Part shown: in pieces, positions 1 to 64,000 of the stretch | Numbering within the stretch: position 1 is the first letter of the stretch | How the letters are laid out: each line of letters starts with the position of its first letter | IMG/VR virus record: IMGVR_UViG_3300028800_000062 | Coordinates: 32,001-96,000 of that record | Origin: a virus | Direction: 5' to 3' (one strand) | Length of the DNA stretch: 64,000 bases | Notes under the pieces: model-generated | Databases searched by the model: none | What the model saw: only the letters and a program-made list of their open reading frames with translations | What the model was told of the DNA's origin: nothing | Position numbers and translations under genes: made by a program

Positions 1-948
1 ACCTTCTGTGGACCGGGCAAGTCATTCCCGGTTCCCGACTGCGCGCACGTCACCGCGGCCCGCCGGTTGATTGGCAAAGCCAAGGTCAGCGAAGACGTCA
101 AGAAGCGCATTCTTTCCTGCGTGGCGGGCAAGGCCAAATCCATGTCCTGCTCCGCAGAAGAGAAGAAGGACCGGATCACCGACAACCCGGCATTCAAAAC
201 GCTCACCGACCACTGGGTGGATGGGCCGGACGACGGCAAGAAGCCGTTTACGCACTCCGCACAGATGTTGCAGCATATCGATGACACCCACATGGTGCAT
301 GAGGGTCTCGAAGAGCATGAACGGCCGCACTTCCGGGAGGCTCTCTACTGCCTGCAGAACCTGTGGTCCGCCAGCGGCTCGATCGATCATATCAAGCAGC
401 ACATCGCCAATCGGGGCGAAACCATTATTCCGGCCAAGGATCTCGAACAGCTGCATGAGGCCATCGGCCGCTATGAGCTGGACCTGAAAGAGCAGAAGGC
501 AGAGATTGACCTGCTCACTCAGGCGCAGAAGGCCATCATCACCGACTCCAAGCAGAACATCGCGCGGATCGTGGTATTGAGCAGCATGCTGCTGAAGGAA
601 CAAGGTTTTGAGGGACTGGACACCGCCCAAATCCAAACTGAGATTGATGCCCGGTCCAAGCGTAGTCTGGACAGCCTGAAAGATTCCCTGGACGATCTGC
701 AGAAGAAGCTCCAGGGTGATCCGGCGCCCTCCGGTAAGAAACAGGATGATGTTCCGGTCCGGCAGGTCAGTGACAAGGCCCAAGTAGCGGATCCGCCCGT
801 CACCACCGAAGCCCCCTCTCAGGACAGCGAGACTGAGGAACCCCAGGTGAACGCGAATATGCTGCGAGCCCTTTCCCCGCGTGAACGCACCCGCGTAATG
901 CTCCGGGAAAGATCCCGCCGGCTGAAACAGTCGCTGGGAACGAACTAA
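1..948 (+). CDS. Prohead scaffold/protease-associated protein, C-terminal part (5' truncated by window)
   Basis: Frame is open from base 1 (TFCGPGKSFPVPDCAHVTAARRLIGKAK...), followed by a long coiled coil; lies two genes upstream of the capsid gene. Function inferred from position and coiled coil. Confidence 0.6.
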   Translation, partial: TFCGPGKSFPVPDCAHVTAARRLIGKAKVSEDVKKRILSCVAGKAKSMSCSAEEKKDRITDNPAFKTLTDHWVDGPDDGKKPFTHSAQMLQHIDDTHMVHEGLEEHERPHFREALYCLQNLWSASGSIDHIKQHIANRGETIIPAKDLEQLHEAIGRYELDLKEQKAEIDLLTQAQKAIITDSKQNIARIVVLSSMLLKEQGFEGLDTAQIQTEIDARSKRSLDSLKDSLDDLQKKLQGDPAPSGKKQDDVPVRQVSDKAQVADPPVTTEAPSQDSETEEPQVNANMLRALSPRERTRVMLRERSRRLKQSLGTN

Positions 949-971
949 CAGTTAGTTAGGAGATAAGAGTT

Positions 972-2141
972 ATGTTTGACGTCAACAATCAATATACCGG
1001 GACATTCTTCGGTAAGGACCGTATCGGCTTTACCACCCCGGATGCCGAGGGTAGCGAAATCCTGCGCCCGTTTCTTCCGGTTCCCTACCCGGCCCCCTGG
1101 CTGCCCATCCGTCGGCGTGACGAAGGTCATCCGGTAGGCGCCGGCGTGGTTCTGAGTTCGAACTATGTGGTGGGTCTCGATTCTTCGGGAGCTCTGATTC
1201 CGGCCGGACTGCGTAGCGGTCCTACCGGCAACGGCGGCCCTGCCCAGTATCTGCAATACGGCCCCGACGATGTAGGGTTCACCTATAACCCCATCACCGG
1301 TGTGCCGGTGGCTTCCGCCACGGAAACGGCTTTGATCGCCTGCGCTTCGGACGCTAGCACTTCCGCTGGCATCACGGTCAACGGGATCGTTTTTACAGGC
1401 GCCCAGGTGACTGCGGCGCTGGCCTGCACGCTGGTCGCTGGCGGCATCTCCCGCCCGATCGGCTATGTCATCCGGAACGTCTTCCAATTCCTGGGCGGCG
1501 TTAATGTCACCAGCACCACCGGTGGCATGCAGTACACCATCGACAGCATGAACCCGGCCAAGGCCCGCGTGACCAACTACATGCACGAGCCCGGCACCGC
1601 CGTACAGACCTCCGCAGTGTTGCGCATGCCCTGGATTGGGGCTACGCCCAGCACCCTGCAGACTCTGGCCACTGCGGCCGGCTTGAGCACCTCGCAATAC
1701 CAACAGGACGCCTGGTCGCAGAGCTTCCTGCATATGTGCGGTACCAAGGGTGCCAGCGTCGGACAGTTCTTCCCCGGCTGCTCGGTAGTTCCTGGGGACC
1801 AGAACGGCGCCGCGGATTCCGGTCACTTCATTCCGTACGATTCGACCAAGCACAGCTTCGATCAGATCTGCGGCCGCGTGATCGGCGTGGAAAGCATGTA
1901 CCCCATTCACGGATATGCGGACCGCGTACGCACCCAGTTTGACCGCGCGCAGAACTTCGTCGGGCCTTTCACCGAATCGCATCCGACGCAGATGATGATG
2001 GGCGGCAGCGCCACCAAGGGTCTGGACTATCAGATCAACATTTCGACCAAGGGTCTGTTGCGCTCCTTGCTGCTCGCCGGTGTTACCAACATTCCGGCGG
2101 AAGCGGCCACGTATGCCTGGATCGCATTCCGTTCGGTGTAA
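972..2141 (+). CDS. Head structural/decoration-like protein
   Basis: 389 aa, strong SD (aggag) at about 958, Gly/Thr-rich beta character, located between scaffold and capsid genes. Confidence 0.55.
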   Translation: MFDVNNQYTGTFFGKDRIGFTTPDAEGSEILRPFLPVPYPAPWLPIRRRDEGHPVGAGVVLSSNYVVGLDSSGALIPAGLRSGPTGNGGPAQYLQYGPDDVGFTYNPITGVPVASATETALIACASDASTSAGITVNGIVFTGAQVTAALACTLVAGGISRPIGYVIRNVFQFLGGVNVTSTTGGMQYTIDSMNPAKARVTNYMHEPGTAVQTSAVLRMPWIGATPSTLQTLATAAGLSTSQYQQDAWSQSFLHMCGTKGASVGQFFPGCSVVPGDQNGAADSGHFIPYDSTKHSFDQICGRVIGVESMYPIHGYADRVRTQFDRAQNFVGPFTESHPTQMMMGGSATKGLDYQINISTKGLLRSLLLAGVTNIPAEAATYAWIAFRSV

Positions 2142-2149
2142 CTAACCAT

Positions 2150-2365
2150 ATGATGACTCTCCGATCTGCGGTGATTAAAGGCCGTGCCCGCTTTACTCCG
2201 GATGGACTGCGCTGCGCGAATCCCCGGGAAGCGGACGAAGAGCGGTTGTGCAACAAGTTGATCTGCAAGCCAAATGATGCAGGTCAGACGGCCGGCAAGT
2301 TTCGTTGCGATCGCTGCAAGCAGGACATTGAAGTTGCTTTGGTCCTGCCGCGGCGCGTAGCTTAG
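2150..2365 (+). CDS. Mu Com-like zinc-finger protein (putative translational regulator)
   Basis: 71 aa with RC..(insertion)..CNKLI...FRCDRC, matching the Com-family pattern RCxxCNKLL...KCPRC; immediately upstream of the capsid gene. Confidence 0.6.
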   Translation: MMTLRSAVIKGRARFTPDGLRCANPREADEERLCNKLICKPNDAGQTAGKFRCDRCKQDIEVALVLPRRVA

Positions 2366-2390
2366 AGCAGTATTCAAACTAGAGGCTCAG

Positions 2391-2431
2391 TGGAAGCCCT
2401 AAGTCCTTTTCAAAGGAGTTAGGTACTTCCA
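2391..2431 (+). promoter_or_regulatory. SD-sequestering hairpin at the capsid translation start
   Basis: tggaag/cttcca, cctaa/ttagg and tcctt/aagga pair around a ttca loop, burying the SD (aaggag) and the A of ATG 2431. Confidence 0.7.
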
Positions 2432-3792
2432 TGGGTAAAAAAGCAGTCAAGAAAACGCAAGATTGGGCCGTCCAGCTGGACAAAGATGACCTGATTAACT
2501 TAAACCTGCTCGATACGGTCTTCCGTACCAACGGATTCGATCCGGACGGCGAGCACATGATCATGAAGGACGCGATGGATGTTCCCAACGCCGCGTTCCT
2601 GATTCCGCGTGTGCTAACCCAATTCGTGCAGGAAGGTGTGGAACCCCTGCTAGTCGGTGCCAACCTGTTGCAGCGGATTGAGTACATCCCCGGTATGCAG
2701 ACGGTCTTCCCGGCCATCGATGTGTTGAACGCGCGAGAAGTGGGCGACGGCATGGGCCTCCCCATCTTCAACATCAACATCGGCGGCGGCCAGACTTACG
2801 GCGTGTCCGTCAAACGGCACGGCCTGATGCTGCGCATCGCGGAGCGCTTTGTTGACCAGAGTTCCTACCCGTGGCTCAACTGGTGGGTCAAGCTCGCTGG
2901 TCAAGCCCTGGCGCGCCACAAGGAAGAGTACATCTTCAACTGGATCACCTCTTTGGGCACGTTGGTCTTCGATAACTCCACCGCCGCCCGCACCACCAAC
3001 GGCGCCGGTCTGACCACCAGTGGCCAGGCGCAACCTATCAAGGGCGTCACCACCGGCCGCAACATCATGGGTGTTTTCAACGGCTCCATGACCATGGACG
3101 ACGTCTATGATCTGTACGCCACCACGCTGACTCAGGGCTTCATTCCCGACACCCTGTTAGTGCACCCAATGACCTATCTCATGTGGGTCAAGGACCCGGT
3201 TATGAGAGAATTTGCAATCCAAGCCGGCGGTGGAAACTTCTTCCAGGCCTTTACAGGCAACGCTGCGGCTAAGGCATTCGAAGGGCAGTACAACTTCTTC
3301 GGCCTCGGCCAGGGTCTTGGACAAACCGGTAAGTTCGAAAACGGTACGCAGCTCGGCACCGGGCAGACCGGGACCGCACAGGGACTGCCGCAAAACCAGA
3401 CCTCCGCTCCCACGCTGCTCAACTATTTGGGCCTCAACTTCACCATCCTGGTGTCGCCGTTTGTGCGCTTCGACCCGCTCGGCCGCAATACGGACATCAT
3501 GCTGTTTGACCGCCGCAACCTGGGCGCCCTGATCGTCGACGAAGATCCGCACGTCAACTCATTCAACGATCCGCACTACAACCTCCGCAACATCGGTGTG
3601 GAGGAGACGTACGGCTTCGGCATTTTGAATGAAGGACAGGCCATCACCGTAGCCAAGAACGTGGCCATCCGCCCGAACGAGTTTGTCCTGCCGGCCCGCG
3701 CCGTGATGAATATCAGCGAAGCAGGCAGCACGTTCCAACAGCTCAGCACCATCAACCAGTTCGGTACCAATCCGACCTCGGTATTGTCGTAA
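2431..3792 (+). CDS. Major capsid protein (HK97-fold, large-phage type)
   Basis: 453 aa; segments LIPRVLTQFVQEGVEP, KRHGLMLRIAERF, GQALARHKEE, PDTLLVHP, EETYGFGILNEGQAI are typical of large-phage capsid proteins; strong SD and downstream terminator. Confidence 0.9.
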   Translation: MGKKAVKKTQDWAVQLDKDDLINLNLLDTVFRTNGFDPDGEHMIMKDAMDVPNAAFLIPRVLTQFVQEGVEPLLVGANLLQRIEYIPGMQTVFPAIDVLNAREVGDGMGLPIFNINIGGGQTYGVSVKRHGLMLRIAERFVDQSSYPWLNWWVKLAGQALARHKEEYIFNWITSLGTLVFDNSTAARTTNGAGLTTSGQAQPIKGVTTGRNIMGVFNGSMTMDDVYDLYATTLTQGFIPDTLLVHPMTYLMWVKDPVMREFAIQAGGGNFFQAFTGNAAAKAFEGQYNFFGLGQGLGQTGKFENGTQLGTGQTGTAQGLPQNQTSAPTLLNYLGLNFTILVSPFVRFDPLGRNTDIMLFDRRNLGALIVDEDPHVNSFNDPHYNLRNIGVEETYGFGILNEGQAITVAKNVAIRPNEFVLPARAVMNISEAGSTFQQLSTINQFGTNPTSVLS

Positions 3793-3800
3793 TCCTACCA

Positions 3801-3843
3801 CGGAGGCGGCGGTTTAGCGACTGCCGCCTCCGGTTCACTTTTC
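3801..3843 (+). terminator. Intrinsic terminator after the capsid gene
   Basis: 13-bp stem cggaggcggcggt/actgccgcctccg followed by gttcactttt. Confidence 0.8.
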
Positions 3844-3853
3844 GAATATCCAT

Positions 3854-4363
3854 ATGGCGAAGATCATTGAGTTTCCCCATCCCGCGGCGCCTGATTATAA
3901 CGGCCGCGTGGTCATGCTCGACCGTGCCAAGGCTAATCGCTTTCAGTGCCGTGGCTTGAATTTAGGCATGCGCAACCAGATGGCCGTCGTGCCGTCCGAC
4001 GCCTCTATGCCCATGATCCGGAAAGCCATCGAGGATGGCATCCTGATCGATCTCACGGAACACCCGGAGATCTGGGAACAGGCTAAAGCCAAAGAGTTGG
4101 CCGTCGACGAAAGCGATGTAGGCAAGAAGTCTTTCACTGCTACCCGCCAGTTCTTCCGGGATCTAGGTATTGATCCAGATCCTGAAGCCTCCGGCGATGA
4201 GATGGTCTGCTACTGCACGGCGGACGCCGATGAACAAAAGCGGATCGAACAAGCCATACCTAAGGCGCTGCAACCGGCGGTAGCCGGCCAGCCCGTCCAA
4301 CTACCCTCAGGTCTGTTTGTGCCACCGGGAATGGACAATCCGGATAAATACCTGCTGCGATGA
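3854..4363 (+). CDS. Hypothetical head-associated protein
   Basis: 169-aa ORF directly after the capsid gene; ATGA overlap with the next gene. Confidence 0.6.
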   Translation: MAKIIEFPHPAAPDYNGRVVMLDRAKANRFQCRGLNLGMRNQMAVVPSDASMPMIRKAIEDGILIDLTEHPEIWEQAKAKELAVDESDVGKKSFTATRQFFRDLGIDPDPEASGDEMVCYCTADADEQKRIEQAIPKALQPAVAGQPVQLPSGLFVPPGMDNPDKYLLR

Positions 4364-5274
4364 GTGCCCCTCTCATTCAATCCACAGCGCCGGCGCCCGG
4401 CGAAACGGATGTGGTGCTCGGCCGCGCCATCATCATCCTGTTTGACCAACCCGTCAATCCTCAGTCCCTGAGCAGCGCTACGTTTTCTCTGCAGGGCCCT
4501 GGACAAACCGCTATTGTGGCCTCCGACGGCAGCATCATCTCGGACGTCACTGCGCCTACCGGGCGCGAATACATCACCGGAACCTTCACCTTCCCCGCCC
4601 CCGGACCTACGGATACTTTCCTCCAGAACCAGCAACTGATCTTCACTCCAGCGGCCACCCTGCGAGCCGGAGTCATTTACACGGTCCTGCTGGTGGGTGC
4701 GACCTCCGTCCTGGCGACCACTTACATCAAGAACCCGGCCGGCGAGGCCATGGCGGAAAGTTACAAGTTCACTTTCACTACCGGCACCATTAATGAGAGC
4801 GTCACTCCGCCTACGTCGCCGGTTGCTCAACTCAATCCCTGGGAACTTCCGGTTCTCGATCCATCCCAGATTCAAGTGTCTCCTAAGGCTGCGATCGGCA
4901 ACAACCTGAGTACGGTCACACTGACCTTCCCCGCCCCCATCGATCCGAATTCCTTCAGCCCCAGCGATCTACTGGTCGCACTCGAGCCGCTGCTGGGCGA
5001 TCCATCCATTATTGTCGATCCTGCAAGCGCTTCTATCAACATTGCCGGGAACACCATGACAATTACGATCAGTACGCCTGTGAATCCCCCAGTGAACACA
5101 TCCACTGGTCGGACTCCGGTATCGATCTACGGTATTCAGCCACCCACCACCGGCGACTGGCTGCAGGGAGATTCGGTTGTCAACACCATTCCTGTATCCG
5201 GCGGCAATATCGGCTGGATCTGCGTAGCCGGAGGTAACCCGGGCACTTGGGAACCTTACGGCATCATAGGGTGA
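4360..5274 (+). CDS. Ig-like (Big_5-type) virion protein with C-terminal GxPGTW module
   Basis: N-terminal pattern PAPGETDV...IIILFDQPVNPQSL...LIFTPAATLRAGVIYTVLL...YKFTFTT; C-terminus PTTGDWLQGD...GWICVAGGNPGTW. No signal peptide. Confidence 0.7.
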   Translation: MSAPLIQSTAPAPGETDVVLGRAIIILFDQPVNPQSLSSATFSLQGPGQTAIVASDGSIISDVTAPTGREYITGTFTFPAPGPTDTFLQNQQLIFTPAATLRAGVIYTVLLVGATSVLATTYIKNPAGEAMAESYKFTFTTGTINESVTPPTSPVAQLNPWELPVLDPSQIQVSPKAAIGNNLSTVTLTFPAPIDPNSFSPSDLLVALEPLLGDPSIIVDPASASINIAGNTMTITISTPVNPPVNTSTGRTPVSIYGIQPPTTGDWLQGDSVVNTIPVSGGNIGWICVAGGNPGTWEPYGIIG

Positions 5275-5279
5275 CTTTC

Positions 5280-8200
5280 ATGCGAATCTCCTTGGCCGCT
5301 TTAGTACTGATGCTCGCGAGTCTTCCCGGTCAAGCCCAGGTTCCCGCGGGCGGAGCTCTTACAGGCAACTTCCCTCGGCCGCACCTGGCCCCAGTGCAGA
5401 CGGATGTGCTTACTTTCCAGGGCAACCTGACATTTACCGGAAGCCTGGATGCCTCCGCGAGTCTGAATACCAAGCCAATCCAGATCGGCTCGGTGTTGCC
5501 GCCTACACCTTGCAGTCCCTGGTCCTGGTTTATTCTGACCACCGGCGTGCCAGGCCAGAACTTGTACGAATGCACTCTTAGCGGCACATGGCTCGAAGTA
5601 CTAGGTATCGGGGGTGGCAATGGTAATGTTCCGTTCGGCGGAACTGCTGCGCAGGTGCTGCGCGGCGACCTTACCTGGTTAACTCTAAACAGCGATGCCG
5701 TTCCGGAAGGAACGACAAACCTGTATTTCAGCCAGGCGCGCGCCATTGCCGCGTTATCCGGTTTGTATCAGGCTCCCATCTTAGGAGCTCCATCTACCTG
5801 GCCTACTTTGGCGACCGTCAGTTCCACGGGAAGTTACAACGACCTCTTGAACAAGCCGACGATCCCCGCCGGCCAGGTCAACGCCGACTGGAATGCAGTA
5901 TCAGGCCTGGCGGCAATTGCAAACAAGCCTACGGTTCCCGGTAACACTTCGCAGCTTCCGGAGAGCGGCAATCTTTACTTCACCAATGCCCGCGCGGTCG
6001 CAGCCATGAGTGGGCTCTATCAGACGCCTATCTCCAATGCGCCAGGTGTCTGGCCAAGTTTCGCCGCCGTGGCCATAAGCGGCGCATATTCCAGTCTGTC
6101 CGGACTGCCCACCATCCCGGCCGCACAGATCAATGCCGATTGGAATGCCAGTTCCGGCCTGTCTCAGATCCTCAACAAACCGACGATTCCCACTACCACC
6201 AGCCAGATCAGTGAAGGGACGAACCAATACTTCACTCCAGCCCGTGTTGTTTCGGCGATGGCCGGCTTGTATCAATCGCCTATCTCCGGTGCTCCAGGGA
6301 CCTGGCCTGGTTTCGCGGCCGTCGCCACAAGCGGAAGCTACGTGGACTTAAGCAATAAGCCCACAATCCCCGCAGCTCAGGTAAACAGCGATTGGAGCGC
6401 AGTCAGCGGGCTCGCGCAGATCCTGAATAAGCCGACGATCCCGACGAACACTTCACAGATCACCGAGAATGGCAACCTTTACTTCACCCCAGCGCGCGTA
6501 CTGTCTGCGATGTCTGGACTGTACCAGGCGCCCATTACCGGCGCTCCCGGGACGTGGCCAGGCTTCGCCGCGGTGGCAACGTCTGGCAGTTACGCCGACT
6601 TGTCGAACAAACCAACGCTGGTAACTCTCGGCGGATTCGCCAACCCAATGTCCGCGGCCGGCGACTTCATCGTAGGAGGCGCCGGAGGCGTACCGCAAAG
6701 ACTGGCCGCTCCGGCCAACGGTACCTACTGTCCGAACTGGTCTACCGGGGTAGTCACTTGGATCGCCTGCCCGGGAAGCGGCGGCGGAATATCTTCGATC
6801 ACAATGACCGTTCCCTCCGGATTTGGTATCGCCGGCTCGCCGCTGACTGCAAATGGCACGCTGGCCATTTCCTTGGCCTCTCAGTCCGGCAGCTATGCAC
6901 TCATAGCGCCGACCGCAGGTGGTGTTCCTACCTGGCGCGCACTCGTACCCGCAGATATACCGATGCTGAACCAGTCTACTTCTGGAAACGCGGCCACCGT
7001 CACCAACGGCCTATATTCCAACGGAACTTACAACGACCCGTTGTGGCTGACGCTGACCTGGGCCGGCGGAAGGATCACGGGCATCCCGTCCTTCGCAGCT
7101 GTGGCCACGACTGGCGCATATTCGAGCCTATCCGGTTTGCCTACGATCCCAGCCGCCCAGGTCAACTCTGACTGGAACGCAATTTCCGGACTGGCTCAGA
7201 TCCTGAATAAGCCGACGATCCCATCCAATACGTCACAGATCACCGAAAGCGGCAATCTATACTTCACCAATGCCCGCGTACTGACGGCCATGTCCGGCTT
7301 GTACCAAGCCCCGATCTCTGGAGCTCCCGGCACCTGGCCTAGCTTTGCGGCCGTGGCCACATCCGGTAGTTATGCGGATCTCAGCAGCAAACCTACCTTG
7401 ATATCGCTGGGCGGCTTCGCAGATCCGATGACCACAATCGGTGACTTCATCGTGGCCGGCGCGTCCGGCGTACCGCAACGCTTGGCGGCTCCTACAAATG
7501 GAACGTATTGTCCGAACTGGGCGACCGGCGTGGTGACCTGGACTTCCTGTCCAGCAGGCATTTCTTCAATTACGTTTACCGTTCCTTCAGGATTCAGCGC
7601 GTCCGGGTCTCCCCTGACCGCGAATGGCACACTGGGCTTTTCCCTTGCCAGCCAGGGCAACAGCTATGTGCTGATAGCTCCTACGGCGGGGGGTGTCCCT
7701 ACCTGGCGTGCTCTGGCACTCACCGACATTCCCACCACGCTGACGGGCATCACCTTGGATTCGGTAACGCCTACGACATTCGGTTACTTGGATGCCACCT
7801 CCAGCATTCAGACCCAACTGAACGGCAAACAGAACACCATCAGCGGCGCCCCGGGAACGTGGCCTACTCTCGGAACCGCCGCCGCACAGAACACGGGAAC
7901 ATCCGGAGCAACCCTTGGGTTACTGAACGGAACGTTGACCTTCTCGGGCGCGAATAATTACGGTACGCCGGCCAGTATCAACTTAGCGAATGCGACCTTC
8001 CCCACGCTCAACCAATCGACCAGCGGCAACGCCGCCACGGCTACCAGCATTGCCGCCGGGGCAGTGGGGGCTATCCCATATCAGTCCGCAGCAAGCACCA
8101 CGGTATTCCTGCCCGGCAATGTCGCCGCAACCGATCAGGTAATGGTGAGCCACGGCACCGGCGCCGCCGCGCAAGCCCCTACGCTCAGTAACGCTCCCGC

Positions 8201-8828
8201 CCTTTCTATTACCAGTATGACTGGCACGCTCCCCGCAGCACTCGAACCGGCCCATACAGGCGATATGCATAATACCGCGGGCAGCCTGGTGACTGTAGTA
8301 GCAGCCATTAACGGCGTCACGGTGTCGGGTAGCGCGACGGCCGGCAAGATTCTCAACGCCACAAGCGGCATCGCCGCGGCCTGGACGGCAACGCAGACGC
8401 TCGGGGCATCCGGCACTCTCGGTTCGCTGACGATGGGGAACGCCACCAGCGGTTTACTTACCTTGCAGCCTGTGACGGGGGCTCTCGGCACGGTCACGAT
8501 GTCGATCCCAGTGCCTGTTGGCGGATCTACCCTGACGCAGACCATTGCTAACGTCCAATTGGCGCTGCCTACCGTGGCGGTGGCCGGCAACGCGTGCAGC
8601 GCGAGTGCTACGACCGCTACGGCAACAGGTGCCGCCACTACTGATACCACAGCAATCACTTATGCCTCTGATCCAACCGCCGTGACTGGATACGGCGCAG
8701 GAACGAACGGTGGCATCACGATCCGGCCTTGGATCACAGCAAACACCATCAACGTGAAGTTGTGCAATGAGACGGGGACGAGTATTACACCAGGGCCTCT
8801 GACCATCAACCTGAGGGTCACACGATGA
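5280..8828 (+). CDS. Repeat-rich tail-fibre-like protein with signal peptide
   Basis: Likely start ATG 5280 (MRISLAALVLMLASLPGQA-Q); multiple copies of an approximately 90-aa unit QVNSDWNAxSGLAQILNKPTIP...EGxNLYFT...FAAVATSGSYxDL, motifs common in phage fibres. Confidence 0.75.
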   Translation: MRISLAALVLMLASLPGQAQVPAGGALTGNFPRPHLAPVQTDVLTFQGNLTFTGSLDASASLNTKPIQIGSVLPPTPCSPWSWFILTTGVPGQNLYECTLSGTWLEVLGIGGGNGNVPFGGTAAQVLRGDLTWLTLNSDAVPEGTTNLYFSQARAIAALSGLYQAPILGAPSTWPTLATVSSTGSYNDLLNKPTIPAGQVNADWNAVSGLAAIANKPTVPGNTSQLPESGNLYFTNARAVAAMSGLYQTPISNAPGVWPSFAAVAISGAYSSLSGLPTIPAAQINADWNASSGLSQILNKPTIPTTTSQISEGTNQYFTPARVVSAMAGLYQSPISGAPGTWPGFAAVATSGSYVDLSNKPTIPAAQVNSDWSAVSGLAQILNKPTIPTNTSQITENGNLYFTPARVLSAMSGLYQAPITGAPGTWPGFAAVATSGSYADLSNKPTLVTLGGFANPMSAAGDFIVGGAGGVPQRLAAPANGTYCPNWSTGVVTWIACPGSGGGISSITMTVPSGFGIAGSPLTANGTLAISLASQSGSYALIAPTAGGVPTWRALVPADIPMLNQSTSGNAATVTNGLYSNGTYNDPLWLTLTWAGGRITGIPSFAAVATTGAYSSLSGLPTIPAAQVNSDWNAISGLAQILNKPTIPSNTSQITESGNLYFTNARVLTAMSGLYQAPISGAPGTWPSFAAVATSGSYADLSSKPTLISLGGFADPMTTIGDFIVAGASGVPQRLAAPTNGTYCPNWATGVVTWTSCPAGISSITFTVPSGFSASGSPLTANGTLGFSLASQGNSYVLIAPTAGGVPTWRALALTDIPTTLTGITLDSVTPTTFGYLDATSSIQTQLNGKQNTISGAPGTWPTLGTAAAQNTGTSGATLGLLNGTLTFSGANNYGTPASINLANATFPTLNQSTSGNAATATSIAAGAVGAIPYQSAASTTVFLPGNVAATDQVMVSHGTGAAAQAPTLSNAPALSITSMTGTLPAALEPAHTGDMHNTAGSLVTVVAAINGVTVSGSATAGKILNATSGIAAAWTATQTLGASGTLGSLTMGNATSGLLTLQPVTGALGTVTMSIPVPVGGSTLTQTIANVQLALPTVAVAGNACSASATTATATGAATTDTTAITYASDPTAVTGYGAGTNGGITIRPWITANTINVKLCNETGTSITPGPLTINLRVTR
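5690..7740 (+). repeat. Degenerate internal repeats (approx. 270-nt units plus a duplicated approx. 330-nt block)
   Basis: Five NLYF/NQYF...SGxY units, and the block PMxxxGDFIV...GTYCPNW...PTWRAL occurs twice; homologous copies in genes at 48233 and 55346. Confidence 0.8.
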
Positions 8829-10819
8829 CGCGGATGATTCTACTGTTCGCGTTGGCTGTGGGTCTGCAGGCTCAGCAGCTTCCCTTTGGAAGCTTCACAC
8901 ATGTCAGCTTGACGGGAGGGGGCGGCGGAAATAGCGCATCCTTGCAATACGCCTACCAGACTGCACAGTCGGGAGGCACTGCCTCATCTCCCGCCATGGC
9001 GTTCCCTGTTACTACGGGGCATACCTTCGTTGGGTTCGTGTGGTTCTACAACAACGTTACACTCTCAACCATCACTACTTCTAAGGGTGACACCTGCACA
9101 ACGGTTCCATCGAGTGCCATTAACACCAGCGTTTTCACCCAGGAGGTTTTCTATTGCCTGACTGTCGCCGGCGGTTCCGGGTACACGGCCACGGCCACGT
9201 TCAGTGGCTCAAGTAGTTACAGCGCCATCTACCTGGCGGAGTACGGTGGAATCACGGGTGTAGACGTTGCGGCGCACAACAATGGGCCCAATGGGGCAAC
9301 GATGGCCCTGGCTTCGGCACTGACGCCTACTGTTGCCGGCGATCTGGTATTTGCTGCAGGCATCATATACGGGAGTGGGAACAGCTATACCCCGGCTGCC
9401 AACTTTGCGTTGCATATGCCAACTTTTGGTGGCAGCGGGGGCGCCTCGGATTTCACAGGTATTGAAGATTCAATGCAGGGCTCAGCCTCTCCGGTAACGG
9501 CGTTATTCACTACGGATGGGACCGGAGAATGGGGAGCGTCGGTAGTCGCCTTTAAGACCCAAACCTGGACCAACGCCATCCCGTATATCAGCAGTTCTGT
9601 AGGGTACCTAAACTCGAATGCGCTCACATCTCATACCACGGGTACGGTCAACAACACAGGGGCGTCGGCCATGCTGGTGTTCATCGGGACGCACAACCCC
9701 TGGAACAGTCTAGCTGTATCGATCTCTGGGGTAACTGACACAGCCGGTAATACGTGGACGCCTCTTGCAGGTCCAACACTTTTCACCGGGGCAAGTTGGC
9801 CTCTCTTAGGTGCTATCTACTATTGCACCAGCCCGAAGACCGCGACCAACGATGCGGTGACCGTCTCTCTGACCAACCCAGCCCCTATGGTTTTGGATGT
9901 CTATGCCCTCACTGGAAGCTCCGGCCTCCCCGTGACCTCCACCATTAACAGCCCAGCAGCAGGAACCGGCTCTACATCTCCAACGGCCGGTCCTATAACC
10001 GTCCCCGCCAACACCCTACTGATAGCGTGGGAGAAGAACGAGACAGCCGTAACATCAGCGACCACCGGGGCCGGGTTCGAGAAACTGTGGGGAGATCAAA
10101 GCGGTTACTTGACGCCCGAGTTTGCTTTCACCGCGACCGGAGGGTCCTTTAGTTCGGCATTCAACTTGTCGGGTTCTACAGGGTGGCAATCAGCCATCGT
10201 TGGATTGTCAGCAAGTACTACGCTTCCCACCTTTGACAATTCGGTAGCAGCGACAGGTGTCAATGCCACCACCATATCGGCCACCTTCACGGTCGCGGCG
10301 AATGCTACTGTCTTGTGTGCAATCGGCAACAATGTCCACGAGGTGCCGTCTGGGGTGTCCGATGGGACCAACGCTTATATCCCCACGGATGACGAGAGCT
10401 TATCTGGCAGTGCCGGAACTCTAACCATCTGGATGTACAAGTACACCGGAGCTGGCGGGTCGAAGACCATAACCGCCACGTCCTCTGCCGGGACCACCGG
10501 AGCAGCAATGGCTTGTGAGTCGTGGACAAACCTCACAGGTGGATGGGATCAAACTGCGGATGGTAACTCCGGGGGCGCGGTAGGCCCAACTGGCACGACG
10601 GCACACGCTAACGAAGTCGTATTTACTGCCGCTGCGCAGACGAGTTCAAGCCCATATACCGCGTGCTCTCCTGGAGCGATCCGCGCCACCTCTACTTATG
10701 CCGCAGGGCCAATGACTGTCTCCATCTGCGACTTGGTAGTATCCACTATCGGAACTGAAAGTACCGTCTGGACGGCGGACCATTCAAACGCGGCGTACAT
10801 CCTGGAGACGTTCTTCTAA
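8825..10819 (+). CDS. Secreted-type beta-rich adhesin/fibre-associated protein with three related domains
   Basis: Signal peptide MTRMILLFALAVGLQA-Q; three Ser/Thr-rich domains each with a variant of S(G/T)(V/I)(T/S)DxxNxW/Y; ATGA-coupled to the upstream gene. Confidence 0.6.
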   Translation: MTRMILLFALAVGLQAQQLPFGSFTHVSLTGGGGGNSASLQYAYQTAQSGGTASSPAMAFPVTTGHTFVGFVWFYNNVTLSTITTSKGDTCTTVPSSAINTSVFTQEVFYCLTVAGGSGYTATATFSGSSSYSAIYLAEYGGITGVDVAAHNNGPNGATMALASALTPTVAGDLVFAAGIIYGSGNSYTPAANFALHMPTFGGSGGASDFTGIEDSMQGSASPVTALFTTDGTGEWGASVVAFKTQTWTNAIPYISSSVGYLNSNALTSHTTGTVNNTGASAMLVFIGTHNPWNSLAVSISGVTDTAGNTWTPLAGPTLFTGASWPLLGAIYYCTSPKTATNDAVTVSLTNPAPMVLDVYALTGSSGLPVTSTINSPAAGTGSTSPTAGPITVPANTLLIAWEKNETAVTSATTGAGFEKLWGDQSGYLTPEFAFTATGGSFSSAFNLSGSTGWQSAIVGLSASTTLPTFDNSVAATGVNATTISATFTVAANATVLCAIGNNVHEVPSGVSDGTNAYIPTDDESLSGSAGTLTIWMYKYTGAGGSKTITATSSAGTTGAAMACESWTNLTGGWDQTADGNSGGAVGPTGTTAHANEVVFTAAAQTSSSPYTACSPGAIRATSTYAAGPMTVSICDLVVSTIGTESTVWTADHSNAAYILETFF

Positions 10820-10865
10820 AGCTCATGCAACATAGTTTAGTTACCGAACAGGAAGAGGACACTTA

Positions 10866-11717
10866 ATGTATTATCCGGGGGATTTGATCCCATTCTTGCT
10901 TTCATTGACGCACGTCGACGGCAGCGCAGTTAATGTTACCACGCCGCCTCAGGTTTCTGTATTGAATACCTTCGACAACACGCCACAGGTGCTCGCGCCG
11001 GTCAACCAAACCAGTTTGGCGATGTCTCTGGTGCCAGGTACGGACGGATTATACAAACTGCTGTGGAATACAGCCGGAATTGTCAACGGAACTTACCTGG
11101 TTCTGGTGAGCTATGTAGCCGACGGCAGCACCATCACCGGACGTCTGCTCAGTCAAGTCCAACTGGGTGATACCCGCATTGCCGGCATCGTCGCGCAGGA
11201 TGCCACAGTAGCCAAGGATGTCACGGTGGCCAAAGACGCCACAGTGATGCATCTGGCCGACTTTGTGCAGCCTATCAACGATCCGGCGATCCAGGATATC
11301 CGCGGTCGGATTCAAGCCCTGCCTGTTTCCGGTGTGGCAGATGCCGCGACTCTCGCAGCTGTACAACAAGCCGTCAACGATTGCCACGATGCACAGCTGG
11401 GGTCCTGGACCGTGGACAAGACCGGCAACACCATGAGCCTGTACCGGCTCGACGGAACCCTGCTTCAGCAATTCTCGCTGTCCAACACTACCACGCTGGC
11501 CGCGCGTACAGCTCTGGTCATGGGACTGATCTCTTCTTCACCAGGCGGCCGCCTACCGGCCTCTGTGTATGGCACCGCGGCTCCCACGGCCGGCACCTGG
11601 ATCCAAGGCGACACGATCGTCAATCTGAATCCAGTGGCTGGCGGCTACGTGGGCTGGATTTGCGTGGTCGGCGGGACTCCAGGCACCTGGTCAACTTACG
11701 GAATCATCGGCAGTTAA
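10866..11717 (+). CDS. Virion protein with C-terminal GTPGTW module
   Basis: 283 aa, SD gagg; C-terminus APTAGTWIQGD...GWICVVGGTPGTWSTYGIIG closely matches that of 4360..5274. No signal peptide. Confidence 0.65.
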   Translation: MYYPGDLIPFLLSLTHVDGSAVNVTTPPQVSVLNTFDNTPQVLAPVNQTSLAMSLVPGTDGLYKLLWNTAGIVNGTYLVLVSYVADGSTITGRLLSQVQLGDTRIAGIVAQDATVAKDVTVAKDATVMHLADFVQPINDPAIQDIRGRIQALPVSGVADAATLAAVQQAVNDCHDAQLGSWTVDKTGNTMSLYRLDGTLLQQFSLSNTTTLAARTALVMGLISSSPGGRLPASVYGTAAPTAGTWIQGDTIVNLNPVAGGYVGWICVVGGTPGTWSTYGIIGS

Positions 11718-11734
11718 GTTTTGTGGAGTAGAGT

Positions 11735-14380
11735 ATGGCTGCGATCTTCGACGCCTCGTCGTATTTCACCAAACGCCAGTCGGACTTGCGCTACATGCAG
11801 GGTCCGCTGACGTCGCAGGAGATCACCGCGGCTTTGGGCGCCGGCAGCAACGGAAATCCATCGAACTATATTCCCGGCGGTATGATTGCTCCCGCTACGA
11901 TTCAAGCGTCCTCCATGGCTTCCGGCGCCATGGCTTTAGCCTTGTCTCTGGGAGGCCTTTCGGCCGTAACCATCATTCCGCCCTCCACCGCTAATACACT
12001 GCTGGCCTCCAGCATTTCGCTCGCAGGCAACCCCTACGTCCCGGGATCGGTAGTCTACTGGACTCCCACCGACGGCACGACGCTGGGCACCACCTCCAGT
12101 CTTTATACCGCGACCCAGAATAAGACTGGTGCGTCCATCACCATCAACTTCCCGTTCACCACTTCGACGCCTACGATCGTGCCAGTCAACGGCTTCTACT
12201 GGTCGAATACCGTTCCGGCCGCCAACATTACCGGCCTGCTGACCACGGCGCAGCTCGGCGCCAATATCGTGGGCACGGCGCAACTGGCGCAGAACATCAA
12301 ACCGAACACAGTGGTCAGTTCCCTGCCGACCATCACTGGCAATCCGGCGAACTATAACCCAGGTGACACCATCACCTTAATGGTTTCCGGCCAGGCACCG
12401 GTACTCTATCAGCTGGACAACAACAGTCAGTGGCGCATCATGATCACCCAAGGGCAGACTGCCACGCTGTCGACGACGGCCCTGACTGCCAGTTGGCTTA
12501 CCGCCGGCGCGATCTCCGCAGGTGCTATCAAAGCCAGCCAGATCGATGTCACGAGCTTACTGGTCACCGGCAATGCCGCCCTCACCAATGTTCTCAGTTT
12601 GACCATCACGGCCAATGTCATCACGGCGGCGTCCCTGGCCGTCAATTCCGTTACAGCCAACAGTATCAGCGCGAATGCTGTGGTTGCCGGCAAGATCGCC
12701 GCCAACGCCGTTACTGCGGGGACCATTGCAGCCGGCGCAGTATCCACTCAGAATCTGATCGTCGGGAACTGGTCTTGTCTGATGGAGGATCCTACCTTCG
12801 AGATCGAAGGGACTACACCCGGCAGCTATCCCAATTTAGGTTTCGTCTCGTATCCGGCGGGCACATATCCTTGGTGGGAAGACGGCCTAGGTCTGAAGGT
12901 GTGGGCAGGGTGGGGCCGTGGTGGGACTTACGGTGCACTCAAAGCGCATGGATCGAGTTTCAGCGGATGGCCCACCACCAGCTCGGCAAACATGCGGAAC
13001 CGGATGGTCTTCGCGGTCAAGGACGGTGACCAACTATATATCGAAGGCTGGGCCCTGCAAAATACCAACACCAATGCCTCGGCTGTCGCGCAAATGGACA
13101 TTTCATTCTTCACTGATCAAGCCAGCGCGCAACGTGCCACCTCCACTGACGGAGCCGTCACAAACCTGGTGTCGAACACTATAGCTCTCGAATGGGGAGT
13201 GTCTGGAACCAATACTGTCGTGCTGGTAGGAACAGGCACCTCACAAGCCGCCGGAGTCTGGTGCTTTGCTAGCAATGTGATCACGGTTCCCACCAATGCG
13301 CGCTGGGCCTTCGTGTCGCTGAGCGTGCAGGGGCAAACTTCCGGCGCCTGGGCAATGGACGACCTCTTTGTCATCTCGGCTACACCTTCGGCCTACATCA
13401 CTTCACTCAACGCCGCGGTGATTAACACGGGAACTTTGGCTGCCGACCGGATTGGTGCAGGCACATTAAACTGCACGAACCTATATGTCTCCAACATCAA
13501 CGGCCACGCCGGTCCATTTAACCTCACCGGGGGCATTCCAGGTTCAACCATTACCAGTCAGAGCATTACCAATACACAGATCGCCAACGCAACCATCACC
13601 AGCGCTCAGATCGCGAATGCAACGATCACCAACGCACAGATCGCTAACGCGACCATCACCAGTGCTCAGATCGCCAACGCAGCAATCACCTCGGCCAACA
13701 TCGCGAGCCTTAACGCGTCAGTCATCAACAGCGGAACTCTCACTGTAGGCGGGAATGTTTCTGCCAATGCGCCTGGATATATCCTAGCGTTGGACATCAG
13801 CAATAATCCGGTTGCCTGGATGGGAGTGTACGGTGGTTACTCAGGTTTGTGGGCTCAGAACGCCTATATAGGAGGAGCCAGTGCTGCGGTTGCCCCTATT
13901 GTAGGTTCCGCGGCAGGCGTGCATATTACAGGGGCAAGCATAGTCAACACCAGCTCGGATTCACACGGTACCTATACGGTGAATATTGATTCTGTTAATG
14001 GGATCAAACTAACCAACACTTCAGACGGCTCCTACAACCAGCAACAAAGCTGGGGTATGATGGGTTACACAATACATGGTCCTTCTGATCAGTATTCGCC
14101 GGCCTTTACTCCTTGCAACTATCTCTTAAGTGGAGCCACTCTGCAGCTACAAGTTTCTGATGCTTCTGCGGTTGCATCATTATCTATCTACCAAACTCAA
14201 GTTGCACGACATCCTGTGGAGTCACGCGGAACGTTATCACTAAGTTCCTCTACAACTGGTAATACCCTGCTTTTGAACCCAGATTGGATTGCGGTCAATG
14301 GGTCCAATGCGTTCACCGGGTCATTCTTGGACCAGGGCGGAACATCACACAGTGTAGTAAACGGTTTGATTATGAATTGA
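11735..14380 (+). CDS. Tail fibre-like protein with ITxAQIANA repeats and a putative carbohydrate-binding domain
   Basis: VTANSISANAVVAGKIAANAVTAGTI and ITSAQIANAT repeats typical of phage fibres; central DPTFE...ITVPTNARWAFV...WAMDDL jelly-roll-like segment. No signal peptide. Confidence 0.7.
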   Translation: MAAIFDASSYFTKRQSDLRYMQGPLTSQEITAALGAGSNGNPSNYIPGGMIAPATIQASSMASGAMALALSLGGLSAVTIIPPSTANTLLASSISLAGNPYVPGSVVYWTPTDGTTLGTTSSLYTATQNKTGASITINFPFTTSTPTIVPVNGFYWSNTVPAANITGLLTTAQLGANIVGTAQLAQNIKPNTVVSSLPTITGNPANYNPGDTITLMVSGQAPVLYQLDNNSQWRIMITQGQTATLSTTALTASWLTAGAISAGAIKASQIDVTSLLVTGNAALTNVLSLTITANVITAASLAVNSVTANSISANAVVAGKIAANAVTAGTIAAGAVSTQNLIVGNWSCLMEDPTFEIEGTTPGSYPNLGFVSYPAGTYPWWEDGLGLKVWAGWGRGGTYGALKAHGSSFSGWPTTSSANMRNRMVFAVKDGDQLYIEGWALQNTNTNASAVAQMDISFFTDQASAQRATSTDGAVTNLVSNTIALEWGVSGTNTVVLVGTGTSQAAGVWCFASNVITVPTNARWAFVSLSVQGQTSGAWAMDDLFVISATPSAYITSLNAAVINTGTLAADRIGAGTLNCTNLYVSNINGHAGPFNLTGGIPGSTITSQSITNTQIANATITSAQIANATITNAQIANATITSAQIANAAITSANIASLNASVINSGTLTVGGNVSANAPGYILALDISNNPVAWMGVYGGYSGLWAQNAYIGGASAAVAPIVGSAAGVHITGASIVNTSSDSHGTYTVNIDSVNGIKLTNTSDGSYNQQQSWGMMGYTIHGPSDQYSPAFTPCNYLLSGATLQLQVSDASAVASLSIYQTQVARHPVESRGTLSLSSSTTGNTLLLNPDWIAVNGSNAFTGSFLDQGGTSHSVVNGLIMN
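13565..13710 (+). repeat. 30-nt degenerate tandem repeat (about 5 copies)
   Basis: Encodes ITNTQIANAT ITSAQIANAT ITNAQIANAT ITSAQIANAA ITSANIASL. Confidence 0.85.
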
Positions 14381-14408
14381 CCTAGAACAGCCGAAAGGAA
14401 ATCTCATC

Positions 14409-14750
14409 ATGAACAACAACGAGAAGATCAACGAACCTACGGATCTACGATATGAATTGACGGAGGAACAGAACCAGGTCTATGCCGTCATGACCAACAA
14501 GGTCGTCAAGGCCAATTCCGAGATGGAACTGGCCCAGCGCGTATTTCTGATGCAGAAACAGGCGTTCGATAGCATCAATGAGGATTGCAACCTGTTCCTC
14601 AGCTATGTGATCCAAAGTCAGAAACTGCCCAAAGCAGATGGCGGTTACTCGCCGCAACAGTTTGCGCCCGGCCGGTTTGCGTTAACCGGCAAAGCAATTG
14701 TGGCCGCTCCCGCAGTTCCGCCGTCGGCTGACGATACTAACAAAGAATAG
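14409..14750 (+). CDS. Hypothetical protein (possible fibre assembly chaperone)
   Basis: 113 aa, SD aagga, helical, directly after the fibre gene. Confidence 0.5.
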   Translation: MNNNEKINEPTDLRYELTEEQNQVYAVMTNKVVKANSEMELAQRVFLMQKQAFDSINEDCNLFLSYVIQSQKLPKADGGYSPQQFAPGRFALTGKAIVAAPAVPPSADDTNKE

Positions 14751-15344
14751 ATGCTGCCGCTTGGCACAACCCGCTCGATCGACTTCCGCCTGGCGGATGC
14801 CAGCGAGAATCCCGTTACCGGCCGTACGTTGGTACCGTGGAGCACCACGCCGCCGGCCAACGTGGTGATGATCCAGGCGTTTCTGCGCAACAACCAGGCC
14901 TGTACCGACACCCTTTCCCTACAAGATTACGGCAACGGGCTGTATACCGTTTCCTATCTGCCGACCGCCGCCGGCCACGATCTGCTGGTGCTTTACGACC
15001 AGGCTCTGGATATACGGGTCATGGACAGTGAAGACATCATGCCGACCGACTTTGCCATCGGCGGCGGTACTGCAGGCATCCTACTCAACCAGGATTACGG
15101 CGGCACAGATGCACTGCGGGCCACCGGGCTGAGCGATGATCCGACGACTTATCAATTGCTGGTGTTCCTGGCCTCCGACTGGCTGGGCAACCGGCGGGAC
15201 AATGCCAATGCGGTAGGAATTACCGGCCTCGATAGCAACGGGCGCTGGCTCAGCGGCATCTTCGTGGGCGCCGGCGTTTATATCATCGTCGTGCGCAAGC
15301 CGACGCAGACATACGTGATCGCTTACAGCTTGAGCGTGGAGTAA
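14751..15344 (+). CDS. Hypothetical virion protein
   Basis: 197 aa, beta-sandwich-like (DYGNGLYTVSYLPTAAG); abuts the previous stop. Confidence 0.55.
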   Translation: MLPLGTTRSIDFRLADASENPVTGRTLVPWSTTPPANVVMIQAFLRNNQACTDTLSLQDYGNGLYTVSYLPTAAGHDLLVLYDQALDIRVMDSEDIMPTDFAIGGGTAGILLNQDYGGTDALRATGLSDDPTTYQLLVFLASDWLGNRRDNANAVGITGLDSNGRWLSGIFVGAGVYIIVVRKPTQTYVIAYSLSVE

Positions 15345-15348
15345 ATCG

Positions 15349-16098
15349 ATGCAGAACACTGTGGTCCATATCACATTGCCTAAGGGACTGGCCTTAACCA
15401 ACGGAGCTACCCTGGCGGACGATACCGACTTCATGGTCCTGGGAACCGTGAGCCCATGGTATTCCTCAGTGGACCAGGTCCGCCTCGAGGGCGGCATCTA
15501 TCTCACCAAGATCAGCGATTTGACCATTGCCTGCCAGATTTGGCAAGCGTCCCTGGATATCGATGTGATGTCGGCGGTGCCTCCGCCGGCGCCCGTCGAC
15601 GGAACTTCGACTTCCGACTACGGTTACCGGATCTACAACAATTACACGCATGCGCGCAACCAGTGGGTATCGCAACGCTCCGCGCTGGACATCATCACCA
15701 AGGCGTTCGACATTTCCGGGGTGCGAGGTTCGAAGACTCTGGGCAACTTCTCGGTAATGCGTATGGCGTTCGGCCGCGACGAAGGTCTGCCACGCGTCAT
15801 GAGCGAAATGAAGGAAGAGATCAATAAGTGGCGCATCGTGCTGCAATCCGGGGGCACGGTAGCCTACGGCGGACATGCCCGGCCCGCCATGGCGTCCAAG
15901 AGCTACTTCGACCGCGCGGACCAGATCCCCGGGCGGCTGTGGATGACTACCGGTATGGGGGCAGCACATAAGACTCCGGCAGGCCTCGGCTCCGCCGGCA
16001 AACCGGTGAAGTTCGGGTCTCCCACTTTCATTGATTTCCGGGTGGGACGCCAGTTCGGCAATTACATCAACCTATTCCCGACCGTAATCTGGTCTTAA
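15349..16098 (+). CDS. Putative head-tail adaptor/neck protein
   Basis: 249 aa with SKTLGNFSV motif; first of three genes preceding the sheath. Confidence 0.55.
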   Translation: MQNTVVHITLPKGLALTNGATLADDTDFMVLGTVSPWYSSVDQVRLEGGIYLTKISDLTIACQIWQASLDIDVMSAVPPPAPVDGTSTSDYGYRIYNNYTHARNQWVSQRSALDIITKAFDISGVRGSKTLGNFSVMRMAFGRDEGLPRVMSEMKEEINKWRIVLQSGGTVAYGGHARPAMASKSYFDRADQIPGRLWMTTGMGAAHKTPAGLGSAGKPVKFGSPTFIDFRVGRQFGNYINLFPTVIWS

Positions 16099-16101
16099 CT
16101 T

Positions 16102-16647
16102 ATGAACTTCTACCCAGAACCTCAAACCTTCGATTTGCGAGATGAGTTTCACGATTCTCTATTTGGAACTCTAATCGAGCCGGGCATCGGGCAGGCCGTG
16201 CTGCTGCGCCGGTTGCGGGATCAGGTGTGCGTCTGCTGGGACGGCATTACCGGGTCGGCCGATGCCGCCTGCCGGTACTGTGGCGGGGAGGGTTATTTGT
16301 GGGAGGAAGATCTCAAGATCTGCTACATGGCGCGCAACTTCGGAGGCGTGCAGAATCCCTCTAACGTCATCTCCAATCAACAGAATACGGCGAAATGGGG
16401 GATCAGCGACGAGAACCGCGCCATTGCCTATTTCGAGTACTCTGTCTTTCCCAACTACGAACGTTATCTCATTCCACAGCATCCGTCTTACGACAAGCTC
16501 TACGAGTTGAAGGTGGACGATAACGGAAACCTGGTACAGCCTTGGGTGCGTACGGCGAAGTGGAGTATGAAGTCGGTCACCCCACACCGCGGCGACCGGG
16601 GCGCGATCGCCATGTTTGAGTGCGGCCTGGAGAAAGTCACCCTGTAG
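16102..16647 (+). CDS. Putative head-closure/neck protein with Zn-binding motif
   Basis: CVC...CRYCGGEGY motif; position between adaptor and tail completion genes. Confidence 0.6.
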   Translation: MNFYPEPQTFDLRDEFHDSLFGTLIEPGIGQAVLLRRLRDQVCVCWDGITGSADAACRYCGGEGYLWEEDLKICYMARNFGGVQNPSNVISNQQNTAKWGISDENRAIAYFEYSVFPNYERYLIPQHPSYDKLYELKVDDNGNLVQPWVRTAKWSMKSVTPHRGDRGAIAMFECGLEKVTL

Positions 16648-16659
16648 CGGAAAGCCTTC

Positions 16660-16677
16660 CTATACTAGCAAAGGGTG
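16660..16677 (+). promoter_or_regulatory. CTATACTAGCAA promoter-like motif (copy 1)
   Basis: ctatactagcaaagggtg, 17/18 identical to 45311..45328; intergenic, directly before an in-frame GTG. Confidence 0.55.
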
Positions 16678-17342
16678 TGACAGGTGAAATATTGATTGGG
16701 GGTACGGCTGCTTTTGCGGTGCCGCCCAAGATGTCCAGTCGAGCGCCCCTGGACCACTTATCACTGTATCAGGCATTTGTCGACTGTTTCAGCCTGGCAG
16801 CCCAGACCTTGGAGTGGCCTTCCCAGAACCAGCCCAAGTTGGTGGAGGAGTATCCGGCGCAGCGCGAGGGTGAGTTTGACACGAGTTTCGACATTATCCT
16901 GATGAGCCTGGCGGGCAGCCATGTATCGTCCACCAGCAACAGACGAGACCAGCGGCCCAAGGGAATTGAGGAAGTTTCCCGCATCCCCTACCCGGGGTTA
17001 ACGGGATACCTGCAGGTGCGCAGCAAGTGGGAGGAGGACGTTCAGGTACGTTTCGACGTGCTGTCCAAGTCCAACCGCAAAGCCAATGAGTTGGCTATGT
17101 GGTGGCATCGCACCCTGGTGGTGTACGCGCAAAGCCTGAAGTTCTTTATGGCGCGCGGCGTGAACGATTTCCGGTTCGCTGAACGGCTGGCGGACCAGAC
17201 AACAAAGGAATATGGCCAGACATTGTACTGCAGGCCGCTGCTTTATACGTTGCGGCTGGAACTGGACATCCTGACCAAGTGCAAGACCTTGGACCAGATT
17301 AATATGCGTCTGGGATCCTCCAAGATTGAAATCGACGGTTAG
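16677..17342 (+). CDS. Putative tail completion/terminator protein
   Basis: Immediately upstream of the sheath; VRFDVLSKSNRKANELA...RPLLYTLRLE pattern. Start uncertain (GTG 16677 preferred over 16620). Confidence 0.55.
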   Translation: MTGEILIGGTAAFAVPPKMSSRAPLDHLSLYQAFVDCFSLAAQTLEWPSQNQPKLVEEYPAQREGEFDTSFDIILMSLAGSHVSSTSNRRDQRPKGIEEVSRIPYPGLTGYLQVRSKWEEDVQVRFDVLSKSNRKANELAMWWHRTLVVYAQSLKFFMARGVNDFRFAERLADQTTKEYGQTLYCRPLLYTLRLELDILTKCKTLDQINMRLGSSKIEIDG

Positions 17343-17366
17343 AAGCCGCACTCGAATGGGAGATCG

Positions 17367-19268
17367 GTGGAAATGAGTTACAACTACCTACCTGGAATGC
17401 AGGTTATCACCAACGACGGCGGCTTGTACAAGAGAACAAACCCCGTTACAAAGAGTGTTCTGGTGTTCGGTACTTCCGGCCAGGGCATCGCCGACCAGGC
17501 TTATCAGGTTCTCGACCAGAACCAGGCAGCCTTGGAATACGGATTTGCCGGCACTTTGATCCGAGGCATGTCGGAGTCTGCGGCCGGCGGCAGCGACAAT
17601 CTGTACCTGTACCGTATCGGTACCGCGCCCGCCGTTCTTAAAGGTGTCGGAACCTCCACGGCCACAACCGCCAATCTGGGCCTGTCCCTGTCCTTCGGCG
17701 ACCGGGACGTGGACACCGCTACCAAGTACACCATGTATTATGCGGCCGGCATCCTCTATGTGTGGAACAACGGCCAGTTGGTGTATGCCAATGACACCGG
17801 CGTGCAGGTAGTCGATACCGGCGACGTCACGGTGACCATGTTGGACGTCACCATGCCTACCGGCGGCGCCGCCATCGGTACGGCTAAGACTTTGGCCGGT
17901 TCAGTGGCCATCGGTCAGGCGCCTACGGCGGCTGTAACGGATACGCATGACACGGCTCCCGTCTACACTGACGCCATCACAGGGCTGAACCTGACTACCC
18001 GTCAGTTGTATATCGCCCTCGAGAAAGCCATGGACATCATGGCTGGCTTCGTGGTGCAACAGGTCTATATTCCCAATACCGTGTTGGACGCGCCGAACGT
18101 GGCGTTCTACGTGTCTTCGGATCCTACCACCACGCAGCACAATCCGGCGACCAATCCCAATGCGCTCGACTGGCTCAAGACCACTACCGACGCGGTGGGT
18201 AACGAGACCTACCGGTGGGCCAGTGAACTGGTGGATTCCAACGGGCAGATTGTCACTGCGCACACCGCTTGGACTTCCGGCAGCGCCCGCCAGGCGGACG
18301 GCTTCTATGAGGTCAACTTCGGCTATCAGCTGGCCCGGTATTGTTCTCAGGCCAGCGAGACGCAGCAAGGTAACGGCGTATGCGTCGGCTTCATCGGCAT
18401 GAACGGACCGGCCGCGAGTTCCTCTGGTCTGCTGAACTTTTCCACAGTCAACGTGCGCTCCTGGCTGGGCGCCCTGCCGACTTACGATCCTAATAGCGGC
18501 ACAGTGCTCGCTTCTGGCAAAGGCGTACTGGGCAACCCGTATATGGCAGGCTGCGGTTCGGCGCAATTGAACCTGCTGTGCATCGACAAGGCCACCGGCC
18601 GCAGCAAGGGTTTCTTTGAGAATTTGGCTGAAGAGTATGACGGCGGCGCTTCGCTCGATGAGAACCAAATGCCCATCGATATCGGGGCCTACCTGGTGGT
18701 TTGCGGAGACTGGGCCAGCTTGACCAATTCTTACGGCTCAGGCTACGTGGGCAACATCGCCGGCCTGGTGTGCGGATTTGTAGCGCAGCTCGATGAGAAG
18801 GAAAGCACCACCAACAAGCCGGTGAAGGCGGTAGCTCAGCTGTACCATCCGACTCTGCCGCAACTAGACGCTGCTGCCGAAGTGGGCATCCATCTTCTGC
18901 GGTATCGCAGCACCGTGGACCTGCCCCGACTGGATCACGGGCAAACGGCGGCCACTTTGAATTCGGACTTCTGCGAAATCGTGCGGGTGCGGATCAAAGG
19001 TAAGGTCATCGTTGAGGTTTTCGACGCTGCAGATCCTTTCATTGGCAGCTCTTCGACCGATGGTATGCAACTGTTGAGTCTCCAAACGGCGCTCAACAGC
19101 CGCCTCAGCGTGTTACGCAAAGCGGGTTATATCGGCGCCAACTTCAGCATCTCCATCCAAGCCACGCAGGCACAGATGACTGCTGGACAATGCGACCTGT
19201 ATCTCACGTATTACAGCCCCGACGAAGTCAAGAAGATTACGGTTCACGTCGGCCTGTCACGGCAGTAA
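17367..19268 (+). CDS. Contractile tail sheath protein
   Basis: 633 aa; N-terminal YLPGMQV..DGGL...SVLVFGTS, LYRIG; C-terminal ESTTNK, IVRVRI...DPFIG, EVKKITVHVGL; followed by the tube gene. Start could be ATG 17373. Confidence 0.88.
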   Translation: MEMSYNYLPGMQVITNDGGLYKRTNPVTKSVLVFGTSGQGIADQAYQVLDQNQAALEYGFAGTLIRGMSESAAGGSDNLYLYRIGTAPAVLKGVGTSTATTANLGLSLSFGDRDVDTATKYTMYYAAGILYVWNNGQLVYANDTGVQVVDTGDVTVTMLDVTMPTGGAAIGTAKTLAGSVAIGQAPTAAVTDTHDTAPVYTDAITGLNLTTRQLYIALEKAMDIMAGFVVQQVYIPNTVLDAPNVAFYVSSDPTTTQHNPATNPNALDWLKTTTDAVGNETYRWASELVDSNGQIVTAHTAWTSGSARQADGFYEVNFGYQLARYCSQASETQQGNGVCVGFIGMNGPAASSSGLLNFSTVNVRSWLGALPTYDPNSGTVLASGKGVLGNPYMAGCGSAQLNLLCIDKATGRSKGFFENLAEEYDGGASLDENQMPIDIGAYLVVCGDWASLTNSYGSGYVGNIAGLVCGFVAQLDEKESTTNKPVKAVAQLYHPTLPQLDAAAEVGIHLLRYRSTVDLPRLDHGQTAATLNSDFCEIVRVRIKGKVIVEVFDAADPFIGSSSTDGMQLLSLQTALNSRLSVLRKAGYIGANFSISIQATQAQMTAGQCDLYLTYYSPDEVKKITVHVGLSRQ

Positions 19269-19279
19269 GTACGGTCTTT

Positions 19280-19320
19280 CCGGTCCGGGTGGAGGCAGCA
19301 ATCGTGCCCGCCCGGACTGG
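19280..19320 (+). promoter_or_regulatory. Strong intergenic hairpin between sheath and tube genes
   Basis: ccggtccgggtgg/ccgcccggactgg 13-bp stem with G-U pairs; no U-tract, so stabiliser, processing site or weak terminator. Confidence 0.5.
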
Positions 19321-19387
19321 TCCTGCCTAGCGTAATCTTGGCACAACTTTCATTCGCGAGGCCCTTAGGTCCGTTAAGGAGACTCAA

Positions 19388-20089
19388 ATGTCAACGACTC
19401 CAGGTCTAACGGATGCCATCGCGAACAGCACCAACAACACATTTTCCGGCAGCGACATCCGTGCATACATAGGCCCTGTCCCGTTCGGACAGATGCAGGC
19501 GATTTCTTATTCCATCAGCCGGGAAAAAGCTCCCGTCTATACCATGGGCAGCCCGGATCCTCGCAGCTTCTCGCGCAACAAGCGCGGTATCGCAGGCTCG
19601 CTGGTATGGATCCTGTTTGACCGGCACGCTCTGCTGGCTCTGGCCGCACAGCTTAGCGGTACCTTCCTCGCTAACCGCGATGACGTGAATCCGACATTCC
19701 TGTCGCCGATCGCGCCGAGCGGAGGTTATGTTTCGCCGCAGGTGTTCAATACCACGCTGGTGCGCAACGACGGTACTTTGCCGGCCGCAGTAGGCAGCGC
19801 CGCCGCCGCGCAACCCCTTCAGGATATGTCCCTGGCCGCTAACTTCAAAGTGGTGTCTGCACCCTGGTATTCGGATCAGATCCTGCCGTTTGATGTCACC
19901 ATGTCCGGCGTGAATGAGTATGGCGCCGCGATGGGGATGAAGATCTTCGGTGTCGAAATCCTGAATGAAGGCTACGGGGTGTCCGTGGATGACACGGTGA
20001 GTGAGATGCAGGCTACCTTCGTGGCCCGTTCCATCGAGCCGTGGCAGGCAGTGGCTACCAACCTGAACAGCTCATCCTGTCTGGTCTAA
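19388..20089 (+). CDS. Tail tube protein (major)
   Basis: FSGSDI...QAISYSISREKAPVYTMG...FSRNKRGIAGSL...DQILPFDV...GVEILNEG..SVDD; directly follows the sheath; strong SD. Confidence 0.8.
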   Translation: MSTTPGLTDAIANSTNNTFSGSDIRAYIGPVPFGQMQAISYSISREKAPVYTMGSPDPRSFSRNKRGIAGSLVWILFDRHALLALAAQLSGTFLANRDDVNPTFLSPIAPSGGYVSPQVFNTTLVRNDGTLPAAVGSAAAAQPLQDMSLAANFKVVSAPWYSDQILPFDVTMSGVNEYGAAMGMKIFGVEILNEGYGVSVDDTVSEMQATFVARSIEPWQAVATNLNSSSCLV

Positions 20090-20116
20090 TCCTACCGGCT
20101 GGACTGAAAGGCGCGC

Positions 20117-21001
20117 ATGTCCTACACTAATCCGCCGGATCTGTTGACCGGGGGTTTGGGCGCCAGCGGCAATCCGTTAGACCCCGGCGGATCGCTGCCG
20201 GCTCCGTCTCAAATCCTCACCAACGGCCTGACGCCTCCATCTCCGACCCTCGAGGTCGGTCCCATGGAGAGCACCGGCCGGGACTTGAGTTCCAGCAGCA
20301 GCAGCCAGAGCCAATCTTCCGCACCGGCATCCGCCCCGTATTCCTCCTCTCCCTCGTCCGCCGACGCCGGTGTGCTGGGAGCCGCCCAGGCTCCCGCCTC
20401 CGGCACCAAACTCACCGACACCGCCATTGCCCAGATCGAGTCCGGCCAATATGTGTTCAGCGGCGCGGATATGAGGGCGTACCTGGAGCTGCCCGGCAAT
20501 AAGCTCCGGCAGCTGATCGAACTCACCACCGTTACGGTCTCCGTGCATCGCGAGAAGGCTCCCGTCAGGGCCTGTGGGTATATCGGAGCCAAAGGCTATG
20601 CCCGCGGCCGGCGGACGCTGGCCGGCACCATCATTCTCACGCAGTTCCAGGCCGACTTTATGCTGCGCTTTCTGGGGCAGACCAATGATAAGGATGAGAG
20701 CAAGGACACCCAGATCCTGAAAGTGGACCAGCTGCCGCCCTTCAATCTTTATCTCTATTTTGGCGACGAGTATGGCTGCCAGAGTTACCGGCACATCCTG
20801 GGCGTGGATATCGTCACGGATGGAACGGTGCATAGCGCACAGGATCTCTACAGCGAGCGGACTCTTTCTTATGTGGCCTCCGACTTTACGCCACTGCTCC
20901 CCATCAGCGCCGCCAGCACCGCGACGCCGACGGATCAGCGCCTGGCCGGAGCCGAGAAGACTCCCAAAGAAGCGGTGAATTCCACCATCACGTTCATTTG
21001 A
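20117..21001 (+). CDS. Tail tube-like paralogue (tube initiator/baseplate-proximal)
   Basis: FSGADM...TVSVHREKAPVRACG...RGRRTLAGT...DQLPPF aligns motif-by-motif with the tube protein; low-complexity N-terminus. Confidence 0.7.
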   Translation: MSYTNPPDLLTGGLGASGNPLDPGGSLPAPSQILTNGLTPPSPTLEVGPMESTGRDLSSSSSSQSQSSAPASAPYSSSPSSADAGVLGAAQAPASGTKLTDTAIAQIESGQYVFSGADMRAYLELPGNKLRQLIELTTVTVSVHREKAPVRACGYIGAKGYARGRRTLAGTIILTQFQADFMLRFLGQTNDKDESKDTQILKVDQLPPFNLYLYFGDEYGCQSYRHILGVDIVTDGTVHSAQDLYSERTLSYVASDFTPLLPISAASTATPTDQRLAGAEKTPKEAVNSTITFI

Positions 21002-21007
21002 TTCCTA

Positions 21008-22297
21008 ATGCCCAACGCCTCGGTTAATGTCAACGTCATCTCCGCCAGCACAGGTCAACCGGTGCAATCCGCGATCTATGTCAACGGGAGCTACACCTCC
21101 AATCTTGGTGCAGCGTCGCTGGCGGTGCAGGTCCCACAAGGGCAGACGACCGAAGTCAAGGCAGTCCCGATTAACAGCGACGGCAGCAAGGATAACTCCC
21201 GCGCAGCTACGCGGATACTGTCGGACCAGGATTCTAATGCTACGATCACGGTTCCCGACAGCCTTCCCAGCCCGGCAACCCTGACGCTCGAGGCGCCGGC
21301 CAACAGTAGCGGCGTATCCGTTTCCCTGGCCGGGCCTCCGGATTCAAACGGTAATCCTATCTCCCAGCAAGGTACCACGGACGACAACGGGCAGTTGACC
21401 TTCGCGAATCTACCGGCGGGAGACTATACCTACTCCGCATCCCATCCTGCTTACCAGGACCTGTCCCAGCAACCGATCTCCCTGGCCGCCGGCCAAACTG
21501 CCACCGCGGGCATGCCGATGGTGGCCAAGACCAGCCCGCAGGCGATCGGCGGCAGTTTACCGGTCTCCGATAACGGCGCCAATGCTTCTTCGAACACCGC
21601 ACTGGCCGGCCTGGCCGACGCGCAGTCGCAGGACGCGGCCTTCGACCAGGTCTATTCGAACACTTCCTGGGACACCTACTTTACCTCCGCCCAGTGCCGG
21701 GTCTATATAGGCGACTTGTTCATCGACGAGCTGCAGGCCATCCAGTATTCAGCGCCCAACAACATCATTCCCGTGCATGGATACGCCAGCCGCTTCGCCG
21801 ACGCCTGGGCCGACGGCAAGAGTTTGATTCAGGGCCAGCTGATTCTTAACTACGTCTCTGAGACGTACATGTACACGGTACTGGCCAACTACCGCAGGTT
21901 TCTGGTCTCGCAGTCGGTCCCGAGCGCGGCCGCGGATGCCACCAGTCAGAGTGCCCAGCAGCTCGGCAACGCCTTGAAAGCCCGTAAGTATCTGTTGGCC
22001 TCCAGTGAGGATGCCGATACTACCGCCATCGACAGCACCATTCAGACCCTGGTGCAGGACCCGGCCACGGTGCAGCAGCATAAACAGAATCAGCAGGGTC
22101 GTGGCCCGGGCTCCATTTATATCAACGCCATCTACCAACCCATCGCTTTTGACATCCGGGTGGAGATCGGGTCAGGGTCTTCGCGCACCTATAGGCAACT
22201 AGAAAAGTGCAGGCTGACCGGCAACGACCAGATCATCGACCAGTCCGGCAACGTGATCGCGGACGTCTACAGTTTCCTCGCCCGCCGGCTGCGTTAA
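21008..22297 (+). CDS. Tube-like paralogue with N-terminal beta-sandwich (carboxypeptidase-regulatory-like) domains
   Basis: TTDDNGQLTFANLPAGDYTYSASHPAY; C-terminal YFTSAQCRVYIG...IPVHGYAS...GKSLIQGQLILN...YSFLAR tube-like domain. Confidence 0.6.
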   Translation: MPNASVNVNVISASTGQPVQSAIYVNGSYTSNLGAASLAVQVPQGQTTEVKAVPINSDGSKDNSRAATRILSDQDSNATITVPDSLPSPATLTLEAPANSSGVSVSLAGPPDSNGNPISQQGTTDDNGQLTFANLPAGDYTYSASHPAYQDLSQQPISLAAGQTATAGMPMVAKTSPQAIGGSLPVSDNGANASSNTALAGLADAQSQDAAFDQVYSNTSWDTYFTSAQCRVYIGDLFIDELQAIQYSAPNNIIPVHGYASRFADAWADGKSLIQGQLILNYVSETYMYTVLANYRRFLVSQSVPSAAADATSQSAQQLGNALKARKYLLASSEDADTTAIDSTIQTLVQDPATVQQHKQNQQGRGPGSIYINAIYQPIAFDIRVEIGSGSSRTYRQLEKCRLTGNDQIIDQSGNVIADVYSFLARRLR

Positions 22298-22315
22298 CGA
22301 ATAGGAGTAACGCTT

Positions 22316-22471
22316 ATGGATCCTAGAATTGCAGTAGCTTGCGTAGTAGCGGCCCTGTTTCTGACCGGCGTAGGCTATACCGTGGAAGGCGTCAAGCGCG
22401 CCGCGCACCACGTCTCCAAAGCCGGCCATGCCGTGGTCCACGTTTTGCACCATCCTAAACCCCGTTCTTGA
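22316..22471 (+). CDS. Small membrane protein with His-rich tail (not in ORF track)
   Basis: SD aggag at 22303; MDPRIAVACVVAALFLTGVGYTVEGVKRAAHHVSKAGHAVVHVLHHPKPRS, 51 aa. Confidence 0.65.
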   Translation: MDPRIAVACVVAALFLTGVGYTVEGVKRAAHHVSKAGHAVVHVLHHPKPRS

Positions 22472-22496
22472 CATCTAACACACTGTTAGTTATACT
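22468..22496 (+). promoter_or_regulatory. Sigma70-type promoter with palindromic spacer
   Basis: TTGACA (22468-22473), 17-nt spacer, TATACT (22491-22496); spacer contains ctaaca-cac-tgttag. Confidence 0.75.
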
Positions 22497-22506
22497 GAGG
22501 AGAGAT

Positions 22507-23274
22507 ATGGTATTCCATCTTGGCAAACTACCCAAGAAGCACGATCGGCTGCGGCGCACCCTGTGCCTGGCCAAATATACCCAGCAGTTGGCCCCGCCGC
22601 CGGCCGCGGTGGATTATTCCGCCATTTCCGACCTCGGCGTGATGCTGAACGCCACGCTGGGATGTTGTGTGTGCGCCGGTTACGGGCACAGCGTCCAGCA
22701 GTGGAACCAACTGGCCGGACATGCTTTCATTCCAAGCGATCCCATGGTGGAGGCCAGCTACGAGGCCATCGGCGGATACAATCCCGCGCAGACGGCGTCC
22801 GACGGTTCGAACCCCACCGACCAGGGCTGCAATATGCTGGACGCCTGCAAATACTGGCGCAGCACAGGCATGGGAGGCCACAAGATCGATGCCTTTGTTT
22901 CGCTCGGCGAAAGCACTCCTATCAGCCAGCTTCTGCTCAAGCAGTCGATCGCCCTGTTCGGTAATAGCTACCTGGGCTTCAGTATGCCCCAGAGCTGCCA
23001 GGAACAGGCCATCTGGGATGTGATTCCGGATCCCGGCGACGGGTCGACCGAACCTGGTTCCTGGGGCGGCCACTGCGTTTTAGCGGTAGCCTACGACGAC
23101 ACGCATCTCACGGTAGTCACCTGGGGCCAGCTGCTGAAGGTCACCTGGGCGTTTGTGGATAAATACCTCGAAGAGGCGTACGGGCTGTACAGCGAAGACT
23201 GGATGGTTGCCAGCGGCCTCTCCGTATCAGGATTCGACAAGGATACTTTGTTGGCGGATGTGCAGGCTCTCTGA
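22507..23274 (+). CDS. Papain-like (C1-type) cysteine peptidase
   Basis: Start ATG 22507 (MVFHLGK); LGCCVCA catalytic Cys, WGGHCV catalytic His, VTWG in place of NSWG. Confidence 0.7.
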   Translation: MVFHLGKLPKKHDRLRRTLCLAKYTQQLAPPPAAVDYSAISDLGVMLNATLGCCVCAGYGHSVQQWNQLAGHAFIPSDPMVEASYEAIGGYNPAQTASDGSNPTDQGCNMLDACKYWRSTGMGGHKIDAFVSLGESTPISQLLLKQSIALFGNSYLGFSMPQSCQEQAIWDVIPDPGDGSTEPGSWGGHCVLAVAYDDTHLTVVTWGQLLKVTWAFVDKYLEEAYGLYSEDWMVASGLSVSGFDKDTLLADVQAL

Positions 23275-23311
23275 TCGCCGACCGTTACAACGAAACACAA
23301 AGGAGTAAGTC

Positions 23312-23725
23312 ATGTCCACTGAAGGTCAAGAACCGTTCGATCCCATGAAAATACTGGCCGATATTCCCAACGCGCCTACCAAAGCGCATATCGACTCCTG
23401 GAAGGCACAGGTACCAAACGGCATCATCCGGGTATTCCCCGCCTCGGGAAAACGGGTGTTCTTCTTACGCGGCATCACCGGACTGGAGATGCGCAAGATG
23501 CAGGAGAAGATCCTACCCGGCGCCCCTAATCCGGAACAGGAGTTCCAACTGCTGGCGCTCGAGGCCGCCTGTGTGTGGACCAACCTCACCGCGGACCATA
23601 AGCTCACCGCGGAGTATCTGCGCACCGCGACCGCCGGCCTGCCTTTCACGCTGTGGGCCATTGTGGAGTCGCTGTCGGACTTCATTCCGCCGCAACAGCT
23701 GTATGAGATGACCTTCGATCTGTAA
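23312..23725 (+). CDS. Putative tail assembly chaperone
   Basis: 137 aa, SD aaggag; IDSWKAQ...FFLRGITGLE...AGLPFTL; position between tube genes and the giant tail genes. Confidence 0.55.
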   Translation: MSTEGQEPFDPMKILADIPNAPTKAHIDSWKAQVPNGIIRVFPASGKRVFFLRGITGLEMRKMQEKILPGAPNPEQEFQLLALEAACVWTNLTADHKLTAEYLRTATAGLPFTLWAIVESLSDFIPPQQLYEMTFDL

Positions 23726-23742
23726 GTTCGCCGCGGCGCATC

Positions 23743-24324
23743 ATGCGTACTCCAGTTCAAGTCGGCACCTGGCCTGTATTGGGTCTGGATGGGAATGGCA
23801 AGCCCGTTCCCGGTCCTTCCATGGTCGTGGCCTGGCGCCGGCTGAGCTGGAAAGAGTACGACTACTTCCGCGTCCTGCAGGAAGATCCCAAGATACTCTA
23901 CGCGGAGGTTTACGAGAAGTGCCTGGTACGGGGACCTTCCTTGGAAAAGGCGCCCGCCGGCATCGTATTCCATATTGGCAAGCAGGAGTTAGAGACTTGC
24001 CCTTTCTCAGGCCGGTTTGACAGTATTTCCAAAGAGCTTGAAAAGGCCCGCACGCAGGTTCAGGGAAGCTGGCTGCTGACGGCGCAGGCTCTGATTGCCT
24101 GCACGCTGCACTATTCCCTGGACGAAGTAGCCACTTGGCCGGCCGACCTGTTTTTCCAGCGCGTAGCCCTGGCCGAACAATTAGCTGGGAAGCCTCTTGA
24201 TCCGGCTGACCCCAAGAACCCTCCGCAGGCGCCTAGCCGGCGGAAACGAGGACCTTCGAATCCCGCCACTACTCCCCGGGCTCCCCAGTCTGGGGATAAC
24301 CAACAATTTACCTTCACACGGTAA
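23743..24324 (+). CDS. Putative second tail assembly chaperone
   Basis: WRRLSWKEY...APAGIV... resembles the preceding protein; follows it directly. Confidence 0.5.
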   Translation: MRTPVQVGTWPVLGLDGNGKPVPGPSMVVAWRRLSWKEYDYFRVLQEDPKILYAEVYEKCLVRGPSLEKAPAGIVFHIGKQELETCPFSGRFDSISKELEKARTQVQGSWLLTAQALIACTLHYSLDEVATWPADLFFQRVALAEQLAGKPLDPADPKNPPQAPSRRKRGPSNPATTPRAPQSGDNQQFTFTR

Positions 24325-24339
24325 TAGGAGAAACAACGA

Positions 24340-24894
24340 ATGAAGACATGCAAAGTACTTTTGAGCGGGATGATCGGTCTGTTATTGTTTGTTTGCGCGC
24401 TAAGTGCGCAGGTACGCCCGGGAGCTAGTATGCCCTACGGCTTCATCGGCAACTGGGCGCCGCCCGCCAGCTATGGAGTGTTACTCTCGCCGCGCATCAC
24501 GGTAGTGCAGGCAAATTGGCCGGCCGGCATCCTTACTGGGGTGTCCGCCTATCCGCAGTTTGCGTCCACCGTAGGCCAGCAGATTGGTGCCTCGTTCTTC
24601 CCGTGGGGCACATATATGTGTCCGGCCGGACTCACCAGCGGGGCGAACGGATGCGGTTATTTGGGCAATCCGTATGATCCCACAGGTCAAAGCAGTGGCA
24701 AGTACGGCAAGCCTGTAATTGTGGCCGCGCAAGTAACAGCCGCGGACAACTGGCAGCAAACGATTTCGAATCCTTTGGTGGCCGTCGCGCCTCCGTCGAA
24801 TGCCGTACCTTCTACCGCTGCGTTGTTAAGCCAAGCGGTAGCCGCCCTGCAGCAAGCGATTACGCTGCTGAATAAGGTGGCCGCCCAACAGTAG
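24340..24894 (+). CDS. Signal-peptide protein with C-terminal coiled coil
   Basis: MKTCKVLLSGMIGLLLFVCALSA-Q; Cys pair CPAGLTSGANGC; SD aggag. Confidence 0.6.
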   Translation: MKTCKVLLSGMIGLLLFVCALSAQVRPGASMPYGFIGNWAPPASYGVLLSPRITVVQANWPAGILTGVSAYPQFASTVGQQIGASFFPWGTYMCPAGLTSGANGCGYLGNPYDPTGQSSGKYGKPVIVAAQVTAADNWQQTISNPLVAVAPPSNAVPSTAALLSQAVAALQQAITLLNKVAAQQ

Positions 24895-24900
24895 GTCTGT

Positions 24901-25128
24901 ATGAACGGACTACTCCGTTTTCTGTCGAACAACTGGCCAGTGCTGAGTTTGTTTGCGCTGGCCTTTGTAGTTACCCTGCCGAAAGATCCACCTGCCTCGC
25001 TGCGACAGACGCCGCGGTGGTTCTACAGCTGGATACGAGAGGGCCTTATGACTTTCGTATCCTTCCGCACTCCGTCCAGTGCGGCGAAAGAAACTTCCCC
25101 AAAAGTAACAGGAGAACCTCAAATATGA
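24901..25128 (+). CDS. Small membrane protein (holin-like candidate)
   Basis: 75 aa with one hydrophobic helix and a charged C-terminus. Confidence 0.45.
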   Translation: MNGLLRFLSNNWPVLSLFALAFVVTLPKDPPASLRQTPRWFYSWIREGLMTFVSFRTPSSAAKETSPKVTGEPQI

Positions 25129-25364
25129 CGCCAGCCCCCAGTTTAGCCGATGCTCTTGCGCAGGTCGAAACCATGCAAGCTGCACTGTCCAACGCAGATG
25201 GTGCTTTGGATCAGGCCAACCAGAAACTAGCGGCAGCCCAATCTGCCCAACAAACCGCAGCGTCGGCCGACACGGATGCTATCAATTCCGCCAACAGCGC
25301 TATCGACGTGGCCATTGACGTTTTGACTGCCACCAAGCGACCGGTCCCGACGCCCGCTCAGTAA
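25125..25364 (+). CDS. Small Ala-rich coiled-coil protein
   Basis: SD ggag at 25111, ATG 25125 overlapping the previous stop (ATGA); 79 aa. Confidence 0.55.
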   Translation: MTPAPSLADALAQVETMQAALSNADGALDQANQKLAAAQSAQQTAASADTDAINSANSAIDVAIDVLTATKRPVPTPAQ

Positions 25365-25374
25365 CTGAACCCAG

Positions 25375-28300
25375 GTGCATCAATTCCCCAGTCCCGACAA
25401 GATCCATTTCTTCGATGTCGAGACTGGGGGTTTGCCCGAACATCGTGCGTTCAATTTCTCCCTTCCAGAGTTTCAGAAGTGGTCCGCCCTCAAAGGCGAC
25501 GCGTATTACAAACACCCCTACGCCACCTTCCATGCCAACAGTCCGCTCCTGCAGTTATACGCTACAGGCTTGCCGCACTTTGATCCCGCCAAAGAAGACA
25601 GACTCCAGCATTTAACCCAAGGCACCGCTCCACATTCCAGTCTGATCCGCTTGCCGGATAAACCCTGGACTGTTGAGAACGGCGATAAGGTTCCGCTGCT
25701 GATCAGCGACTGGGCCCGCGACAACGGCCTGGTGAAGGCTTCGCAAAGCGCCCAGCGCAGCGAAGAGGAAACCCTGCGTCTCTTCTTCGAGGATCTGGAA
25801 GCCAAGTTGGCTCTTGGAGAGCCGGTCAACTTAGGTGGCTGGAACGTTGGTTACGATCTAAGTGCGATCGAGCGCGCCACGCGCCGGTACGCTTCGCTAG
25901 AACCCTACCAGGGTTGGCTGGGTCGCCAGATCTCCGCCGGCCAGGTCCGTGTGGTAGAGGGTTTTGATGTATTCGGCGACACCATTCTCAAATATGCTGA
26001 GCACAACGCCGAGTTCGCCAAAAGCAACTTGCGCATGTTCCCTTCCGGAAAGGTCGCCAGCAATCTGGAAGAGTTGCGTAAGGTCCCAGGATGGAAACTG
26101 GGAAACATCATTGATGCAATTGGCGGCTCGGAAGCTTTTCATATCAGTGCGGAAGCTGCCAAGTTCCATGGCGCCTTCTTCGATACTCAGATTACAGCGT
26201 CGGCCTACACCCGCTTGTGGGAGGCGCAGGCATCCGTTCGCGAGATTCAGCCTGGTGAGGATTTCGCCGCGGCGTTCCGCCAGGCCTTTACCGAGGCCGG
26301 CCTACACCCGGCTTCCGTCTCTTCGGAAGACTGGATGTCGCGCATCTTCCAGCGTTCCGGTTGGCAGCGAGAGTTCCAGCGGGCATCTAAGGAGGGAGCG
26401 CGCGATGCCGGCTTAGCTTTTGAAGCGGTCCGGTCTCCCAGTAAGGTTCTGATTGGTGCGGCGGTCTTGGGCGGTATGGCGATCGCCACCAACCTGGCGT
26501 TTGGCAAACGCAAGGACCGCCAGACTCAGATCACAGGCCTTGACGACCTGGGTTTGGCTGCTGAACAACGGCATGCGTTGACCCCCTTCGGTTCCGGCTG
26601 GCAGGGACTGGACGATCCTTCTCCGGTCAATCTGAGCACCCTGGCAATAGCCGGAGGCACCTACGGTGCCTTCCGCTACTACACCCGCAACTATCCGCGG
26701 TCCGCCGTCAAGGTCTTTAGCGCGGCGGAGCGCCGCTTCCCGCGGCAGACTCTGAATTACTTCGGCTTCTCCCAGTTTGCGTCTAGTTTTCTGCCCACAA
26801 AACTGGACGTAGAGGCCGCACAGCTAGTCAATAACGGCAGTCTCACCGCATTAGGAGAACACTTCCAGAGACTGCTCGGCGCCGATCTGAATCTCGCGCA
26901 ATTGGCCACGGAAGGTCTGCATTTCGAACGCACCGGAAAGTCTGCGTACATGCACCTGGCCGGCACTGATCGCAGTGTCCGGTTCCTGGGCTACGATCCG
27001 GCGACTCAGAAAAGCGGTAGCCGTTGGGCAGGTGCTTCGGCCCGCTGGAAAGCTCCGATAAACGAACCGGATCGCTATCTTCCCAACGTAGTAGCAGGCG
27101 ACACCTGGGCAGCCCGTTGGAAGTCTTCCTGGAAACAACACGTCCTCAGCCAGACCCCTATCAATCCCAAGTACGGCGTCGAAGCCGAGGGACTCCGTTT
27201 CCAACCCGTCTTTGCGGAACAAGAAGGCCATCTTCTGGCGAACCTGCACCAGAAGGTAGGCATCACGGCGCTCGAACTGGCCGAACAACCGCAGAAGCTG
27301 TTTGCGCGCATCGGACTGGGTCTCAAGAATAACTCATGGAATTCCGCCGGAGGTCTGGTAGGGAAGTTGCTGCTCAAGCGCGCCCTACCGATCGCCGCCG
27401 GCCTGGGTGCTTTGGATTATGCCGACTACCTGACCGGCCACCGGCTTTCCGCCGGCGTCCTGGGAATCGGACCCAAGGCTAATGTAGCCCGGGCTGAACT
27501 CACCGATCGTGTCCCTGGAGCCCGGCGCACAACAGACTGGTATCAGCGTCATATCCCCGGATCCCAGTGGGGTCCGCTGGCACTCCCGCTGACAGGCATG
27601 GTCACCGGCGAGCTGGTCGAGATGGGCTACGAGGCCCTGACCGGCATCAAGCTGGCGGGCAAGGCCAGTAAGTTCGGACGAAAAGCCGGCCTGCTGGCCA
27701 TGCTGCCTTTCATCCCTGGCATGCTGGGCAGCCGCAAGAGCGCGCGGGAGCTGCGCGACATCTACTCAGGCGAGCAACCGGTTCCGGTCCGCAGCGGCAG
27801 GTGGTGGTGGCTCAACCAGACTCCCTGGGGAGGCGGCCGCATTACAGGCTATCGGCCGCACTGGTATGCCCGGATGAAGAGTCGCCCGGAGCGCGTGGCA
27901 CTGTACGGCTCGGAGAAGGAATACTGGAGGCATCATCCTGTCCTGCACCCTCTGAACTGGCTGAAGAACCCTTATCAGCTAGAGGAAGCCACCTATCAAG
28001 ACCGGCCGTACCCGATTACCTCGCCGGCCTTCTCCAATATTCCGCTCATCGGTCCGGTACTAGCTGCGACTCTGGGGCGCCTGGTCAAACCGCCCAAACG
28101 CATGCATGAGTCGGAATGGAACGGGGACGACTACACTCTATTCAGTCCGCGTGTGGAACCCAGAGGGCCCGCCGGCCTTGCGCCCGCACATCCGCGGGAA
28201 GAGTTCGGTTTGAGCGATGTGGTCAACCGGCAGACCGAACAAGCTGCTGAGTTCACCGGCCTATCCGGCTTCCTGGCCAAGACCGTCCTCAACAAGGCCC

Positions 28301-30336
28301 GAAACAACACCGGCTTTGGCCAGACGGTCTACTTCGAAGGCAGTCGGCAGTTGACCAGCTGGTCACGCAAGTACTATGACGAGCAGGTAGGCGCCGGCAT
28401 GGGCCCGGACGTAGGCCTGGACAGCACTGCAGAATACTCGGAGCCCTTCCGCAGGTTTATCCAACGGGACCTGAAAACCCTGCAGGCAAACGAGATTCGC
28501 AACCAGATGCCGCACTGGCTGCCGGGCGACGATTACATGACGGACTTCCGCACCGGGGATCCGTATACGAAGGTGGATAGCGGCGCTTCCCGCCTGCCAG
28601 GCCCAGGTTACGAGGCTCTGCATCCGGAACTGAAGGGTGTTCCCTTCGAACAGTATCCGGATCTCGAACGCTACAAGATTCTCTCCGATGTAGCACCCTG
28701 GAGCAAGGAGTGGTTCATCTACAACACCAAGTTGAATGCAGCCACCATGCAGGATCCGGAGAGGCGCATCGCCTATGAACAGGTCCGCGACCGCGCCCAG
28801 GCAATCAAGGATTCATCCGAAGAGTTCCAGCATCGGCGCTTCTCAGCTCCCGTCGAACGCCTGACAGGGGTGGTCAAGCGCGCCACGCCGGCGGGTATCG
28901 AGATGGAGGACGGCCGCCACGTCCAACTAAGCGCCTTGGGCATGCGCATGTCAGACCTCTCTTCCCTGGCCCTTGGCGAGAAGAATAACCTGACCCGGCA
29001 GCAGGCGGCCGCGGAAGCCGAGCAGAGACAACAGCGTCTCCTCGAACGACTGTCTGCACTGAATGGACAGAGCATTGAGATGGTGGTTCCTCAAGGCACC
29101 GGGGAACACACCCTGCGCAGCCGCGCGGTGGTCCTGGTAGACGGGCATAACCTGAACCGGGAACTGATCAAAGCCGGACTGGCTCGCGAGGATCCCAACC
29201 TGGCCGGCGCGGAATATCAGGAGATGAGCGGCCCGCTGGGAAAAACCCTGGGGCGACTGGGAGAGGCGGCCTCTTTTATGGGAGACCAGGCGGCCATCAA
29301 CCCGATGCGCTGGACCTGGGGTCATGAGCAGAACAAGTTCTGGGGTAGTCGCGAACCCCTTGAAAAGTATACTTACAACGAACTGTACGGCGCCCGCATG
29401 CAGCATTGGGAGACGCCTTTGAAGAGTTTCGCCAAGCCCTGGCTGAGGTCCCTGTCGCACAAGTTGACCAATAAGGTCGTGGCTCCCCAGCAAGTGCAGG
29501 AACGACGGGACTTTGATATGCTTACCGACGTCCTAGAATACCTGCGCGCCACTACCCGCGGATATACTAACAAGAAGAGCAGGACAGCTATCGGAGCTGA
29601 TGTACTGGCGGACCCCGCCTATCTCCGATCCACACTTTCCGGGCGGGATAAGTACTACTTTCCAGAGTTCCTGCGGGAGACCCGGGACGAGGAACGCAGT
29701 AAGATCCTCGAGGCCGTGCCGGAAGATTTCGCACGCATCCTGCAAGGACAGTGGGTCAAGCAGGATATCGAAGTAGCCCGCGCCGCACATCAGCCGGTGC
29801 CTGAGAAAGTGACCGAAGGCGGTCGCCTACTAACCATGGATGATCTGCAGGCCTATCAAAAGGCCGAGAAGAGTCACGAAACCAAGTTGGACTACGGAAA
29901 CTGGCTGCGTTCGCGCGAAATCGCCGGCTTCTTCTCCCGGAAGAACGTCCGGTTGCCGGAGGATCCGGATTCCCCCGTGTACGCCGAGAACATTGATTAC
30001 GAGGATGTCAAAGCCAAGATCATTCAGGAAGAAGGCCTAGACTACCACGATTTCAATATCTTCGACGACCGCGCGGCGACACTGTGGCGCAAACCTTACC
30101 TGGACGGCGCCGTACGGGAACTGACTGAGGGGAACAACAAATCCGTGGAAGACCTACGCCAGGCTGTGGAGAATATGATGCTGGCCGGCGGATCTAAGGA
30201 GTCGGAAGTGCGGATCACGTCCCTCAGTTCCCGCAAGCAGCGCCAGAACCTGAAAATACGAGTGGAAGAACAACCGGATGAAGACATCCTGCGGGATGTG
30301 CGTCGGAATCCGGAGGCTTACCTGAATCAGAACTAG
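25375..30336 (+). CDS. Giant tape-measure-position/ejected protein with N-terminal DEDDh 3'-5' exonuclease, membrane helices and degenerate SNase-like domain
   Basis: FFDVETGGL, GGWNVGYD, FHGAFFDT (ExoI/II/III); several hydrophobic Gly/Ala helices; VLVDGHNLNRELIKAGLA resembles the thermonuclease C-terminus. Confidence 0.7.
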   Translation: MHQFPSPDKIHFFDVETGGLPEHRAFNFSLPEFQKWSALKGDAYYKHPYATFHANSPLLQLYATGLPHFDPAKEDRLQHLTQGTAPHSSLIRLPDKPWTVENGDKVPLLISDWARDNGLVKASQSAQRSEEETLRLFFEDLEAKLALGEPVNLGGWNVGYDLSAIERATRRYASLEPYQGWLGRQISAGQVRVVEGFDVFGDTILKYAEHNAEFAKSNLRMFPSGKVASNLEELRKVPGWKLGNIIDAIGGSEAFHISAEAAKFHGAFFDTQITASAYTRLWEAQASVREIQPGEDFAAAFRQAFTEAGLHPASVSSEDWMSRIFQRSGWQREFQRASKEGARDAGLAFEAVRSPSKVLIGAAVLGGMAIATNLAFGKRKDRQTQITGLDDLGLAAEQRHALTPFGSGWQGLDDPSPVNLSTLAIAGGTYGAFRYYTRNYPRSAVKVFSAAERRFPRQTLNYFGFSQFASSFLPTKLDVEAAQLVNNGSLTALGEHFQRLLGADLNLAQLATEGLHFERTGKSAYMHLAGTDRSVRFLGYDPATQKSGSRWAGASARWKAPINEPDRYLPNVVAGDTWAARWKSSWKQHVLSQTPINPKYGVEAEGLRFQPVFAEQEGHLLANLHQKVGITALELAEQPQKLFARIGLGLKNNSWNSAGGLVGKLLLKRALPIAAGLGALDYADYLTGHRLSAGVLGIGPKANVARAELTDRVPGARRTTDWYQRHIPGSQWGPLALPLTGMVTGELVEMGYEALTGIKLAGKASKFGRKAGLLAMLPFIPGMLGSRKSARELRDIYSGEQPVPVRSGRWWWLNQTPWGGGRITGYRPHWYARMKSRPERVALYGSEKEYWRHHPVLHPLNWLKNPYQLEEATYQDRPYPITSPAFSNIPLIGPVLAATLGRLVKPPKRMHESEWNGDDYTLFSPRVEPRGPAGLAPAHPREEFGLSDVVNRQTEQAAEFTGLSGFLAKTVLNKARNNTGFGQTVYFEGSRQLTSWSRKYYDEQVGAGMGPDVGLDSTAEYSEPFRRFIQRDLKTLQANEIRNQMPHWLPGDDYMTDFRTGDPYTKVDSGASRLPGPGYEALHPELKGVPFEQYPDLERYKILSDVAPWSKEWFIYNTKLNAATMQDPERRIAYEQVRDRAQAIKDSSEEFQHRRFSAPVERLTGVVKRATPAGIEMEDGRHVQLSALGMRMSDLSSLALGEKNNLTRQQAAAEAEQRQQRLLERLSALNGQSIEMVVPQGTGEHTLRSRAVVLVDGHNLNRELIKAGLAREDPNLAGAEYQEMSGPLGKTLGRLGEAASFMGDQAAINPMRWTWGHEQNKFWGSREPLEKYTYNELYGARMQHWETPLKSFAKPWLRSLSHKLTNKVVAPQQVQERRDFDMLTDVLEYLRATTRGYTNKKSRTAIGADVLADPAYLRSTLSGRDKYYFPEFLRETRDEERSKILEAVPEDFARILQGQWVKQDIEVARAAHQPVPEKVTEGGRLLTMDDLQAYQKAEKSHETKLDYGNWLRSREIAGFFSRKNVRLPEDPDSPVYAENIDYEDVKAKIIQEEGLDYHDFNIFDDRAATLWRKPYLDGAVRELTEGNNKSVEDLRQAVENMMLAGGSKESEVRITSLSSRKQRQNLKIRVEEQPDEDILRDVRRNPEAYLNQN

Positions 30337-30353
30337 TCTTGGAGATTATTCCT

Positions 30354-33299
30354 ATGTATAAGACGTTTCTTTTGATGATCTTCACCACTATTTCGGTCTT
30401 TGCCCAGTGCCCGGCAGGCACGGTGAATGTAAAACTGCTGCCAGGCTTCTGGGCTTGCGTGCCTTCCGGATCTGTAGGGTCAAAGTCGACACCTCCTCCA
30501 GTAATACCTCCCGCGTCCATGACTTCCGCGGCTGATGCCGCCTACTTGTCCAAAGGCAACAACGCTGTCGTACGAACGGTGCAGTCTAAACTGTCGGATA
30601 TCTATAATCTTGCGGATTACGGTGGGGTCTGTGACGGAACGACGGACAACACTGCGGCTTTCTCCAATGCGATCGCGGCCGTGGTGGCAACCGGCGGTGG
30701 TCAACTGCAGCTTCCGTCCGGAACTTGTATGAGCGGAACGATCAACCTGCCGGAAGGTGTGGCATTTGCAATGGTAGGCCAGGGCGTGGACGCAACGACG
30801 ATCAAGTTGAAGAACGGCGTGAACGCAGACCTGATTACGCAGGCGGACTTCGGTGCTTTGACAGGGTCGGACACCGCGGTTGGATTATTCCGCGTGAAGT
30901 TGTCGGCAATGACGCTGGACGGTAACAAAACACACCAAGCCGGCACGTCCTGGGTACTGCGGACCTACGGGCACGGCAACTATTGGTCGGACCTGGTGAT
31001 CCAGAACGGATTGACCGGAGGTAGATATAGCGAGTGGGCTTTGGACGCGTCGTTCTCAGCGCCGGCTAACGATCTGGAAGACTCATACACCAACGTGAAG
31101 ACGATCTTCAATGGAGTCACGCAGGCACTCTCGACCGTAACACTCACGTTTAACGCCACTTATGGGAGTGGTTACACGCACTTCATCACGATCGGTGCGA
31201 ACACGTACTCATACATTCAGCAATTGAACGACACCTCGGCGACAATCGCCCAGGCGTTATTGAGCTTGATCACTGATCGGAACGCAACGGCTACGGCGAG
31301 TGGACAGACTGCGATTGTGCTGACGGCCGCGGCAAACAGTGGCGCAACGGTGAGCGTATCGGCTTCAGACGGTAATGCAGGTGGTAGTCTGATCGAGAGT
31401 CAGTCCGGGGACGGGTTTCTGTTTCGCGGACCGCATGACTCGGTGTTTCAGGACTTCATCAGTTACGGCAACACAGGATGGGGCCTGCACAACCAGACCA
31501 GCTCGACTTATAACGGCGGAGGTCTGCACTTCTCCCATCTCAATGTTTACATGAATACGCTGGGCGGCGCTTACAACGAAGACGGAATGGTGTGCAATGA
31601 TTGTGCGCTGACCACGGCGACAGGACTGGGGCACTTGATCGCGCAGTATTCCGGATCTACTACGATCACGGCGGGAACCTGGGCCGGGCCTGTCGGGTTT
31701 GAGTGCCGGAACGCGTCGGACAGTTTGCAGGGGATTGTGGTGAACACTACAGTGGATGGAATGTTCCTCAACGGCTGCGAATACTCGCGTATCGACGTGA
31801 CTACTTTTCAGACCAATAGCCCAATGTTCCGAGTGAAGTCGTCGGCAACTAATAACACCATCATAGTGAACGGAGAGAGCACCGCAAGCACTGTGTTGTT
31901 CGATCCGTCAGGGTTAAGTGCCTTTCCCGCTACCAACTGCGTGCAGGTCAACGTCCATGGTCCGGCCGGATCCATGGCGCACAAGTATTATCAGCCCTGC
32001 ATAGACTCAGCTCTCCAAATCGATAATACTAATCAGTTTGTAGGTGTCAATGTAACTCCCATTTATGCACTGGATGTCCAGCCGCCGCAGCCCTCGAGCA
32101 TCACGTACGGCTTTTCAACAACCTGCACCGGATGTGCGACCGGTTACACGCACTTCATTACCGTAGGTAGCAGCACTTACACCCATATACAAGCGGGTGG
32201 GGACACTTCGGCGGGAATTGCCGCGGCGCTGTGCGCCTCGATCACGACGGCGCCGGACACGAACGCCACCTGCACGGTCAATAACAACTTTGTGATTCTG
32301 ACGGCGGCGAACAATAATCGCACGTATGTGGCGCTGAATGCATCCGACCAGGATGGGGTGGCAAACCTGTTCGAGAACCTAAGTGGCTATTCAACACCGG
32401 TTCGTGTTTCCAACCCGGCCCAGAATGCGGCATTGCTACTGGAACAACAGGGATCCACAAACTATCTGATTTCCGCGCAGGCAAACCTGACTAGTCCGGC
32501 ACAACTGCAATTGCAAGGTCCATCGAGTTCCGCGTTGCAGACCTTTAACATCCTGGGCAAGAACATTGGGTTCTACAATCAGGATGCCTCTAACGCCTGG
32601 TTGTCGGTGATGATCCAGGGTGGTTTGAACCAGGGAACCAACCCGTATTTGACGGTGCAAAGCAAGGCAGGCGCGGTGCAGTTCCAGATTACGTCGACAG
32701 GAGCGCTGCTCGCTAACACAAACGTCACCAGCCCCCAGTTCTGTATTCAGTCTAGTTGTATTAGCGCGTGGACCGCCGCGCAGATCACTAATGCCTTGGA
32801 TTCTACCCAGACTTATGCTAACCCTGCCTGGTTAACAGGTGTGACCTTCGGCGGCACGGTCCTGGGTTCCACCGGCGGCACGATTTATAACAGCGCCGGC
32901 ACGGGGGATTCCTTACTGGTATTGAGAAGCAGTTCCAGTCAGGCCGCGGACGGAAAGGGAATTCTGCAGATCCAGAATAGCGCGGGAAGTAAGATCGCAC
33001 AGATCAATTATGACGGAGGGTACTGGGAAGGTGACGGGACTAATTACAAATTCGCTTTCCAGACTTCTACTCTTGGACTGTCGAGCGATGCGGTATTTGC
33101 ATTCAAGAACGCGAACAATGCCTTTTCCGGAGCCTATGATTTAGGCTTCGTCCGAGGCACCGTAGGTGTGCTCAAGATCACGAACGGATCCAGCGGATAC
33201 GGGGCGGTCGATGCTTCAGGGTATAGTGCCTCTGGAGTGGCCGGAGTAACGTCCACAACCTGCACGCAGTGGACAAACGGTCTGTGCACTCACAATTAA
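30354..33299 (+). CDS. Tailspike-like pectate-lyase-fold (beta-helix) protein with signal peptide
   Basis: MYKTFLLMIFTTISVFA-Q; RTVQSKLSDIYNLADYGGVCDGTTDNTAAFSNAI...GGGQLQLPSGT is the typical beta-helix entry motif; two inserted GYTHFITxG repeats. Confidence 0.75.
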   Translation: MYKTFLLMIFTTISVFAQCPAGTVNVKLLPGFWACVPSGSVGSKSTPPPVIPPASMTSAADAAYLSKGNNAVVRTVQSKLSDIYNLADYGGVCDGTTDNTAAFSNAIAAVVATGGGQLQLPSGTCMSGTINLPEGVAFAMVGQGVDATTIKLKNGVNADLITQADFGALTGSDTAVGLFRVKLSAMTLDGNKTHQAGTSWVLRTYGHGNYWSDLVIQNGLTGGRYSEWALDASFSAPANDLEDSYTNVKTIFNGVTQALSTVTLTFNATYGSGYTHFITIGANTYSYIQQLNDTSATIAQALLSLITDRNATATASGQTAIVLTAAANSGATVSVSASDGNAGGSLIESQSGDGFLFRGPHDSVFQDFISYGNTGWGLHNQTSSTYNGGGLHFSHLNVYMNTLGGAYNEDGMVCNDCALTTATGLGHLIAQYSGSTTITAGTWAGPVGFECRNASDSLQGIVVNTTVDGMFLNGCEYSRIDVTTFQTNSPMFRVKSSATNNTIIVNGESTASTVLFDPSGLSAFPATNCVQVNVHGPAGSMAHKYYQPCIDSALQIDNTNQFVGVNVTPIYALDVQPPQPSSITYGFSTTCTGCATGYTHFITVGSSTYTHIQAGGDTSAGIAAALCASITTAPDTNATCTVNNNFVILTAANNNRTYVALNASDQDGVANLFENLSGYSTPVRVSNPAQNAALLLEQQGSTNYLISAQANLTSPAQLQLQGPSSSALQTFNILGKNIGFYNQDASNAWLSVMIQGGLNQGTNPYLTVQSKAGAVQFQITSTGALLANTNVTSPQFCIQSSCISAWTAAQITNALDSTQTYANPAWLTGVTFGGTVLGSTGGTIYNSAGTGDSLLVLRSSSSQAADGKGILQIQNSAGSKIAQINYDGGYWEGDGTNYKFAFQTSTLGLSSDAVFAFKNANNAFSGAYDLGFVRGTVGVLKITNGSSGYGAVDASGYSASGVAGVTSTTCTQWTNGLCTHN

Positions 33300-33312
33300 G
33301 GAGTAGTCTTCA

Positions 33313-34722
33313 ATGAAGAACCTAGCCATACTGACCATGATCTTTGCAGGCGTCGCCTCCGCGCAATCTGCAGGCACCGCCTCCACGCAATGTCCTGCAG
33401 GCTCCAAACTGGTTGAGGTCCTGCGAGGCAGTTGGCAATGTACACCTCAGGCAAGCAGCGGAAAGAGCGCCAGCGCGCTTCCGGCAGCCCTTCCAACTTC
33501 TGTCATATTGGCTTCACGTACCAGCGCCACGGGATATGAACTCGCGGCCTGGGGAGATTCGTTGATTGCGGGCGGAGCTAATCAGACTGGATTGCAAGGA
33601 CCGCTGGCTACGCTACTGGGCCGGCCCGTCTATAACGGAGGCGTAGGGGGACAGACTTGTGCGCAGATCTCAGCCCGTATGCTGGCGGCAACAGACAAGA
33701 AGGGTCGCTTTGTTATTATATGGGCGGGCGTTAATGACTCCGGCAACAATTTCGCCACGGTGCCTGCTTGTATTGCCGGCATGGTTGCTTCCCTGGAGCA
33801 GCCTACCCGGTTCCTGGTAATCTCCCTGCTGCCGAACTCCGCCTGGGTCGGTACTTCCGCATTCACAGCCATGCAGGCCACAAATGCGGCTTTGAAGGCA
33901 GCCTATCCAAACAACTATTACGACGCGCTCGGGTACTTGCTCACGCAAGGCACCGGGACCGGACAGGACCAAATCGATGCGGCGGGTGGAATGACTCCGA
34001 CTTCGCTTCGCGCCGATGCCATCCATCCAACTACCGCGACCAATGTTCTATTGGCAAACCAGGTCGCCGCTTGGATTATAGCGCAGGATACACTGCAACT
34101 AGGCGCCGTACCGGTGTCCTCGATCAGCGACATCTTTGCCTCTCCGCCGGCACTGGGCGGAAATGTTCCACAGTCCGCCACACATACTCGCATGAACGTA
34201 CTCTCAGGTGGAACCTGGGACTACGGCACAGACCCCGCTACCGGCGGTACCGGGACCGGAATCGCGATCGGAACCAACATCGTCCCGGCGTATCACACAC
34301 TCACACTGGCGAGCAATTTGCTGGCTATGGGTGCCGGCGGCTTTACTCCGACAGACCCTATCGATATCCGGTCTTTCGGCGTGATCTCGATCGGTCAATC
34401 GAGCGGGTATGCCAACGTACTCAGCGCAGGACCCGGCAACACCATCCTAAAAGGCGCGGCCATCTACTTACAGGCTCCGGCCGGGACCAATATGCTTGGC
34501 ATCGGAACCGTCCGAGTATGCGTTGGACAGTCCTCGTGCTCAGTATCAGGCACAGGTCAGTTTGCCAACAAGGGAAACACGATTCGCTTTGCTGATGCGG
34601 CGCGCACGCCGGCCAGCAGTTCGGAAGCCTGCAATGCCGGCGAAGCATTCTTCGACGCCACATATTTGTACGTGTGCACGGCTACGAACACGATCAAACG
34701 CCTGACATTGACTGCTTTCTAA
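33313..34722 (+). CDS. SGNH/GDSL esterase with signal peptide and fibre-type C-terminal module
   Basis: Blocks WGDSL, NGGVGG, WAGVND, DAIHP; C-terminus PASSSEACNAGEAFFDATYLYVCTATNTIKR. Confidence 0.8.
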   Translation: MKNLAILTMIFAGVASAQSAGTASTQCPAGSKLVEVLRGSWQCTPQASSGKSASALPAALPTSVILASRTSATGYELAAWGDSLIAGGANQTGLQGPLATLLGRPVYNGGVGGQTCAQISARMLAATDKKGRFVIIWAGVNDSGNNFATVPACIAGMVASLEQPTRFLVISLLPNSAWVGTSAFTAMQATNAALKAAYPNNYYDALGYLLTQGTGTGQDQIDAAGGMTPTSLRADAIHPTTATNVLLANQVAAWIIAQDTLQLGAVPVSSISDIFASPPALGGNVPQSATHTRMNVLSGGTWDYGTDPATGGTGTGIAIGTNIVPAYHTLTLASNLLAMGAGGFTPTDPIDIRSFGVISIGQSSGYANVLSAGPGNTILKGAAIYLQAPAGTNMLGIGTVRVCVGQSSCSVSGTGQFANKGNTIRFADAARTPASSSEACNAGEAFFDATYLYVCTATNTIKRLTLTAF

Positions 34723-34728
34723 AGTGTA

Positions 34729-37700
34729 ATGAATCCTCTATCTCAAGCCTTTCGAGCACTCGGACCGCGGGCAGCGACTGCGGCGGGTGCTCTAGCTGTG
34801 GCAGCTCCCTGGTTCCTCAAGAATGACGACCGGGGCTACCTGCAGACGGCGGCCTTCACCACTCCCCTGATCGCCGCCGGTTTCACGGCTCTTCCCGGGG
34901 CCATGTCCGGTGTCTGGAATATGTCTACAGAGATCGGACAACTCTGGAGCAACCGCGCCTTCCTGGGACAGGATTATCCGCAACTTCTGAAGGGCTATCG
35001 CCGGCAGGGAACTAGTGTGCGGCGGTCCATGCATAAATATGTGCAGGCTCAGGGACAAGACTGGTACGCATCCATCCGACCTACCCAGGAAGACTGGTCC
35101 GGCCAGGCATTCGATCTTCTCGGCAAATACCGCAACCAGGCGAAAGAACTGCGGCAGTCAGTGCACGGCCGCGGCGCCGGCGTCAGCGCGCGGGAGTTTC
35201 GGCCGCAGATCGAGCAGGATCTCAAGCATCGCATTCTATTGTCGCGGACTGTAGAAGAGGCCCGCATGGCGGGACTGACTCCGGAGAAGGCCGCGGAAAG
35301 AAGCCACCTGTTACAACCCAAACTGCGGTCCTGGGACCAGATTGAGCAAGTAGTCAAGGAGCACAGTGGGAACCAGGACTTCCTGCGGACTTTCGCCCGG
35401 CGCGCGCAGCGACTCGACGACTTGAACCTGGGCAAGCGGGTCTCCGGGGCGCAACTGCTAAAAACCAGTACCTACGAACGCCAGAACCTAGGTTTTGCAA
35501 TCATGCAGGCGCGCCAGGCCGAGAACGGCCATTTGCTGAAACGTCTGCAACTGGCGGAAGAAGCCATTCACAACAAGTGGATCCAGAAGGCGGATGTCAT
35601 TTATCAGGGCGAACAAGCGATAGGCCTGGAGCTGTTCAACCACCGGGGAAGATCTTTCAATTTGCCTCTGATTGGGAGTCAGGACAAGGTCGTCTCGATG
35701 GGGCCGGGGTGGAATCACCGAGGAACGTTTGCGCAGCTGTGGGATGAGAAGGGTATCCGTCTACCCGATATATCCGTGCTTGAAAACCTCAGCGATTGGA
35801 AGGACGCCAAACAGGCGGCCGTTTCCAGTTTCCAGTGGGGAGGTATCACCGATCGCACCGATACTGTCGATGCCGCCCTGCACGAGGACTTGAAAGGTAG
35901 CGTATCTCCTAAGTGGGCCCTGGCAGAGCGCAGCCTACGCGCCAATCCGGATCCGTTCGGAACGCACGCCGGTGGCAAGCGCTGGAAAGACCTGACAGAC
36001 GCCGAGAAGCACGCGGCGGAGATGTCCGCCATGGAGAAATACGATCTGACCAAGGTGGGCGGCGAGGGCGGCATCGCTTTCGGCAAGCTTGAGTCCCGCC
36101 TGGCGGAAGGCAATTCCATCGGTTTAGTGCCCTCGCCCACTCATCAGGATCCCGGTTACCGGTCATTCTCCAAGGACTTTTATATCGACCCGGAGAGTAT
36201 CAAAGACCTGGATAAGCCGCACCTCAGCTCGACGTTCTTCAAAGAGCAGCTGGGTGTCGAAGCTGGTGAAATGCCGGAGTTTTCCGCCCGATTCGGCGAG
36301 ATCACGCCGCAGGTCAAGTCCATGTACGGGGACATTCCGGCGGAGGCCGAGCGTGCGGCGCAGGAGGCCGTCAAAGAAGACCGCAGGTTCCTGTTGCAGG
36401 CCAAACGCGCGCATATCGATCACTTGCAAGACCTGGTGGAGAAGGGCAAGGGCGTAATCCGGCATCCCCAGGCGAGCAAAGATGTGATCGGAGATATCCA
36501 GCGGGACATCGAGCATTACAATCATCAGATCCGTTCTCTGAAGTCCAAGAAGTTGTCCCAACTGGAGATGCGCCAGCAGTTCGGAGCCACTCGGGAGTAC
36601 CTGGAGTTCCAGGGTGAACTGCAGAATAAGTTGCGTACAGCATTGGGTCCAGAGTATGAGACTCATCTGACAGGCTCCCTGCTCAAGCACATTCAGCGAG
36701 GAGCGGAAGCCACGGAAGCTGAGCGGGTTCTCGCAGGCCAGGTATCCCAACGCGTCCTGCGTGAATTGGTTGCAGATCCGCTGAATATCATTGCCGCCCG
36801 CGGTTACCAGACGCTAGGTGAAACGATCTTCAATACCGGCGATCGGCTGAGCGGCGTGAAGGGCATGCTAGACCGTAAGTTGAGTCTGTCAGAACTGTGG
36901 CAGGAGAAGGGCGCCGCCTTGCAACAGGGGGATGTCATTGGATTTGATGAGCATGGCAAACCCATCGCGGCGCGTACCGAGAGTGTGGTGCAGGACGTGG
37001 TTGGCAACGATGTTATCCTGCGCGAGCGCTTCGGCATTGCAGGCGCTAAGGGTGAAGGTCCTGGGGCTAAGGGTCTGTTCCACTCCGCCATTTATAACAA
37101 AGAGGACCTGCTCCCCAGACAGGTCCGGTTGAACAACCTGGTAACCGAGTTAACAGGTGTAGGTGGAGTTATTCCGGAACAGGTAGAAGGCCTGGCACTG
37201 GCTGAGTACTCCGCGTTCAAGACCAAGAATCCGATGGCCGATCTGCTCGAAGTCTCCGTGGATATTGCGGAACAACTGGTCAAAGGAAAGCATCTCAAAT
37301 CCGAACAGTTCCTGCAGGATTTGCAGAACAATCACTTCATCTATCGTAACGGCCGGTACGAGGAACAGTTTGCGGACGTATACCAGATGAGCCGGCAGGA
37401 TGCGGCACAGCGTTATTACGACCTGAGCAAGAAGGCGGAACATTATCTTGACGACGTGGGCAATGAGTCCGGTCACTTCGTGCTGGACGCCTTCCAACGC
37501 ACCACGGCTGCACAGCAACGGGCCGGACGCCAGACCGATTCACTTTCTCAATGGGTCTTTAAGAACTACCGGCAAGGCGCGGTTCGACTGTGGGATCACA
37601 CCCGCTTGAACCGCCCGGCACAAACCGGAGTCACCTATGACATGCTCTACGAAATGCAGCGCGCCGGGCATACCGAGGGAATGCGTGACATCTTCGAGAA

Positions 37701-39906
37701 CATCAGGTATCCGCAGGGCGATCCGGCTATGGCGCGCGAAGTCCAGAATTATCTGGCCGCCGGCGACTATGTGAACAAGCCCATAGGCGCAGCCTTGCAG
37801 CTCGATGAGATCGAGAATCTGGACTACCGCCTGTCGACGATAGAATCCCGCATGGGCAAAAGCGTCTTCAACCCGGAGTTTGCGCCCAATAACCTGTCGA
37901 TAGACCTGGGTGGCGTGCTGAAGGAAGTCAAACTGGGCGGCGAATCCGTCAATCTTCGTTACCTGCCGAAACTGGGGATGGACGCCTACAAAGGCGGCGC
38001 CAACGCTTATGGTTCCGGAGAGTGGGCGGCCAGTGAGCTCGAGCACGGTATGCATGACGCTTTGTCGGCTGCCGCCGGCATCGACTGGGCCAATCCGGAA
38101 TCGCATCAGATGAACAACCTGCGCACTAAAGTCTCCGAATACATGGAGAAGCTTTCTACTGAGTTAGGAGGAAAGGACGGTGTGCTGCGCGCGGATATGA
38201 CGCATCGCGCTGGAATCTACGGCGTAGCGGCGGAGCGTTCCAGCAGCGTAGGGGGCACGGCGCCATTCGAGATGAGCATTCCGAAGAGTATGGCCGAGGG
38301 CATCGAAGACCAGGCCCTGCGCACGGACGTTCTGAGCGGTAACGGGTACGCGGCTCTATTCCGCGATCCCAACTCCGCGGCTATGTATATGCGCGTGCGG
38401 GTAGATCCCACGGCCCATCTTGATCCGAACGAGTTCGGCATTCACTCCAGGGTGCGATCCGCCTTCCAGATGGACCATGACAAGGATTGGATGAAAGCAC
38501 TGTTTGTAACCAAGCAGGGCGCCCTTGAAGAAGCCCGGAAGGCAATTACAGATCAAGCCAGTCCTCAGTGGCAGAACCTGTTGGCCGCTGAGATGTTTCA
38601 AGGTACCGAGAATCCGCAGAATATCACCGGCCGGGCCTTTGCCGCCGAGGCGGAAGAGAAGGGTTGGAGCGGAGCCGGCAACTATCTGGACAACCTGCGC
38701 AAGGGATTATCGGATAGTGTGGAGGCCTCCAGGGCCCAGAGTTTCCGGGCGCGCTTATTCCACGGGTACACCGGTCATTTCTCGAACATGACGACCCGGC
38801 TGCAACTGATGTTGGCGAACAGCCCGGACTTGCTACCCGGGGACCGGGATTATTCAGCCTTCTCTTCCCTGTTATTCGATGTCAGGCAAACAGCTATTTC
38901 CGCTGGCAAGGGGAAGATGGGTGTGGGCGCGGAGCCTCTCGCAGTGCTGGCGAATCTGAATAAGTCGATCAATCAGGGCGAGGCAGGGTTGGATCTGTTT
39001 CAGCAGTCCATGAGTATGGTTGCTCGCGGCACGGGATTCACCGGTATCTACGACCAGGCCGCCGCGGATGTTACAGGTGTGGGTCTGGAAGAGGCCCGCA
39101 ACATTCTGGGAAACGAGAGTTTGCAGTTTGGGGATGAGGCCAATAACCTACTGCTATGGACCAAGGGCGGGCACGGCCGGGAAAGCATGCGGAAGCTGCT
39201 GGCGAGTCCCAATAACCTGAAGGCCAAACGCCTGACATCGTACCTGACCAGGGGTGAAATCAGCGTAGATGATGCGCTGGAGATGTCCCAGATACGGGAC
39301 ATGTCCCCGGAGATGATTGGCGGCATTCTGAAACAGCGTTCCTCTTCCGGAGTCCTGCATAGCATGGCGGAATCCGTTGCCGGAGAATCGGGCGGCCGGA
39401 TGTCCGATCGGGTCTCCCGCACGCTGGGCATGCTCAATGAAGGTGCCCGGGAAGGCTGGTCTTCCGCAGGCAAGACTCTGAAGCCGGCGGGCAAAGTGTT
39501 GGCCGCTGGGTTGGGATTAGCGGCGATCGCAGGCGTCATGACCGCGACCGCATCCAGCAACAAATACCGGCCGGAAGAAGAAATAGGAGTGAACGACCAG
39601 ATCCCCGGTGAGCCGGTTGCAGGATCTCGGGCGAGTGTCAATCCGAAACGCACGGAACAACCTGCGCGACCCTCCCCGCGGACCATCGTGGCGGCCAATA
39701 TGCGGCATGCGGTTGACCTTGAGATCCGTGCGAAGACTCCGGACCACGCCTCCTCCGTGGAAATGGCCAAGAATATCCAGCGGTTTACCGATACCGGCGG
39801 CGTTTCGAATGTGACCGTACAGCACTCCGGCGGCTGGCAGAAGAGCGCCAGCAAGTTACGCATGCAGGAACGGATTCGGGAAGAGTTAGATAAGCACCAA
39901 AGTTAG
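34729..39906 (+). CDS. Giant virion protein, candidate single-chain two-barrel RNA polymerase
   Basis: GAKGEGPGAKGL (aa 772-783, beta-like lysine pair); LFRDP (R1212) followed 37 aa later by QMDHDKD (D1249/D1251/D1253, beta'-like); hydrophobic helices at both ends. Confidence 0.6.
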   Translation: MNPLSQAFRALGPRAATAAGALAVAAPWFLKNDDRGYLQTAAFTTPLIAAGFTALPGAMSGVWNMSTEIGQLWSNRAFLGQDYPQLLKGYRRQGTSVRRSMHKYVQAQGQDWYASIRPTQEDWSGQAFDLLGKYRNQAKELRQSVHGRGAGVSAREFRPQIEQDLKHRILLSRTVEEARMAGLTPEKAAERSHLLQPKLRSWDQIEQVVKEHSGNQDFLRTFARRAQRLDDLNLGKRVSGAQLLKTSTYERQNLGFAIMQARQAENGHLLKRLQLAEEAIHNKWIQKADVIYQGEQAIGLELFNHRGRSFNLPLIGSQDKVVSMGPGWNHRGTFAQLWDEKGIRLPDISVLENLSDWKDAKQAAVSSFQWGGITDRTDTVDAALHEDLKGSVSPKWALAERSLRANPDPFGTHAGGKRWKDLTDAEKHAAEMSAMEKYDLTKVGGEGGIAFGKLESRLAEGNSIGLVPSPTHQDPGYRSFSKDFYIDPESIKDLDKPHLSSTFFKEQLGVEAGEMPEFSARFGEITPQVKSMYGDIPAEAERAAQEAVKEDRRFLLQAKRAHIDHLQDLVEKGKGVIRHPQASKDVIGDIQRDIEHYNHQIRSLKSKKLSQLEMRQQFGATREYLEFQGELQNKLRTALGPEYETHLTGSLLKHIQRGAEATEAERVLAGQVSQRVLRELVADPLNIIAARGYQTLGETIFNTGDRLSGVKGMLDRKLSLSELWQEKGAALQQGDVIGFDEHGKPIAARTESVVQDVVGNDVILRERFGIAGAKGEGPGAKGLFHSAIYNKEDLLPRQVRLNNLVTELTGVGGVIPEQVEGLALAEYSAFKTKNPMADLLEVSVDIAEQLVKGKHLKSEQFLQDLQNNHFIYRNGRYEEQFADVYQMSRQDAAQRYYDLSKKAEHYLDDVGNESGHFVLDAFQRTTAAQQRAGRQTDSLSQWVFKNYRQGAVRLWDHTRLNRPAQTGVTYDMLYEMQRAGHTEGMRDIFENIRYPQGDPAMAREVQNYLAAGDYVNKPIGAALQLDEIENLDYRLSTIESRMGKSVFNPEFAPNNLSIDLGGVLKEVKLGGESVNLRYLPKLGMDAYKGGANAYGSGEWAASELEHGMHDALSAAAGIDWANPESHQMNNLRTKVSEYMEKLSTELGGKDGVLRADMTHRAGIYGVAAERSSSVGGTAPFEMSIPKSMAEGIEDQALRTDVLSGNGYAALFRDPNSAAMYMRVRVDPTAHLDPNEFGIHSRVRSAFQMDHDKDWMKALFVTKQGALEEARKAITDQASPQWQNLLAAEMFQGTENPQNITGRAFAAEAEEKGWSGAGNYLDNLRKGLSDSVEASRAQSFRARLFHGYTGHFSNMTTRLQLMLANSPDLLPGDRDYSAFSSLLFDVRQTAISAGKGKMGVGAEPLAVLANLNKSINQGEAGLDLFQQSMSMVARGTGFTGIYDQAAADVTGVGLEEARNILGNESLQFGDEANNLLLWTKGGHGRESMRKLLASPNNLKAKRLTSYLTRGEISVDDALEMSQIRDMSPEMIGGILKQRSSSGVLHSMAESVAGESGGRMSDRVSRTLGMLNEGAREGWSSAGKTLKPAGKVLAAGLGLAAIAGVMTATASSNKYRPEEEIGVNDQIPGEPVAGSRASVNPKRTEQPARPSPRTIVAANMRHAVDLEIRAKTPDHASSVEMAKNIQRFTDTGGVSNVTVQHSGGWQKSASKLRMQERIREELDKHQS

Positions 39907-39919
39907 TGAGTTCACCATT

Positions 39920-42900
39920 ATGAGCCTTTTACTGAGTGACACGCCCGGAGAAAACGACGGCGGCTATTTCCGCATTGGCGATGTGATCTTAAGGATTCCA
40001 CCGGAGTCCATATCCACCAACAAGGTCACGGATAACGAAGAGGTGTCTACCTTACGTGCCAAGTACCCCATGTACGTCAAAGATGGTCATTCGCGCTGGG
40101 ATGTGACTGTGACCTGGAAGGCTTTGGTCACTAACGACGGAGGCACTCCGGATTACACTCAGTGGGTTTCGCTGCAGCGGATTCTGGCCATGTTCAAAGC
40201 CGCACCGTTTGTGCAGGTGGAGAGCGGGCACCTTCGGCAACTGGTGATGGCGGATCCTGAATTAGACCGGGCCGACCGGACTGCCCGCATGGCTTTCGCG
40301 TTGCGCCAGCTTCGAGTGGACACTCTCCCTGATATTCCACAGGGTCTACAGTGCACCCTGACTATGAGCTGGTTCAATTACCTGCCCTATTCGACGGATT
40401 TCGGATATTTAGACCCCAATGGCCAGCCGGAAGACGCCACCCAATACACCCAGTTCACCGACTATATCGATACCTGGTTGAGCGAGAACCTGCAGGGGCC
40501 TCCGGATCCATTTGACGGCCGGCCGGATCTCTCGAAGAAGTTCGGCTATCCGGACCTATCATTGTGGAACCAGCAAACCCCCGGTACAGTAAAGTTGCAT
40601 TGGCGCCAGTATTGTGTGGTTCCTATCGACGACCAGACCGCACCATCAGCTTCAGCTCCAGCGGCGCCTTCTCAGCCAACCGGTATTCCCAGCTCCAAAC
40701 TGTCTTCCGGACCTGCTGATATTCGTGCGAAGATCACCCAGGCGGCACAAGCCCAGGGAGTGGATCCGGCGTTGGCCCTCGCTGTTGCCTACCACGAGAG
40801 CCGCTTCAATCCCACCGCCAAGAATCCGAACAGCAGCGCTTATGGGGTATTTCAAATCATTCCCCGCTGGCATCCGGAGATCAATCAGTATCCCAACAAA
40901 GGCGTGCAGGACGTCGACTCCAACATTCAGGTGGGAGTTGGGTATTTGAAACAGTGCCTCAACCACTACAACGGAAACCAGAAAGAAGCCTTGTGGGCCT
41001 ACAACCAGGGAGAGGGCGCTGTAGATAACTTCCTGCGCGGTAAGACCTCCGCTTTACCCAATGGGACCGTTCAGTATGCGGACGCCGTCCTGCAGATGGC
41101 CTACCAGGGAACTCCCCAAGTAAAGAGCACGCCGGTGGCGGATGCATCGCCGCTGAAGTCTGCGGCACCTGTACAGGCGGCCGCGCCCAGCACGGATACT
41201 TGGCCGGAGCCGGTAGAAACCAAGGTTAACAACCTGATTGCTAAGGGCTGGTGGGCAGATCACAACACGGAGCGGGCCGTATTCCTGTACAAACCGCATC
41301 AGATCGAGTTTCAGGATGAGGAACACGGCGGCGGTCCCAACCTGGATTGCTGTTACCCGGTACAGATATCCGTGGTATTCGTCAACAAGATTGCCGTGCA
41401 GCCGCTGCGCGGTTATCAGTATCCGGTGATGCAACACCTGGGCCCGGCCGGGACTATGATTTCGGTAGGATTTCTCTCCAACGCCCTGCCGGCGGGCGAT
41501 TCCGAACCGGTACACTCCGGGCCGGCTAAGATGGCAGGCATGTGCTCTGCACTCGAAGATCAGTTCCATAGGCTGCAGGGGGAGTGGCGCTCGATTTATG
41601 CTATCCACCGCATGCAGGCTGTGATCGTCGAGAACCAGGTTCTGAACGCGCTGGGTATCTACGGCACCCTGGTCAACAACTTCAATAGTGAGACGCTGCC
41701 AGAGTCGGCTTCCCTGGCGCAGGCGGCCCTGAGCCTGGTGCAGTACGAGAATGTATTCGAGGAGATCGGATCTTATAGGGTCAACGGGCTAACAGGGGCC
41801 AGTGCAGCCGTGTTGAACCAGATCATGACCGACGGCACCTTGGCCACGGCCAGCAAGGGTCCCGGGGGCGATGCTTATAAACCGCTGACGCAGTATCAGT
41901 CCGATAAGCAATCGCAAAATCCCGCGCCGGTGATGCAGATGATGCAGGACAGCCGCTATCAGACACCGGTAGTTCCCATGCCGGTAAAGCTGACTGCCGA
42001 TCAGCAGCAGACGCTGGTTCAGGCCATTGCTTCGAACAAAACTCAGGCGTCCGCGAGCACCGCGGCAGACTCCACCCTGGTTGCCCAGAACATGGCAGGC
42101 GTGCCTACTTTCAACGCTTCAGGCACCAGTCTGACAGGCGGAGGGATTACGCAGGTGGATCCGGAGCTGGCCTCCCGCATTCAGTCCGGGTCTTTCTCAT
42201 ATAACGATTACTTCCAGTTTGTCCATTCGCCGGGGCTCTCCGGCAATGCGTCGATCCAGTCCCTCAATCAGAGCGTCAATCAGGTCATTGCCAACCAGGT
42301 GCCCGCCGACCAGGCGCCCATGACCAAGCTATACCAGTCGGTATTCGACTATCAGAGTAAGTACAACGCTGCCTTTGTGGCGGCCGTAGGTCAGATGCAG
42401 TTCGATCCAACAACTGCCAGTAAATTCACCAACGCGGTAAATCCCAACGGACCCGGAAGTGACGATGCGAATAAGAACCACGGATCCTACCGGGACCTGG
42501 GGCTGAAGACCCTGTCGCTGGGGAACGGACTGGACTTCAATCCAGGATACTATTTCACCAATAACGAGAAGAAGCAACGTCAGGCCTTGCGCGATCAGTT
42601 GACATACGCCGTGTCGGCTTCCAATGCTGCGCTGAGTTATTTCAACAAGGCGACCTCCAATGCCTCCTCGGCGCCGGCTGACAATTCGATACAAAACAGC
42701 GATTCGCAGAATCCCGCCGCGATGAACGTCAATACGGAGATGATTCTGGAGCGCACGGTGACCCCTTTCAAGTCCATGAAGCGGGCCTTTCCGACCTTCA
42801 AGCTGTTTCTGGTGGAAGAAGACAACACCGGACCTTTCTTCATGTTCGACAACTTCTACTGCTACTCCTCAGTGCTGAACATGGAAATCATCCGTTACCA

Positions 42901-45307
42901 GGACAAGCCGGATATGGCCGTGATTCAACTGACCAACCTGGCGAATCTACTATCGCACAAAGTGTTCGATTCGAGTGCGTCCGGCAAGCAGGAATACAAT
43001 TTGTCTAATCTGCAGGATGTACCTGGAAGCAGTGTAGGAGGGCCGGTAACCGGAGGCATGGGCGGCGCGGTGCAGGCGCGTAAGACGCCCGCCGGAGTGG
43101 TGCTTGAACAGGAAAAGATCCTGAATCTGTCCAAAGGCTATAATGCACAGGTGAAGGACGTCCCGCTGCAGTACTACCCCCTGCAGACTGGGGCCAAGAT
43201 CCAGATCCGCATGGGTTACACCAACAACCCGGATTTGCTCTATCCAGTATTCACTGGAAAAGTAACTCAGATCGAAGGCGAAGACATCCTGACCATCACC
43301 GCCCAGAGCTTCATGCTGGAGTTGATGGATAAGGATCACAATGAGCTGCGCAGCGACGGGTACTTTAATCTGAGCACGGTTTCCGAGACCATCCGCAACT
43401 GGGGCGTGCCTACGAAAGGGGCGGCCTACGGGGGTTGGACTTTCCTGCGGGATTCCGGAACTGCAGGGTGTGTCATGTCAGACGTGCTGAAGTGCAGCGG
43501 AGCCCGGCACTTTGGACACTGGCAGGTAAACCCGGTGCAGAAGAATACGCCGTTCATGCGCGGTTTCGGCTGGATTGAGTTGACGGCCGCGGCCGCCGGC
43601 GCCCTGGGCGCTTCCAAGATCCAGTCCGTAACGCAAGCCTTGCAGGACCGGAGAGATGAGAATATCCTCATTAACCAGCTGATCAGTACGGACGGCACCG
43701 TAGCCCAGCAGCGCATCAAGCGCGCCGATCAGTTTGAGAAGCCGGCGGAGATCTTCGCCTCGGTCTATGGGATTCCAGACGATCCTGAGATCACTCCCTG
43801 GACGATCCTGAGAGACATTTCCCGCCGATACCCGGAGTATCGTCTGCTGGAGCGGCCCTACGGGTTCCCCTACGGTTGCGACGGAACCCTGGTCTTTGCG
43901 CATCCGAACGACCTGTATATCACGCGTCCCAAGATGGCCAACAGCGCTGAAGCTACGGCCATGAACATCACCAATAACGGCAAGTTTGAAGATTGGTTCA
44001 CACCCGTGCAGCGCGCCAAGATAGTAGCCCTGCCCGGCATGAGCGACCTGGCCGCCGATGCCGCCCGTTATATTCTGATGAATGTCACCAACCCGTCCGG
44101 CAGTAAAGCCCCGGCCACGTCCAACCGGTATACGTCGGCGGAGCGTCTCGGGGAACAGACTGCCAGTTGGATCGATCAGGGAGGGTTGACCACTTTCAAT
44201 GCTATTTTGAACGGATATGCCGACTATGCCGCACAGAAGACGGCATTGTCTAAAGTGGTCCAGATCTTCGAGTTCGGCCTCGGCGACCTGCAGGGGCATG
44301 CTAATGACCTGCGCATGACGGTGAGAGCCATTCAGAACGACGCGATCAGCCACATCAACCTGCCGGCGGATCGGCAGAACAGCACAGCCTCGGACCCGTC
44401 TTCGCCCGCCTACCTGCAACCTGTGCGCAAATGGCACGTGATCAGCACCGACAATATCATCCACAACGGCATCACCATCAACGAGCAGATCTTCAACGCG
44501 GTGCGCATCAACAAGGACATTATCAAGGCCAATATTAACATTCCGGACTACTACACCCGGGTGCTCGACTGCAATAAGCTGATCATCGAGCCGGACCGTA
44601 ACCTGGGGGTTGCGGGAGGTCCCGGAACGCTCGAACGGGCCTACGCTCAGAGTTTCCTGCGCGAAGAGGTCGGTAAGATGTACCGGGGAGAGCTGGTAAT
44701 CACCGGCGTGCCGGAAATGGATCCGGGCGACGGGATTATGCTGTTGGATTCCACCACAGGTACCGCGGGCCCACTTGAGATCGAAAGCGTGATCCATTCC
44801 TTCGATCAAGAAATGGGGTATATCACGGTGGTCCGGCCGCGGGCCATGGTGGTGACTAATGAAGCCACCACGCTTGGCATTATTGCGGCCTTCAACAATC
44901 TGAACTTGTTTCAAGAGCTGGGCGCATTGGGACGGGACCTCTCTTCAACACCTCAGGCTGCTGCAGCCACTGCGGTAGGCGCCACAGCCGCTGTAACCAC
45001 AGCTGGTCTGGCGGTCTCCACAGCTGTGGCTGCGGGTGTATCGTTGACCGGCGTGGGATTGGCGGTGGTGGTCGGCATGTTGTTGACCTACGTCGTGTTG
45101 GCCGACATGAAGCAGGAATCTCTGCCGCTCATCGTGGCGCCGCTAAACCGTTATGGACGTCCCTGGGTGGGAGGCCTGAATGGATGGGCTCTCACGGATC
45201 TGCACACCTACGTGGAGAAGCGTTTCCAACAGTTCTGGAACTTCGAGATCGCGCCCACTTTGCAGGGATTCAAGAACCTCAAAGGCATCGTCGACAGCTA
45301 CACCTAG
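39920..45307 (+). CDS. Baseplate hub/tail-associated lysin with SLT lytic transglycosylase domain
   Basis: GVDPALALAVAYHESRFNP..A..SSAYGVFQI...NIQVGVGYL...ALWAYNQG; hub-like segments IQIRMGY...VFTGKV and MYRGELVITGVPEMDPGD...IESVIHSF; C-terminal hydrophobic helices. Confidence 0.8.
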   Translation: MSLLLSDTPGENDGGYFRIGDVILRIPPESISTNKVTDNEEVSTLRAKYPMYVKDGHSRWDVTVTWKALVTNDGGTPDYTQWVSLQRILAMFKAAPFVQVESGHLRQLVMADPELDRADRTARMAFALRQLRVDTLPDIPQGLQCTLTMSWFNYLPYSTDFGYLDPNGQPEDATQYTQFTDYIDTWLSENLQGPPDPFDGRPDLSKKFGYPDLSLWNQQTPGTVKLHWRQYCVVPIDDQTAPSASAPAAPSQPTGIPSSKLSSGPADIRAKITQAAQAQGVDPALALAVAYHESRFNPTAKNPNSSAYGVFQIIPRWHPEINQYPNKGVQDVDSNIQVGVGYLKQCLNHYNGNQKEALWAYNQGEGAVDNFLRGKTSALPNGTVQYADAVLQMAYQGTPQVKSTPVADASPLKSAAPVQAAAPSTDTWPEPVETKVNNLIAKGWWADHNTERAVFLYKPHQIEFQDEEHGGGPNLDCCYPVQISVVFVNKIAVQPLRGYQYPVMQHLGPAGTMISVGFLSNALPAGDSEPVHSGPAKMAGMCSALEDQFHRLQGEWRSIYAIHRMQAVIVENQVLNALGIYGTLVNNFNSETLPESASLAQAALSLVQYENVFEEIGSYRVNGLTGASAAVLNQIMTDGTLATASKGPGGDAYKPLTQYQSDKQSQNPAPVMQMMQDSRYQTPVVPMPVKLTADQQQTLVQAIASNKTQASASTAADSTLVAQNMAGVPTFNASGTSLTGGGITQVDPELASRIQSGSFSYNDYFQFVHSPGLSGNASIQSLNQSVNQVIANQVPADQAPMTKLYQSVFDYQSKYNAAFVAAVGQMQFDPTTASKFTNAVNPNGPGSDDANKNHGSYRDLGLKTLSLGNGLDFNPGYYFTNNEKKQRQALRDQLTYAVSASNAALSYFNKATSNASSAPADNSIQNSDSQNPAAMNVNTEMILERTVTPFKSMKRAFPTFKLFLVEEDNTGPFFMFDNFYCYSSVLNMEIIRYQDKPDMAVIQLTNLANLLSHKVFDSSASGKQEYNLSNLQDVPGSSVGGPVTGGMGGAVQARKTPAGVVLEQEKILNLSKGYNAQVKDVPLQYYPLQTGAKIQIRMGYTNNPDLLYPVFTGKVTQIEGEDILTITAQSFMLELMDKDHNELRSDGYFNLSTVSETIRNWGVPTKGAAYGGWTFLRDSGTAGCVMSDVLKCSGARHFGHWQVNPVQKNTPFMRGFGWIELTAAAAGALGASKIQSVTQALQDRRDENILINQLISTDGTVAQQRIKRADQFEKPAEIFASVYGIPDDPEITPWTILRDISRRYPEYRLLERPYGFPYGCDGTLVFAHPNDLYITRPKMANSAEATAMNITNNGKFEDWFTPVQRAKIVALPGMSDLAADAARYILMNVTNPSGSKAPATSNRYTSAERLGEQTASWIDQGGLTTFNAILNGYADYAAQKTALSKVVQIFEFGLGDLQGHANDLRMTVRAIQNDAISHINLPADRQNSTASDPSSPAYLQPVRKWHVISTDNIIHNGITINEQIFNAVRINKDIIKANINIPDYYTRVLDCNKLIIEPDRNLGVAGGPGTLERAYAQSFLREEVGKMYRGELVITGVPEMDPGDGIMLLDSTTGTAGPLEIESVIHSFDQEMGYITVVRPRAMVVTNEATTLGIIAAFNNLNLFQELGALGRDLSSTPQAAAATAVGATAAVTTAGLAVSTAVAAGVSLTGVGLAVVVGMLLTYVVLADMKQESLPLIVAPLNRYGRPWVGGLNGWALTDLHTYVEKRFQQFWNFEIAPTLQGFKNLKGIVDSYT

Positions 45308-45310
45308 TAG

Positions 45311-45328
45311 CTATACTAGCAATGGGTG
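45311..45328 (+). promoter_or_regulatory. CTATACTAGCAA promoter-like motif (copy 2)
   Basis: ctatactagcaatgggtg in the 22-nt gap before GTG 45330. Confidence 0.55.
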
Positions 45329-45329
45329 A

Positions 45330-45920
45330 GTGCCCAAGCCGGAGCTTTCCACATTCAAGGCTGTAATCTCACCCTGTTCGACGTGTACGAACTATAATAC
45401 CGACGCCTCTACGGGTCTGCCGCTGTGTCCTCGGAGATTCTGGCTCGAGCAGAAGAAGGCCGCCGACGCTGGCGGGAACTGCGCGACGCCTCCAGACTAC
45501 CTGCTGGAGTCCGGGACGGAGCAACAGGACCAATATTCCAACCCGGTTTATTCCCAGAACACCAGCAGTGTGATTGTCTGGGTGGCGGCCCTGTTTGAGA
45601 ACTTGCAGACCCTGCAGTCCGATGGCAGCCCTCTGACTGGCAGCATTCTGGATCCCGGGTTCGACACCAAATATATCCGCTGCCGGGACCTTCCGGTGCA
45701 TCCGGACGAGAGCTGGGCAGGCATGATCCACCGCGGGACTTGGAAGGAAATGGACCAGTTGATCGTGCATCCCATGTCTACCGAGAACCAGCAACAGAGC
45801 GGTGTTTTGAACGACAGCCCCTCCGACCTGCAGTTTGGCGGCGTGGCGCGTAAGACGAACTTTGCCTTTAACTTCAATCTGGTGTCGCCCACCAGCGACA
45901 GGATTTGCTCCGGAACCTAA
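45330..45920 (+). CDS. Hypothetical baseplate-region protein
   Basis: 196 aa with N-terminal CxxC...C. Confidence 0.55.
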   Translation: MPKPELSTFKAVISPCSTCTNYNTDASTGLPLCPRRFWLEQKKAADAGGNCATPPDYLLESGTEQQDQYSNPVYSQNTSSVIVWVAALFENLQTLQSDGSPLTGSILDPGFDTKYIRCRDLPVHPDESWAGMIHRGTWKEMDQLIVHPMSTENQQQSGVLNDSPSDLQFGGVARKTNFAFNFNLVSPTSDRICSGT

Positions 45921-45924
45921 AGCC

Positions 45925-46287
45925 ATGCTGGTACCCCGCAATAGTAATGTGGATCTCATTACACCCGCCAACACGCCGCGCCTTTTGCACGCTGGCGAGG
46001 AGTGGTTGGGCTCAGACTACCCGCATGTACTCGTCCAGGACAGTTCGCTGCGGTTGATGGGCAGCCTGACCAAAGGCGTTTCGATAGACCCGGACTTTGG
46101 AGTCACACTACAAGGCCCTGTCAGCATTCCGGAGTCGCCGGATCACATCCAGATCTCGACTTACTGGGCCATGAACCCCATGTTGCTAGCCTCCATCGGA
46201 TCGAGCGCCTGTATGCCCATACCTCCGCTGGTACCCAATACCCCGGCCGTCTTGGACGGCAGCTCGGATATGGGAGGGTTGTTTTGA
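45925..46287 (+). CDS. Hypothetical baseplate protein (possibly spike-like)
   Basis: ATG 45925, four nt after the previous stop; short beta-strand periodicity. Confidence 0.45.
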   Translation: MLVPRNSNVDLITPANTPRLLHAGEEWLGSDYPHVLVQDSSLRLMGSLTKGVSIDPDFGVTLQGPVSIPESPDHIQISTYWAMNPMLLASIGSSACMPIPPLVPNTPAVLDGSSDMGGLF

Positions 46288-46448
46288 GCACTTGCACCAA
46301 CTCGTGCAAACTGCGTGAAGCCCAGCAACAGAAGGACAGTGCGTGTCCTTGCAGGACCTGCCCTTACTTGTTGGAGATGCTTTCCCGCTTGGATCTATAT
46401 GCGGCCGCGAATGTGGTCCGTGAGGCTGTCAAGCATAGCAACGATTGA
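46284..46448 (+). CDS. Small Cys-rich hypothetical protein
   Basis: TTG overlapping the previous stop; STCTNSCKL...CPCRTCPY; fills the gap to 46456. Confidence 0.4.
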   Translation: MSTCTNSCKLREAQQQKDSACPCRTCPYLLEMLSRLDLYAAANVVREAVKHSND

Positions 46449-46455
46449 GGAGAAG

Positions 46456-46998
46456 ATGATGCGTTTTCTATTAGTTGGAATCGTAGGTCTGCTGTTCGCT
46501 TTTAGCGTAATGGCGGCGCCGGCGCAGCCTCCGGCTGTAGTGGCTGTGTACGGTTATGATGCCAGCAACAATCTGCTCTACATCTGCCAGGCGTCGCAGC
46601 TAGGCACACCTGCGCTCACTTGGGCCATAGGCGGTCAGTTGAGCAGCCTGGCAGTTACTGCCAACGTGGCTACCGCCACTTTCTCTTCGGCGCCCGGCTT
46701 ATACCCTGGAGCTTTGTTGAACGTGGTGGGAGCCGGATCTCTGAACGGCTATTATCCCGTTAGTACCGTCAGTGGAAGCACGGTCACCTTTTCCACTCCA
46801 GCTGTGACATCTGGGACATACTCTTACGCCGGAGTGCAGATTGTCAGTTCCGCACCCCTGCTTACGGCACCCGTCTGGAGTATCCAGAAGTTCACGTGGT
46901 CTGCCACCGGACTACTGCAGACCAGTTATTGGGTGACGCTTCCTTTAAGCGATGGCATTTATGCCACCCAGCCCTGTACCAACGCGCTGTTGTATTGA
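46456..46998 (+). CDS. Signal-peptide beta-rich protein
   Basis: SD gaggag, MMRFLLVGIVGLLFAFSVMA; N- and C-terminal Cys. Confidence 0.6.
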   Translation: MMRFLLVGIVGLLFAFSVMAAPAQPPAVVAVYGYDASNNLLYICQASQLGTPALTWAIGGQLSSLAVTANVATATFSSAPGLYPGALLNVVGAGSLNGYYPVSTVSGSTVTFSTPAVTSGTYSYAGVQIVSSAPLLTAPVWSIQKFTWSATGLLQTSYWVTLPLSDGIYATQPCTNALLY

Positions 46999-47007
46999 GA
47001 GGTGGCT

Positions 47008-47772
47008 ATGCGAACAGTTCTTATCTTTCTAGCGGTATGTGGTGCAGCATTTGCGCAGTGCGGTCCGAACGGCAAAGCAATCCCTAATCCGTTCGGCTCT
47101 ACGCCGGCTCTCATCTGCACCGGTGTCAGTTCCACCGCGGGGAGCGGCAGTCCATTCGTCATGGGGACGGTCTACTCCGGAGCTGCTACTTTCGGCGCTT
47201 CCATTCCGGACGGTGTTTGTTCCACCACGTCCTATACGGCATCCGGCCTGGTGGCTGGCACGACTTTAGTCGGCAACTGGGCCAATGCGCCCGCGGGAAC
47301 CTTTGGAACGGTGTCCTCATCCACCAACACTGTCAATGTCAACCTGTGCAACTTGTCGGGCGGGAGTCTGACTCCGTCTTTTTCCATGAGCGTGGTGACA
47401 GCATCAAGTGCCAGCGGGGTGGTCACTCCTTCGCCCTATACCTCCGTAACAGACGCTTCTCCGGTGTCCTGGAATCTCGGCAGCGCCATCGTGACCAATG
47501 CATCGATTACCTTGAGTCACACCACCGGCACGCGCGCCCTCAATCTATCGAACGCGGTAGCAGGAGGCCTGTACACTCTGGTGGTTACAGAGGATGCCAC
47601 AGGCGGCGCCGCTTTAACCGGAGGCACCGGTTGCACCTGGGTTATTCAAGGTGGCACCGGGAACCACATCTTTCCCCTCACCACCACAGCGTCCGCCAAG
47701 AACCTGATCACGGTGAACTTCGACGGCACTAGTTGCTGGACAACGGTAAGGGCCGGCTTCACCGGAATGTAA
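47008..47772 (+). CDS. Signal-peptide fibre-tip-like protein
   Basis: MRTVLIFLAVCGAAFA-Q; IPDGVC...NLCN domain shared with 48233; C-terminal YTLVVTEDATGG...NFDGTSCW fibre domain. Confidence 0.65.
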   Translation: MRTVLIFLAVCGAAFAQCGPNGKAIPNPFGSTPALICTGVSSTAGSGSPFVMGTVYSGAATFGASIPDGVCSTTSYTASGLVAGTTLVGNWANAPAGTFGTVSSSTNTVNVNLCNLSGGSLTPSFSMSVVTASSASGVVTPSPYTSVTDASPVSWNLGSAIVTNASITLSHTTGTRALNLSNAVAGGLYTLVVTEDATGGAALTGGTGCTWVIQGGTGNHIFPLTTTASAKNLITVNFDGTSCWTTVRAGFTGM

Positions 47773-47783
47773 AGGCTGAGAGA

Positions 47784-48236
47784 ATGCTAGAAGACTTCGG
47801 TTGGACCTCACGCGGCGGTTTGATGCTGGACGGCTCAGGCGATATTGCCATGACCGCGGTTGATGGCGCAGATAGTCTGATTTCCATGGTGCGCACCCGG
47901 GTCAAGGCGGAATTACGCGCCTGGAAGCTGTATACCATCGGAGCCGATCTGCAGAACCGGGTGGGTGATCTGATGGGACCGGAACTGGAGATTGCCATCC
48001 AGCGCCAGGTAACGCGCGCTCTCACCGCGGATAATCTATTGCCTGCCGGCTCATTCCAGGTACAGACCCTACCGGACCTCAACCGGATGTATGTGCTGGT
48101 ATATATCGGACAGACTCTGATTACCAGCGTGACTTTGAGTCAGCCGCAAACGTCCCCATCCACAACTTCCATGGCGGTCAACACGCCGATTCCCGGCAGC
48201 GCTATTCCAGGCGTCGCCATCCCAGGACTCTCATGA
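47784..48236 (+). CDS. Baseplate wedge protein, gp25-like
   Basis: DFGWTSRGGLMLDGSGDIAM...RVKAELRAWKLYTIGADL; downstream of the hub; C-terminal IPG repeats. Confidence 0.6.
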   Translation: MLEDFGWTSRGGLMLDGSGDIAMTAVDGADSLISMVRTRVKAELRAWKLYTIGADLQNRVGDLMGPELEIAIQRQVTRALTADNLLPAGSFQVQTLPDLNRMYVLVYIGQTLITSVTLSQPQTSPSTTSMAVNTPIPGSAIPGVAIPGLS

Positions 48237-51200
48237 AACGATTCTTCGGTCTTCTTATCCTGTGTGCCGCCGGACTGCATGGACAGCCTAAATATCCAGC
48301 CGCTGTGGTTTCCGGCGTGGACTTGCCCACTCTCACCAATAATGTGCAGACCTACCTGACGTCCGCGGCGAGTTCGACGGATACCACACTACAGGTGCTG
48401 TCAACCGCTGCGTTTAACCTTCCGGCCGACGGGTCCCTGGTAGTGAACTCGGATAACGAGTTCATTCATGTCTGCAGTAAAACTACGACTACTCTCACAG
48501 TATGCATAGGCGGACGCGGTTATGACAACAGTGCCGCTACCGCGCATGTGGCGTACCGCGTGGTGAAGGAAATCATCGTAGCCCGATCCATCAACCAGCT
48601 GAATTCTGAGGTGACGTCAATCGAGACTGCCCTGGGGCCGAATCTGTCCAATGTCCAGGGGTTATTTCAGACGTGGCTCGCTTTGAATGGTGGAAGTGGT
48701 GGCGGTGCTTTCGTCCAGACCAATTCTGACTGGAACGCATCTACAGGCGTAGCACAGATCCTGAATAAGCCGACCATTCCCTCCAATACCTCGCAGATCA
48801 CCGAGAGCGGCAACCTGTATTTCACCAATGCCCGCGTCCTGGCGGCCATGTCCGGTCTATATCAATCACCGATCAACGGCGCGCCTGGCACCTGGCCCAG
48901 CCTCGCCTCCGTGGCAACATCGGGCAGTTACAATGACCTGGCCAATAAGCCCACGCTGTCCTCGCTCGGGGGTCTCACTAATCCTATGACCACGGCGGGT
49001 GATTTCCTGGTTGGAGGGGCCAGCGGCGCTCCACTTCGAGTAGCAGTTCCCGGTAACGGCACCTGGTGCCCGAACTGGTCTTCTGGGACCGTCACCTGGA
49101 TTACCTGTCCCGGCGCCGGCGGATCCGGAATTACATCCATTTCAATGACGGTTCCTTCCGGGTTCTCCGTAGCCGGCTCACCTCTCACGGCCAACGGCAC
49201 TCTGGCCATTACCTTGGCCAGCCAGACAGCAAAGTACGTACTGATTGCACCGTCCAGCAATGGAGTACCGACCTGGAGAGCGCTCACAGCCGGGGACATT
49301 CCCGCTTTAGCCTATCAGGCAACAATTACAGGAGCACCGGGCACCTGGCCTAGTTTTGCAGCAGTGGCCACGTCAGGAAGCTACACAGACCTGTCGAACA
49401 AGCCGACTATTCCAGCTTCCCAGATCAACTCCGATTGGAATGCCAGTTCCGGCCTGGCCCAGATCCTGAACAAACCAACCATTCCCGCGGCACAGGTCAA
49501 CTCCGACTGGAACGCTGCCTCAGGGCTGGCCCAGATTCTGAATAAGCCGAGCATGTACACGACGATTTATAGCACAGGGTTGTCCATGCCCCAGCGGACG
49601 TCCATCAACCTGATCGCGGGTACTAATATGACGGTGGGCTGTGTGGATAACTCCGGAGCCGCCCGTACGGATTGCACGTTCTCTTCAAGTGGAGGGGGCG
49701 GCACAGGCGGGTCTTCCGGAACCTATACAGGCACTGTCACCTTCGGAACGATTCCGGATGGTGACTGCGCTATCTCTACCTATTCCGCTGGCGGTATGGC
49801 GGCCGGTTCCAGCTTGACTGCGAACTGGGCCAACGCGCCTTCGGGAACGATCGGACAGGCCTGGGGCGATACCAACCTGATCTACGTGGATCTCTGTAAC
49901 TTCTCCGGGGCGGCCATCACTCCGGCATTCTCCCTGACCGCGTCTGTAGGCGGAGGCTCCGGCAGCGGCGCTGGTATGTCATCCCAACTGGGCGACCTGG
50001 CTACCGTCCGTAGTACCGGTTCCGTGTTGACTATAGGCGCCAGCTGCACTTCCAGCGTGCCTTGCAACGTACGCTTCGGAACCACCAGTTATTCGATCAC
50101 CACACAGGCTACGGTCACTTTGGGCGGCAGCACGTTAGGAACAGTCTTCATCTACCTCACCCCTAGTGGAACGCTTACGGCGGGGAGCTCGGGTCCGAGC
50201 CTGACCTGCTCTTCCGGCTGCCTGGTGGCCACTGGGGTTACAGGTTTCCCGACCAGTGCGTTGCCGATTGCCTCCTGGACTACTTCGGCGCCAGGCGTAT
50301 GGGATACGGCCGGCGGCGCAGACTTCCGGGCCTTCCTGAGCGTTGCCCCCAGTCTGGCGAACAACGCTGGTATTACACTCACCGGCAGCAGTTCCGGTTA
50401 CACGATTGGCACCGATAATTCGATCGTTCCTTTCAAGTATTCGGGCATCGCCGCACCTGGAACAGTGACCGGCAACTTATCGGGTGACTTTTATAATGAC
50501 ACGGTCAACCACAACCTGTATGTCTGTAATGCAGCATTCGGCACGTCCGCGCCGGCCTGCACTTCCGTAACAGCCGGACAATGGATGCTGGTCAATGGGT
50601 CAGGCGGTAGCAGCTACACGTTCCGCAACAATCTTGTGAATACCTCGGGCACGGTGGACTTCACGCCGGTGGATGCCAGCGTCATGGATGCCATGGATGA
50701 TTTCCTACCTTCGAAGAACAGTAATGGCGCGATAGGAACTCTGCATTGGGGGGTGTCCACATTAGGTACCTCTTGCGGCAGTAACATGGTGGCCAGCCAG
50801 TCTAATCATCCGGGTATCTTCCAGATCGTGAGCGGCAGCACTCCAGGTGATGGCTGTTCTTTAACCCTGTCGGACAACACCGAAGGTGCTCTTTATCCTT
50901 TCATCAACTTCGGGTCCGCCGCCGGACTGTCCTGGGAAATCCAGGCCATAGTGCAGACTGACGTCAGTGGAGTAGGGAACGCGAAGTACTTGGTGGGTTT
51001 CAGTGATAGCCAATCAACCTACCACCCGGCCAGCGGTAATGACATTGCAATTCGGTATGACCATTCCGGCGGAGGGTGCGTTTCGAATGAAAGCACCACC
51101 ACTTGGGTTTACGAAGTTAGTGTTGGCGGAACTAAGACGTGCGTGAATAGCGGTGTTGCGATTGCTTCGAACACCTGGTATCACCTGCGCATATACTCCA

Positions 51201-51370
51201 CCGCGCCAGGCACTATTCAGTTTCAGATCAACGGAGCGAACGCTGGCAGCATTGCAACGGCTCCCACGGCTAACATGGCGCCCCAGTTCCTCACCACGAG
51301 TACAGGCGGCTCTCAGGAGTCATTGTTTGTGGACTGGTGGGCCATGAAGATTCAAGGGTTGACTCGATGA
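48233..51370 (+). CDS. Modular tail-fibre-like protein with signal peptide
   Basis: MKRFFGLLILCAAGLHG-Q; NSDWNA..GLAQILNKP repeats shared with 5280; C-terminal lectin-like domain (NTWYHLRI...QFQING...LFVDW). Confidence 0.75.
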   Translation: MKRFFGLLILCAAGLHGQPKYPAAVVSGVDLPTLTNNVQTYLTSAASSTDTTLQVLSTAAFNLPADGSLVVNSDNEFIHVCSKTTTTLTVCIGGRGYDNSAATAHVAYRVVKEIIVARSINQLNSEVTSIETALGPNLSNVQGLFQTWLALNGGSGGGAFVQTNSDWNASTGVAQILNKPTIPSNTSQITESGNLYFTNARVLAAMSGLYQSPINGAPGTWPSLASVATSGSYNDLANKPTLSSLGGLTNPMTTAGDFLVGGASGAPLRVAVPGNGTWCPNWSSGTVTWITCPGAGGSGITSISMTVPSGFSVAGSPLTANGTLAITLASQTAKYVLIAPSSNGVPTWRALTAGDIPALAYQATITGAPGTWPSFAAVATSGSYTDLSNKPTIPASQINSDWNASSGLAQILNKPTIPAAQVNSDWNAASGLAQILNKPSMYTTIYSTGLSMPQRTSINLIAGTNMTVGCVDNSGAARTDCTFSSSGGGGTGGSSGTYTGTVTFGTIPDGDCAISTYSAGGMAAGSSLTANWANAPSGTIGQAWGDTNLIYVDLCNFSGAAITPAFSLTASVGGGSGSGAGMSSQLGDLATVRSTGSVLTIGASCTSSVPCNVRFGTTSYSITTQATVTLGGSTLGTVFIYLTPSGTLTAGSSGPSLTCSSGCLVATGVTGFPTSALPIASWTTSAPGVWDTAGGADFRAFLSVAPSLANNAGITLTGSSSGYTIGTDNSIVPFKYSGIAAPGTVTGNLSGDFYNDTVNHNLYVCNAAFGTSAPACTSVTAGQWMLVNGSGGSSYTFRNNLVNTSGTVDFTPVDASVMDAMDDFLPSKNSNGAIGTLHWGVSTLGTSCGSNMVASQSNHPGIFQIVSGSTPGDGCSLTLSDNTEGALYPFINFGSAAGLSWEIQAIVQTDVSGVGNAKYLVGFSDSQSTYHPASGNDIAIRYDHSGGGCVSNESTTTWVYEVSVGGTKTCVNSGVAIASNTWYHLRIYSTAPGTIQFQINGANAGSIATAPTANMAPQFLTTSTGGSQESLFVDWWAMKIQGLTR

Positions 51371-54300
51371 AGATTCTCGTCCTACTCACGATTTGTGCTT
51401 GTTCCGGGTGGGCTGCCATCACCGGTTTTCAGGTGCAGGGTACCACGTCCACCCAGGTTCTGGTCTCTTATAAAGCGCCGGATGCCAATGCGTGCACGAT
51501 TCAAGTTAGTCAGAGCGCGAGTCTGACGCCGCTGGCACTCGATGTGGACCCTGCCACGTTTGCGAATTCCAATCTCGATCTGAGCCGGCCTAGCACCGTG
51601 ACTAGTGGAATGTCCAGAACGTTGCTGATCGGCCAACGCACGGTGCAATATGCGACCGCTGGGACATACTCAGGTGTCCGGCACTTTTCCCGCGCACTCC
51701 AGGCTTATACGCCTTACTTCGGAATGATTACCTGTCCCTCCACCGGGGATACGTACAACTTCACGTTTTCCACCGGCAACATTCCGCTGGGCATGTCCTA
51801 CGGGGATCCGTTACCGGCCGATCCCGCCGATCCGGGAAATCAACCCTGGCCGGAGGCGGTGGGAGGCTTGTCCCCGGAATCCTTCATCGACCCTTTTACC
51901 GGAACCTATCTCACGCGCCTGGGCCTGCGTTCGAATAACTTCGGGTATTGGGGCAGCTTTCCATTCGGATCAGCCTTTAATCAGGGTCAGTTTCCATGCG
52001 ACAGCGCGGGGCCGTGGACCAACCCCTGCGGCACGATCGTGACCGGAGGCGCCGGCAGCGTGACCGTACTCAATAGCCAGGCGCCCCTCATCATCCGGCC
52101 GCCGCTCGCCGGAGGCAATGCCTTCAATGGAGGGTATGGGTCCAACAATTACGGCAGCATGTGGACACTCGATCAGTTTGCGGTTTCTCTGACCGGGCTG
52201 GGCAGCTCGACCACTTCCGCATTCCGTGTCCTGGATGTCTGTCTGTCACTTAACGGCGGCGCTTCCTGCGCCAACTCCGCACAGCAGATCACCATGGGCC
52301 AGACCAGCAGCGTGCAGAAGGCCGGCCAGTACAACACCACGCAGTATGGAGTCATTCCCTGGTTGCTTGATACCAAGCCCAGACTGAACGTACAGGAGGC
52401 CTCGCCACACTCAGGAGCGGCTACCGTGAGCGGGAATACCGTCACCTGGGTTTCCGGCAACCTGTTCAGTCTTTATTGGGTGACGGGCGGTAATGGCACG
52501 GTCCGGCTATCGACTGTCTCAAGCAGCGACGCCTGCGCCACACCTCCCAATACCACCAGTTCGACGGAATACACCATCCTGGGTATGCCCGATGGAAATC
52601 ACCTGACGGTGTCCGGAACTCCTCCCGCGGGCAGTGTGTACTGGTGTGCTGACAATTTCGCTGTCATGGTGTGGCGCGATCAGGCGCCCTCCGACGGAAG
52701 CAGTATCACGCTCACGGCCGCTTCCATGGCCGCCATCGAGAGCACTTCTCCCACTTATCCGGATAACGGCGCGGACCACGCCTGCTTCAACAAGCTGGTG
52801 CAGGGTGGATACTTCTGCCTCTATGGCGGCCTTTACTGGATCAATCCTCAGACAGGTGCCTCTGCCTACTACGGTTACATGACGGCCCCGTCCAACAACC
52901 AGAGCGGGCAGGCGATCACTAATCCGTGGCATACCATAGGCATCATCCCAGCCAGTGAGTCAGCCAACATCGATCAATCGCAGAATGTCCTGACGTTTTA
53001 CACTACCGCGATCGATCCGACGAGTGCCACCGCACTGGTGATTCAAGGGGTATTCAATCCCACGACGATCGCAACTCCGGCGGCGCCTTACGTCAACGGG
53101 AGTCAGATTGGCAGCGCCAATGTGATCGGAAGCACGGCCTATTCCGTCACCTACAACAACGGTCTGACCTTTTCCAATCTCACGCCGCAGGTCAGTTTGA
53201 ATCAAGGAATTGTGGCTCAGATGGCCACACTCGACCCGACCTTCAAGGTCTCCCAGATAGGGTCGCCGTGGAATTGTCAAGCCTACGGGTTCTCAGGATC
53301 CCTCTTCTATTTAGGATGCTACACGAGTTATGAAGATGGTCCTGGTTGGATTCTGGCCTTCTCTCCAGGGGACGGCAATCCAGCGCATGCCGGCCAAGCC
53401 GGAGGGCCTCAGATTGTAGGGGCGATCAGCACTTTCAACACGCCCAGCAATGCGCCGGTTACCCCCGGGTATGTGGGGATGTACGGCCATGGCCTGCACG
53501 CTGTGGTGGAAGCCGACAGTGGCTGGGTGCAGGTCAACACGCACTTCCTGCAGCCGATCAACACCAGCAACAACACGTTGCCGGCAACCGGGGTGGATTG
53601 CTCTACCTACGGCCTGGCCAGCGGAAAGCAATGCACACTGCTGAACATCAACAGTTATACGCATGCTTCGGTGACCAGCTATGAGCCTTATTATGCATCG
53701 CCTTCCACTCCATTCACCGGAGCTCCCGGGGAAACCCGCACAGCACAGATCGGGGATACTGCCTGCGTGGCAGTCAGTACGTCGGGGAGCTGCAGCTATA
53801 CCAGCTCTCAGGAATTGCTGACGCTGGTAGCGAAGAACTATCAGGGAGTGCAGGGCGCCTGGGTCTTTCAGCGCAACGGCTACGGTGTAGAGAAGGCGAT
53901 CGCTACTGGGCCTATCACCCTCTGGTGGGCCGCGATCGCTGCGAACATGCCTCCCGGCAGCGCTGCGGCAGGATCTTTCAGTGTCTACTGGAACCCGGTG
54001 ACGGGTTGCGCCGGCTCGCCCGATCCGCACGGCAATTGTATGACGACCGATACCAATGAGACGGCCGGACACGGAGAATGGCGCAATGGCGGTGAAGCGG
54101 TGACTACCAACGTGCCGGACTGGTCGGTACCCATTATGGGTTGGGGCAGTGTATATCAAACCACTCTGGGAAATGTGCCCGGCATCCTCAGCTTGAACCC
54201 GACCAACGTGACACCTGATGTGACTCCCGGCATAAACTACGTGAACGACGAGCCTCCCTTTGCTGGAGTGTATGGTCATCCTTTCGGCTTCGACGCCGGC

Positions 54301-55329
54301 AGTCACCCGAATGCGCCGGGAAACCTGGCTCCAGCCAACGAGCAGATCCGCGCATTCGACAACGTCCCTCTACAGGGCGGCCAGAATGAACCGACCTGGG
54401 TGAGTATTTCCGGGCAACTCTATACCGCGGCGCCGGCATCCAATCTGGACGCTGACGATCCTTTTGGTTACGGATCCATTATAGCCATGAACCGTAAATT
54501 GTATGCCCAGGGAGCCAGCTGTGGACCCCATCCGCTGACGGATATAAGCGGACCGGCATCGAGTATTTCGACCTCTACTGCCAGCTCCTACACTTATTGC
54601 TTCGCGCGCACCGCGGGCGAATGTTATTCCGGTAGTTCGGTGGGTCAAGTCTATGTGAACTGCCCGGGAGTGACAGCAGTTACCTGTCAAGGTTCTGGGA
54701 TTCACGGCGGGGCGCCCTTCGGGGCCGGTGCGGATATTTGCCTGGGCAATATCAACAATACGGCCAATGCGGTCCGTCAGTTCACATTGGACCGGACGGA
54801 CATGGCCGGATTGCGCAGCCGCACCGTGGTTGCCGCCACGGCGCGCACCCGCATGGTGTACGGGTTCGAGAACAATGAGTTAGTGCCGGACAACTCCTGG
54901 CTGTTGTACCGCTCGGATTGGCTGGACTTTCAGCGCGCGGAGATGTGGGCGGCTAAGCTGCCGCCGTATCCGCCTGTCGATTCGGTGACGCGCAATACCT
55001 TCGTGCCTGTGACGGTCAGCCTGAGACCGGCTGCCGGCCTGCAGGTCAACAACGCCATCGTCGAGTTTGGGTATCAGGAATATGGGAATACGCTGCTCAA
55101 CTGTACTACGCGTAACGATATCTGCGTGTCCGCATCGAACGTCAGGATTTCCGGTACGCAACCGTTTTCCTTCATCTCTGAAAACCCGGCCGGGTTGGCC
55201 TGCGCCACCGGCTGCACTCTCGTGATTCCGGCCCTTTCGCAGAGAGTCCTGTATTACCGGGTCGTGTATCGTAGTCTAACTAACAGTGTGTTGTACACGG
55301 GTCCACTGACGTCAGTGGTGGTTCCGTAA
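51367..55329 (+). CDS. Large Cys-rich secreted-type beta protein (adhesin or enzyme, unknown)
   Basis: Start ATG 51367 (MKILVLLTICACSGWA); about 1320 aa, many closely spaced Cys pairs, ATGA-coupled. Confidence 0.65.
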   Translation: MKILVLLTICACSGWAAITGFQVQGTTSTQVLVSYKAPDANACTIQVSQSASLTPLALDVDPATFANSNLDLSRPSTVTSGMSRTLLIGQRTVQYATAGTYSGVRHFSRALQAYTPYFGMITCPSTGDTYNFTFSTGNIPLGMSYGDPLPADPADPGNQPWPEAVGGLSPESFIDPFTGTYLTRLGLRSNNFGYWGSFPFGSAFNQGQFPCDSAGPWTNPCGTIVTGGAGSVTVLNSQAPLIIRPPLAGGNAFNGGYGSNNYGSMWTLDQFAVSLTGLGSSTTSAFRVLDVCLSLNGGASCANSAQQITMGQTSSVQKAGQYNTTQYGVIPWLLDTKPRLNVQEASPHSGAATVSGNTVTWVSGNLFSLYWVTGGNGTVRLSTVSSSDACATPPNTTSSTEYTILGMPDGNHLTVSGTPPAGSVYWCADNFAVMVWRDQAPSDGSSITLTAASMAAIESTSPTYPDNGADHACFNKLVQGGYFCLYGGLYWINPQTGASAYYGYMTAPSNNQSGQAITNPWHTIGIIPASESANIDQSQNVLTFYTTAIDPTSATALVIQGVFNPTTIATPAAPYVNGSQIGSANVIGSTAYSVTYNNGLTFSNLTPQVSLNQGIVAQMATLDPTFKVSQIGSPWNCQAYGFSGSLFYLGCYTSYEDGPGWILAFSPGDGNPAHAGQAGGPQIVGAISTFNTPSNAPVTPGYVGMYGHGLHAVVEADSGWVQVNTHFLQPINTSNNTLPATGVDCSTYGLASGKQCTLLNINSYTHASVTSYEPYYASPSTPFTGAPGETRTAQIGDTACVAVSTSGSCSYTSSQELLTLVAKNYQGVQGAWVFQRNGYGVEKAIATGPITLWWAAIAANMPPGSAAAGSFSVYWNPVTGCAGSPDPHGNCMTTDTNETAGHGEWRNGGEAVTTNVPDWSVPIMGWGSVYQTTLGNVPGILSLNPTNVTPDVTPGINYVNDEPPFAGVYGHPFGFDAGSHPNAPGNLAPANEQIRAFDNVPLQGGQNEPTWVSISGQLYTAAPASNLDADDPFGYGSIIAMNRKLYAQGASCGPHPLTDISGPASSISTSTASSYTYCFARTAGECYSGSSVGQVYVNCPGVTAVTCQGSGIHGGAPFGAGADICLGNINNTANAVRQFTLDRTDMAGLRSRTVVAATARTRMVYGFENNELVPDNSWLLYRSDWLDFQRAEMWAAKLPPYPPVDSVTRNTFVPVTVSLRPAAGLQVNNAIVEFGYQEYGNTLLNCTTRNDICVSASNVRISGTQPFSFISENPAGLACATGCTLVIPALSQRVLYYRVVYRSLTNSVLYTGPLTSVVVP

Positions 55330-55345
55330 TAGGACTGAGATCTCT

Positions 55346-57049
55346 ATGATTACCAAAAGGTTGATTGCTTTCGTGCTGCTGGCTGGCGGGTTGTTCGGCC
55401 AACAGCCGATCAAGAGAAACATGATCTGCGTGGCGGCCAGCGGGTCGGGCACTGCTTATGCCTGTAACATCGCATCGGCTCCTTCTGCGTATACCCTGAG
55501 TGAACGTTATCTGTTCAAAGCGGATGTGGCCAACACCGGCGCTGCGACTATTTCCTTCAACGGTATTGGCGCAGTACCGATCGTGAAGCTGGTGGGTGGG
55601 GTCGCCACCAATCTGGCCGCCGGGGATATCCAACTCGGCGAATGGGTTAGTGTGATCTATGACAACACCGGCAGTCCGGTAATGCAGAAGCAGTCCATTC
55701 CGCAGGTTGTCGCGGACTGGAATGCCGCTTCCGGGCTGGCGCAAATCCTCAACAAGCCTACTATCCCAACCGGCGCTCCCAGCACCTGGCCCAGCTTCGC
55801 TGGTGTGGCAACATCCGGTAGCTACTCCGACTTGTCGAACAAGCCGACTGTGCCTGCAGCAGCGAGCACCACACCTGTAATGAATGGAACCGCAGCGATT
55901 GGATCCGCGGCAACCTACGCGAAAGCCGATCACGTTCACCCTACTGATACTTCCAGGCAGGCCACCATCACCGGAGCTCCCGGGACCTGGCCTAGTGCCT
56001 TTGCACCGGTTGCTCCCACGGTATCGACGCTGGGCGGAATCAACGCAAAGGATTGTTCCGTAGGTGGCCAGGTCATGCAGAAAGTCAACACGGATGGCAG
56101 TGTGACCTGTGTCAACCAAACTGGCGGAGGAATGGCCGACCCTGGTTCAAACGGCCTGTTGAAGCGCACGGGCATCAACACTACAGCAGTCGCTATAGAC
56201 GGACTGGGTGGCGATTACGTGTCGGCCGCCTCGGTCAATAACGGCACTTTGCCCATGAGCATTCTGAGCCTGCTGGTGGCCAATGGCATCACTGCCACCG
56301 GTAACATTTACGCCAACAGCACCAGTCTCGTAGCAGGTTGTGTGGTGCTCTCCGATTCCAACGCGGTGCACGATATGGGACTGTGCGCCCCGAGTTCCGG
56401 ATATTCAGGTTTCCTGAATCTTCCCACCGCCGCCGGCACTCTCAATCAGTTTCTGCTCAGTGACGGGAACGGGGGGCTCGTGTTCTCAGGCACGGCTCCG
56501 GCGGGAGCTGTAGTAGGTACCACGGACGCCCAGAACCTGAGCAATAAGGTCATCGATGGAGTGTCTGCGACCACGATGGCGTTCATGGATGCGACGTCTT
56601 CCATCCAGACCCAGTTGAATACCAAGTTCGCTACGGCGAATGCCGCCGCGGCTGCCACTCTAGGAGTTCCGATACCGCTAGGCTGTTCGGGATCGTCCAC
56701 CGCTAATACAACCGGGGGTGTCACTTACCTCTGGCCCTCCGGAGGTACTTATAGCTGTGCTAGCGGCACAGCGCCTGTAGGCATCATGGGTATCCCGATG
56801 CCCTACAACTGCACAGTCAAGTCGATGTATGTCAAAGTCAGCGCAGCCCCTGCCACAGGCAGCGATGCGGTAACGTTGTACCACAACGGCACAGCGAGCG
56901 CAGTGACTTGTTCTATAGGCCCGGGTCTCTCTTGTAATGACACGGCGCACAGCAGCGTGTTTTCCGCAGGTGACACTCTGGCGGTCGGTGTGGCTGTGCA
57001 GGCGTCGGATGCCATTGCAAATATCCGAGTTGGGGTTTCCTGCCAATGA
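55346..57049 (+). CDS. Tail-fibre-like protein with signal peptide
   Basis: MITKRLIAFVLLAGGLFG-Q; FKADVANTGAATISFNGIGAVPIVK, ADWNAASGLAQILNKP, YAKADHVHP and DATSSIQTQLN are common fibre motifs. Confidence 0.75.
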   Translation: MITKRLIAFVLLAGGLFGQQPIKRNMICVAASGSGTAYACNIASAPSAYTLSERYLFKADVANTGAATISFNGIGAVPIVKLVGGVATNLAAGDIQLGEWVSVIYDNTGSPVMQKQSIPQVVADWNAASGLAQILNKPTIPTGAPSTWPSFAGVATSGSYSDLSNKPTVPAAASTTPVMNGTAAIGSAATYAKADHVHPTDTSRQATITGAPGTWPSAFAPVAPTVSTLGGINAKDCSVGGQVMQKVNTDGSVTCVNQTGGGMADPGSNGLLKRTGINTTAVAIDGLGGDYVSAASVNNGTLPMSILSLLVANGITATGNIYANSTSLVAGCVVLSDSNAVHDMGLCAPSSGYSGFLNLPTAAGTLNQFLLSDGNGGLVFSGTAPAGAVVGTTDAQNLSNKVIDGVSATTMAFMDATSSIQTQLNTKFATANAAAAATLGVPIPLGCSGSSTANTTGGVTYLWPSGGTYSCASGTAPVGIMGIPMPYNCTVKSMYVKVSAAPATGSDAVTLYHNGTASAVTCSIGPGLSCNDTAHSSVFSAGDTLAVGVAVQASDAIANIRVGVSCQ

Positions 57050-58677
57050 GACGTCTCCTGTGGTTAGTCTTGCTGGTCGCGCCAGTCTTCGCGCAGACTT
57101 GCAATATTCTGACACCGAGCAACTGTAAGGACACTGGTTCGCCGGTTGGTTTTACCGGCAACCAGGCCTGCTCGGCGACGGACTTACTGCCTGGCGGAGC
57201 TTGCCAGAACGGCCTGTATGCCCAGTCTCCCACACTGAAGTCCTTCGTGACCGGTTTGTCTACTTCTTTGCCGGCATTGACGAGTTGGGCCGCGGCACAG
57301 CCGGCCAAGCCGCCAATCTATTTCTCAGGCGAACTGGTGCCGCTGTCCATGAATTACGTCAACCTGGATTCGCACTCCTGCGGAGGTTCCGGGGTGACCA
57401 AGTCCCTCAGTCCCTGCCCCTGGAACAATTACCTGAATGCCAACGCCTGGACGGATAAGCTGGTCAACGCACCACCATCCGGTGTGGGCTTGAACTCGCT
57501 GGATATCAATATCTGGACCAGCCCTCTGTTTACCTCGTCAACCTACGCGGCCGCCTGCACGAGTTATATCGCTGCAGGTGGCGGCAACATCTGTTCTTCG
57601 ATCGTGGCCAGCGTGACGGCCAACAGTCCGCAGGGTGCCTGTACGCAATGCACCGCCTCCAATATCGCCTGGTGGGCGCGCGGACTGACCACCTACCAGA
57701 ATGCGATCGCGCATATCAAGGCTAAGGCAGGTGTGCGGCTCCGGCTGGCACCAATGATCAATGGCGATACGCTGCTGGCCTGCAACATGAATCAGGGAGT
57801 TGGCAACTGGACCGCTCAACAGTTGCAGGATTGTATGATTCCCGCCGAAATCGCCATGGCAGCCTTGTGGAGTGTGGATGATCTTTCCATCTGGCACGAA
57901 CCTTGTGGCGTGGCCAAGCTGGTAATGAACGGCGGGACAGGTGGTTGTGTGCCGGCTGTTAGCGACCTGCACGCTATGATCACGATGGCTATCCCGCTAC
58001 TGAATGCCGCTTCCATCAACCCCAATATTCAGTTGGGTGCAGGTGTGACCGCGGGTGATATCGGAGGCATTCCGTATAATGCCAGCAATTCCGGCAACTA
58101 CTGGTCGGACTGGTTCACGATCCCTGGATTGAACTTCCAAGGTATCGACGCTTATCCTATTTCTAGTCAGCCGAGCAGCAACTACTTCACTTATACGATC
58201 AACGTCTTCACCATGATGACCCAGGACGCAATCGCGCATGGCAAGAAAGTATGGGACAGCGAGTCGGCGCCGCCGAGATGGGAAACCACAAATGCGTCGA
58301 TCGGTGCCGGTGAAAGCTCCGCTTACCTGGGGTGCGGCGATCAGGAGTGGTATAACGACGGAACCGGGCCGGCCTGGCTGCTCGCCTATACGTCTTATGG
58401 GCGGGCCGTAGGGCTAACCGGCTTCAGTCTGTTCGGTACGGAGATGTGGCTCGTCCAATCGACGGATCCAAACAATAACCACTGCAGTTCGAGCGGGGAT
58501 GGAACTCCGGGGCAATTCGACCAGTGGGCTCTCAATGCAGCGATCACCAATGCTCCGCTCTCCCCTTTGGGAACAGTGATGGGTCAAATCACATCGGATA
58601 ATTCCACGGATACGGTGCCGGGAGTCTCTTTGACAGGTAGGGCACGGCTGACCGGCCGCGCGAGATTAGGACGGTAA
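57046..58677 (+). CDS. Secreted-type putative glycoside hydrolase (clan GH-A-like TIM barrel)
   Basis: MRRLLWLVLLVAPVFA-Q; SIWHEP (acid/base-like), GIDAYP, KKVWDSES (nucleophile-like); Cys-rich. Confidence 0.5.
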   Translation: MRRLLWLVLLVAPVFAQTCNILTPSNCKDTGSPVGFTGNQACSATDLLPGGACQNGLYAQSPTLKSFVTGLSTSLPALTSWAAAQPAKPPIYFSGELVPLSMNYVNLDSHSCGGSGVTKSLSPCPWNNYLNANAWTDKLVNAPPSGVGLNSLDINIWTSPLFTSSTYAAACTSYIAAGGGNICSSIVASVTANSPQGACTQCTASNIAWWARGLTTYQNAIAHIKAKAGVRLRLAPMINGDTLLACNMNQGVGNWTAQQLQDCMIPAEIAMAALWSVDDLSIWHEPCGVAKLVMNGGTGGCVPAVSDLHAMITMAIPLLNAASINPNIQLGAGVTAGDIGGIPYNASNSGNYWSDWFTIPGLNFQGIDAYPISSQPSSNYFTYTINVFTMMTQDAIAHGKKVWDSESAPPRWETTNASIGAGESSAYLGCGDQEWYNDGTGPAWLLAYTSYGRAVGLTGFSLFGTEMWLVQSTDPNNNHCSSSGDGTPGQFDQWALNAAITNAPLSPLGTVMGQITSDNSTDTVPGVSLTGRARLTGRARLGR

Positions 58678-58689
58678 GCGAGGATCCCT

Positions 58690-58935
58690 ATGTTTCAGTC
58701 TTTTAGCGATGTACAAACGGCTGTGGATGCACTGACTGCGCGGGTCAATGCTCTCGATGGGCAGAATCTCCCGAATCCGTCCACAGCCGCCATCAATGTG
58801 TTGCAGGCTAATGTTGCCGGCGCTCAGGAGACCATCAATCAGCTGGTGCTCACCCTGGATTCCCAATTACAGGACCTGCAGACCACAGTCAATAACCTGC
58901 AACTGGCGGTGAACCGGCTCAACGGCATATCATGA
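58690..58935 (+). CDS. Small coiled-coil protein
   Basis: 81 aa with heptad pattern; SD gagga. Confidence 0.65.
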   Translation: MFQSFSDVQTAVDALTARVNALDGQNLPNPSTAAINVLQANVAGAQETINQLVLTLDSQLQDLQTTVNNLQLAVNRLNGIS

Positions 58936-59111
58936 TTCTGAATCTGACTGAATCGGAGATCGAGGTGTTGTGGTGGGCGGTTGGAAACAGCCGCCGCGTC
59001 CTGCATCCGGATCCGGCCACTAATGTGACCTGTCAATGTTCTTGTTGTACGGCTTTTCGCAGAGTGGATGAGCGCTTCCGGGACGTGGTCGCCAACCGGC
59101 ACCGCGTCTAA
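58932..59111 (+). CDS. Small hypothetical protein with CxCxCC (not in ORF track)
   Basis: ATGA-coupled; MILNLTESEIEVLWWAVGNSRRVLHPDPATNVTCQCSCCTAFRRVDERFRDVVANRHRV, 59 aa; stop overlaps the convergent gene's stop. Confidence 0.5.
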   Translation: MILNLTESEIEVLWWAVGNSRRVLHPDPATNVTCQCSCCTAFRRVDERFRDVVANRHRV

Positions 59112-59827
59112 CGGAAGGCTCCCGCGGCGGCGGCGCCGGTGAGCATGCCGGCCGCGGTCGGGGCAATGGCGCCGGTGATGGATAACGGGATCCGAAGCCA
59201 GTTGGGAAGAGGCTTGGTAGCGATCGCCAGGTTCGTCATCATGTGTTCCGTAGCCTGGCTGGCCTTGGCGCTGGCATCCGTGGTAATGGCCACGTTGTGA
59301 CCGATGTCCTTCCAGGTGACTAGCATACTTGGCAGTGCGCGCTGAAAGTCCCGGCTGGATTCGGCCAGCTCGCCGGCGGTGACTTTTGAGGCCGCCACCA
59401 GTCCCAGCAGCTGCGGATGCAGATCCTTGATGGTCTTATCCGTATCAAGCACCGTCTGATCCAGGTGCGCGGTGATCGCTCCGGCGTTCTGGAGTACCGG
59501 CTGCAGATCGGTGCGCAGCCCATGCACTTCGCCTACCGCAGTATCCACACGTTCGAGACCTTCCTGAATACTGACATGCGCGGTATCCACACCGTGGCGG
59601 ATCTCAGTCTGGGACGCGAAACGCAGATCCGTGAGCTGCCCGTGCACTTCCTTCAGTAATTCTCCGCGTGTACGATCGAGCTGTGCATTGATCAAGGACC
59701 GGGTCTTGTCCGATTCCCTCTGGGCCACGCCGAACTGAGCTTTGACCAGCGCGCGGGCGTCCAGGAGCAGCAGGCACAGACAGATGGTAACGGCGACAGC
59801 GCAGCCGGCGTAGATGTATTTACCCAT
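59108..59827 (-). CDS. Membrane-anchored coiled-coil protein
   Basis: N-terminal TM helix, long helical body, hydrophobic C-terminus (spanin-like topology is possible but unproven). Confidence 0.55.
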   Translation of the reverse strand: MGKYIYAGCAVAVTICLCLLLLDARALVKAQFGVAQRESDKTRSLINAQLDRTRGELLKEVHGQLTDLRFASQTEIRHGVDTAHVSIQEGLERVDTAVGEVHGLRTDLQPVLQNAGAITAHLDQTVLDTDKTIKDLHPQLLGLVAASKVTAGELAESSRDFQRALPSMLVTWKDIGHNVAITTDASAKASQATEHMMTNLAIATKPLPNWLRIPLSITGAIAPTAAGMLTGAAAAGAFR

Positions 59828-60410
59828 GGAGAAAAGCTCCTTCTTTGCCTAGATATTGGCGAGCGTTCAGCAGGCTGCGCGACATTTCCTGCGCGGCGGC
59901 CTGGCGCATCGTCCAGGCGGGCTCGCTATCCACGTAATCGCCTCCGGTCTGCAGCCTGGTCATGTTCCGGCCGGCGTCGGCGGCATACTGCATCGCTTTG
60001 CCAACAGAGGCCTGCAACATCGGATCGAGAACAAAGCCTCCCACCAGGCCTCCCAGGCCGCCTCCTAAAGCCGTGCCGATGGCCATACCGAGGAAGGGCG
60101 TGGCGCCGGCAGCAAATGCGGACAGTTTGTGGCGATGGGGTGCTTGTGCCGCGCTGAATAGCGCGATCGGTAAACCGAAAGTGAGATAACCGCCCAGCAG
60201 GGAACCGCCCGCTAATTTGCCAGCGTCGTTCAGGTGCGGTCCAGCTTCCTTGATACCTGCCCAAGCCGTGGCTCCGCGCTTTCCCCGCTCGGCAAACATG
60301 GCGGGGATGATTCCCTGCCGGGAAACCAGGTTTCCCCAGTTGCCGGGCCACAGCATCCGGGCCATGTCATCGACTTGCCCGCCTACTATCGGAACTCCGA
60401 ATATGTTCAT
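59820..60410 (-). CDS. Glycine-zipper membrane-type protein
   Basis: GMAIGTALGGGLGGLVGGF; coupled to neighbouring genes. Confidence 0.6.
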   Translation of the reverse strand: MNIFGVPIVGGQVDDMARMLWPGNWGNLVSRQGIIPAMFAERGKRGATAWAGIKEAGPHLNDAGKLAGGSLLGGYLTFGLPIALFSAAQAPHRHKLSAFAAGATPFLGMAIGTALGGGLGGLVGGFVLDPMLQASVGKAMQYAADAGRNMTRLQTGGDYVDSEPAWTMRQAAAQEMSRSLLNARQYLGKEGAFLHG

Positions 60411-60868
60411 CAGGCAGCCTTGGCGTATCCCATCAGGCGGTCTTTGGCGCCCTTCGGGTCTTTAACGATCTGGTGTTCCCAGAGAAGCATCAGGTGGTAA
60501 CCGGCGTTGGTCAGGAAAGTAAACCGTCGCGCATCCCGCCGGCGCCAGCGCAATTGTTGCTTGGTCAGACTCGAAGTTGGGTTACATACCGGGCAGCTGT
60601 GCCAATAACAGCCCTGGACTTCCAGTACGGTTTGTGGCGGCAGGAAGAAGTCCACGTGCGTCCTGGAGATGGCATGCTCCGACTTATAGGGGATGCCCAG
60701 TTCCAGCAGCCAGCCTTCGACGATCGCCTCGATTCCGGATTGCTTGTGTACCTTGCGCTGAATTGTGTGCCAGGAGTGTCCCCGGCGGGCTTTGGCCTTA
60801 GCCGAGACCACCAGGCGCAGCTTGCGTTTGCGCGCGGGAGGTTTAGTCCCTTTGCACTTCCGGGCCAT
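60410..60868 (-). CDS. Vsr/DUF559-like PD-(D/E)xK endonuclease
   Basis: SGIEAIV...VDFFL...VLEVQGCYWHSCP...RDARR...GYHLMLLWE. Confidence 0.8.
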   Translation of the reverse strand: MARKCKGTKPPARKRKLRLVVSAKAKARRGHSWHTIQRKVHKQSGIEAIVEGWLLELGIPYKSEHAISRTHVDFFLPPQTVLEVQGCYWHSCPVCNPTSSLTKQQLRWRRRDARRFTFLTNAGYHLMLLWEHQIVKDPKGAKDRLMGYAKAA

Positions 60869-61674
60869 TAGAGCGCCCGAGCAAGTACGTGTAGGATCCC
60901 CGTCGGCGCGGTTGTGTCTGTGATCAGGTTTACGGTCAATCCTGAACCGTTCGCCAGTTTGACGAAGTCGCCGACCACGACGGCATCGAAAGTAGCTGGA
61001 GTGCCGTGACCTGTGGGCGTATCCGCGTCCACCGGGATCTCGATGCTGAACGTGGGGGTGTAATTATTGTCAGCAAAAGGCGGTGAGAACAGCACGGTGA
61101 CCGGATTGATGCCGGCCGGTAGGGCGGTGAACGGGAGAGACAGGCCACGGAAGTTACTGGCCGCCAGGGTAGCGCTCGAAACGCTGGCCGCCATGCTGTT
61201 CAACGTGGTCTGAATACTCAGTACGGAGTTCTGCAGCGCCTGCACGGAGTTCTGCAGGTTGTTCTGGTTGGTGGTGGCCAGGCGGGTCTGCAGGGCCAGA
61301 ATCTGGGCATTGACGCTGTCCATGGAGGCACTGAGGGATTGCTGCGCGTTGGAGAGCGAGGACAGTACATCCGACACCAGGTAGAAGTTGCCGTTCTGGT
61401 CGTGAAACAACGGACTGTCGATACTGCGGCTGGCGTAGGCGGTGGACCCGTCGAGTCCGGAAGCCGCGGCAGTCGGCAGGGCATTAATCACCGGCAGGAT
61501 CTGTTCATTAACCAGGTTGCAGATCTCCGCCAGGTCGTTCAGGACTTCTTCCTGGAAGGCGTTGAAATCGGAACTGGAGGGGGATCCGTTCAGCGGAACT
61601 TTGGCCACCACGGTGGTCAGCTCTACGGTGGGCAGATCAAGGTTCGTATTCATTGGTAAAAGGTACCCTTTCAC
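60868..61674 (-). CDS. Coiled-coil virion/fibre-like protein
   Basis: GSPSSSDFNAFQEEVLNDL N-terminus, central coiled coil, C-terminal beta domain (FSPPFADNNY). Confidence 0.55.
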   Translation of the reverse strand: MKGYLLPMNTNLDLPTVELTTVVAKVPLNGSPSSSDFNAFQEEVLNDLAEICNLVNEQILPVINALPTAAASGLDGSTAYASRSIDSPLFHDQNGNFYLVSDVLSSLSNAQQSLSASMDSVNAQILALQTRLATTNQNNLQNSVQALQNSVLSIQTTLNSMAASVSSATLAASNFRGLSLPFTALPAGINPVTVLFSPPFADNNYTPTFSIEIPVDADTPTGHGTPATFDAVVVGDFVKLANGSGLTVNLITDTTAPTGILHVLARAL

Positions 61675-61689
61675 CAGTTGTTAGTATAG
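61672..61689 (-). promoter_or_regulatory. CTATACTAACAA promoter-like motif (copy 3)
   Basis: Minus strand reads ctatactaacaactggtg, ending in the GTG start of the 61674 gene. Confidence 0.5.
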
Positions 61690-61696
61690 GTGCGGA

Positions 61697-62962
61697 TCAA
61701 TAAACGTTCTCGAGATAAGCACCCGTAAAGATGGGGGTTAATGCCCGGTTGGCACTGGACAACTGCACTCGCAGAGTGGCTGGAACCTGCGCCGGACCTT
61801 GGACGTAGATTACCTGGAACGTGCGGCCGCTTTCGTTCGAGAAGTCCCCGTTGATGATGGGCACGCGGAGCAGCTGCCATTGCAGGTTGACTTCCTGTAC
61901 ACCGACGTACTCGTGCGTCAGTCCCGGCTGCAGCTGTGTAGGATCCAGCCCGTAAGCCACGTTCATGTATTCGTTGGCTGCTACATCCAACACATCGAGA
62001 GAGCTCGGGTATATTGAGGCAGGCAGCATGTAGGGATTCTGGCTGCCAGTGGGGCATAGAACCCAGCTGGTGTTGATCTGAGTGTTCTGTGCCACATCCG
62101 TAACTCCCGGCAAAGACAGGATGTCGTCGGGATTGACCTTTTGTGGCAATTGGTCGCCCAGGGTCAGATAGTAGTTTAGGCCGGCGGGCGCCCGGAAGCG
62201 CACCTGGCTGGTAACCGGCGCGATCATCACCGGCTTGCTCACGAATTCCGAATACAGCTGGTAATCGACGATGTACACGTTCAGGTTCGACAAGCCGAAA
62301 GTGAAAGCGGTTCCGCTCAGAGTATCCGGATGCGTTGGCGTGATCTCCACCCGAAGATACTGAAAAGATTGGTTATTGAACCAGGCATTGACCCTGGATC
62401 CATTCTGCGAAACGCCGGCCGCCGCTTCCCAGGTGACTCCGGTCTGGCTGCCGTAGACCTGGATGACAGGGGTTCCAGGAGGCATGGTGGCGTCAAATAC
62501 CAGCAGCGTAAGGGCCTGCGCATTATAAAGCTGGAGTTCGAAGATGCCGGTGGGCATGGAGTCGTCGGTCAGGCTGACCTGGTACATGTCGCCGAACTGG
62601 TTCACCGTGCCGGTAGCCGAGGAAAAGACCGTCGACTTGATATTAGCCTCCACCAGGGTCGTCGATTCACGCAGAGTGACCGCCTGGCTGTCCGCCCGCA
62701 CCGCGGCGCTGGTCAGGGTCTGGTCAATATCCAGAAAGTCGCTGGTGATGAACCGGCAGGCGATATCCGGCGAGAGCAGTCGCACGGCCCGTTGCCGGCG
62801 GGAGGTCAGCGCATTGAAATCCTGCTCGAAGCGAAACAGGGTGTCCTGCTGAACCTGCGCCATGGCCGCCAGCACTTGGCTGCCGGTGTTCTGCAGTGCA
62901 GACAGCAGCCCCATCAGCTGGCTGGCGGATGACGCCGTGTTATCGCTCAAGTTGGTAGACAT
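61697..62962 (-). CDS. Putative baseplate/virion structural protein
   Basis: 421 aa, N-terminal helix then beta-rich domains; TAATG coupling with the upstream gene. Confidence 0.55.
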   Translation of the reverse strand: MSTNLSDNTASSASQLMGLLSALQNTGSQVLAAMAQVQQDTLFRFEQDFNALTSRRQRAVRLLSPDIACRFITSDFLDIDQTLTSAAVRADSQAVTLRESTTLVEANIKSTVFSSATGTVNQFGDMYQVSLTDDSMPTGIFELQLYNAQALTLLVFDATMPPGTPVIQVYGSQTGVTWEAAAGVSQNGSRVNAWFNNQSFQYLRVEITPTHPDTLSGTAFTFGLSNLNVYIVDYQLYSEFVSKPVMIAPVTSQVRFRAPAGLNYYLTLGDQLPQKVNPDDILSLPGVTDVAQNTQINTSWVLCPTGSQNPYMLPASIYPSSLDVLDVAANEYMNVAYGLDPTQLQPGLTHEYVGVQEVNLQWQLLRVPIINGDFSNESGRTFQVIYVQGPAQVPATLRVQLSSANRALTPIFTGAYLENVY

Positions 62963-64000
62963 TAGAATGTTCTCCTGAAACTGACTTGGTACAGCCGGGG
63001 CGTGTAATATCCTTTGCGAGCCACCAGGCCGGCATTGGCTAAAGCGGAGGTCTGGTAGCAGATCAGCACGTTGGGCATGCCTTCCGAGCTGGAGAAGGTC
63101 AGCGTATTGCCGTTGAACTGATAGACATCCGGACCCAGCAGAGCGTTGCTCTGGTAAACGGTCAGGGTATTGGGAAGCGGCGTCTCCTGCAATACCAAAG
63201 ACCGGGTGTCGTTGCTGGGCGGGTTCTGCGGCTGGATGTTGATCTTGATGCTGCGCTGCAGGATGTTATTGCCCATATCTAGCGTGGCGATGTTGTTGAT
63301 CTGGAACCAGCCGGTGGTCGCCGGATCCGCGCCTGGGTCATTGATGGGCGAGGCGGCTTGCGCAAAGTTGGCGTCCAGCCTCTGCAGCATAGCGCGGTAC
63401 CAGCAGGTGGTTGCACCAAGATCGATCTCTTGGCCCGGCACAAGCCCCTGGAAGCTGAGCCCGTCATAACTGATTTGATGGGTAATCGAAGTCAACTGGT
63501 CGGCCTGGTGTGAAACGGCATCGAAGTTGACCATTCCCAAGCTGTCAAAGGTGATCGGATCGGTTTGTACTGAAGCTGTGGTGTCGTAGGTGCGTGCGGA
63601 GAAATAGATGTTGCGCAGGGAGATCTGATTGGCGCCGGTTTGGTCCTCGAGCACCAGGCGTAATTGCGAGACATGCCGCGGATCGAAGTCCAGTGTGACA
63701 TCTCCGGAAAACTTGTTGGAGCTGCCATCGAGAGACAAGTCTTCCGCCTGCAGTTCGGCGCGCAGGTCTTCGATGAGCACTCCGTCCGGCGACGAGACCA
63801 ACTTGTTCAGATAAATTCCCTGATAGCTGTTGAGTTCAATGGTGATCCGGTTCAGGATCGTCGGCGTGGCAAAGGTGAAGAACAGTTCCAGCAGGGATCC
63901 ATTCCAGGTCACGTAGGTGGTCAGATCTCCATCCAGCAGGTCGCTAAGGTTGCCGGTCAGTGTCCCCGTATCGCAGTTCACACCCAGGACCACCGTGGAG
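62962..64000 (-). CDS. Putative baseplate/virion structural protein (probably 5' truncated by window)
   Basis: LLDGDLTTYVTW discoidin-like start; C-terminal TPRLYQVSF similar to the neighbour's TPIFTGAYL; ORF runs to the window edge. Confidence 0.55.
   Translation of the reverse strand, partial: STVVLGVNCDTGTLTGNLSDLLDGDLTTYVTWNGSLLELFFTFATPTILNRITIELNSYQGIYLNKLVSSPDGVLIEDLRAELQAEDLSLDGSSNKFSGDVTLDFDPRHVSQLRLVLEDQTGANQISLRNIYFSARTYDTTASVQTDPITFDSLGMVNFDAVSHQADQLTSITHQISYDGLSFQGLVPGQEIDLGATTCWYRAMLQRLDANFAQAASPINDPGADPATTGWFQINNIATLDMGNNILQRSIKINIQPQNPPSNDTRSLVLQETPLPNTLTVYQSNALLGPDVYQFNGNTLTFSSSEGMPNVLICYQTSALANAGLVARKGYYTPRLYQVSFRRTF

Follow-up and report, generated by a model that had tools for sequence, protein, structure and literature searches.

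The DNA analysed here (the window, 64,000 nucleotides) is a segment of a 146.7-kb uncultured virus record, and the gene order in its first 4 kb is that of the head module of the Bacillus jumbo phage 0305phi8-36. The C-terminal portion of a long upstream ORF (positions 1-948) is followed by three genes on the plus strand, namely a gene encoding 389 amino acids (972-2141), a gene for a basic zinc-ribbon protein of 71 amino acids (2150-2365) and the gene of the major capsid protein (MCP; 453 amino acids, 2431-3792). Based on gene order, the 389-amino-acid product occupies the slot of the head-decoration protein gp124, to which it shows only weak local similarity (E 0.001), and no match to it was obtained in Pfam and PHROG scans. 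Identification of the MCP is based on a match to phrog_3922 (5e-16) and on 27% identity to gp125, the major head protein of 0305phi8-36 that was verified by mass spectrometry. A 14-bp hairpin with a T-rich tail (3801-3832, plus strand), located 3' of the capsid gene, resembles an intrinsic terminator and may mark the end of the head transcript.

The 146.7-kb record contains one copy of the zinc-ribbon gene. A distance of 65 nt separates its end from the capsid ATG at 2431, as stated in an initial annotation of this DNA, where the product of the gene had been described as a four-Cys protein. Its ATG is located 8 nt after the stop codon of the decoration-slot gene, and no recognisable Shine-Dalgarno (SD) sequence was found in front of it (2139-2152), which together suggest low-level translation by coupling or reinitiation. 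The capsid gene is preceded by the SD sequence AAGGAG (2413-2418, plus strand).

The zinc-ribbon protein and its relation to Com

The 71-amino-acid protein contains five cysteines. Four of them (C22, C34, C53 and C56) are invariant among relatives and are the predicted zinc ligands, and C39 is variable. The first knuckle has the form C-X11-C and the second C-X2-C, or C-X4-C in some relatives. A confident AlphaFold model (pLDDT 91) is all-beta; residues 5-22 form a structured beta extension at the N-terminus, and about six C-terminal residues follow the last strand.

Direct scans of the protein against Pfam, PHROG and NCBIfam gave nothing usable. A PDB sequence search and Foldseek searches of PDB and BFVD with the model returned generic zinc ribbons only, none of them significant, and a search of the ESM Atlas yielded only unnamed viral cysteine-rich clusters. 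The proposal that the protein is "Com-like" holds as remote homology detected by profile methods and fails as Pfam membership: the window protein did not match PF10122 (Zn_ribbon_Com; gathering threshold 22.9 bits) at E≤1, and the best of six relatives scanned reached E 0.026. By profile methods, an alignment of six orthologues matched residues 7-35 of Mu Com with an hhalign probability of 94.9%. When 1.8 billion representatives were searched with the profile of the zinc-finger family, 63 proteins were found; the weaker matches are true members of PF10122 (P0050, P0055, P0059 and P0065; 30-37 bits), and some matches are intermediates. Comparison of the window family with the true PF10122 members, profile against profile, gave 98.6% (E 1e-15), a figure that is partly circular because these members had been found with the same profile. 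The aligned Com core differs in one major respect, a 9-residue insert between the first two cysteines of the window family, and it is the resulting C-X11-C in place of C-X2-C in the first knuckle that leaves the Pfam Com model unmatched. Judged by these sequence comparisons, the protein is a diverged branch of the Com family that lies outside Pfam membership.

Structure of the capsid leader

Folding of positions 2366-2450 with RNAfold gave a single hairpin of 21 bp (2385-2436, plus strand) which contains both the SD sequence and the AUG of the capsid gene and is a candidate translation-inhibition structure. It consists of a basal (2385-2389:2432-2436), a lower (2391-2396:2426-2431), a middle (2398-2402:2419-2423) and an apical helix (2404-2408:2413-2417). 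The imperfect hairpin of approximately 16 bp described previously (2391-2431) corresponds to the inner three helices, and its reported burial of the SD and of the first base of the start codon was borne out: the SD pairs with UCCUU (2404-2408) in the apical helix and A2431 with U2391, while U2432 and G2433 of the capsid start are paired as well, in the basal helix. The hairpin has a folding energy of -26.2 kcal/mol as compared with -16.1 ± 2.7 kcal/mol in dinucleotide shuffles (z -3.74), with one of 200 shuffles folding as well. Among the 51 called gene starts in the window, the ribosome-binding region of the capsid gene is the least accessible (unpaired probability 0.16). A search of Rfam assigned the leader to no family. 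Strong SD-occluding hairpins are able to silence translation unless they are opened, and by analogy a capsid leader hairpin of such strength should do the same.

Two other readings of the hairpin were discarded. It is not a terminator, as no U-run is present 3' of it on either strand. Opening by a ribosome that terminates on the zinc-finger ORF was rejected because the stop codon of this ORF is 20 nt upstream of the hairpin base, from where a terminating ribosome would not be expected to open it.

Two sequence boxes in the intergenic region, GAGGCT starting at 2382 and GAAGCC starting at 2393, had been pointed out in the initial annotation and are present at these positions. They turned out to be the arms of a small hairpin, HP1 (GA GGCU CAGUGGA AGCC C; 2382-2399, plus strand), which is a candidate protein-binding site. 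HP1 overlaps the 5' arm of the inhibitory hairpin, and the two structures share and compete for positions 2385-2387, 2395-2396 and 2398; when HP1 forms, the basal and lower helices cannot, and the middle helix loses C2398. When positions 2382-2402 were blocked to represent a protein footprint, the predicted unpaired probability of the AUG rose from 0.04 to 0.76, and with either the footprint or HP1 enforced it reached 0.76-0.79. At the same time, the stability of the fold dropped from -28 to -7.4 kcal/mol with the footprint and to -17.7 kcal/mol with HP1 forced alone. A 5-bp stem that holds the SD is the sole remainder of the inhibitory hairpin under the footprint, and the SD lies in the same stem when HP1 is enforced.

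Conservation of the gene order and of the leader structures

Searches of IMG/VR and of metagenomes with the zinc-finger family provided 64 loci, which were combined with further loci. The collection includes 68 metagenomic loci with both the zinc-finger and the MCP gene, representing 28 distinct leaders. The arrangement of the gene in front of its presumed target is strictly conserved: in all 68 loci the zinc-finger gene is located directly upstream of the MCP gene and in the same orientation. Relatives with 38-40% MCP identity lack the zinc-finger gene, and the gap between decoration slot and MCP gene is 12-22 nt in them. The gene was not found in cultured phages.

The long hairpin has a much narrower distribution. 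Lack of conservation in relatives that keep the gene had been named as a finding that would refute the proposal, and the strong hairpin was detected in only two distinct variants, the nearest to the window (L001/L014, 88% capsid identity; L015-L017, 78%), and thus in three distinct sequences altogether. Both variants retain the lower and middle helices. Their apical stems differ from that of the window, each pairing its own SD (UCCUU/AAGGA in the window, UCUUUCACC/GGUGGAAGG and CUC/GAG in the two variants). Since the conserved stems include G-U pairs, they probably represent an RNA-level rather than a DNA element. In the other 25 distinct leaders which keep the gene, z-scores of whole-leader folds are near 0, and the SD region, at -4.7 versus -4.0 kcal/mol in flank-shuffled controls, is no better than these. 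This restriction to the closest variants weakens the case for a general SD-occlusion switch. The two close variants show structure-preserving changes. In the AU-rich subgroup RNAalifold yielded no consensus structure, and the formal count of covarying pairs was modest.

Many of these 25 leaders place the SD inside a short stem (ACCC-uAGGA-GGGU, for example); read by eye, the outer pairs vary between lineages yet stay complementary. SD occlusion in all relatives was nevertheless rejected because the CCC-AGGA-GGG mini-hairpins are as stable as flank-shuffled controls. The small stems bear on the possibility that the protein, once bound to the capsid leader, represses or tunes translation by stabilising the SD hairpin or by competing with the ribosome, thereby setting the ratio of capsid to scaffold and decoration proteins. 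The coat-operator pair of MS2 is the model for regulation of this kind. It would fit with the fact that in many relatives the loop or the 3' arm of a small (A)CCC-nAGGA-GGG(U) hairpin contains the SD. By our own reading, this hairpin contains the Com loop motif CC(N)2-3GAG (PMC6483171), so that binding would mask the SD. However, the mini-hairpins are no more stable than expected by chance, the only characterised member of the family is an activator, and the window leader is already silent unaided by its predicted fold (-26 kcal/mol), such that a repressor would add little. We thus regard repression as quite improbable.

Counterparts of HP1 are more widespread than the long hairpin. In the three close variants its arms are invariant and the loop comprises 7, 8 or 13 nt. 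The strict form of the element (GA, a 4-bp stem, a loop beginning with C, then C) is present in 11 of 28 leaders versus 0.78 expected from shuffles (maximum 4), and a relaxed form in 21 of 29 leaders versus 4.8 ± 2.1, an enrichment to be read in the light of a pattern defined after seeing the data, of phylogenetically related leaders and of a stem of only 4 bp. The distance from the end of the relaxed form to the ATG is 15-45 nt in 15 of 28 MCP leaders as compared with 11% of pseudo-starts, and this placement was seen at 7 of 56 other SD-bearing ORF starts of the same loci (Fisher p 1e-4 versus MCP leaders). At least six complementary stems were found across lineages (GGCU/AGCC, AGUC/GACU, GAUU/AAUC, GGUU/AACC, GGUU/GGCC and GUUC/GAAC), with modest formal covariation in one subgroup. 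The same pattern also precedes the cargo gene in four of five bona fide Com systems examined (Mu, JD024, UMP151 and Phipami28).

Some zinc ribbons of the wider family are encoded away from capsid genes, one after an HNH endonuclease gene and another between portal and protease genes. The latter (P0057; L147, 3001-3195) is a distant member in an unrelated phage where it is flanked by Mu-type portal/MuF and head-maturation-protease genes, and its position indicates that Com-like ribbons recur in head modules. In two further loci, L048 and L051, the 3' end of the zinc-finger gene carries an inserted HNH endonuclease gene, with the capsid leader left intact. The affected region of L048 (2447-3236) contains an HNH ORF of 149 amino acids (2694-3143) and a duplicated downstream remnant encoding the original C-terminus ...EIEVEIAVRS. 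This looks like insertion of a homing endonuclease into a conserved gene.

The genomic context may also be taken to indicate that the zinc ribbon functions in head assembly, as a minor virion protein or in another non-regulatory role, and that the hairpin is an independent feature of the mRNA such as a translation brake or a stabilising stem. Compatible with this are the location of the gene within a morphogenesis module, the distant member between portal and head-maturation-protease genes, which has a 12-nt gap and no hairpin, and the fact that the majority of gene-keeping relatives are devoid of a strong inhibitory hairpin. It is at odds with the small size and basic nature of a protein whose sole detectable homology is to an RNA-binding translational regulator, and with the co-occurrence of the gene and a Mu-type candidate binding hairpin in MCP leaders. 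Moreover, the leader elements of L048 remained with the MCP gene despite the HNH gene that separates them from the zinc-finger gene, which is expected of a trans-acting factor and its cis site. A structural or otherwise non-regulatory function appears unlikely to us.

Further candidate sites in the genome

Hairpins similar to HP1 are present in two other leaders of the window. One of them (GA CGGU UAGAA GCCG C; 17334-17349, plus strand) ends 23 nt before the ATG of the tail-sheath gene (17373), and the other (GA GGCC CUUA GGUC C; 19358-19372, plus strand) ends 15 nt before the ATG at 19388 of the gene that follows the sheath gene and occupies the tail-tube slot. They are possible, weak second and third targets. 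In the closest relative they are kept as CGGU/ACCG and, with a different loop, as GGCC/GGCC, which amounts to one one-sided pair-preserving change each, a G-U pair having become a Watson-Crick pair. Both hairpins are missing from most of the more distant relatives. Across the genome, a relaxed GA-hairpin upstream of genes was found in 16 of 166 cases, which is about the background rate and no enrichment. It is conceivable that the Com-like protein acts as a dedicated late translational activator of a small regulon made up of the virion proteins of highest copy number, namely capsid, sheath and tube, in this uncultured jumbo-phage clade, with one GA-hairpin-C site per leader; we judge such a regulon to be unlikely and treat the sheath and tube targets as a lead only. 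If it did exist, virion protein synthesis would be gated post-transcriptionally by a factor whose own translation depends on upstream head genes.

Two candidate features of these leaders were dismissed. An SD-occluding fold on the tube leader is unsupported (whole-leader z +0.19), and the common 11-mer GARGCCCTWAG is exact only at the capsid and tube leaders, its count with one mismatch being equal to chance.

The gene at 19388 is the first of three consecutive paralogs after the sheath gene (19388-22297; 233, 245 and 429 amino acids), all of which match phrog_9206. The label "major head protein" of this family is probably wrong because the position of the genes suggests tail-tube-like proteins.

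The sequence cTATACTA[AG]CAA occurs in 10 copies in the genome, of which those at 16661, 29563 and 45312 (plus strand) and at 61688 (minus strand) are located in the window and six elsewhere in the 146.7-kb record. All copies have the same 3' extension and most precede genes; flanking bases of several copies could pair, in which case the loop of a hairpin would contain the motif. It may serve as a promoter of the phage or as a site of processing. The motif is also present in the spacer between zinc-finger and MCP genes of L021, L035, L044 and L048, and it is absent from the spacer of the window.

Alternatively, the zinc ribbon may act elsewhere, for instance as a DNA-binding late transcription factor, with the hairpin opened or removed by other means such as a nuclease, a host factor, a phage helicase or a small RNA. 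In favour of this are the occurrence of the promoter-like motif in several of the spacers and the precedent of Ogr (phage P2) and Delta, Cys4 proteins of about 72 amino acids which switch on late structural genes. Yet matches to DNA-binding families were not obtained, and Ogr/Delta (PF04606) in particular was not matched in Pfam scans of the window protein and five relatives at E≤10. The G-U pairs in the conserved stems argue for elements acting at the RNA level, and cleavage of the stem by RNase III would presumably part the SD from the AUG. Taken together, action of the protein on a different target is very doubtful.

Discussion

Com is the textbook example of translational activation through the remodelling of an mRNA hairpin by a protein. 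To our knowledge, the mom gene, the product of which is harmful to the host cell, is the only target on which Com has been studied. The initial annotation had suggested that the same switch is applied to capsid synthesis at the locus described here. Synteny, remote homology to Com and the presence of a Mu-type short hairpin speak for this idea. Against it stand the restriction of the strong hairpin to three distinct sequences, the lack of a match between the window protein and the Pfam Com model, the wider-family members located away from capsid genes and the SD stem that persists when HP1 is enforced. We give about an even chance to the model that a Com-type translational activator was retargeted to the capsid gene.

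According to this model, the zinc-ribbon gene would share a late head transcript with the capsid gene. No promoter-like motif was found between the two genes in the window, and therefore they are probably co-transcribed, as are com and mom. On its own, the capsid leader would fold into the 21-bp hairpin that hides SD and AUG, and the capsid mRNA would be translationally silent. The protein, a putative RNA-binding protein, would then bind to HP1 (GA, stem GGCU/AGCC, loop C...GGA, then C). As HP1 formation makes use of bases of the basal and lower helices and of C2398, the inhibitory structure would collapse and the AUG become exposed. The weak 5-bp SD stem left after binding could be opened by the ribosome. 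From the parallel with Com we infer that the direction of the effect is activation, translation probably being the step at which capsid synthesis is turned on. The adaptive logic may be held against silencing, since a capsid gene needs maximal output, and we have counted this against the model.

If the model is correct, translational gating by phages extends to their most abundant structural protein, and it is tempting to speculate that capsid synthesis would thereby be delayed until scaffold, protease and decoration proteins are in place. A second defined RNA target would become available for the Com family, which is large and for the most part uncharacterised, and the natural sequence variation of the leaders would allow the rules of binding to be read. 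With a protein of 71 amino acids and an RNA of 85 nt, the system is small and directly testable in vitro.

Comparison with known systems

The head module of 0305phi8-36 has the same order of genes (gp122 portal, gp123 protease/scaffold, gp124 decoration, gp125 major head) and a homologous capsid protein. It differs by the lack of a zinc-finger gene, and its gp124-gp125 spacer of 71 nt leaves the SD free (unpaired probability 0.81) and includes a stem that resembles a terminator.

In Mu, the Com-binding hairpin GA AUGC CUGCGA GCAU C abuts and overlaps the inhibition structure, and the published model holds that the latter is melted when Com binds to the adjacent short hairpin (PMC6483171). The outcome of folding the window leader with the footprint or with HP1 mirrors this model. 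The likeness extends to the proteins, both of which are small Cys4 zinc ribbons with the common core CNKL(L/I).K...(F/I).C.RC..I, and to the arrangement of a regulator gene directly upstream of, and co-oriented with, its presumed target. In the window and the two close variants, as in com-mom, a hairpin of the target leader contains the SD and the start codon, and next to the inhibition structure, in partial overlap with it, lies a short hairpin of the form GA-4 bp-C-loop-4 bp-C. By contrast, the first knuckle is C-X2-C in Com and C-X11-C in the window protein, and Com has a disordered C-terminal tail where the window family is predicted to have a conserved N-terminal beta extension instead. 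Likewise, the HP1 loop UC-AGUG-GAA, or UC(N)4GAA, departs from the CC(N)2-3GAG motif of Com. Whereas com overlaps its target gene, the window gene ends 65 nt before it, and the inhibitory hairpin is predicted at -26 kcal/mol as compared with about -9 kcal/mol in our own fold of the Mu leader. Finally, the presumed target is the major capsid protein and not a toxic DNA-modification enzyme.

The idea of a com-plus-cargo cassette is not new because a range of cargo genes, including those of methyltransferases, bacteriocins, lysis enzymes and levansucrases, has already been reported to be preceded by Com-like genes (PMC3299994, PMC6240691). In the Mu-like phages B3, FluMu, UMP151 and Chuche they precede DNA methyltransferase genes, and in Pseudomonas their cargo comprises lectin-like bacteriocins, tailocin lysis enzymes and levansucrases; the locus in the window would be another instance of such cassette reuse. 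Unlike the window protein, the Com proteins of these systems score above the PF10122 threshold, and the cargo may harm the cell that produces it. The literature searched contained no report of a Com-like gene that precedes a capsid gene or belongs to a jumbo phage. What is new, as far as can be read from the sequences compared here, is a diverged Com subfamily fixed upstream of the major capsid gene in jumbo phages, together with a predicted inhibitory hairpin that is far stronger than that of Mu.

Follow-up and report, generated by a model that had tools for sequence, protein, structure and literature searches.

Signal-peptide genes in the late region of an acidobacterial phage

The stretch of DNA analysed (64,000 nucleotides, positions 32,001 to 96,000 of the IMG/VR record IMGVR_UViG_3300028800_000062; henceforth the window) comes from a large uncultured myovirus of soil Acidobacteriota. 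Relatives of its capsid are encoded in Acidobacteriaceae and Terracidiphilus MAGs, one of them at the end of a 3.26-Mb contig. The phage family is temperate, with a degraded relative lying in an Acidobacteriaceae chromosome contig and the genome G001 labelled as a provirus in IMG/VR. In the Acidobacteriaceae MAG the related prophage is fragmented (by frameshifts or assembly errors) and stops after the giant transglycosylase protein, and hence is of no use for fibre comparison. Eleven genes of the window encode proteins with a predicted signal peptide (SP); they are listed below along with a leaderless fibre that serves as a contrast case and a late-promoter-like motif, a slash marking the predicted cleavage point.

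g5280: 5280..8828, plus strand, 1182 aa; leader MRISLAALVLMLASLPGQA/Q; 8 mature Cys; fibre-repeat protein, first gene of island 1
g8825: 8825..10819, plus strand, 664 aa; leader end LQA/QQ; 7 mature Cys, the sole odd count; without a named family
11735 fibre: 11735..14380, plus strand, 881 aa; leaderless contrast case, with a conserved N-terminus and a variable body across relatives
g24340: 24340..24894, plus strand, 184 aa; leader end LSA/Q; 2 mature Cys; island 2, precedes a 1653-aa giant protein
g30354: 30354..33299, plus strand, 981 aa; leader end VFA/QC; 18 Cys; right-handed beta-helix (tailspike/pectate-lyase type)
g33313: 33313..34722, plus strand, 469 aa; leader end ASA/Q; 8 Cys; SGNH/GDSL esterase
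Late-promoter-like motif CTATACTAGCAA: 45311..45322, plus strand; 5 occurrences in the window where 0.18 would be expected
g46456: 46456..46998, plus strand, 180 aa; leader MMRFLLVGIVGLLFAFSVMAAPA/Q; 2 Cys; island 4
g47008: 47008..47772, plus strand, 254 aa; leader end AFA/QC; 6 mature Cys
g48233: 48233..51370, plus strand, 1045 aa; leader end LHG/Q; 18 mature Cys
g51367: 51367..55329, plus strand, 1320 aa; leader MKILVLLTICACSGWA/A; 28 mature Cys
g55346: 55346..57049, plus strand, 567 aa; leader end LFG/QQ; 12 Cys; fibre repeats as in g5280 and g48233
g57046: 57046..58677, plus strand, 543 aa; leader end VFA/QTC; 16 Cys; orphan

Leaders and cysteine patterns

The SP calls were made with a home-made rule-based scan, for which a leader had to combine an n-region of net positive charge, 8 or more hydrophobic residues in a row without a charge, and small residues at positions -3 and -1. 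All 11 listed genes pass at their N-termini, as do two genes that this genome has beyond the window (13/13), against none of 42 leaderless virion-region proteins; the background is 0.25% of internal 45-residue windows (binomial P ~1e-22). This agrees with the initial annotation, which had ascribed a basic-hydrophobic-small leader to each of the 11 genes and none to the capsid, sheath, tube or 11735 fibre; a leader is indeed absent from the capsid (2431), the sheath (17367), the tube-like proteins (19388, 20117, 21008) and the 11735 fibre. It had also raised the possibility that the true starts lie downstream of the leaders; the annotated starts hold up, with a GGAG/AGGA-like site 6-12 nt 5' of most and only short in-frame upstream extensions. 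The leaders persist in homologues although their sequence drifts: a 74% identical copy of g33313 in the close relative G004 has one, as do 91 of 120 homologues in the g51367 family, and an out-of-window SP protein with a Peptidase_S74 domain keeps its leader in four close relatives.

The leader ends in Ala or Gly followed by Gln in 10 of the 11 window proteins, the exception being g51367 with its MKILVLLTICACSGWA/A. In the Acidobacteriaceae genome with the related prophage, half of the host leaders (10 of 20) show this A/G-Q pattern behind the hydrophobic core, where the background is 10.6%. A lipoprotein (signal peptidase II) route was considered for most of the leaders and rejected, the canonical lipobox L-[AS]-[GA]-C being missing in 10/11. 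The Tat route, marked by an S/T-R-R-x-F-L-K motif and a long n-region, was likewise set aside for most leaders, as an MRRLL start occurs only in g57046 and one out-of-window protein, whose leaders are just 16 residues long. That the leaders are not export signals at all, being instead chance hydrophobic N-termini, products of wrong start codons or uncleaved membrane anchors of some other role, is barely credible: though the calls rest on our own scan, the leader of the S74 protein is weak (a 9-residue core and then Arg) and the ICAC of the g51367 leader is ambiguous and might make a lipobox in some homologues (these vary, some having LGAC and others no Cys), the separation of 13/13 from 0/42 over so low a background, the ribosome-binding sites and the conservation of the leaders all argue against it, and the parity and pairing of cysteines described next would be hard to account for without oxidative folding.

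The Cys content is 1.65% in the mature SP proteins and 0.65% in the other proteins (~2.5-fold; Fisher P 7e-14), and 12 of 13 SP proteins have an even number of mature Cys, compared with 21 of 42 others. The median gap inside consecutive Cys pairs of the SP proteins is 14 residues, versus 72 between pairs (P 3e-12); this short consecutive pairing was not seen when the leaderless proteins were analysed in the same way. The richness in closely paired cysteines claimed earlier is therefore upheld when leader and non-leader proteins are compared, the excess, the even parity and the short pairs being confined to the SP set. Because of the leaders, the A/G-Q pattern and the excess, parity and pairing of Cys, export of the SP proteins and their disulfide folding in the periplasm is well supported in silico, and the earlier proposal that they are exported and fold with disulfides outside the cytoplasm is strongly backed by sequence statistics, leader conservation and the match to the SP pattern of the host; that their place of action is extracytoplasmic is almost certain. 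Actual export, cleavage and disulfide formation, as also the polysaccharide substrate of these proteins, we infer. A search of the phage record (68% complete according to CheckV) turned up neither a DsbA nor a thioredoxin gene.

Late operons, islands and a possible role in lysogenic conversion

The window SP genes sum to 22.2 kb, matching the roughly 22 kb that had been assigned to them, and the whole set of 11-13 proteins, with sizes up to 1320 aa, takes up ~17% (about a sixth) of the record. Most are separated from their neighbours by -4 to 17 nt and some stop and start codons overlap, as at the start of g48233, which overlaps the stop of 47733; the tight coupling to neighbouring genes described previously is thus borne out. 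The motif at 45311 precedes an operon comprising 45330, 46456, 47008, 47733, 48233, 51367, 55346, 57046 and 58690. Given these gaps and this late-promoter-like motif, the SP genes are best placed in late operons.

Comparison across relatives shows the SP genes to be the cargo of variable islands between conserved core genes, island 1, for instance, being flanked by the Big_5 protein 4360 and gene 10866. Two more distant relatives, G002 and G003, have no homologues of the SP genes, whereas seven leaderless neighbours do have homologues there. The same islands are occupied by other genes in G002 and by different SP genes in G004; the latter genome has other SP genes at the position of g24340 and a similar leader elsewhere. 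Between G000 and G004 no mature N-terminal module is common to the occupants of the same island. All relatives contain a conserved leaderless baseplate and fibre block, and in G002 two large Cys-rich SP proteins are encoded where the baseplate block ends.

One reading of such cargo is that it comprises lysogenic-conversion or cell-surface factors, with which a prophage would alter the host surface (adhesion, slime remodelling, phage exclusion) in the manner of lambda Lom/Bor and T5 Llp. The family is indeed temperate, as indicated by the Acidobacteriaceae chromosomal relative and the provirus call, and SP-bearing morons adjoining tail genes are known in phages. Lom/Bor, Llp, Cor and the SP proteins of Porphyromonas phages resemble the present set in their use of the host Sec system and in often being encoded beside tail genes; the Porphyromonas proteins also obey the Q-rule, their cleavage pattern following that of the host, and have been proposed to modify the host envelope (PMC10367356). 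However, all these accessory proteins are small, few and often separately expressed, whereas here 11-13 genes lie in late operons, on the late-gene strand behind the late-promoter-like motif; the tight gaps and overlapping stop and start codons leave no space for separate promoters, and 22 kb of genes with products of up to 1320 aa far exceeds known morons. A conversion role is accordingly quite improbable, and separately expressed morons of the Lom/Bor type, with their own promoter and terminator, were rejected on account of the same gaps, overlaps and upstream motif.

Fibre-like and enzyme-like modules

Pfam yielded no match for 9 of the 11 window SP proteins, and PDB sequence searches with g5280 and g51367 were likewise without match. 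The Peptidase_S74 model (PF13884) matches 0/11 window SP genes; it is found in one SP protein outside the window (42.7 bits), which has the SDARLK dyad at 612 and is encoded directly upstream of Baseplate_J. The PHROG 9729 ('tail fiber') is matched by g5280 (E 5e-50), whose residues 155-622 are 36% identical to the Ralstonia phiRSL1 tail fibre, and by g48233 (E 1.4e-25); g55346, with its similar repeats, has no match in five Bryobacteraceae genomes. Residues 70-161 of g30354 match the Sf6 tailspike and pectate-lyase-fold chains (4urr/2vbe/7sg7; E 3e-5 to 6e-3), a partial match covering the start of the helix only. Its residues 18-69 fall outside every family or PDB match, the N-terminus consisting of a leader and a Cys loop that are held in common with g33313, and the gene is absent from the close relative G004. 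The assignment of g33313 to the SGNH/GDSL esterases is based on PF13472 (39.5 bits against a cut-off of 32.9) and on the presence of both catalytic motifs, namely the block I Ser (GDS at 81) and the block V Asp-x-x-His (DxxH at 235); it also matches tail-fibre PHROGs. Hence the tail-fibre or tailspike motifs previously attributed to several of these genes are recovered for g5280, g48233, g55346, g33313 and g30354, and the claim narrows to these five.

Among the others, the closest Atlas clusters of g8825 are viral hypothetical proteins. No homologues of g57046 were found among 5.8 billion proteins or in 301 Acidobacteriota genomes; it is possibly a TIM-barrel glycoside hydrolase, which we treat as a lead only (Atlas feature score 0.90 to families of clan GH-A; TM ~0.57).

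A secreted triad of Bryobacteraceae polysaccharide loci

The largest SP protein, g51367, has more than 100 full-length homologues at 50-65% identity (best 65% over 1320 aa), and its family is present in 27 of 81 Bryobacteraceae-family genomes, a count that takes in the unpublished G388, on which the claim does not rest. Each of the four bacterial contexts checked (L069, L070, L071 and L073) is a polysaccharide locus that includes genes for glycosyltransferases, Wzx/Wzy, heparinase II/III and Asn synthase, and in each the same partner gene lies upstream. Over its last 265 aa g48233 shares 61-68% identity with the C-terminus of the ~848-aa proteins encoded by this upstream partner, and the phage g48233-g51367 pair and the bacterial pair both have a 4-nt overlap at the junction. 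Modules of three further phage proteins match the same bacterial secreted triad operon: the N-terminus of g5280 (~residues 51-104) resembles the first protein of the triad; residues 61-128 of g47008 also match this first protein, and are 51% identical to residues 503-569 of g48233; and g30354 is 36-49% identical to the beta-helix of the middle protein. The g48233 protein itself is a mosaic of fibre repeats, the triad first-protein module and the 265-aa C-terminal domain of the middle protein.

The bacterial triad is thus like the phage set in having a full-length homologue of g51367 with the same leader type and ~28-30 Cys. It differs in that the bacterial copies are found among glycosyltransferases, Wzx/Wzy and heparinase-like genes, whereas those of the phage belong to a late virion operon and are joined to fibre repeats. 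In a phylogenetic tree, read without branch supports, the phage copies nest among bacterial copies; an unrelated phage (L074) carries the SP pair too, in another clade, and has it after the head genes, where tail fibres would be expected. A pattern scan of IMG/VR detected no relatives of g51367. As the set is shared with the Bryobacteraceae secreted operon, at least part of the toolkit was probably captured from hosts with the export signal intact. The term 'host-derived' applies to only part of the SP set, because bacterial homologues of g8825, g33313, g55346 and g57046 are essentially missing in the genomes searched (g8825 has one weak match, in 1 of 81 Bryobacteraceae-family genomes).

In the AlphaFold2 prediction (residues 17-1200, pLDDT 84, pTM 0.81; C-terminal half pLDDT 79) g51367 is all-beta and models as a compact monomer rather than a fibre. 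No enzyme fold could be assigned to it with Foldseek and VIA-align, which returned only fn3/Ig and propeller-like pieces (Z at most 8.2, TM <0.2).

Virion appendages or factors acting outside the cytoplasm

Tailed phages are assembled wholly in the reducing cytoplasm and their fibres normally have no signal peptides; the SP proteins that phages do encode are usually few and small, namely spanins, exclusion lipoproteins and a few auxiliary gene products. The initial annotation had proposed a departure from this, with virion appendages that mature in the periplasm. In the form considered here, the fibres and enzymes would be exported, disulfide-bonded and capped, and would bind the cytoplasm-built particles only once lysis mixes the compartments. 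We searched the literature for tail fibres or receptor-binding proteins that have signal peptides and came upon no account of such a system. Several features are in its favour, including the tail-fibre PHROG matches and tailspike-like beta-helix, the tight coupling of SP genes to baseplate-region genes, the location of the SP protein with an S74 chaperone and SDARLK dyad immediately 5' of Baseplate_J, the two large Cys-rich SP proteins at the end of the G002 baseplate block and the position of the L074 pair. Moreover, both fibre repeats and an S74 chaperone are hallmarks of virion fibres, and in vitro the completed T4 particle can still take up its fibres. With the P22/Sf6 tailspikes and the K1F endosialidase the set has in common the start of a beta-helix in g30354, fibre repeats found in annotated tail fibres, the S74 domain of the out-of-window genome-mate with its SDxxxK dyad (K1F too has an S74 chaperone) and, with phage tailspikes and depolymerase fibres in general, a place within late virion operons.

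Precedents for export are the mosaic adhesive trimeric (MAT) fibres of Bdellovibrio, tail-fibre-like mosaics with signal peptides, many of them with S74 chaperones, which work outside the cytoplasm (PMC10769870). As MAT fibres with an SP and an S74 domain form trimers, such fibres evidently can fold after export (PMC10769870). They differ from the SP set in being chromosomal genes of a predatory bacterium; in MAT fibres a conserved ~130-aa beta-rich domain comes right behind the leader (PMC10769870). The P22, Sf6 and K1F proteins, for their part, are without a signal peptide, fold in the cytoplasm and have a conserved N-terminal particle-binding domain, whereas here a leader, predicted to be cleaved, forms the N-terminus and the search for a shared docking module found none. 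The island occupants thereby also contrast with the leaderless 11735 protein, whose layout is the usual one for a particle-anchored fibre. Further points against docking are that all relatives already have the conserved leaderless baseplate and fibre block, that the family of g51367 is one of bacterial chromosomes and the protein is modelled as a compact monomer, and that no docking partner came to light. We therefore regard periplasm-matured appendages as rather unlikely: the part of the claim concerning export and disulfide folding stands in silico, while docking as a general rule is disfavoured by the island cargo and the lack of a shared N-terminal module. In its fullest form it would describe a two-compartment phage, with capsid, tail and core fibre made in the cytoplasm and Sec-exported, disulfide-locked, Gln-capped fibres and depolymerases snapping on at lysis, the set being renewed by capture of enzymes from the slime-synthesis loci of the host and, for this reason, already matched to that host's polysaccharide; this picture is speculative, and slightly more doubtful still.

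The reading that we favour, with a probability of roughly 0.6, is that the SP genes encode late-expressed, Sec-exported, polysaccharide-directed accessory proteins, partly host-derived, which act outside the cytoplasm. The 11 genes (13 in the record) would be late accessory genes in islands between conserved head, tail and baseplate genes, each product having a Sec/signal-peptidase-I leader tuned to the host and probably cut before Gln. Following export to the periplasm the consecutive Cys pairs would be oxidised. The bodies of these proteins may be seen as polysaccharide-directed modules, among them fibre repeats, the beta-helix of tailspike type, the SGNH esterase g33313, whose catalytic triad appears intact, and what may be a TIM-barrel glycosidase, while g51367, the g48233 C-terminus and parts of g30354, g47008 and g5280 would be common with the three-gene operon of the Bryobacteraceae capsule/EPS loci. 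Their likeliest job would be to bind, cut or de-esterify the envelope polysaccharide of the host from outside the cytoplasm, either at the envelope of the infected cell or, after lysis, on neighbouring cells and slime, and they would not be assembled into the particle inside the cytoplasm. Free or cell-envelope-acting factors, which the initial annotation had offered as its alternative, fit at least as well as virion docking.

Implications

Large fibre-like and enzyme-like proteins with every in-silico mark of periplasmic maturation occupy about one-sixth of this phage record. If they join virions after lysis, a new route of particle assembly would be at hand; should they stay free, they would constitute a large secretome, encoded by the phage and directed at the matrix of the host. 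The family of g51367 emerges as an uncharacterised, widespread secreted family of Bryobacteraceae polysaccharide loci, and its link to host EPS loci points to a straightforward way in which phages that infect slime-rich bacteria of the soil could come by polysaccharide-specific tools.

Signal-peptide proteins of the phage

The viral record, of 146,742 bp and an estimated completeness of 68% according to CheckV, belongs to a large myovirus whose kinship to any cultured phage is remote; the window spans bases 32001-96000 of it. PHROG/Pfam matches identify:

2431-3792: major head protein
17367-19268: tail sheath
39920-45307: 1795-aa transglycosylase giant protein
Three tube-like proteins
Beyond the window, minus strand: Baseplate_J block

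The head protein and two further giant proteins, encoded at 25375-30336 (1653 aa) and 34729-39906 (1725 aa), are entirely devoid of cysteine, in sharp contrast to the signal-peptide (SP) proteins considered here.

The initial annotation had assigned secretory leaders to 11 genes of the window, namely those starting at 5280, 8825, 24340, 30354, 33313, 46456, 47008, 48233, 51367, 55346 and 57046. In all 11 the N-terminus opens with one to three basic residues; an uncharged stretch of hydrophobic residues comes next, and then a small-x-small site. A purpose-written rule-based scan, applied to 55 N-termini (13 SP and 42 leaderless virion-region proteins), bore out the assignment: it was passed by 11/11 of the named genes and 0/42 of the leaderless proteins, as well as by two more genes of the record, both on the minus strand (genome positions 107611-108102 and 109819-112098). 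Given a background pass rate of 59 in 23,921 internal windows (0.25%), 13 among 55 N-termini corresponds to a P of about 1e-22. Most SP-gene starts are preceded by ribosome-binding sites of the GGAG/AGGA type. In the close relative G004, a copy of g33313 with 74% identity retains the leader despite sequence drift, as do the closest relatives of the S74-domain SP protein encoded outside the window, and leaders are present in 91 of 120 homologues of g51367.

The same annotation had pointed to closely spaced cysteine pairs and suggested comparing cysteine counts in leader-bearing and leaderless proteins. At 1.65%, the cysteine content of the mature SP proteins exceeds that of the remaining virion-region proteins, 0.65% (Fisher P 7e-14). 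The cysteine count of the mature SP proteins is even in 12/13 cases versus 21/42. Moreover, the median spacing is 14 residues within consecutive pairs (1-2, 3-4 and so on) versus 72 between pairs (P 3e-12), a pattern that the same test did not detect in the leaderless proteins. The excess, the even counts and the short gaps within pairs thus uphold the claim. Sequential oxidation by DsbA during export would give just such local, consecutive pairs. Taken from these sequence features, export and oxidative folding of the SP proteins are very likely.

Host affinities of the leaders

Alignment revealed relatives of the capsid protein in metagenome-assembled genomes (MAGs) named Acidobacteriaceae and Terracidiphilus. 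One copy belongs to a degraded prophage that lies close to the end of a 3.26-Mb Acidobacteriaceae contig and has ordinary bacterial genes on its flanks. The genes of this prophage (G006:C4:3,210,000-3,251,300; L044-L047) are broken up, via either frameshifts or assembly errors, and it ends after the giant transglycosylase protein, with ordinary bacterial transporter genes coming next. The phage leaders end in A or G followed by glutamine in 10 of the 11 cases in the window and in 11 of all 13. Across 320 kb of the prophage-bearing contig (L048-L063, G006:C4), which yielded 20 strict leader-like N-termini, [AGS]Q occurs just past the hydrophobic core in 10 of the 20, versus 10.6% of background windows, indicating that the phage leaders match the host's own pattern. 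The frequent A/G-Q ending of leaders in this Acidobacteriaceae MAG resembles the Q-rule, which we found described for Bacteroidetes only; the paper describing it does not mention Acidobacteria (PMC5837995), and phage SP proteins obeying it have been reported in a study of Porphyromonas phages (PMC10367356).

Domain composition of the SP proteins

Three of the proteins, g5280, g48233 and g55346, have fibre repeats in common (PHROG 9729; 36% identity to the phiRSL1 tail fibre). An exhaustive search recovered leaders on 30 of the best 150 matches to the repeat, which is hence not phage-specific. The start of g30354 resembles the Sf6 tailspike and pectate-lyase beta-helices, and g33313 is by sequence an SGNH esterase with the GDS and DxxH motifs. 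Searches of protein databases and Acidobacteriota genomes found no homologues of the orphan g57046; a language-model search places it near clan GH-A TIM-barrel glycosidases, which we treat as a lead only. The AF2 model of g51367 is a compact all-beta monomer with fn3/Ig and propeller-like parts (pLDDT 84, pTM 0.81), for which no convincing solved structural relative was found.

A Peptidase_S74 chaperone domain with an SDARLK dyad is present in the SP protein encoded, outside the window, upstream of Baseplate_J. Ordinary fibre N-termini are found in 64 of this protein's 82 homologues and leaders in the other 18, among them a Bryobacteraceae group located in a small phage-like element. The fibre repeats, together with the location of this S74 protein beside the baseplate, would suit proteins that dock on released virions. 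In this regard the MAT fibres of Bdellovibrio, which like the phage SP fibres have a signal peptide, form trimers (PMC10769870), so that fibres of this kind are evidently able to fold after export. Separately, a Bryobacteraceae-binned contig encodes, adjoining a head-protein gene, a 480-aa SP protein with a fibre-like region (L066:3334-4776; leader MKH..PLAAQ, with predicted cleavage before V), which belongs to a family of about 15 members of 427-482 aa.

Variable islands and probable late expression

Homologues of the leaderless neighbours 4360, 10866, 25375, 34729, 39920, 45330 and 47733 are present in G002, a complete relative of 215 kb with 61% capsid identity. Homologues of the SP genes in G002 or in another distant relative, G003, number 0/11, and g33313 alone is held in common with the close relative G004. 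The same gaps are filled in G004 by different SP genes: its island 1 has an unrelated protein starting with MRTLLMKSLLLSCSLAALAYGQ, with predicted cleavage before P, whose mature N-terminus shares nothing with that of g5280. The island cargo of G002 comprises a lipoprotein, judged by its leader, and peptidase-like and HNH-like genes, judged by eye from sequence. At the end of its baseplate block G002 carries its own two Cys-rich SP proteins (1067 and 323 aa), implying that the habit of encoding such proteins is older than the phage under study.

The leaderless 881-aa fibre 11735 is constant in its first ~45 residues across this phage, G004 and G002 and variable in its body, the usual layout of particle-anchored fibres. 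The leaderless flanks of island 1 (4360-5274 and 10866-11717) have in common a C-terminal module of 55 residues (64% identity), and the C-terminal ends of PHROG 'tail fiber' families match this module as well; 4360 begins with a Big_5 Ig-like domain. The baseplate block (genome 91108-112104, i.e. window 59108 onward and beyond) lies on the minus strand, opposite to the genes around 47733, whereas in G002 the block shares a strand with the 47733 homologue and lies immediately 3' of it; the difference resembles an inversion with SP-gene islands at its borders.

The spacing between genes, at -4 to 17 nt, is too tight for the SP genes to be expressed separately. The motif CTATACTARCAA, allowing at most one mismatch, has five matches in the window versus 0.18 expected:

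14732, plus strand
16660, plus strand
29562, plus strand
45311, plus strand
61678, minus strand

Exact copies lie upstream of the sheath block, the 45330 operon and a minus-strand block. The motif, including the copy at 45311, is a candidate late promoter.

Relationship to host polysaccharide loci

There are over 100 full-length homologues of g51367, with 50-65% identity, several of them named Bryobacteraceae. All four bacterial contexts that we read (L069, L070, L071 and L073) are polysaccharide-biosynthesis loci, encoding a Wzx-type flippase, Wzy_C, GT4 and GT2 transferases, heparinase II/III, Asn synthase, a deacetylase and epimerases. Where upstream genes were called, as in three of these loci, the homologue closes a conserved operon of three genes for secreted proteins; at the fourth locus, the gene in the middle was not called. 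These triads of signal-peptide proteins are conserved within the Bryobacteraceae loci.

The bacterial secreted triad (L069:5626-13969; L070:5236-14026; L071:5497-13969)
First protein: 608-741 aa, signal peptide
Middle protein: about 848 aa, signal peptide, pectate-lyase-type beta-helix
Last protein: about 1322 aa, signal peptide, about 30 Cys

The C-terminus of g48233 is 61-68% identical to the last 265 residues of the middle protein, and both genes overlap the start of the next gene in the same way. The beta-helix of the middle protein is matched by g30354 (36-49% identity), and modules of the first protein recur in g48233, g47008 and the N-terminus of g5280. Modules spread in the phage over g48233, g51367, g30354, g47008 and g5280 have their bacterial counterparts in a single three-gene operon. 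The g51367 family occurs, often in multiple copies, in 27 of 81 Bryobacteraceae-family genomes (a count including the unpublished G388, on which the claim does not depend).

In a FastTree phylogeny the copy from our phage is sister to that of a 204-kb relative, and both branch from within copies that have bacterial context. A third phage, L074, which is unrelated (portal and head protein by PHROG, GC 50%), encodes an SP pair of 634 and 1349 aa directly after its head genes, a position that again favours docking on virions; its copy falls in a different clade. The simplest reading of these relationships is that phages repeatedly captured a host secreted gene pair, with transfer probably from host to phage.

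As a general explanation, we estimate docking to be the less likely one, in light of the absence of a common docking module among the SP proteins, the existence of a complete set of leaderless fibre and baseplate proteins, and the bacterial pedigree and globular model of g51367. Instead, we propose that the SP proteins would be exported late in infection, oxidized in the periplasm, and would then act on envelope polysaccharide, either that of the infected cell or, once lysis has occurred, that in the slime and capsules of cells nearby. The leaders, cysteine pattern, island position, late-operon embedding, module content and homology to host-locus proteins form the established basis of this proposal.

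We found no description of an SP set of this kind in the literature searched. It is a variation on phage depolymerase/fibre proteins and phage SP accessory proteins, and what is new here is its homology to genes of host polysaccharide loci together with the island analysis.

Follow-up and report, generated by a model that had tools for sequence, protein, structure and literature searches.

The leaders of the tail sheath and tail tube genes of this large soil phage contain short elements that recall the leader of the distant capsid gene, which raises the question of whether the synthesis of several virion proteins could be coordinated by one small regulator. The initial annotation had proposed that a single activator, probably the Com-like protein, opens hairpins over the Shine-Dalgarno sequence (SD) of capsid, sheath and tube together, each marked by a GARGCC box, and thereby sets the stoichiometry of the three proteins. 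All letters quoted in that proposal were found at their positions in the window, i.e. the whole stretch of 64,000 nucleotides that was analysed (Table 1). The capsid gene starts 65 nt downstream of the Com-like gene, while the tube ATG lies approximately 17 kb downstream of it. In relatives, the tube gene always follows the sheath gene, and the Com-like gene precedes the major capsid protein (MCP) gene in all relatives with at least 56% MCP identity, with the exception of L207.

Table 1 Features of the capsid, sheath and tube loci, with positions in the window.
Feature	Positions	Strand	Remarks
Com-like zinc-ribbon gene	2150-2365	+	71 aa, four Cys; directly 5' of capsid gene
Operator-like hairpin of capsid leader, GA-GGCU-[CAGUGGA]-AGCC-C	2382-2399	+	Boxes GAGGCUC and GAAGCCC; fits Mu-type descriptor
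Strong hairpin over capsid SD and AUG	2385-2436	+	-25.1 kcal/mol, z -4.8
Late-promoter-like motif TATACTAGC	16661-16669	+	Heads operon containing sheath gene
GAAGCC of sheath leader	17342-17347	+	Overlaps upstream stop codon; chance match, not a member
Tail sheath gene	17373-19268	+	phrog_16991 tail sheath, E 9e-39; ATG at 17373
16-bp GC-rich hairpin	19280-19320	+	Directly 3' of sheath stop; no U tract
Tube-leader hairpin GCG.GGCC-[CUUA]-GGUC.CGU	19356-19374	+	-7.2 kcal/mol; dominates ensemble, SD left free
Bipartite Com-type box GAGGCCC-U-UAGGUCC	19358-19372	+	Copy 1 exact GAGNNCC; copy 2 (UAGGUCC) one mismatch
Strong SD AAGGAG of tube gene	19376-19381	+	6 nt 5' of tube ATG
Tail tube gene	19388-20089	+	tblastn to annotated tail tube proteins of 0305phi8-36-like phages; ATG at 19388

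The small protein encoded upstream of the capsid gene matches the Mu translational activator Com by profile and is taken here as its homologue. Aligned to Mu Com, the profile of its zinc-ribbon family (A7; 20 members) scored 94.8% in hhalign with an E value of 5e-8 over 29 columns covering the zinc finger (CNKLL...C.RC). Single-sequence Pfam searches with the 71-aa protein were negative or weak with the Com model below the cut-off, and sequence searches of Pfam, PHROGs and PDB returned generic weak zinc-ribbon matches only. The Pfam family PF10122 (Zn_ribbon_Com) was matched weakly by 2 of the 20 family members, and the protein of this phage was not placed there. In Mu, Com recognises 5'-GAG(N)2CC-3', mostly in the bipartite form NGAGNNCC(N)2-3GAGNNCCNN located just upstream of the SD, and an accessible GA in the operator loop is crucial for Com (PMC6483171). 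The natural Com site of Mu reads GAAUGCC-UGC-GAGCAUCC-CAC-GGAG (PMC6483171; Mu sequence). The tube and capsid leaders share a box of this kind, and the Com-like protein is a sensible candidate for reading it.

In the capsid leader, this box forms an operator-like hairpin that fits a Mu-type descriptor, which also recovers the Com site of Mu mom. The same descriptor was fitted by 4 of 26 MCP leaders, against 0.38 in shuffled sequences, and by one of 22 tube leaders (L254). The strong hairpin over SD and AUG gives the capsid leader the highest SD opening cost among 135 leaders (17.9 kcal/mol, with a mean of 6.2). The closest relative, G001, keeps this hairpin architecture with an altered apex. 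Inspected by eye, the capsid-leader hairpins of different lineages display compensating differences (GUCC/GGAC, GUUC/GAAC, GAUC/GAUC, GGCU/AGCC). A covariance model of the two-hairpin capsid element, seeded with a MAFFT alignment, found the capsid leaders of relatives and nothing in the window at E <=1; it was not used, as the alignment was poorly registered and pair counts did not exceed those of shuffles. RNAalifold on the plain MAFFT alignment returned no structure.

The tube leader is approximately 65 nt long and its single notable element is the Com-type box, which begins with the GAGGCC at 19358-19363, has a spacer of 1 nt between its two copies and ends 3 nt before the SD. Here the folds differ from what had been proposed. 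The pairing of ccttag with ttaagg over the tube SD does exist (-5.1 kcal/mol), but it is outcompeted by the more stable hairpin that leaves the SD free. The opening cost of the tube SD is 5.4 kcal/mol, which corresponds to rank 73-77 of 135 leaders and thus to the genome median, and the leader folds no better than its shuffles (z -0.6 to -1.0). Across 15 lineages, the folds of tube leaders were likewise no better than those of shuffles (mean z +0.26). A strong hairpin guarding the tube gene therefore has to be given up, and an activator would find no inhibitory fold to melt in this leader. In addition, the loop of the tube hairpin (CUUA) has only 4 nt and lacks GA, which makes it uncertain whether the Com-like protein binds in this phage. 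In G001 both arms and the bulged A are kept around a loop reading GGGCA, and the leader contains only near-misses of the motif (GAGGCCG and CAGGCCC). The homologous spot of L254, with 84% tube identity, reads GAAGCCC-AGU-GAGGCCCC and folds as GA-AGCC-[CAGUGA]-GGCC-C, a full fit to the Mu-type operator descriptor.

Perhaps the tube leader is an ordinary one. Its small GC-rich hairpin would then stabilise the 5' end, act as an insulator or play no role, the likeness to Com sites and to the capsid leader would be coincidental, and the high output of tube protein would simply reflect a strong SD that is open and ideally spaced. We consider this a real possibility, if less likely than not. Fold energies and SD opening cost at the median are in its favour, as are the loop lacking GA and the fact that the three closest relatives fold the spot in three different ways. 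Counts inside this genome point in the same direction. The resemblance of tube and capsid leaders noted initially holds in so far as both contain GARGCCCTWAG, which has these two occurrences only in the 146.7-kb genome; as a plain alignment, however, the two leaders come only 238th among 9045 pairs. The genome-wide enrichment of GARGCC in leaders that the initial annotation had suggested checking did not emerge (9 of 135 leaders vs 5.4 expected); the hexamer occurs at chance frequency in the window (99 copies vs 91 expected), and on the plus strand of the late region 6 of its 60 copies are intergenic (p = 0.2). A loose bipartite pattern gave 217 matches genome-wide vs 186 expected and 5 vs 7.6 expected in leaders; with no excess in leaders, it is too loose to be used in a single genome. 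Intergenic stems rich in GC show a general excess of AGGCCC, and the other leader copies of GAGGCC adjoin GC-rich and U-rich intergenic stretches where, judged by eye, they form the 3' arms of terminator-like stems; both observations again fit an ordinary tube leader.

The motif signal becomes visible only by comparing many relatives. In non-redundant leaders of phages carrying the Com-like gene (region -60 to -17, dinucleotide shuffles), GAR(N2-3)CC was found in 11 of 22 tube leaders (3.9 +/- 1.6 expected) and in 12 of 26 MCP leaders (4.7 +/- 1.9 expected), values reached by none of 300 shuffles in either case, although the motif has approximately five defined bases and the lineages are not fully independent. 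Only one of 20 sheath leaders contained it (0-1 across counts; tube vs sheath, Fisher p = 0.0017), and the reverse complement of the tube leaders had no match. The strict form GAGNNCC was present in 4 of 22 tube leaders, with 1.2 expected (P = 0.01). Among 1536 patterns of the same form, GARN2-3CC ranked first in tube and MCP leaders combined. When the late regions of four genomes were compared, a single orthologous group, that of the tube gene, had a match in three of them, at base rates of 5-16%. Of five more tube leaders fetched once the motif was fixed, three were positive (L331, L333 and L334, the latter two from lineages sampled earlier), with GAGUUCC located 2 nt before the SD in L331. 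Counts of exact k-mers of 5-7 nt, taken over 26 capsid and 15 tube leaders, gave none above shuffles in the tube leaders, and CCTTAG and AAGTCC, two strings that had appeared recurrent by eye, were at chance. Capsid and tube boxes showed no visible correlation within genomes.

A strand-specific enrichment of a motif known from the literature, in tube leaders but not in sheath leaders, argues against a coincidental likeness, and the same applies to its first rank among patterns and to the perfect Mu-type operator of L254 at the homologous place. These comparisons suggest that the tube box itself probably matters. In this phage, a Com-like system with two targets, the capsid message in cis and the tube message in trans, is the favoured reading, though it falls slightly short of an even call. 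For the clade as a whole, which comprises large soil phages, we propose tentatively that a Com-type zinc finger may regulate virion structural genes post-transcriptionally, with capsid in cis, tube in trans and GAR(N2-3)CC boxes on both.

The sheath gene clearly differs. The GAAGCC in its leader and a gccg..ctc/gag..cggt stem over its SD, present in the minimum-energy fold, had been the grounds for including it, and both can indeed be found. The stem, however, is indistinguishable from shuffled sequence (z = 0.05) and absent in G001, and the hexamer reads GAAACC in G001 and AGUCCC in L254, the two closest relatives. Even in this phage GAAGCCG does not conform to GARNNCC, as its seventh base is G. 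As neither box nor stem is conserved and the motif is practically missing from sheath leaders across the clade, the sheath leader is, on sequence grounds, not part of the Com-type set. Sheath, rather than being a target of the Com-like protein, would be expressed from an operon headed by a conserved TATACTARC late-promoter-like motif at 16661, in which it comes second. The TATACTAGC motif is kept at the syntenic site 712-789 nt upstream of the sheath ATG in four genomes with 40-57% GC. With the sheath box lost in relatives and the tube SD not occluded, the full model of one activator opening three SD hairpins and setting their stoichiometry is very improbable indeed, and the stoichiometric part of it found no support. 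What persists of the proposed activator is a tube and capsid box that resembles the Com motif, its enrichment in the clade and the homology of the protein.

Between sheath and tube, the most likely role of the 16-bp hairpin would be to terminate or stabilise the mRNA of the sheath gene. A hairpin at this site was found clade-wide, with a U tract behind it in L254, G005 and L253; the hairpin of this phage was absent from the list of the terminator scan. Scans for sigma-70 promoters and terminators had no match in the tube or sheath leader. Elsewhere, these scans recovered one promoter, at 22468, and the terminator that follows the capsid gene. The tube leader also has a sigma-54-like TGGCAC, which was dropped as it lacks GC at -12, and Rfam contained no family for the window (17200-19500 gave one chance snoRNA-like match, E 0.26).

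Alternatively, the box could be read as DNA or during transcription. It would then belong to a promoter or activator site, possibly used by an RNA polymerase of the phage, at which transcription resumes beyond the post-sheath hairpin, with the same class of site before the capsid gene. Since a terminator-like hairpin follows sheath clade-wide, a restart signal would make sense, all the more as four genomes have no TATACTA motif between sheath and tube and the box is orientation-specific. Nevertheless, five defined bases whose distance varies from -26 to -46 are too few to make a promoter, and with a box ending approximately 15 nt before the tube ATG there is scarcely any space in which transcription could start ahead of the SD. 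The lack of a U tract after the hairpin in this phage also argues against a restart. The compensating differences seen by eye in capsid hairpins would point to RNA structure as well, with the limit that pair counts on the model-fitted alignment were no higher than in shuffles. We therefore regard a DNA-level role as improbable; tandem direct repeats acting as a DNA operator were likewise kept as a minor rival only.

In the two-target system, the Com-like protein would bind both capsid and tube RNAs with different consequences. Like Com on mom, it would open the inhibitory hairpin of the capsid message. Its effect on the tube message, exerted in trans from 17 kb away, would be milder; here the box folds into a small hairpin ending 3 nt before a strong and largely open SD. 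Binding could keep the weak CCUUAG/UUAAGG pairing from covering the SD, or it could protect or position the 5' region. Compared with the initial proposal, sheath has left the set, the tube gene has no SD hairpin and the signal arises only from the comparison of many relatives. If true, this would offer a simple case, amenable to testing, of virion proteins being coordinated at the level of translation in a widespread group of uncultured large phages, and it would extend the target range of the Com RNA-binding zinc finger. Com has so far been treated as a curiosity of Mu-like phages concerning one gene, the private activator of an adjacent DNA-modification gene.

T4 RegA, a small phage RNA-binding repressor, recognises a short degenerate motif near several start sites of early genes. 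A regulon of this kind, with one small protein and a short degenerate motif on several messages, resembles the one proposed here, although the proteins are unrelated in sequence and the phage studied here would likely use activation, on late structural genes, with two targets indicated only. A further parallel is found in the com-like genes located upstream of non-Mom methyltransferase genes in FluMu, Pnm1 and related prophages, where the methyltransferase genes have putative Com sites at their 5' end (PMC3299994). In these cases, too, a Com homologue is paired with a different downstream gene, but they keep a single adjacent DNA-modification target (PMC3299994). A structural-gene target or a second distant target of a Com homologue was not described in the literature searched. 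Compared with com-mom of Mu itself, the proposed targets are virion structural genes instead of a gene for DNA modification, the tube leader, 17 kb off in trans, has no real inhibition structure and a 4-nt loop lacking GA, and the first Cys pair of the phage protein is spaced by approximately 11-12 residues and is not CxxC. In common with com-mom, there is a small four-Cys protein that aligns to the Com zinc finger, a two-part box close to GAG(N)2CC that adjoins the SD, although its second copy deviates by one base in the tube leader, and, at the capsid gene, an operator hairpin fused to a structure that buries SD and AUG, with the regulator gene directly upstream of its target.

The window covers bases 32001-96000 of a 146,742-bp phage genome. 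The genes at issue (listed below with the other features) belong to a phage that, by its tube protein, is a distant relative of the Bacillus phage 0305phi8-36 group. All letters that the initial annotation quoted for the capsid, sheath and tube leaders were found in place, and the GARGCC box is present, but within this genome it is no special signal: the window holds 99 copies vs 91 ± 11 expected, 9/135 leaders carry it vs 5.4 expected (crude calling of 136 genes over the whole genome), and intergenic sites account for 6 of the late region's 60 plus-strand copies (p = 0.2). A loose bipartite pattern was not enriched in these leaders either (5 vs 7.6). The asserted likeness of the tube and capsid leaders holds insofar as GARGCCCTWAG occurs in the genome only at these two. 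As a local alignment, however, the pair ranks only 238 of 9045 leader pairs, and each leader aligns better with leaders of unrelated genes.

Window coordinates of genes and sequence elements
Feature	Position	Remark
Four-Cys zinc-ribbon gene	2150-2365	71 aa
Capsid leader	2366-2436	
Major capsid gene	2431-3792	phrog_3922
Intrinsic terminator	3801-3832	14-bp GC-rich hairpin, U-rich tail
Tail sheath gene	17373-19268	phrog_16991
Post-sheath hairpin	19280-19320	16-bp, GC-rich
Tail tube gene	19388-20089	
Paralogue of tube gene	20117-21001	
TATACTARY motif	16661-16669; 29563-29571; 45312-45320; 61688 (minus strand)	promoter-like
CTAACTAACAGTGTGTTAG-type palindrome	941-960; 22476-22494; 55276-55294	about 9 more sites in genome
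Sigma-70-like promoter	22468-22496	-35 TTGACA, -10 TATACT

Folding sharply separates the three leaders. The SD and AUG of the capsid gene are covered by a -25 kcal/mol hairpin (z -4.8), and this leader is first of 135 in both fold energy and the energy needed to open the SD (17.9 vs 6.2 ± 3.3 kcal/mol). In the same rankings the tube leader lies at 68 to 77 and the sheath leader at 22 to 69, and neither folds better than its shuffles (z -0.6 to -1.0 and 0.05, respectively). The CCUUAG/UUAAGG hairpin supposed to guard the tube SD (-5.1 kcal/mol) is outcompeted by GCG.GGCC-CUUA-GGUC.CGU (-7.2 kcal/mol), which is the predominant structure in the ensemble and keeps the SD unpaired. The tube leader has no inhibitory structure that an activator could melt. 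Across 26 lineages capsid leaders fold above shuffles (mean z -0.79 ± 0.25), tube leaders of 15 lineages do not (+0.26 ± 0.24), and tube leaders share no exact k-mers beyond shuffles. On the evidence up to these fold and k-mer tests, the proposal looked largely refuted.

Folded singly, the capsid leaders of relatives mostly form two hairpins, one upstream and the other enclosing the SD. In about 20 lineages (loci L162-L222) the upstream arms are often GUCC/GGAC, by eye also GUUC/GAAC, GAUC/GAUC and GGCU/AGCC, and a small hairpin, NCCCU..AGGGN or UGCCU..AGGCA, pairs the SD in its 3' half; formally counted on the model-fitted alignment, pairs were no more numerous than in shuffles. In nearly all of these lineages the zinc-ribbon gene lies upstream. 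Of all leaders, the one that scores best against the capsid leader belongs to an 80-aa gene outside the window (genome 124183-124425, minus strand; about 92183-92425 in window numbering), whose SD-sequestering hairpin AUUCCUU..AAGGAGU resembles the apex of the capsid hairpin. A textbook intrinsic terminator lies just 3' of the capsid gene.

The sheath gene does not belong with the other two, because two close relatives, G001 (81% sheath identity) and L254 (~74%), change the letters of its leader: the sequence is TAGAAGCCGCAC here, TAGAAACCGCAT in G001 and TAAGTCCCGCAA in L254, the flanks being conserved, and G001 no longer has the CGGU arm of the stem that was proposed. Com-type motifs occur in 0 to 1/20 non-redundant sheath leaders of the clade. 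It is very improbable that one activator governs capsid, sheath and tube through SD hairpins. The initial annotation is thus partly confirmed in what it saw and partly supported in its interpretation: the tube, tentatively, stands as a target, the sheath does not, and neither do SD hairpins on these two leaders. A TATACTARY motif heads the operon in which the sheath gene comes second, syntenic 712-789 nt upstream of that gene in four genomes (40-57% GC). This CTATACTARCAA-like motif is conserved at syntenic places in the four; one copy lies 14-40 nt before the gene preceding sheath and another within the large gene at 29563, and several relatives (L228, L171, L173, L174) also have it between the zinc-ribbon and capsid genes. 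The sole strong sigma-70-like promoter in the window carries a CTAACTAACAGTGTGTTAG-type palindrome between -35 and -10; this has the look of an operator site for either a repressor or an activator.

The zinc-ribbon gene precedes the capsid gene in all relatives with at least 56% capsid identity except L207. Its family profile matches the Mu Com zinc finger (hhalign 94.8%, E 5e-8, 29 columns, CNKLL...C.RC), and the Pfam Com model matches only 2/20 members, weakly. Com is specific for 5'-GAG(N)2CC-3', usually present twice with 2-3 nt in between, and reads CC(N)2-3GAG within a hairpin loop of six bases (PMC6483171). In Mu itself the natural site reads GAAUGCC-UGC-GAGCAUCC-CAC-GGAG, then 7 nt and GUG. 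Here the tube leader has GAGGCCC-U-UAGGUCC-GUU-AAGGAG and the capsid leader GAGGCUC-AGUG-GAAGCCC; L254 (84% tube identity) has GAAGCCC-AGU-GAGGCCCC, 7 nt and AGGAG before its tube gene.

In non-redundant clade leaders (-60 to -17; 300 dinucleotide shuffles), GAR(N2-3)CC occurs in 11/22 tube leaders vs 3.9 ± 1.6 (shuffle maximum 9), in 12/26 capsid leaders vs 4.7 ± 1.9 (maximum 10) and in 1/20 sheath leaders (tube vs sheath, Fisher p = 0.0017). Strict GAGNNCC gives 4/22 vs 1.2 (P = 0.01), 4/26 vs 1.3 (P = 0.03) and 0/20. The reverse complement of the tube leaders gave no hits. Distant tube leaders (<49% tube identity) have GAR(N2-3)CC in 8/43; distant lineages sampled via their capsid genes have no zinc-ribbon gene. 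When all 1536 patterns of this form are compared on tube plus capsid leaders, GARN2-3CC comes out on top. A comparison of late regions from four genomes, with 5-16% of leaders matching as background, singles out tube as the only orthologous group matched in three. Five more tube leaders were added once the motif had been settled; three contain it, and two of these three come from lineages already sampled. G001 has only near-misses. That the tube leader is ordinary and its box coincidental is a substantial, if somewhat doubtful, possibility. A stricter structural descriptor, GA-arm-[C...GA]-arm'-C, which finds the Mu site, matches 4/26 capsid leaders (this phage, G001, L163, L164) vs 0.38, and 1/22 tube leaders, that of L254. 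The tube hairpin of this phage conforms to it at the 5' GA, at the 3' C and in its two arms, but lacks the loop GA that PMC6483171 calls crucial, since its loop is CUUA.

Throughout the clade a strong hairpin directly follows the sheath stop, with a U tract in AT-rich members and L254 and none here, and is followed by a leader of 40-70 nt; in this phage it may be a leaky terminator or 3'-end stabiliser. A DNA-level or restart signal after this hairpin is an unlikely reading of the box. Between sheath and tube, where this phage has no extra ORF, some relatives carry differing ORFs of 311 aa (G001; L001:2010-2945), 142 aa (L254:2514-2942) or 157 aa (G004; L066:973-1446), the latter two Gly/Ala-rich. 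In six peat and soil relatives (L091, L093, L095, L098, L104, L130) the tube match begins only at residue 33-39, behind a shared, conserved stretch (ctcctg.tggcc...gtcaagc) that looks non-coding and contains no N-terminal part in frame; this could be an intron-like interruption of the tube gene.

Our favoured, still tentative reading is that the Com-like protein binds Com-type boxes on two late messages, capsid and tube. In the capsid leader, box 2 (GAAGCCC) is the 5' arm of the hairpin burying SD and AUG, so that binding should release the start site. In the tube leader, each of the two small alternative hairpins includes part of the box; binding there might keep the SD from its weak pairing, or might give the 5' region stability or a set position. 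Whether such effects are positive or negative, and how large, we only infer. The literature searched describes no Com homologue acting on structural genes. The arrangement would function as in Mu com-mom and in the com-like methyltransferase operons (PMC3299994), and capsid box 2 overlaps an inhibitory stem as the second Mu box does. The tube leader differs from com-mom in having no loop GA and no inhibition structure and in not lying next to the regulator gene. As these three defining features are absent, it is not filed as a com-mom-type unit but is regarded as a possible second, trans target of the Com-like regulator.

What the first reader, a model, noticed from the sequence alone, without database searches (positions are those of the whole stretch)
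25375..30336. DEDDh exonuclease fused to a giant membrane-helix tail protein with a degenerate SNase fold
Seen: complete ExoI-III motifs (DVE at 25414-25422, GWNVGYD, HGAFFD at 26167-26184) at the N-terminus, then several hydrophobic helices, and an SNase-like segment at about 28860-29190 in which the usual DGDT catalytic motif appears replaced (TPAG). Inference: an ejected protein that brings a 3'-5' nuclease into the cell at infection, for genome end processing, support of the neighbouring RNAP candidate, or degradation of defence signals or host nucleic acid; the SNase fold may only bind nucleic acid.
Basis: partly seen in the sequence, partly recalled or inferred. Interest (0 to 1): 0.7.

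Follow-up and report, generated by a model that had tools for sequence, protein, structure and literature searches.

The report
Nuclease-armed phage tail-internal protein
A giant soil phage carries, in the tail gene slot just before its tape-measure gene, a 1653-residue virion protein with an intact but very diverged 3'-5' exonuclease at its front end; relatives carry other nucleases on the same scaffold, so the phage probably injects a nuclease with its DNA.

Summary

- **Exonuclease:** aa 1-345 folds confidently (pLDDT 87.8). All 50 best structural matches are DnaQ-like exonucleases (Pol III epsilon Z 12.9, Cap18, RNase T, TREX1). No sequence library detects the domain. The D-E-D-H-D pentad is complete in 38 of 41 relatives that share only 25-35% identity.
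- **SNase-like domain:** aa 1158-1289 has a staphylococcal-nuclease fold (Foldseek E 3e-5; Z 8.2). Its Ca2+ and catalytic positions are not conserved anywhere in the family.
- **Scaffold:** aa 415-1653 is collinear with Bacillus phage 0305phi8-36 gp145, a virion protein found by mass spectrometry. gp145 lies between the tail chaperones and the tape measure.
- **What is new:** exonuclease, one TM helix and a conserved connector motif form a 414-aa add-on. It is present or absent between sister proteins. Other members carry a Vsr-like endonuclease or a canonical SNase at other sites.
- **RNA polymerase link:** the neighbouring RNA-polymerase-like giant is found in relatives with and without the exonuclease, so an obligate link is unlikely.

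Best reading: a tail-internal ejected protein that delivers nucleases. The target is unknown. This is a new variant of a known kind; earlier scan notes covered this same stretch.

The parts
25375..30336 (+). Whole gene, 1653 aa (P0001): gp145-like tail-module virion protein with an N-terminal nuclease add-on
   Evidence: Pfam, PHROGs and PDB sequence searches are empty. Homologues.
25375..26274 (+). DEDDh (DnaQ-like) 3'-5' exonuclease domain, aa 1-300. ExoI is D14/E16, ExoII is W156-N157...D161, ExoIIIh is H265...D270. It has about 125 aa of insertions compared with a minimal 175-aa core.
   Evidence: AF2 pLDDT 87.8. VIA: Pol III epsilon 1j53 Z 12.9, rmsd 2.7, 164 of 174 residues; Cap18 Z 12.0; RNase T Z 11.8. 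Foldseek top hits are all Orn/REXO2, RNase T or ExoI. Pentad kept in 38 of 41.
26275..26439 (+). Helical linker, aa 301-355
   Evidence: DSSP helices 297-307, 317-324 and 329-344 in the model
26440..26502 (+). Single strong transmembrane helix, aa 356-376
   Evidence: Kyte-Doolittle 19-aa mean of 1.95 here and 1.89 averaged over the family
26503..26607 (+). Conserved connector motif after the TM helix, aa 377-411: basic cluster, then DRQTQIxGL, about 10 residues, then RHxxT(D/P)FGSGWxG. Function unknown.
   Evidence: Unique in the window. It flanks the exonuclease on both sides in the unrelated 773-aa P0015.
26617..30333 (+). gp145-type scaffold, aa 415-1653. This is the part shared with the ~1300-aa family members that lack the add-on.
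   Evidence: P0024 (1310 aa) aligns from its residue 16 to aa 415 and on to the end, 43% identity. 0305phi8-36 gp145 is collinear from aa 645 to 1645. At least 254 clusters.
27355..28095 (+). Region with four conserved, moderately hydrophobic Gly/Pro-rich segments (aa 661-683, 734-755, 767-785, 882-907). It lies within the most conserved core and is W/R/P-rich around RSGRWW at aa 806.
   Evidence: family-averaged hydropathy and conservation; best-conserved part against cultured phages
28846..29241 (+). Degenerate SNase-fold (OB barrel plus helices) domain, aa 1158-1289, with a helical insertion at aa 1208-1227. Positions matching SNase D21, R35, D40, T41 and E43 are not conserved.
   Evidence: Pfam SNase scores only 14.4 bits against a cut-off of 21.
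29962..30174 (+). Most conserved C-terminal block, aa 1530-1600 (IDYEDVK...LWRKPYLDGAVRELT). It is also recognisable in 0305phi8-36 gp145. A docking role is inferred, not shown.
23312..24324 (+). Conserved pair of small genes (137 and 193 aa). In six related ~210-kb phage contigs this pair lies directly upstream of the gp145-like gene, in the tail-assembly-chaperone position.
   Evidence: tblastn E 1e-20 to 1e-37 in L005-L010; weak hit to the gene next to the ME3 chaperonin

Best explanation
The gene encodes a tail-internal virion protein of a jumbo myovirus of the 0305phi8-36 lineage. It is the orthologue of gp145, the gene that lies between the tail chaperones and the tape measure. Onto this ~1240-aa scaffold a 414-aa cassette has been grafted at the N-terminus. 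The cassette is a catalytically competent DEDDh 3'-5' exonuclease, a helical linker, one transmembrane helix and a conserved connector motif.

Proposed mechanism, by step:
1. Inferred from synteny and from the gp145 mass-spectrometry record: the protein is assembled with the tape measure inside the tail.
2. Inferred from the hydrophobic segments and by analogy with tape-measure and ejection proteins: on infection it is expelled ahead of the DNA and its hydrophobic segments enter the envelope.
3. Inferred by analogy with the N-terminal RNA polymerase of Thermus phage P23-45 gp96: the N-terminal exonuclease ends up on the cytoplasmic side, held at the membrane by its TM helix.
4. Shown only as fold plus conserved active site: it hydrolyses nucleic acid from free 3' ends before any phage gene is expressed.

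The module comes and goes between sister proteins. Other members carry a Vsr-like PD-(D/E)xK endonuclease or a canonical SNase on the same scaffold. I therefore read it as an accessory weapon that attacks resident nucleic acid, meaning host, prophage, plasmid or competing-phage DNA or RNA. I do not read it as a core step of the phage's own DNA metabolism.

The internal SNase-fold domain is an ancient, catalytically dead part of the scaffold. It is probably a binding or structural module.
For: - **Fold and active site:**. The end-points of the VIA alignment to epsilon (model 9..283 against chain 7..180) place D14/E16 on epsilon D12/E14 and H265/D270 on H162/D167 by simple offset. That mapping is my inference.
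- **Weak sequence echoes, all from DEDD exonucleases:** RNase T E 0.41, dnaQ E 0.12, Cas-associated DEDDh E 0.042 for P0012.
- **Virion and tail placement:** gp145 is annotated 'identified as virion protein by mass spectrometry' and lies between chaperonins gp143/144 and tape measure gp146 (PMC2147016). The order chaperone pair, gp145-like, 1600-1725-aa protein, hub is the same in six related contigs.
- **Add-on nature:** the ~1310-aa class starts at the equivalent of aa 415.
- **Accessory behaviour:** exo and no-exo forms are sister pairs at least six times in the scaffold tree. P0115 keeps an ExoI remnant.
- **Other nucleases on the scaffold:** PF18741/PF04480 is inserted at about aa 933 in 18 of the 120 tree members, three of which also carry the exonuclease. 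PF00565 with IDGDS / RLANINTPE / YGR motifs occurs in P0016 and P0109.
- **Telling case:** P0016 has lost ExoII D and ExoIII H but carries the canonical SNase.
- **Precedent for an enzyme at the N-terminus of a tail-lumen protein:** PMC10770324.
Against: - No experiment and no virion proteome exists for any exonuclease-bearing member. The tblastn search of 50,697 cultured-phage records matched only the scaffold (query residues 570 and beyond), so no cultured phage showed the module at that sensitivity.
- Ejection and membrane topology are pure inference. The positive cluster lies C-terminal to the TM helix. By the positive-inside rule that would put the exonuclease outside the cytoplasm if the helix were inserted from within.
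- A folded 300-aa domain does not fit a tail-tube lumen, so it would have to travel unfolded.
- A membrane-tethered nuclease next to the entry pore meets the phage's own DNA first. I found no DNA-modification genes that could protect it, though the record is only 68% complete.
- The fold does not tell DNA from RNA substrates.
Confidence: 0.55

Rival explanations
1. Pilot or end-processing enzyme for the phage's own genome. The exonuclease sits at the head-proximal end of the tail-internal protein, next to the leading DNA end. It holds or trims that 3' end on entry. This would expose 5' tails in terminal repeats for annealing or circularisation, or make the end a poor substrate for RecBCD/AddAB-type nucleases.
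For: The N-terminal position on a tail-lumen protein parallels P23-45 gp96, whose N-terminal enzyme acts on the entering phage DNA. 0305phi8-36 has a non-permuted genome with a 6.5-kb terminal repeat (abstract of PMC3357382). The membrane tether keeps the enzyme at the entry site. The closest folds include DNA-end enzymes: epsilon, TREX1, ExoI and ExoX.
Against: The module is absent from most family members, including sisters of exonuclease-bearing proteins, so it cannot be a core step. Endonucleases (Vsr-like, SNase) occupy the same scaffold, and they cannot do 3'-end trimming. The terminus structure of this phage is unknown because the record is linear and 68% complete.
Confidence: 0.2
2. 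An RNA or oligonucleotide exonuclease of the Orn / RNase T / REXO2 type. Delivered at time zero, it would remove short linear oligonucleotides or RNA 3' ends. Candidate targets are defence second messengers after ring opening, nanoRNA primers, tRNA CCA ends and host transcripts.
For: Foldseek ranks Orn/REXO2 and RNase T first. RNase T and 3'hExo are within 2 Z units of the best VIA hit. Injected signal-degrading enzymes have been predicted for polyvalent phage proteins (PMC7824862).
Against: DEDDh enzymes need a free 3' end and do not open cyclic messengers. The other modules on the scaffold (Vsr-like REase, SNase) point to DNA or bulk nucleic acid rather than signals. Foldseek E-values are weak, 0.02 at best.
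Confidence: 0.13
3. Partner of the neighbouring injected RNA-polymerase-like protein. It would trim RNA 3' ends, remove primers, or clear host nucleic acid from the template (one of the first reader's suggestions).
For: The two giants lie 4.4 kb apart in the same tail block. Earlier scan note e1-5791482 reads 34729-39906 as a tape-measure-slot RNA polymerase. I did not re-test that reading.
Against: Homologues of the 1725-aa protein are present downstream in four related loci without the exonuclease (L005, L006, L007, L010) and in two with it (L008, L009). There is therefore no co-variation.
Confidence: 0.05
4. The protein is structural only. The DEDDh domain would be a nucleic-acid or metal-binding relic with no catalysis, or the protein would act in the cytoplasm late in infection and not be ejected.
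For: No sequence library recognises the domain. It carries large insertions. The second nuclease-like domain in the same protein is clearly dead.
Against: All five catalytic residues are kept in 38 of 41 proteins at 25-35% identity, while neighbouring positions vary. The three that lost residues are exceptions, and one of them has gained a canonical SNase.
Confidence: 0.05

Closest known systems
Bacillus phage 0305phi8-36 gp145 (YP_001429636) and Acinetobacter phage ME3 gp035: 'virion structural protein' between tail chaperonins and tape measure
   Same: Collinear homology over the scaffold from aa 645 to the C-terminus, including the SNase-like part (BLASTP E 3e-32 plus further collinear segments). 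Same gene position. gp145 was detected in virions by mass spectrometry.
   Different: gp145 (1930 aa) and gp035 (1263 aa) have no Pfam domain, and neither aligns to aa 1-414. No function has been assigned to them. The exonuclease / TM / connector cassette was found only in metagenomic relatives.
Thermus phage P23-45 gp96: tape-measure protein with an N-terminal virion RNA polymerase (PMC10770324)
   Same: Same architectural logic: an N-terminal enzyme, then membrane segments, then a long tail-internal protein. It is delivered at infection and acts before phage gene expression.
   Different: The enzyme differs (two-barrel RNA polymerase against DEDDh exonuclease) and there is no sequence relationship. 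gp96 is the tape measure itself in a siphovirus. Here the carrier is the gene before the tape-measure-slot gene of a myovirus. gp96 activity is shown experimentally; here nothing is.
DnaQ-like DEDDh exonucleases: Pol III epsilon (1J53), CBASS Cap18 (7T2S), RNase T (3NGY), TREX1, 3'hExo/ERI1, Orn/REXO2
   Same: Same fold (Z 10.5-12.9) and the same D-E-D-H-D catalytic pentad in the same order.
   Different: 13-20% identity. No Pfam, NCBIfam or PADLOC model reaches significance. About 125 aa of insertions. Fused to a TM helix and a 1240-aa virion scaffold. A HMMER search of 1.84 billion representatives found only members of this phage family and no cellular exonuclease.
Polyvalent proteins and MuF-type toxin fusions of phages (Iyer et al. 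2017, PMC5512222)
   Same: Same concept: virion-packaged multidomain proteins with swappable catalytic 'warheads', nucleases included, injected with the DNA for conflict with the host or with rival elements.
   Different: Those are head-packaged (MuF or portal-associated) or conjugation-linked. The paper mentions neither DEDD exonucleases, SNase nor tape-measure or tail carriers. Here the carrier is a tail-module protein.
Staphylococcal nuclease / Tudor-SN SN domains
   Same: The fold of aa 1158-1289 (Foldseek E 3e-5; Z 7.8-8.2). 0305phi8-36 gp145 still shows IDxxT and RLxGV sequence relics.
   Different: The Ca2+ ligands and the catalytic Arg and Glu are not conserved. A 20-aa helical insertion is present. 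The Pfam score is below the cut-off. Like the SN domains of Tudor-SN and extended Tudor domains, it is most likely non-catalytic.

Membership tests
DEDDh (DnaQ-like) 3'-5' exonuclease superfamily | RNase H-like alpha/beta fold of the DnaQ type | tested here: met
   AF2 pLDDT 87.8. All 50 best of 48,161 chains are DnaQ-like exonucleases. The best is 1j53, Z 12.9, rmsd 2.7, 164 of 174 residues.
DEDDh (DnaQ-like) 3'-5' exonuclease superfamily | ExoI D-x-E, ExoII D and ExoIII H-x4-D, in this order | tested here: met
   D14/E16, D161, H265/D270. Complete in 38 of 41 homologues.
DEDDh (DnaQ-like) 3'-5' exonuclease superfamily | Significant match to a curated sequence model (Pfam RNase_T PF00929, NCBIfam dnaQ, PADLOC DEDDh) | tested here: not met
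   No Pfam hit at E<=10. PF00929 finds nothing in the genome. Best values are E 0.12, 0.042 and 0.41 against PDB RNase T. Superfamily membership therefore rests on fold plus motifs, not on any named family.
DEDDh (DnaQ-like) 3'-5' exonuclease superfamily | Metal-dependent 3'-5' exonuclease activity | not testable with these tools
   Needs an enzyme assay.
Staphylococcal nuclease (PF00565) | SNase OB-barrel plus three-helix fold | tested here: met
   Foldseek E 3.2e-5, probability 1.0. VIA gives SNase 1sta Z 7.8 and SND1 Z 8.2, then a drop to Z<5 for generic OB folds.
Staphylococcal nuclease (PF00565) | Ca2+ ligands D21/D40/T41 and catalytic R35/E43/R87 | tested here: not met
   TPAG replaces DGDT. 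The positions after strand 3 are S-A-L-G-M. None of these columns is conserved in 12 homologues. The mapping uses secondary-structure register, not a printed structural alignment.
Staphylococcal nuclease (PF00565) | Pfam gathering score | tested here: not met
   14.4 bits against a cut-off of 21, E 0.052, and only 28 residues aligned.
0305phi8-36 gp145-like tail-module virion proteins (unnamed family) | Collinear homology to gp145 over the scaffold | tested here: met
   BLASTP E 3e-32, 3e-21, 8e-11 and 9e-5 in collinear order. tblastn against the phage collection.
0305phi8-36 gp145-like tail-module virion proteins (unnamed family) | Gene position: after the tail chaperone pair, before the tape-measure-slot gene and the gp27-like hub | tested here: met
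   In this window two unconserved ORFs (24340-25364) and, downstream, two more genes (30339-34722) are intercalated.
0305phi8-36 gp145-like tail-module virion proteins (unnamed family) | Presence in purified virions | not testable with these tools
   Known only for gp145 itself, from the GenBank note.
Tail tape measure protein | Length proportional to tail length; extended helical protein in the tube lumen; directly follows the chaperones | tested here: inconclusive
   The position fits and hydrophobic segments are present. However the protein contains globular domains. In 0305phi8-36 the tape-measure role was assigned to the next gene, gp146. The tail length of this phage is unknown.

The most novel reading that the evidence does not exclude
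The gp145-like tail-internal protein of this large, mostly soil-borne jumbo-phage lineage is a modular platform for delivering nucleases. It would be the phage-tail counterpart of 'evolved' VgrG/PAAR toxins of type VI secretion. Three chemically different nucleases (DEDDh exonuclease, Vsr-like nicking endonuclease, SNase) have been grafted independently at three sites. They are gained and lost quickly, and they are injected ahead of the genome to destroy resident or competing DNA. The TM helix plus the DRQTQIxGL...FGSGW connector would be a portable 'cargo-loading' cassette that also moves the exonuclease onto other virion proteins such as P0015.
Probability: 0.35. Interest if true: 0.8.

Novelty: new variant of a known kind. 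Interest (0 to 1): 0.62.

Why it matters
Enzymes that a phage brings in with its DNA act before any defence or any phage gene can respond. Few such enzymes are known: N4 and P23-45 RNA polymerases, T4 Alt, P1 Dar. No nuclease riding on a tail-internal protein turned up in my literature searches.

This family has at least 254 sequence clusters, nearly all from metagenomes. Nuclease domains have been attached to one tail protein again and again, which points to a widespread strategy of injected nucleases.

It also gives 0305phi8-36 gp145 a first functional lead. That protein has been known from virion mass spectrometry since 2007 with no function assigned.

The exonuclease domain is invisible to Pfam, NCBIfam, PHROGs and PADLOC, so current annotation pipelines miss it. 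A profile built from alignment A1 would fix that.

The domain is small enough to express and assay directly.

Tried and rejected
- **Sequence libraries on the whole protein** (Pfam, PHROGs, PDB): nothing. A profile of the family against PDB gave only RNase T at E 0.41.
- **phmmer of the SNase-like segment against PDB:** only chance hits.
- **Megablast of 20 kb against cultured phages:** no match.
- **ESM Atlas on the scaffold core:** only unnamed clusters at 0.84, below the level that means anything.
- **PADLOC and NCBIfam on the exonuclease domain:** sub-threshold only.
- **A second copy of the connector motif in the window,** for example on the neighbouring 1725-aa protein: none.
- **A separate exonuclease gene within 10 kb in relatives that lack the module:** none. 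The apparent stand-alone 260-aa exonuclease P0013 is cut by the end of a 907-bp contig.
- **DNA-modification genes that could protect the phage's own DNA** (thymidylate-synthase-like, TGT/DpdA, N6/N4 and C5 methylases): none in the 146-kb record. The record is only 68% complete, so this is inconclusive.
- **The protein as the tape measure itself:** considered and left open.
- **The N-terminal motifs as a chance match:** rejected on fold and conservation.
- **Not done:** I could not read model coordinates, so the clustering of the five catalytic residues in space was not measured. It rests on the alignment ranges.
Full report
**1. What is there**

The window is part of a 146.7-kb IMG/VR virus record estimated to be 68% complete. 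ORF 25375-30336 (+) is uninterrupted and encodes 1653 aa. It starts with GTG, 10 nt after the stop of the preceding ORF, with no obvious Shine-Dalgarno sequence. The start is supported by two close homologues that begin at the same place.

The surrounding genes form a contractile-tail module:
- sheath, 17367-19268
- tube and tube paralogues, 19388-22297
- a conserved pair of small genes, 23312-24324
- this gene
- two intercalated genes, one of them a GDSL-type esterase
- a 1725-aa protein
- a 1795-aa hub-like protein with an SLT domain

**2. The N-terminal exonuclease**

No sequence library sees a domain here:
- Pfam at E<=10 on the isolated 340 aa
- PHROGs
- PDB by phmmer
- PF00929 against the whole genome
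- PADLOC and NCBIfam

A full HMMER pass over 1.84 billion representative proteins found only 17 relatives. Nearly all are ~1630-1660-aa orthologues, and none is a cellular exonuclease.

With a 14-sequence alignment (A1), AlphaFold2 gave a confident model of aa 1-345 (pLDDT 87.8, pTM 0.86). Aligning that model against 48,161 PDB representatives gave DnaQ-like exonucleases in all 50 listed rows:

| Match | Z |
|---|---|
| Pol III epsilon 1j53 (rmsd 2.7, 164 of 174 residues) | 12.9 |
| Cap18 | 12.0 |
| RNase T | 11.8 |
| 3'hExo | 11.3 |
| DinG exonuclease domain | 11.2 |
| TREX1 homologue | 11.2 |
| ExoI | 10.9 |

Foldseek's best hits were all from the same superfamily (Orn/REXO2, RNase T, Pop2/Caf1, ExoI), though weak at E 0.02. 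The ends of the epsilon alignment (model 9..283, chain 7..180) place D14/E16 on epsilon D12/E14 and H265/D270 on H162/D167. That mapping is my arithmetic, not a printed alignment.

Across 41 family members with this domain, at 25-35% identity to the query, the pentad D-E-D-H-D is complete in 38. I therefore regard an active DEDDh 3'-5' exonuclease as very likely. The fold does not say whether the substrate is DNA or RNA. The domain is about 300 aa, so it carries roughly 125 aa of insertions compared with a minimal core.

**3. The SNase-like domain**

Pfam gives only a sub-threshold SNase hit (14.4 bits, cut-off 21). The model of aa 1110-1345 (pLDDT 78.5) matches staphylococcal nuclease by Foldseek (E 3.2e-5, probability 1.0). 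By VIA-align it matches the SN domains of SND1/Tudor-SN (Z 8.2-8.0) and SNase itself (Z 7.8). Scores then fall to Z<5 for generic OB folds. The matched range is aa 1158-1289.

In the family alignment the turn that holds D19-G20-D21-T22 in SNase is TPAG here and varies elsewhere. The stretch after strand 3, where SNase has R35, D40, T41 and E43, carries no conserved acidic or basic residue.

It belongs to the ancient scaffold. 0305phi8-36 gp145 aligns through this region and still shows IDxxT and RLxGV relics.

**4. The scaffold and its place in the virion**

tblastn against 50,697 cultured-phage records hit only eight records. These include Bacillus phage 0305phi8-36 ORF145 and Acinetobacter phage ME3 gp035, both annotated as virion structural proteins. 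The hits covered only residues 570-1161.

Pairwise BLASTP shows that gp145 is collinear with aa 645-1645. In 0305phi8-36, gp145 was 'identified as virion protein by mass spectrometry'. It lies between the two tail chaperonins gp143/144 and the tape measure gp146. [quoted passage not shown]

Six related ~210-kb metagenomic contigs show the same order: sheath, tube, chaperone pair, gp145-like, a 1590-1725-aa protein, hub.

The protein has one strong TM helix (aa 356-376) and four conserved, moderately hydrophobic Gly/Pro-rich segments in its best-conserved core. This is typical of tape-measure and ejection proteins. That comparison is from general knowledge, not tested here. Location in the tail lumen and ejection are inferences.

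**5. The exonuclease is a removable cassette, and one of several nuclease modules**

A search with the core (aa 640-1160) found at least 254 clusters. The 120 tree members were classified as follows:

| Class | Typical length (aa) | Number of the 120 tree members |
|---|---|---|
| No add-on | ~1300 | 64 |
| Exonuclease cassette | ~1630-1700 | 36 |
| REase_MTES_1575/DUF559 (Vsr-like PD-(D/E)xK) domain inserted at about scaffold aa 933 | ~1410-1500 | 15 |
| Exonuclease and Vsr-like REase insert together | 1501-1794 | 3 |
| Exonuclease domain plus a canonical SNase domain near the C-terminus (P0016, P0109) | 1742, 1761 | 2 |

- The ~1310-aa form aligns from its residue 16 to aa 415 of this protein, at 43% identity to the end. 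The add-on is therefore aa 1-414: exonuclease, helical linker, TM helix and a conserved connector (basic cluster, DRQTQIxGL, about 10 residues, RHxxTDFGSGWxG).
- The canonical SNase insert keeps IDGDS, RLANINTPE and YGR, so it is probably active. The Vsr-like insert keeps the D...E-x-[DE]-G..H signature.
- P0016 has lost ExoII D and ExoIII H while carrying the canonical SNase.
- On a maximum-likelihood tree of the scaffold (120 sequences, 1238 columns, FastTree LG+gamma), I rooted on the seven most distant members. I left out P0002, which is the query's twin, and all proteins under 1200 aa. Exonuclease-bearing and exonuclease-less proteins are sisters at least six times: P0007/P0107, P0094/P0108, P0035/P0076, P0078/P0088, P0101/P0111 and P0105/P0096.
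- P0115 retains an ExoI-like remnant followed directly by the TM helix and connector, which looks like a deletion scar.
- The losses are not gene-calling artefacts. In L005 the preceding gene ends 6 nt before the start, and no exonuclease is encoded within 10 kb.
- The cassette also occurs in a different 773-aa protein, P0015. There it is flanked on both sides by a TM helix plus connector and followed by an HExxH region.

**6. How it probably works**

Shown:
- a DEDDh fold with a conserved active site
- a dead SNase fold
- orthology to a virion protein
- a fixed position in the tail module
- the accessory, modular nature of the nuclease domains

Inferred:
- The protein lies inside the tail with the tape measure and is expelled first.
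- Its hydrophobic parts enter the envelope.
- The N-terminal enzyme reaches the cytoplasm tethered by its TM helix. This is the arrangement proposed for the N-terminal RNA polymerase of P23-45 gp96 (PMC10770324).

The module is dispensable between close relatives, and endonucleases occupy the same scaffold. I therefore favour a conflict function, the destruction of resident or competing nucleic acid at time zero, over a core role in the phage's own DNA metabolism.

Main difficulties:
- The topology is unknown, and the positive cluster is on the C-terminal side of the helix.
- A folded domain must pass through a narrow tube.
- The phage's own DNA is the nearest substrate, and I found no modification genes in the incomplete record.

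Homologues of that 1725-aa protein occur in four loci without the exonuclease and in two with it. I did not re-examine whether that protein is a polymerase. That claim comes from earlier scan note e1-5791482.

**7. Comparison and novelty**

The closest relative by descent is gp145 of 0305phi8-36, which has no assigned function and no exonuclease. The closest by logic are the P23-45 tape-measure/RNA-polymerase fusion and the polyvalent or MuF-toxin proteins. The text of the polyvalent-protein paper mentions neither DEDD exonucleases, SNase nor tail carriers.

Full-text searches for tape measure or virion together with exonuclease domain or DnaQ, and for virion-associated nucleases, found no description of such a fusion. 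Those searches cover open-access papers only.

I class it as a new variant of a known kind: an injected enzyme on a tail-internal carrier, with a new enzyme class and a new carrier family. The host is probably Acidobacteriota. This is weak evidence.

**8. Verdict**

- Observation: confirmed.
- Interest: 0.62. It is a clean, testable case, and the modular nuclease pattern is the surprising part. Nothing about delivery or target is demonstrated.

Noticed in passing
window 26503-26607 (aa 377-411); also P0015 in L004:3900-6221: A strongly conserved connector follows the TM helix: a basic cluster, DRQTQIxGL, about 10 residues, then RHxxT(D/P)FGSGWxG. It persists in P0108 and P0115, which lack the exonuclease. 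In the unrelated 773-aa P0015 it flanks the exonuclease on both sides. It could be a processing site, a loading signal or a membrane-proximal fold. No library recognises it.
   Followed up: partly
L004:3900-6221 (P0015, Logan SRR30280145 contig): A 773-aa protein carries the same DEDDh cassette between two TM-plus-connector copies and ends in a region with an HExxH motif (HEQIH). The gene just upstream encodes a Prok-JAB (PF14464) protein. This is a different carrier for the same exonuclease.
   Followed up: partly
window 24340-25364: Two ORFs (184 and 115 aa) lie between the conserved chaperone pair and the gp145-like gene. They have no counterpart in six related loci, where the chaperone pair abuts the gp145-like gene. 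The 115-aa ORF has a weak 'minor tail protein' PHROG hit (E 1e-4).
   Followed up: partly
window 30339-34722: Two genes are intercalated between the gp145-like gene and the 1725-aa gene: a 986-aa protein with no hits and a 469-aa GDSL-type lipase/esterase with tail-fibre PHROG hits. In most relatives the two giants are adjacent. P0004's contig has six different genes there, including Laminin_G_3 and GDSL. L007 has an AAA+/ClpB-like ATPase and a C1 peptidase. This is a variable cargo island inside the tail operon.
   Followed up: partly
window 19388-22297: Three consecutive tail-tube paralogues (233, 294 and 429 aa) all hit PHROG 9206. That PHROG is labelled 'major head protein', but it corresponds to the tail tube gp140/gp141 of 0305phi8-36 according to the GenBank notes. 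The label is misleading and has propagated to ME3.
   Followed up: partly
L009:9237-9893 (- strand), next to P0016: A GIY-YIG (weak Pfam hit) gene sits on the opposite strand immediately upstream of the gp145-like gene that carries the canonical SNase insert. It may be a homing endonuclease, which could be one way modules move at this site.
   Followed up: no
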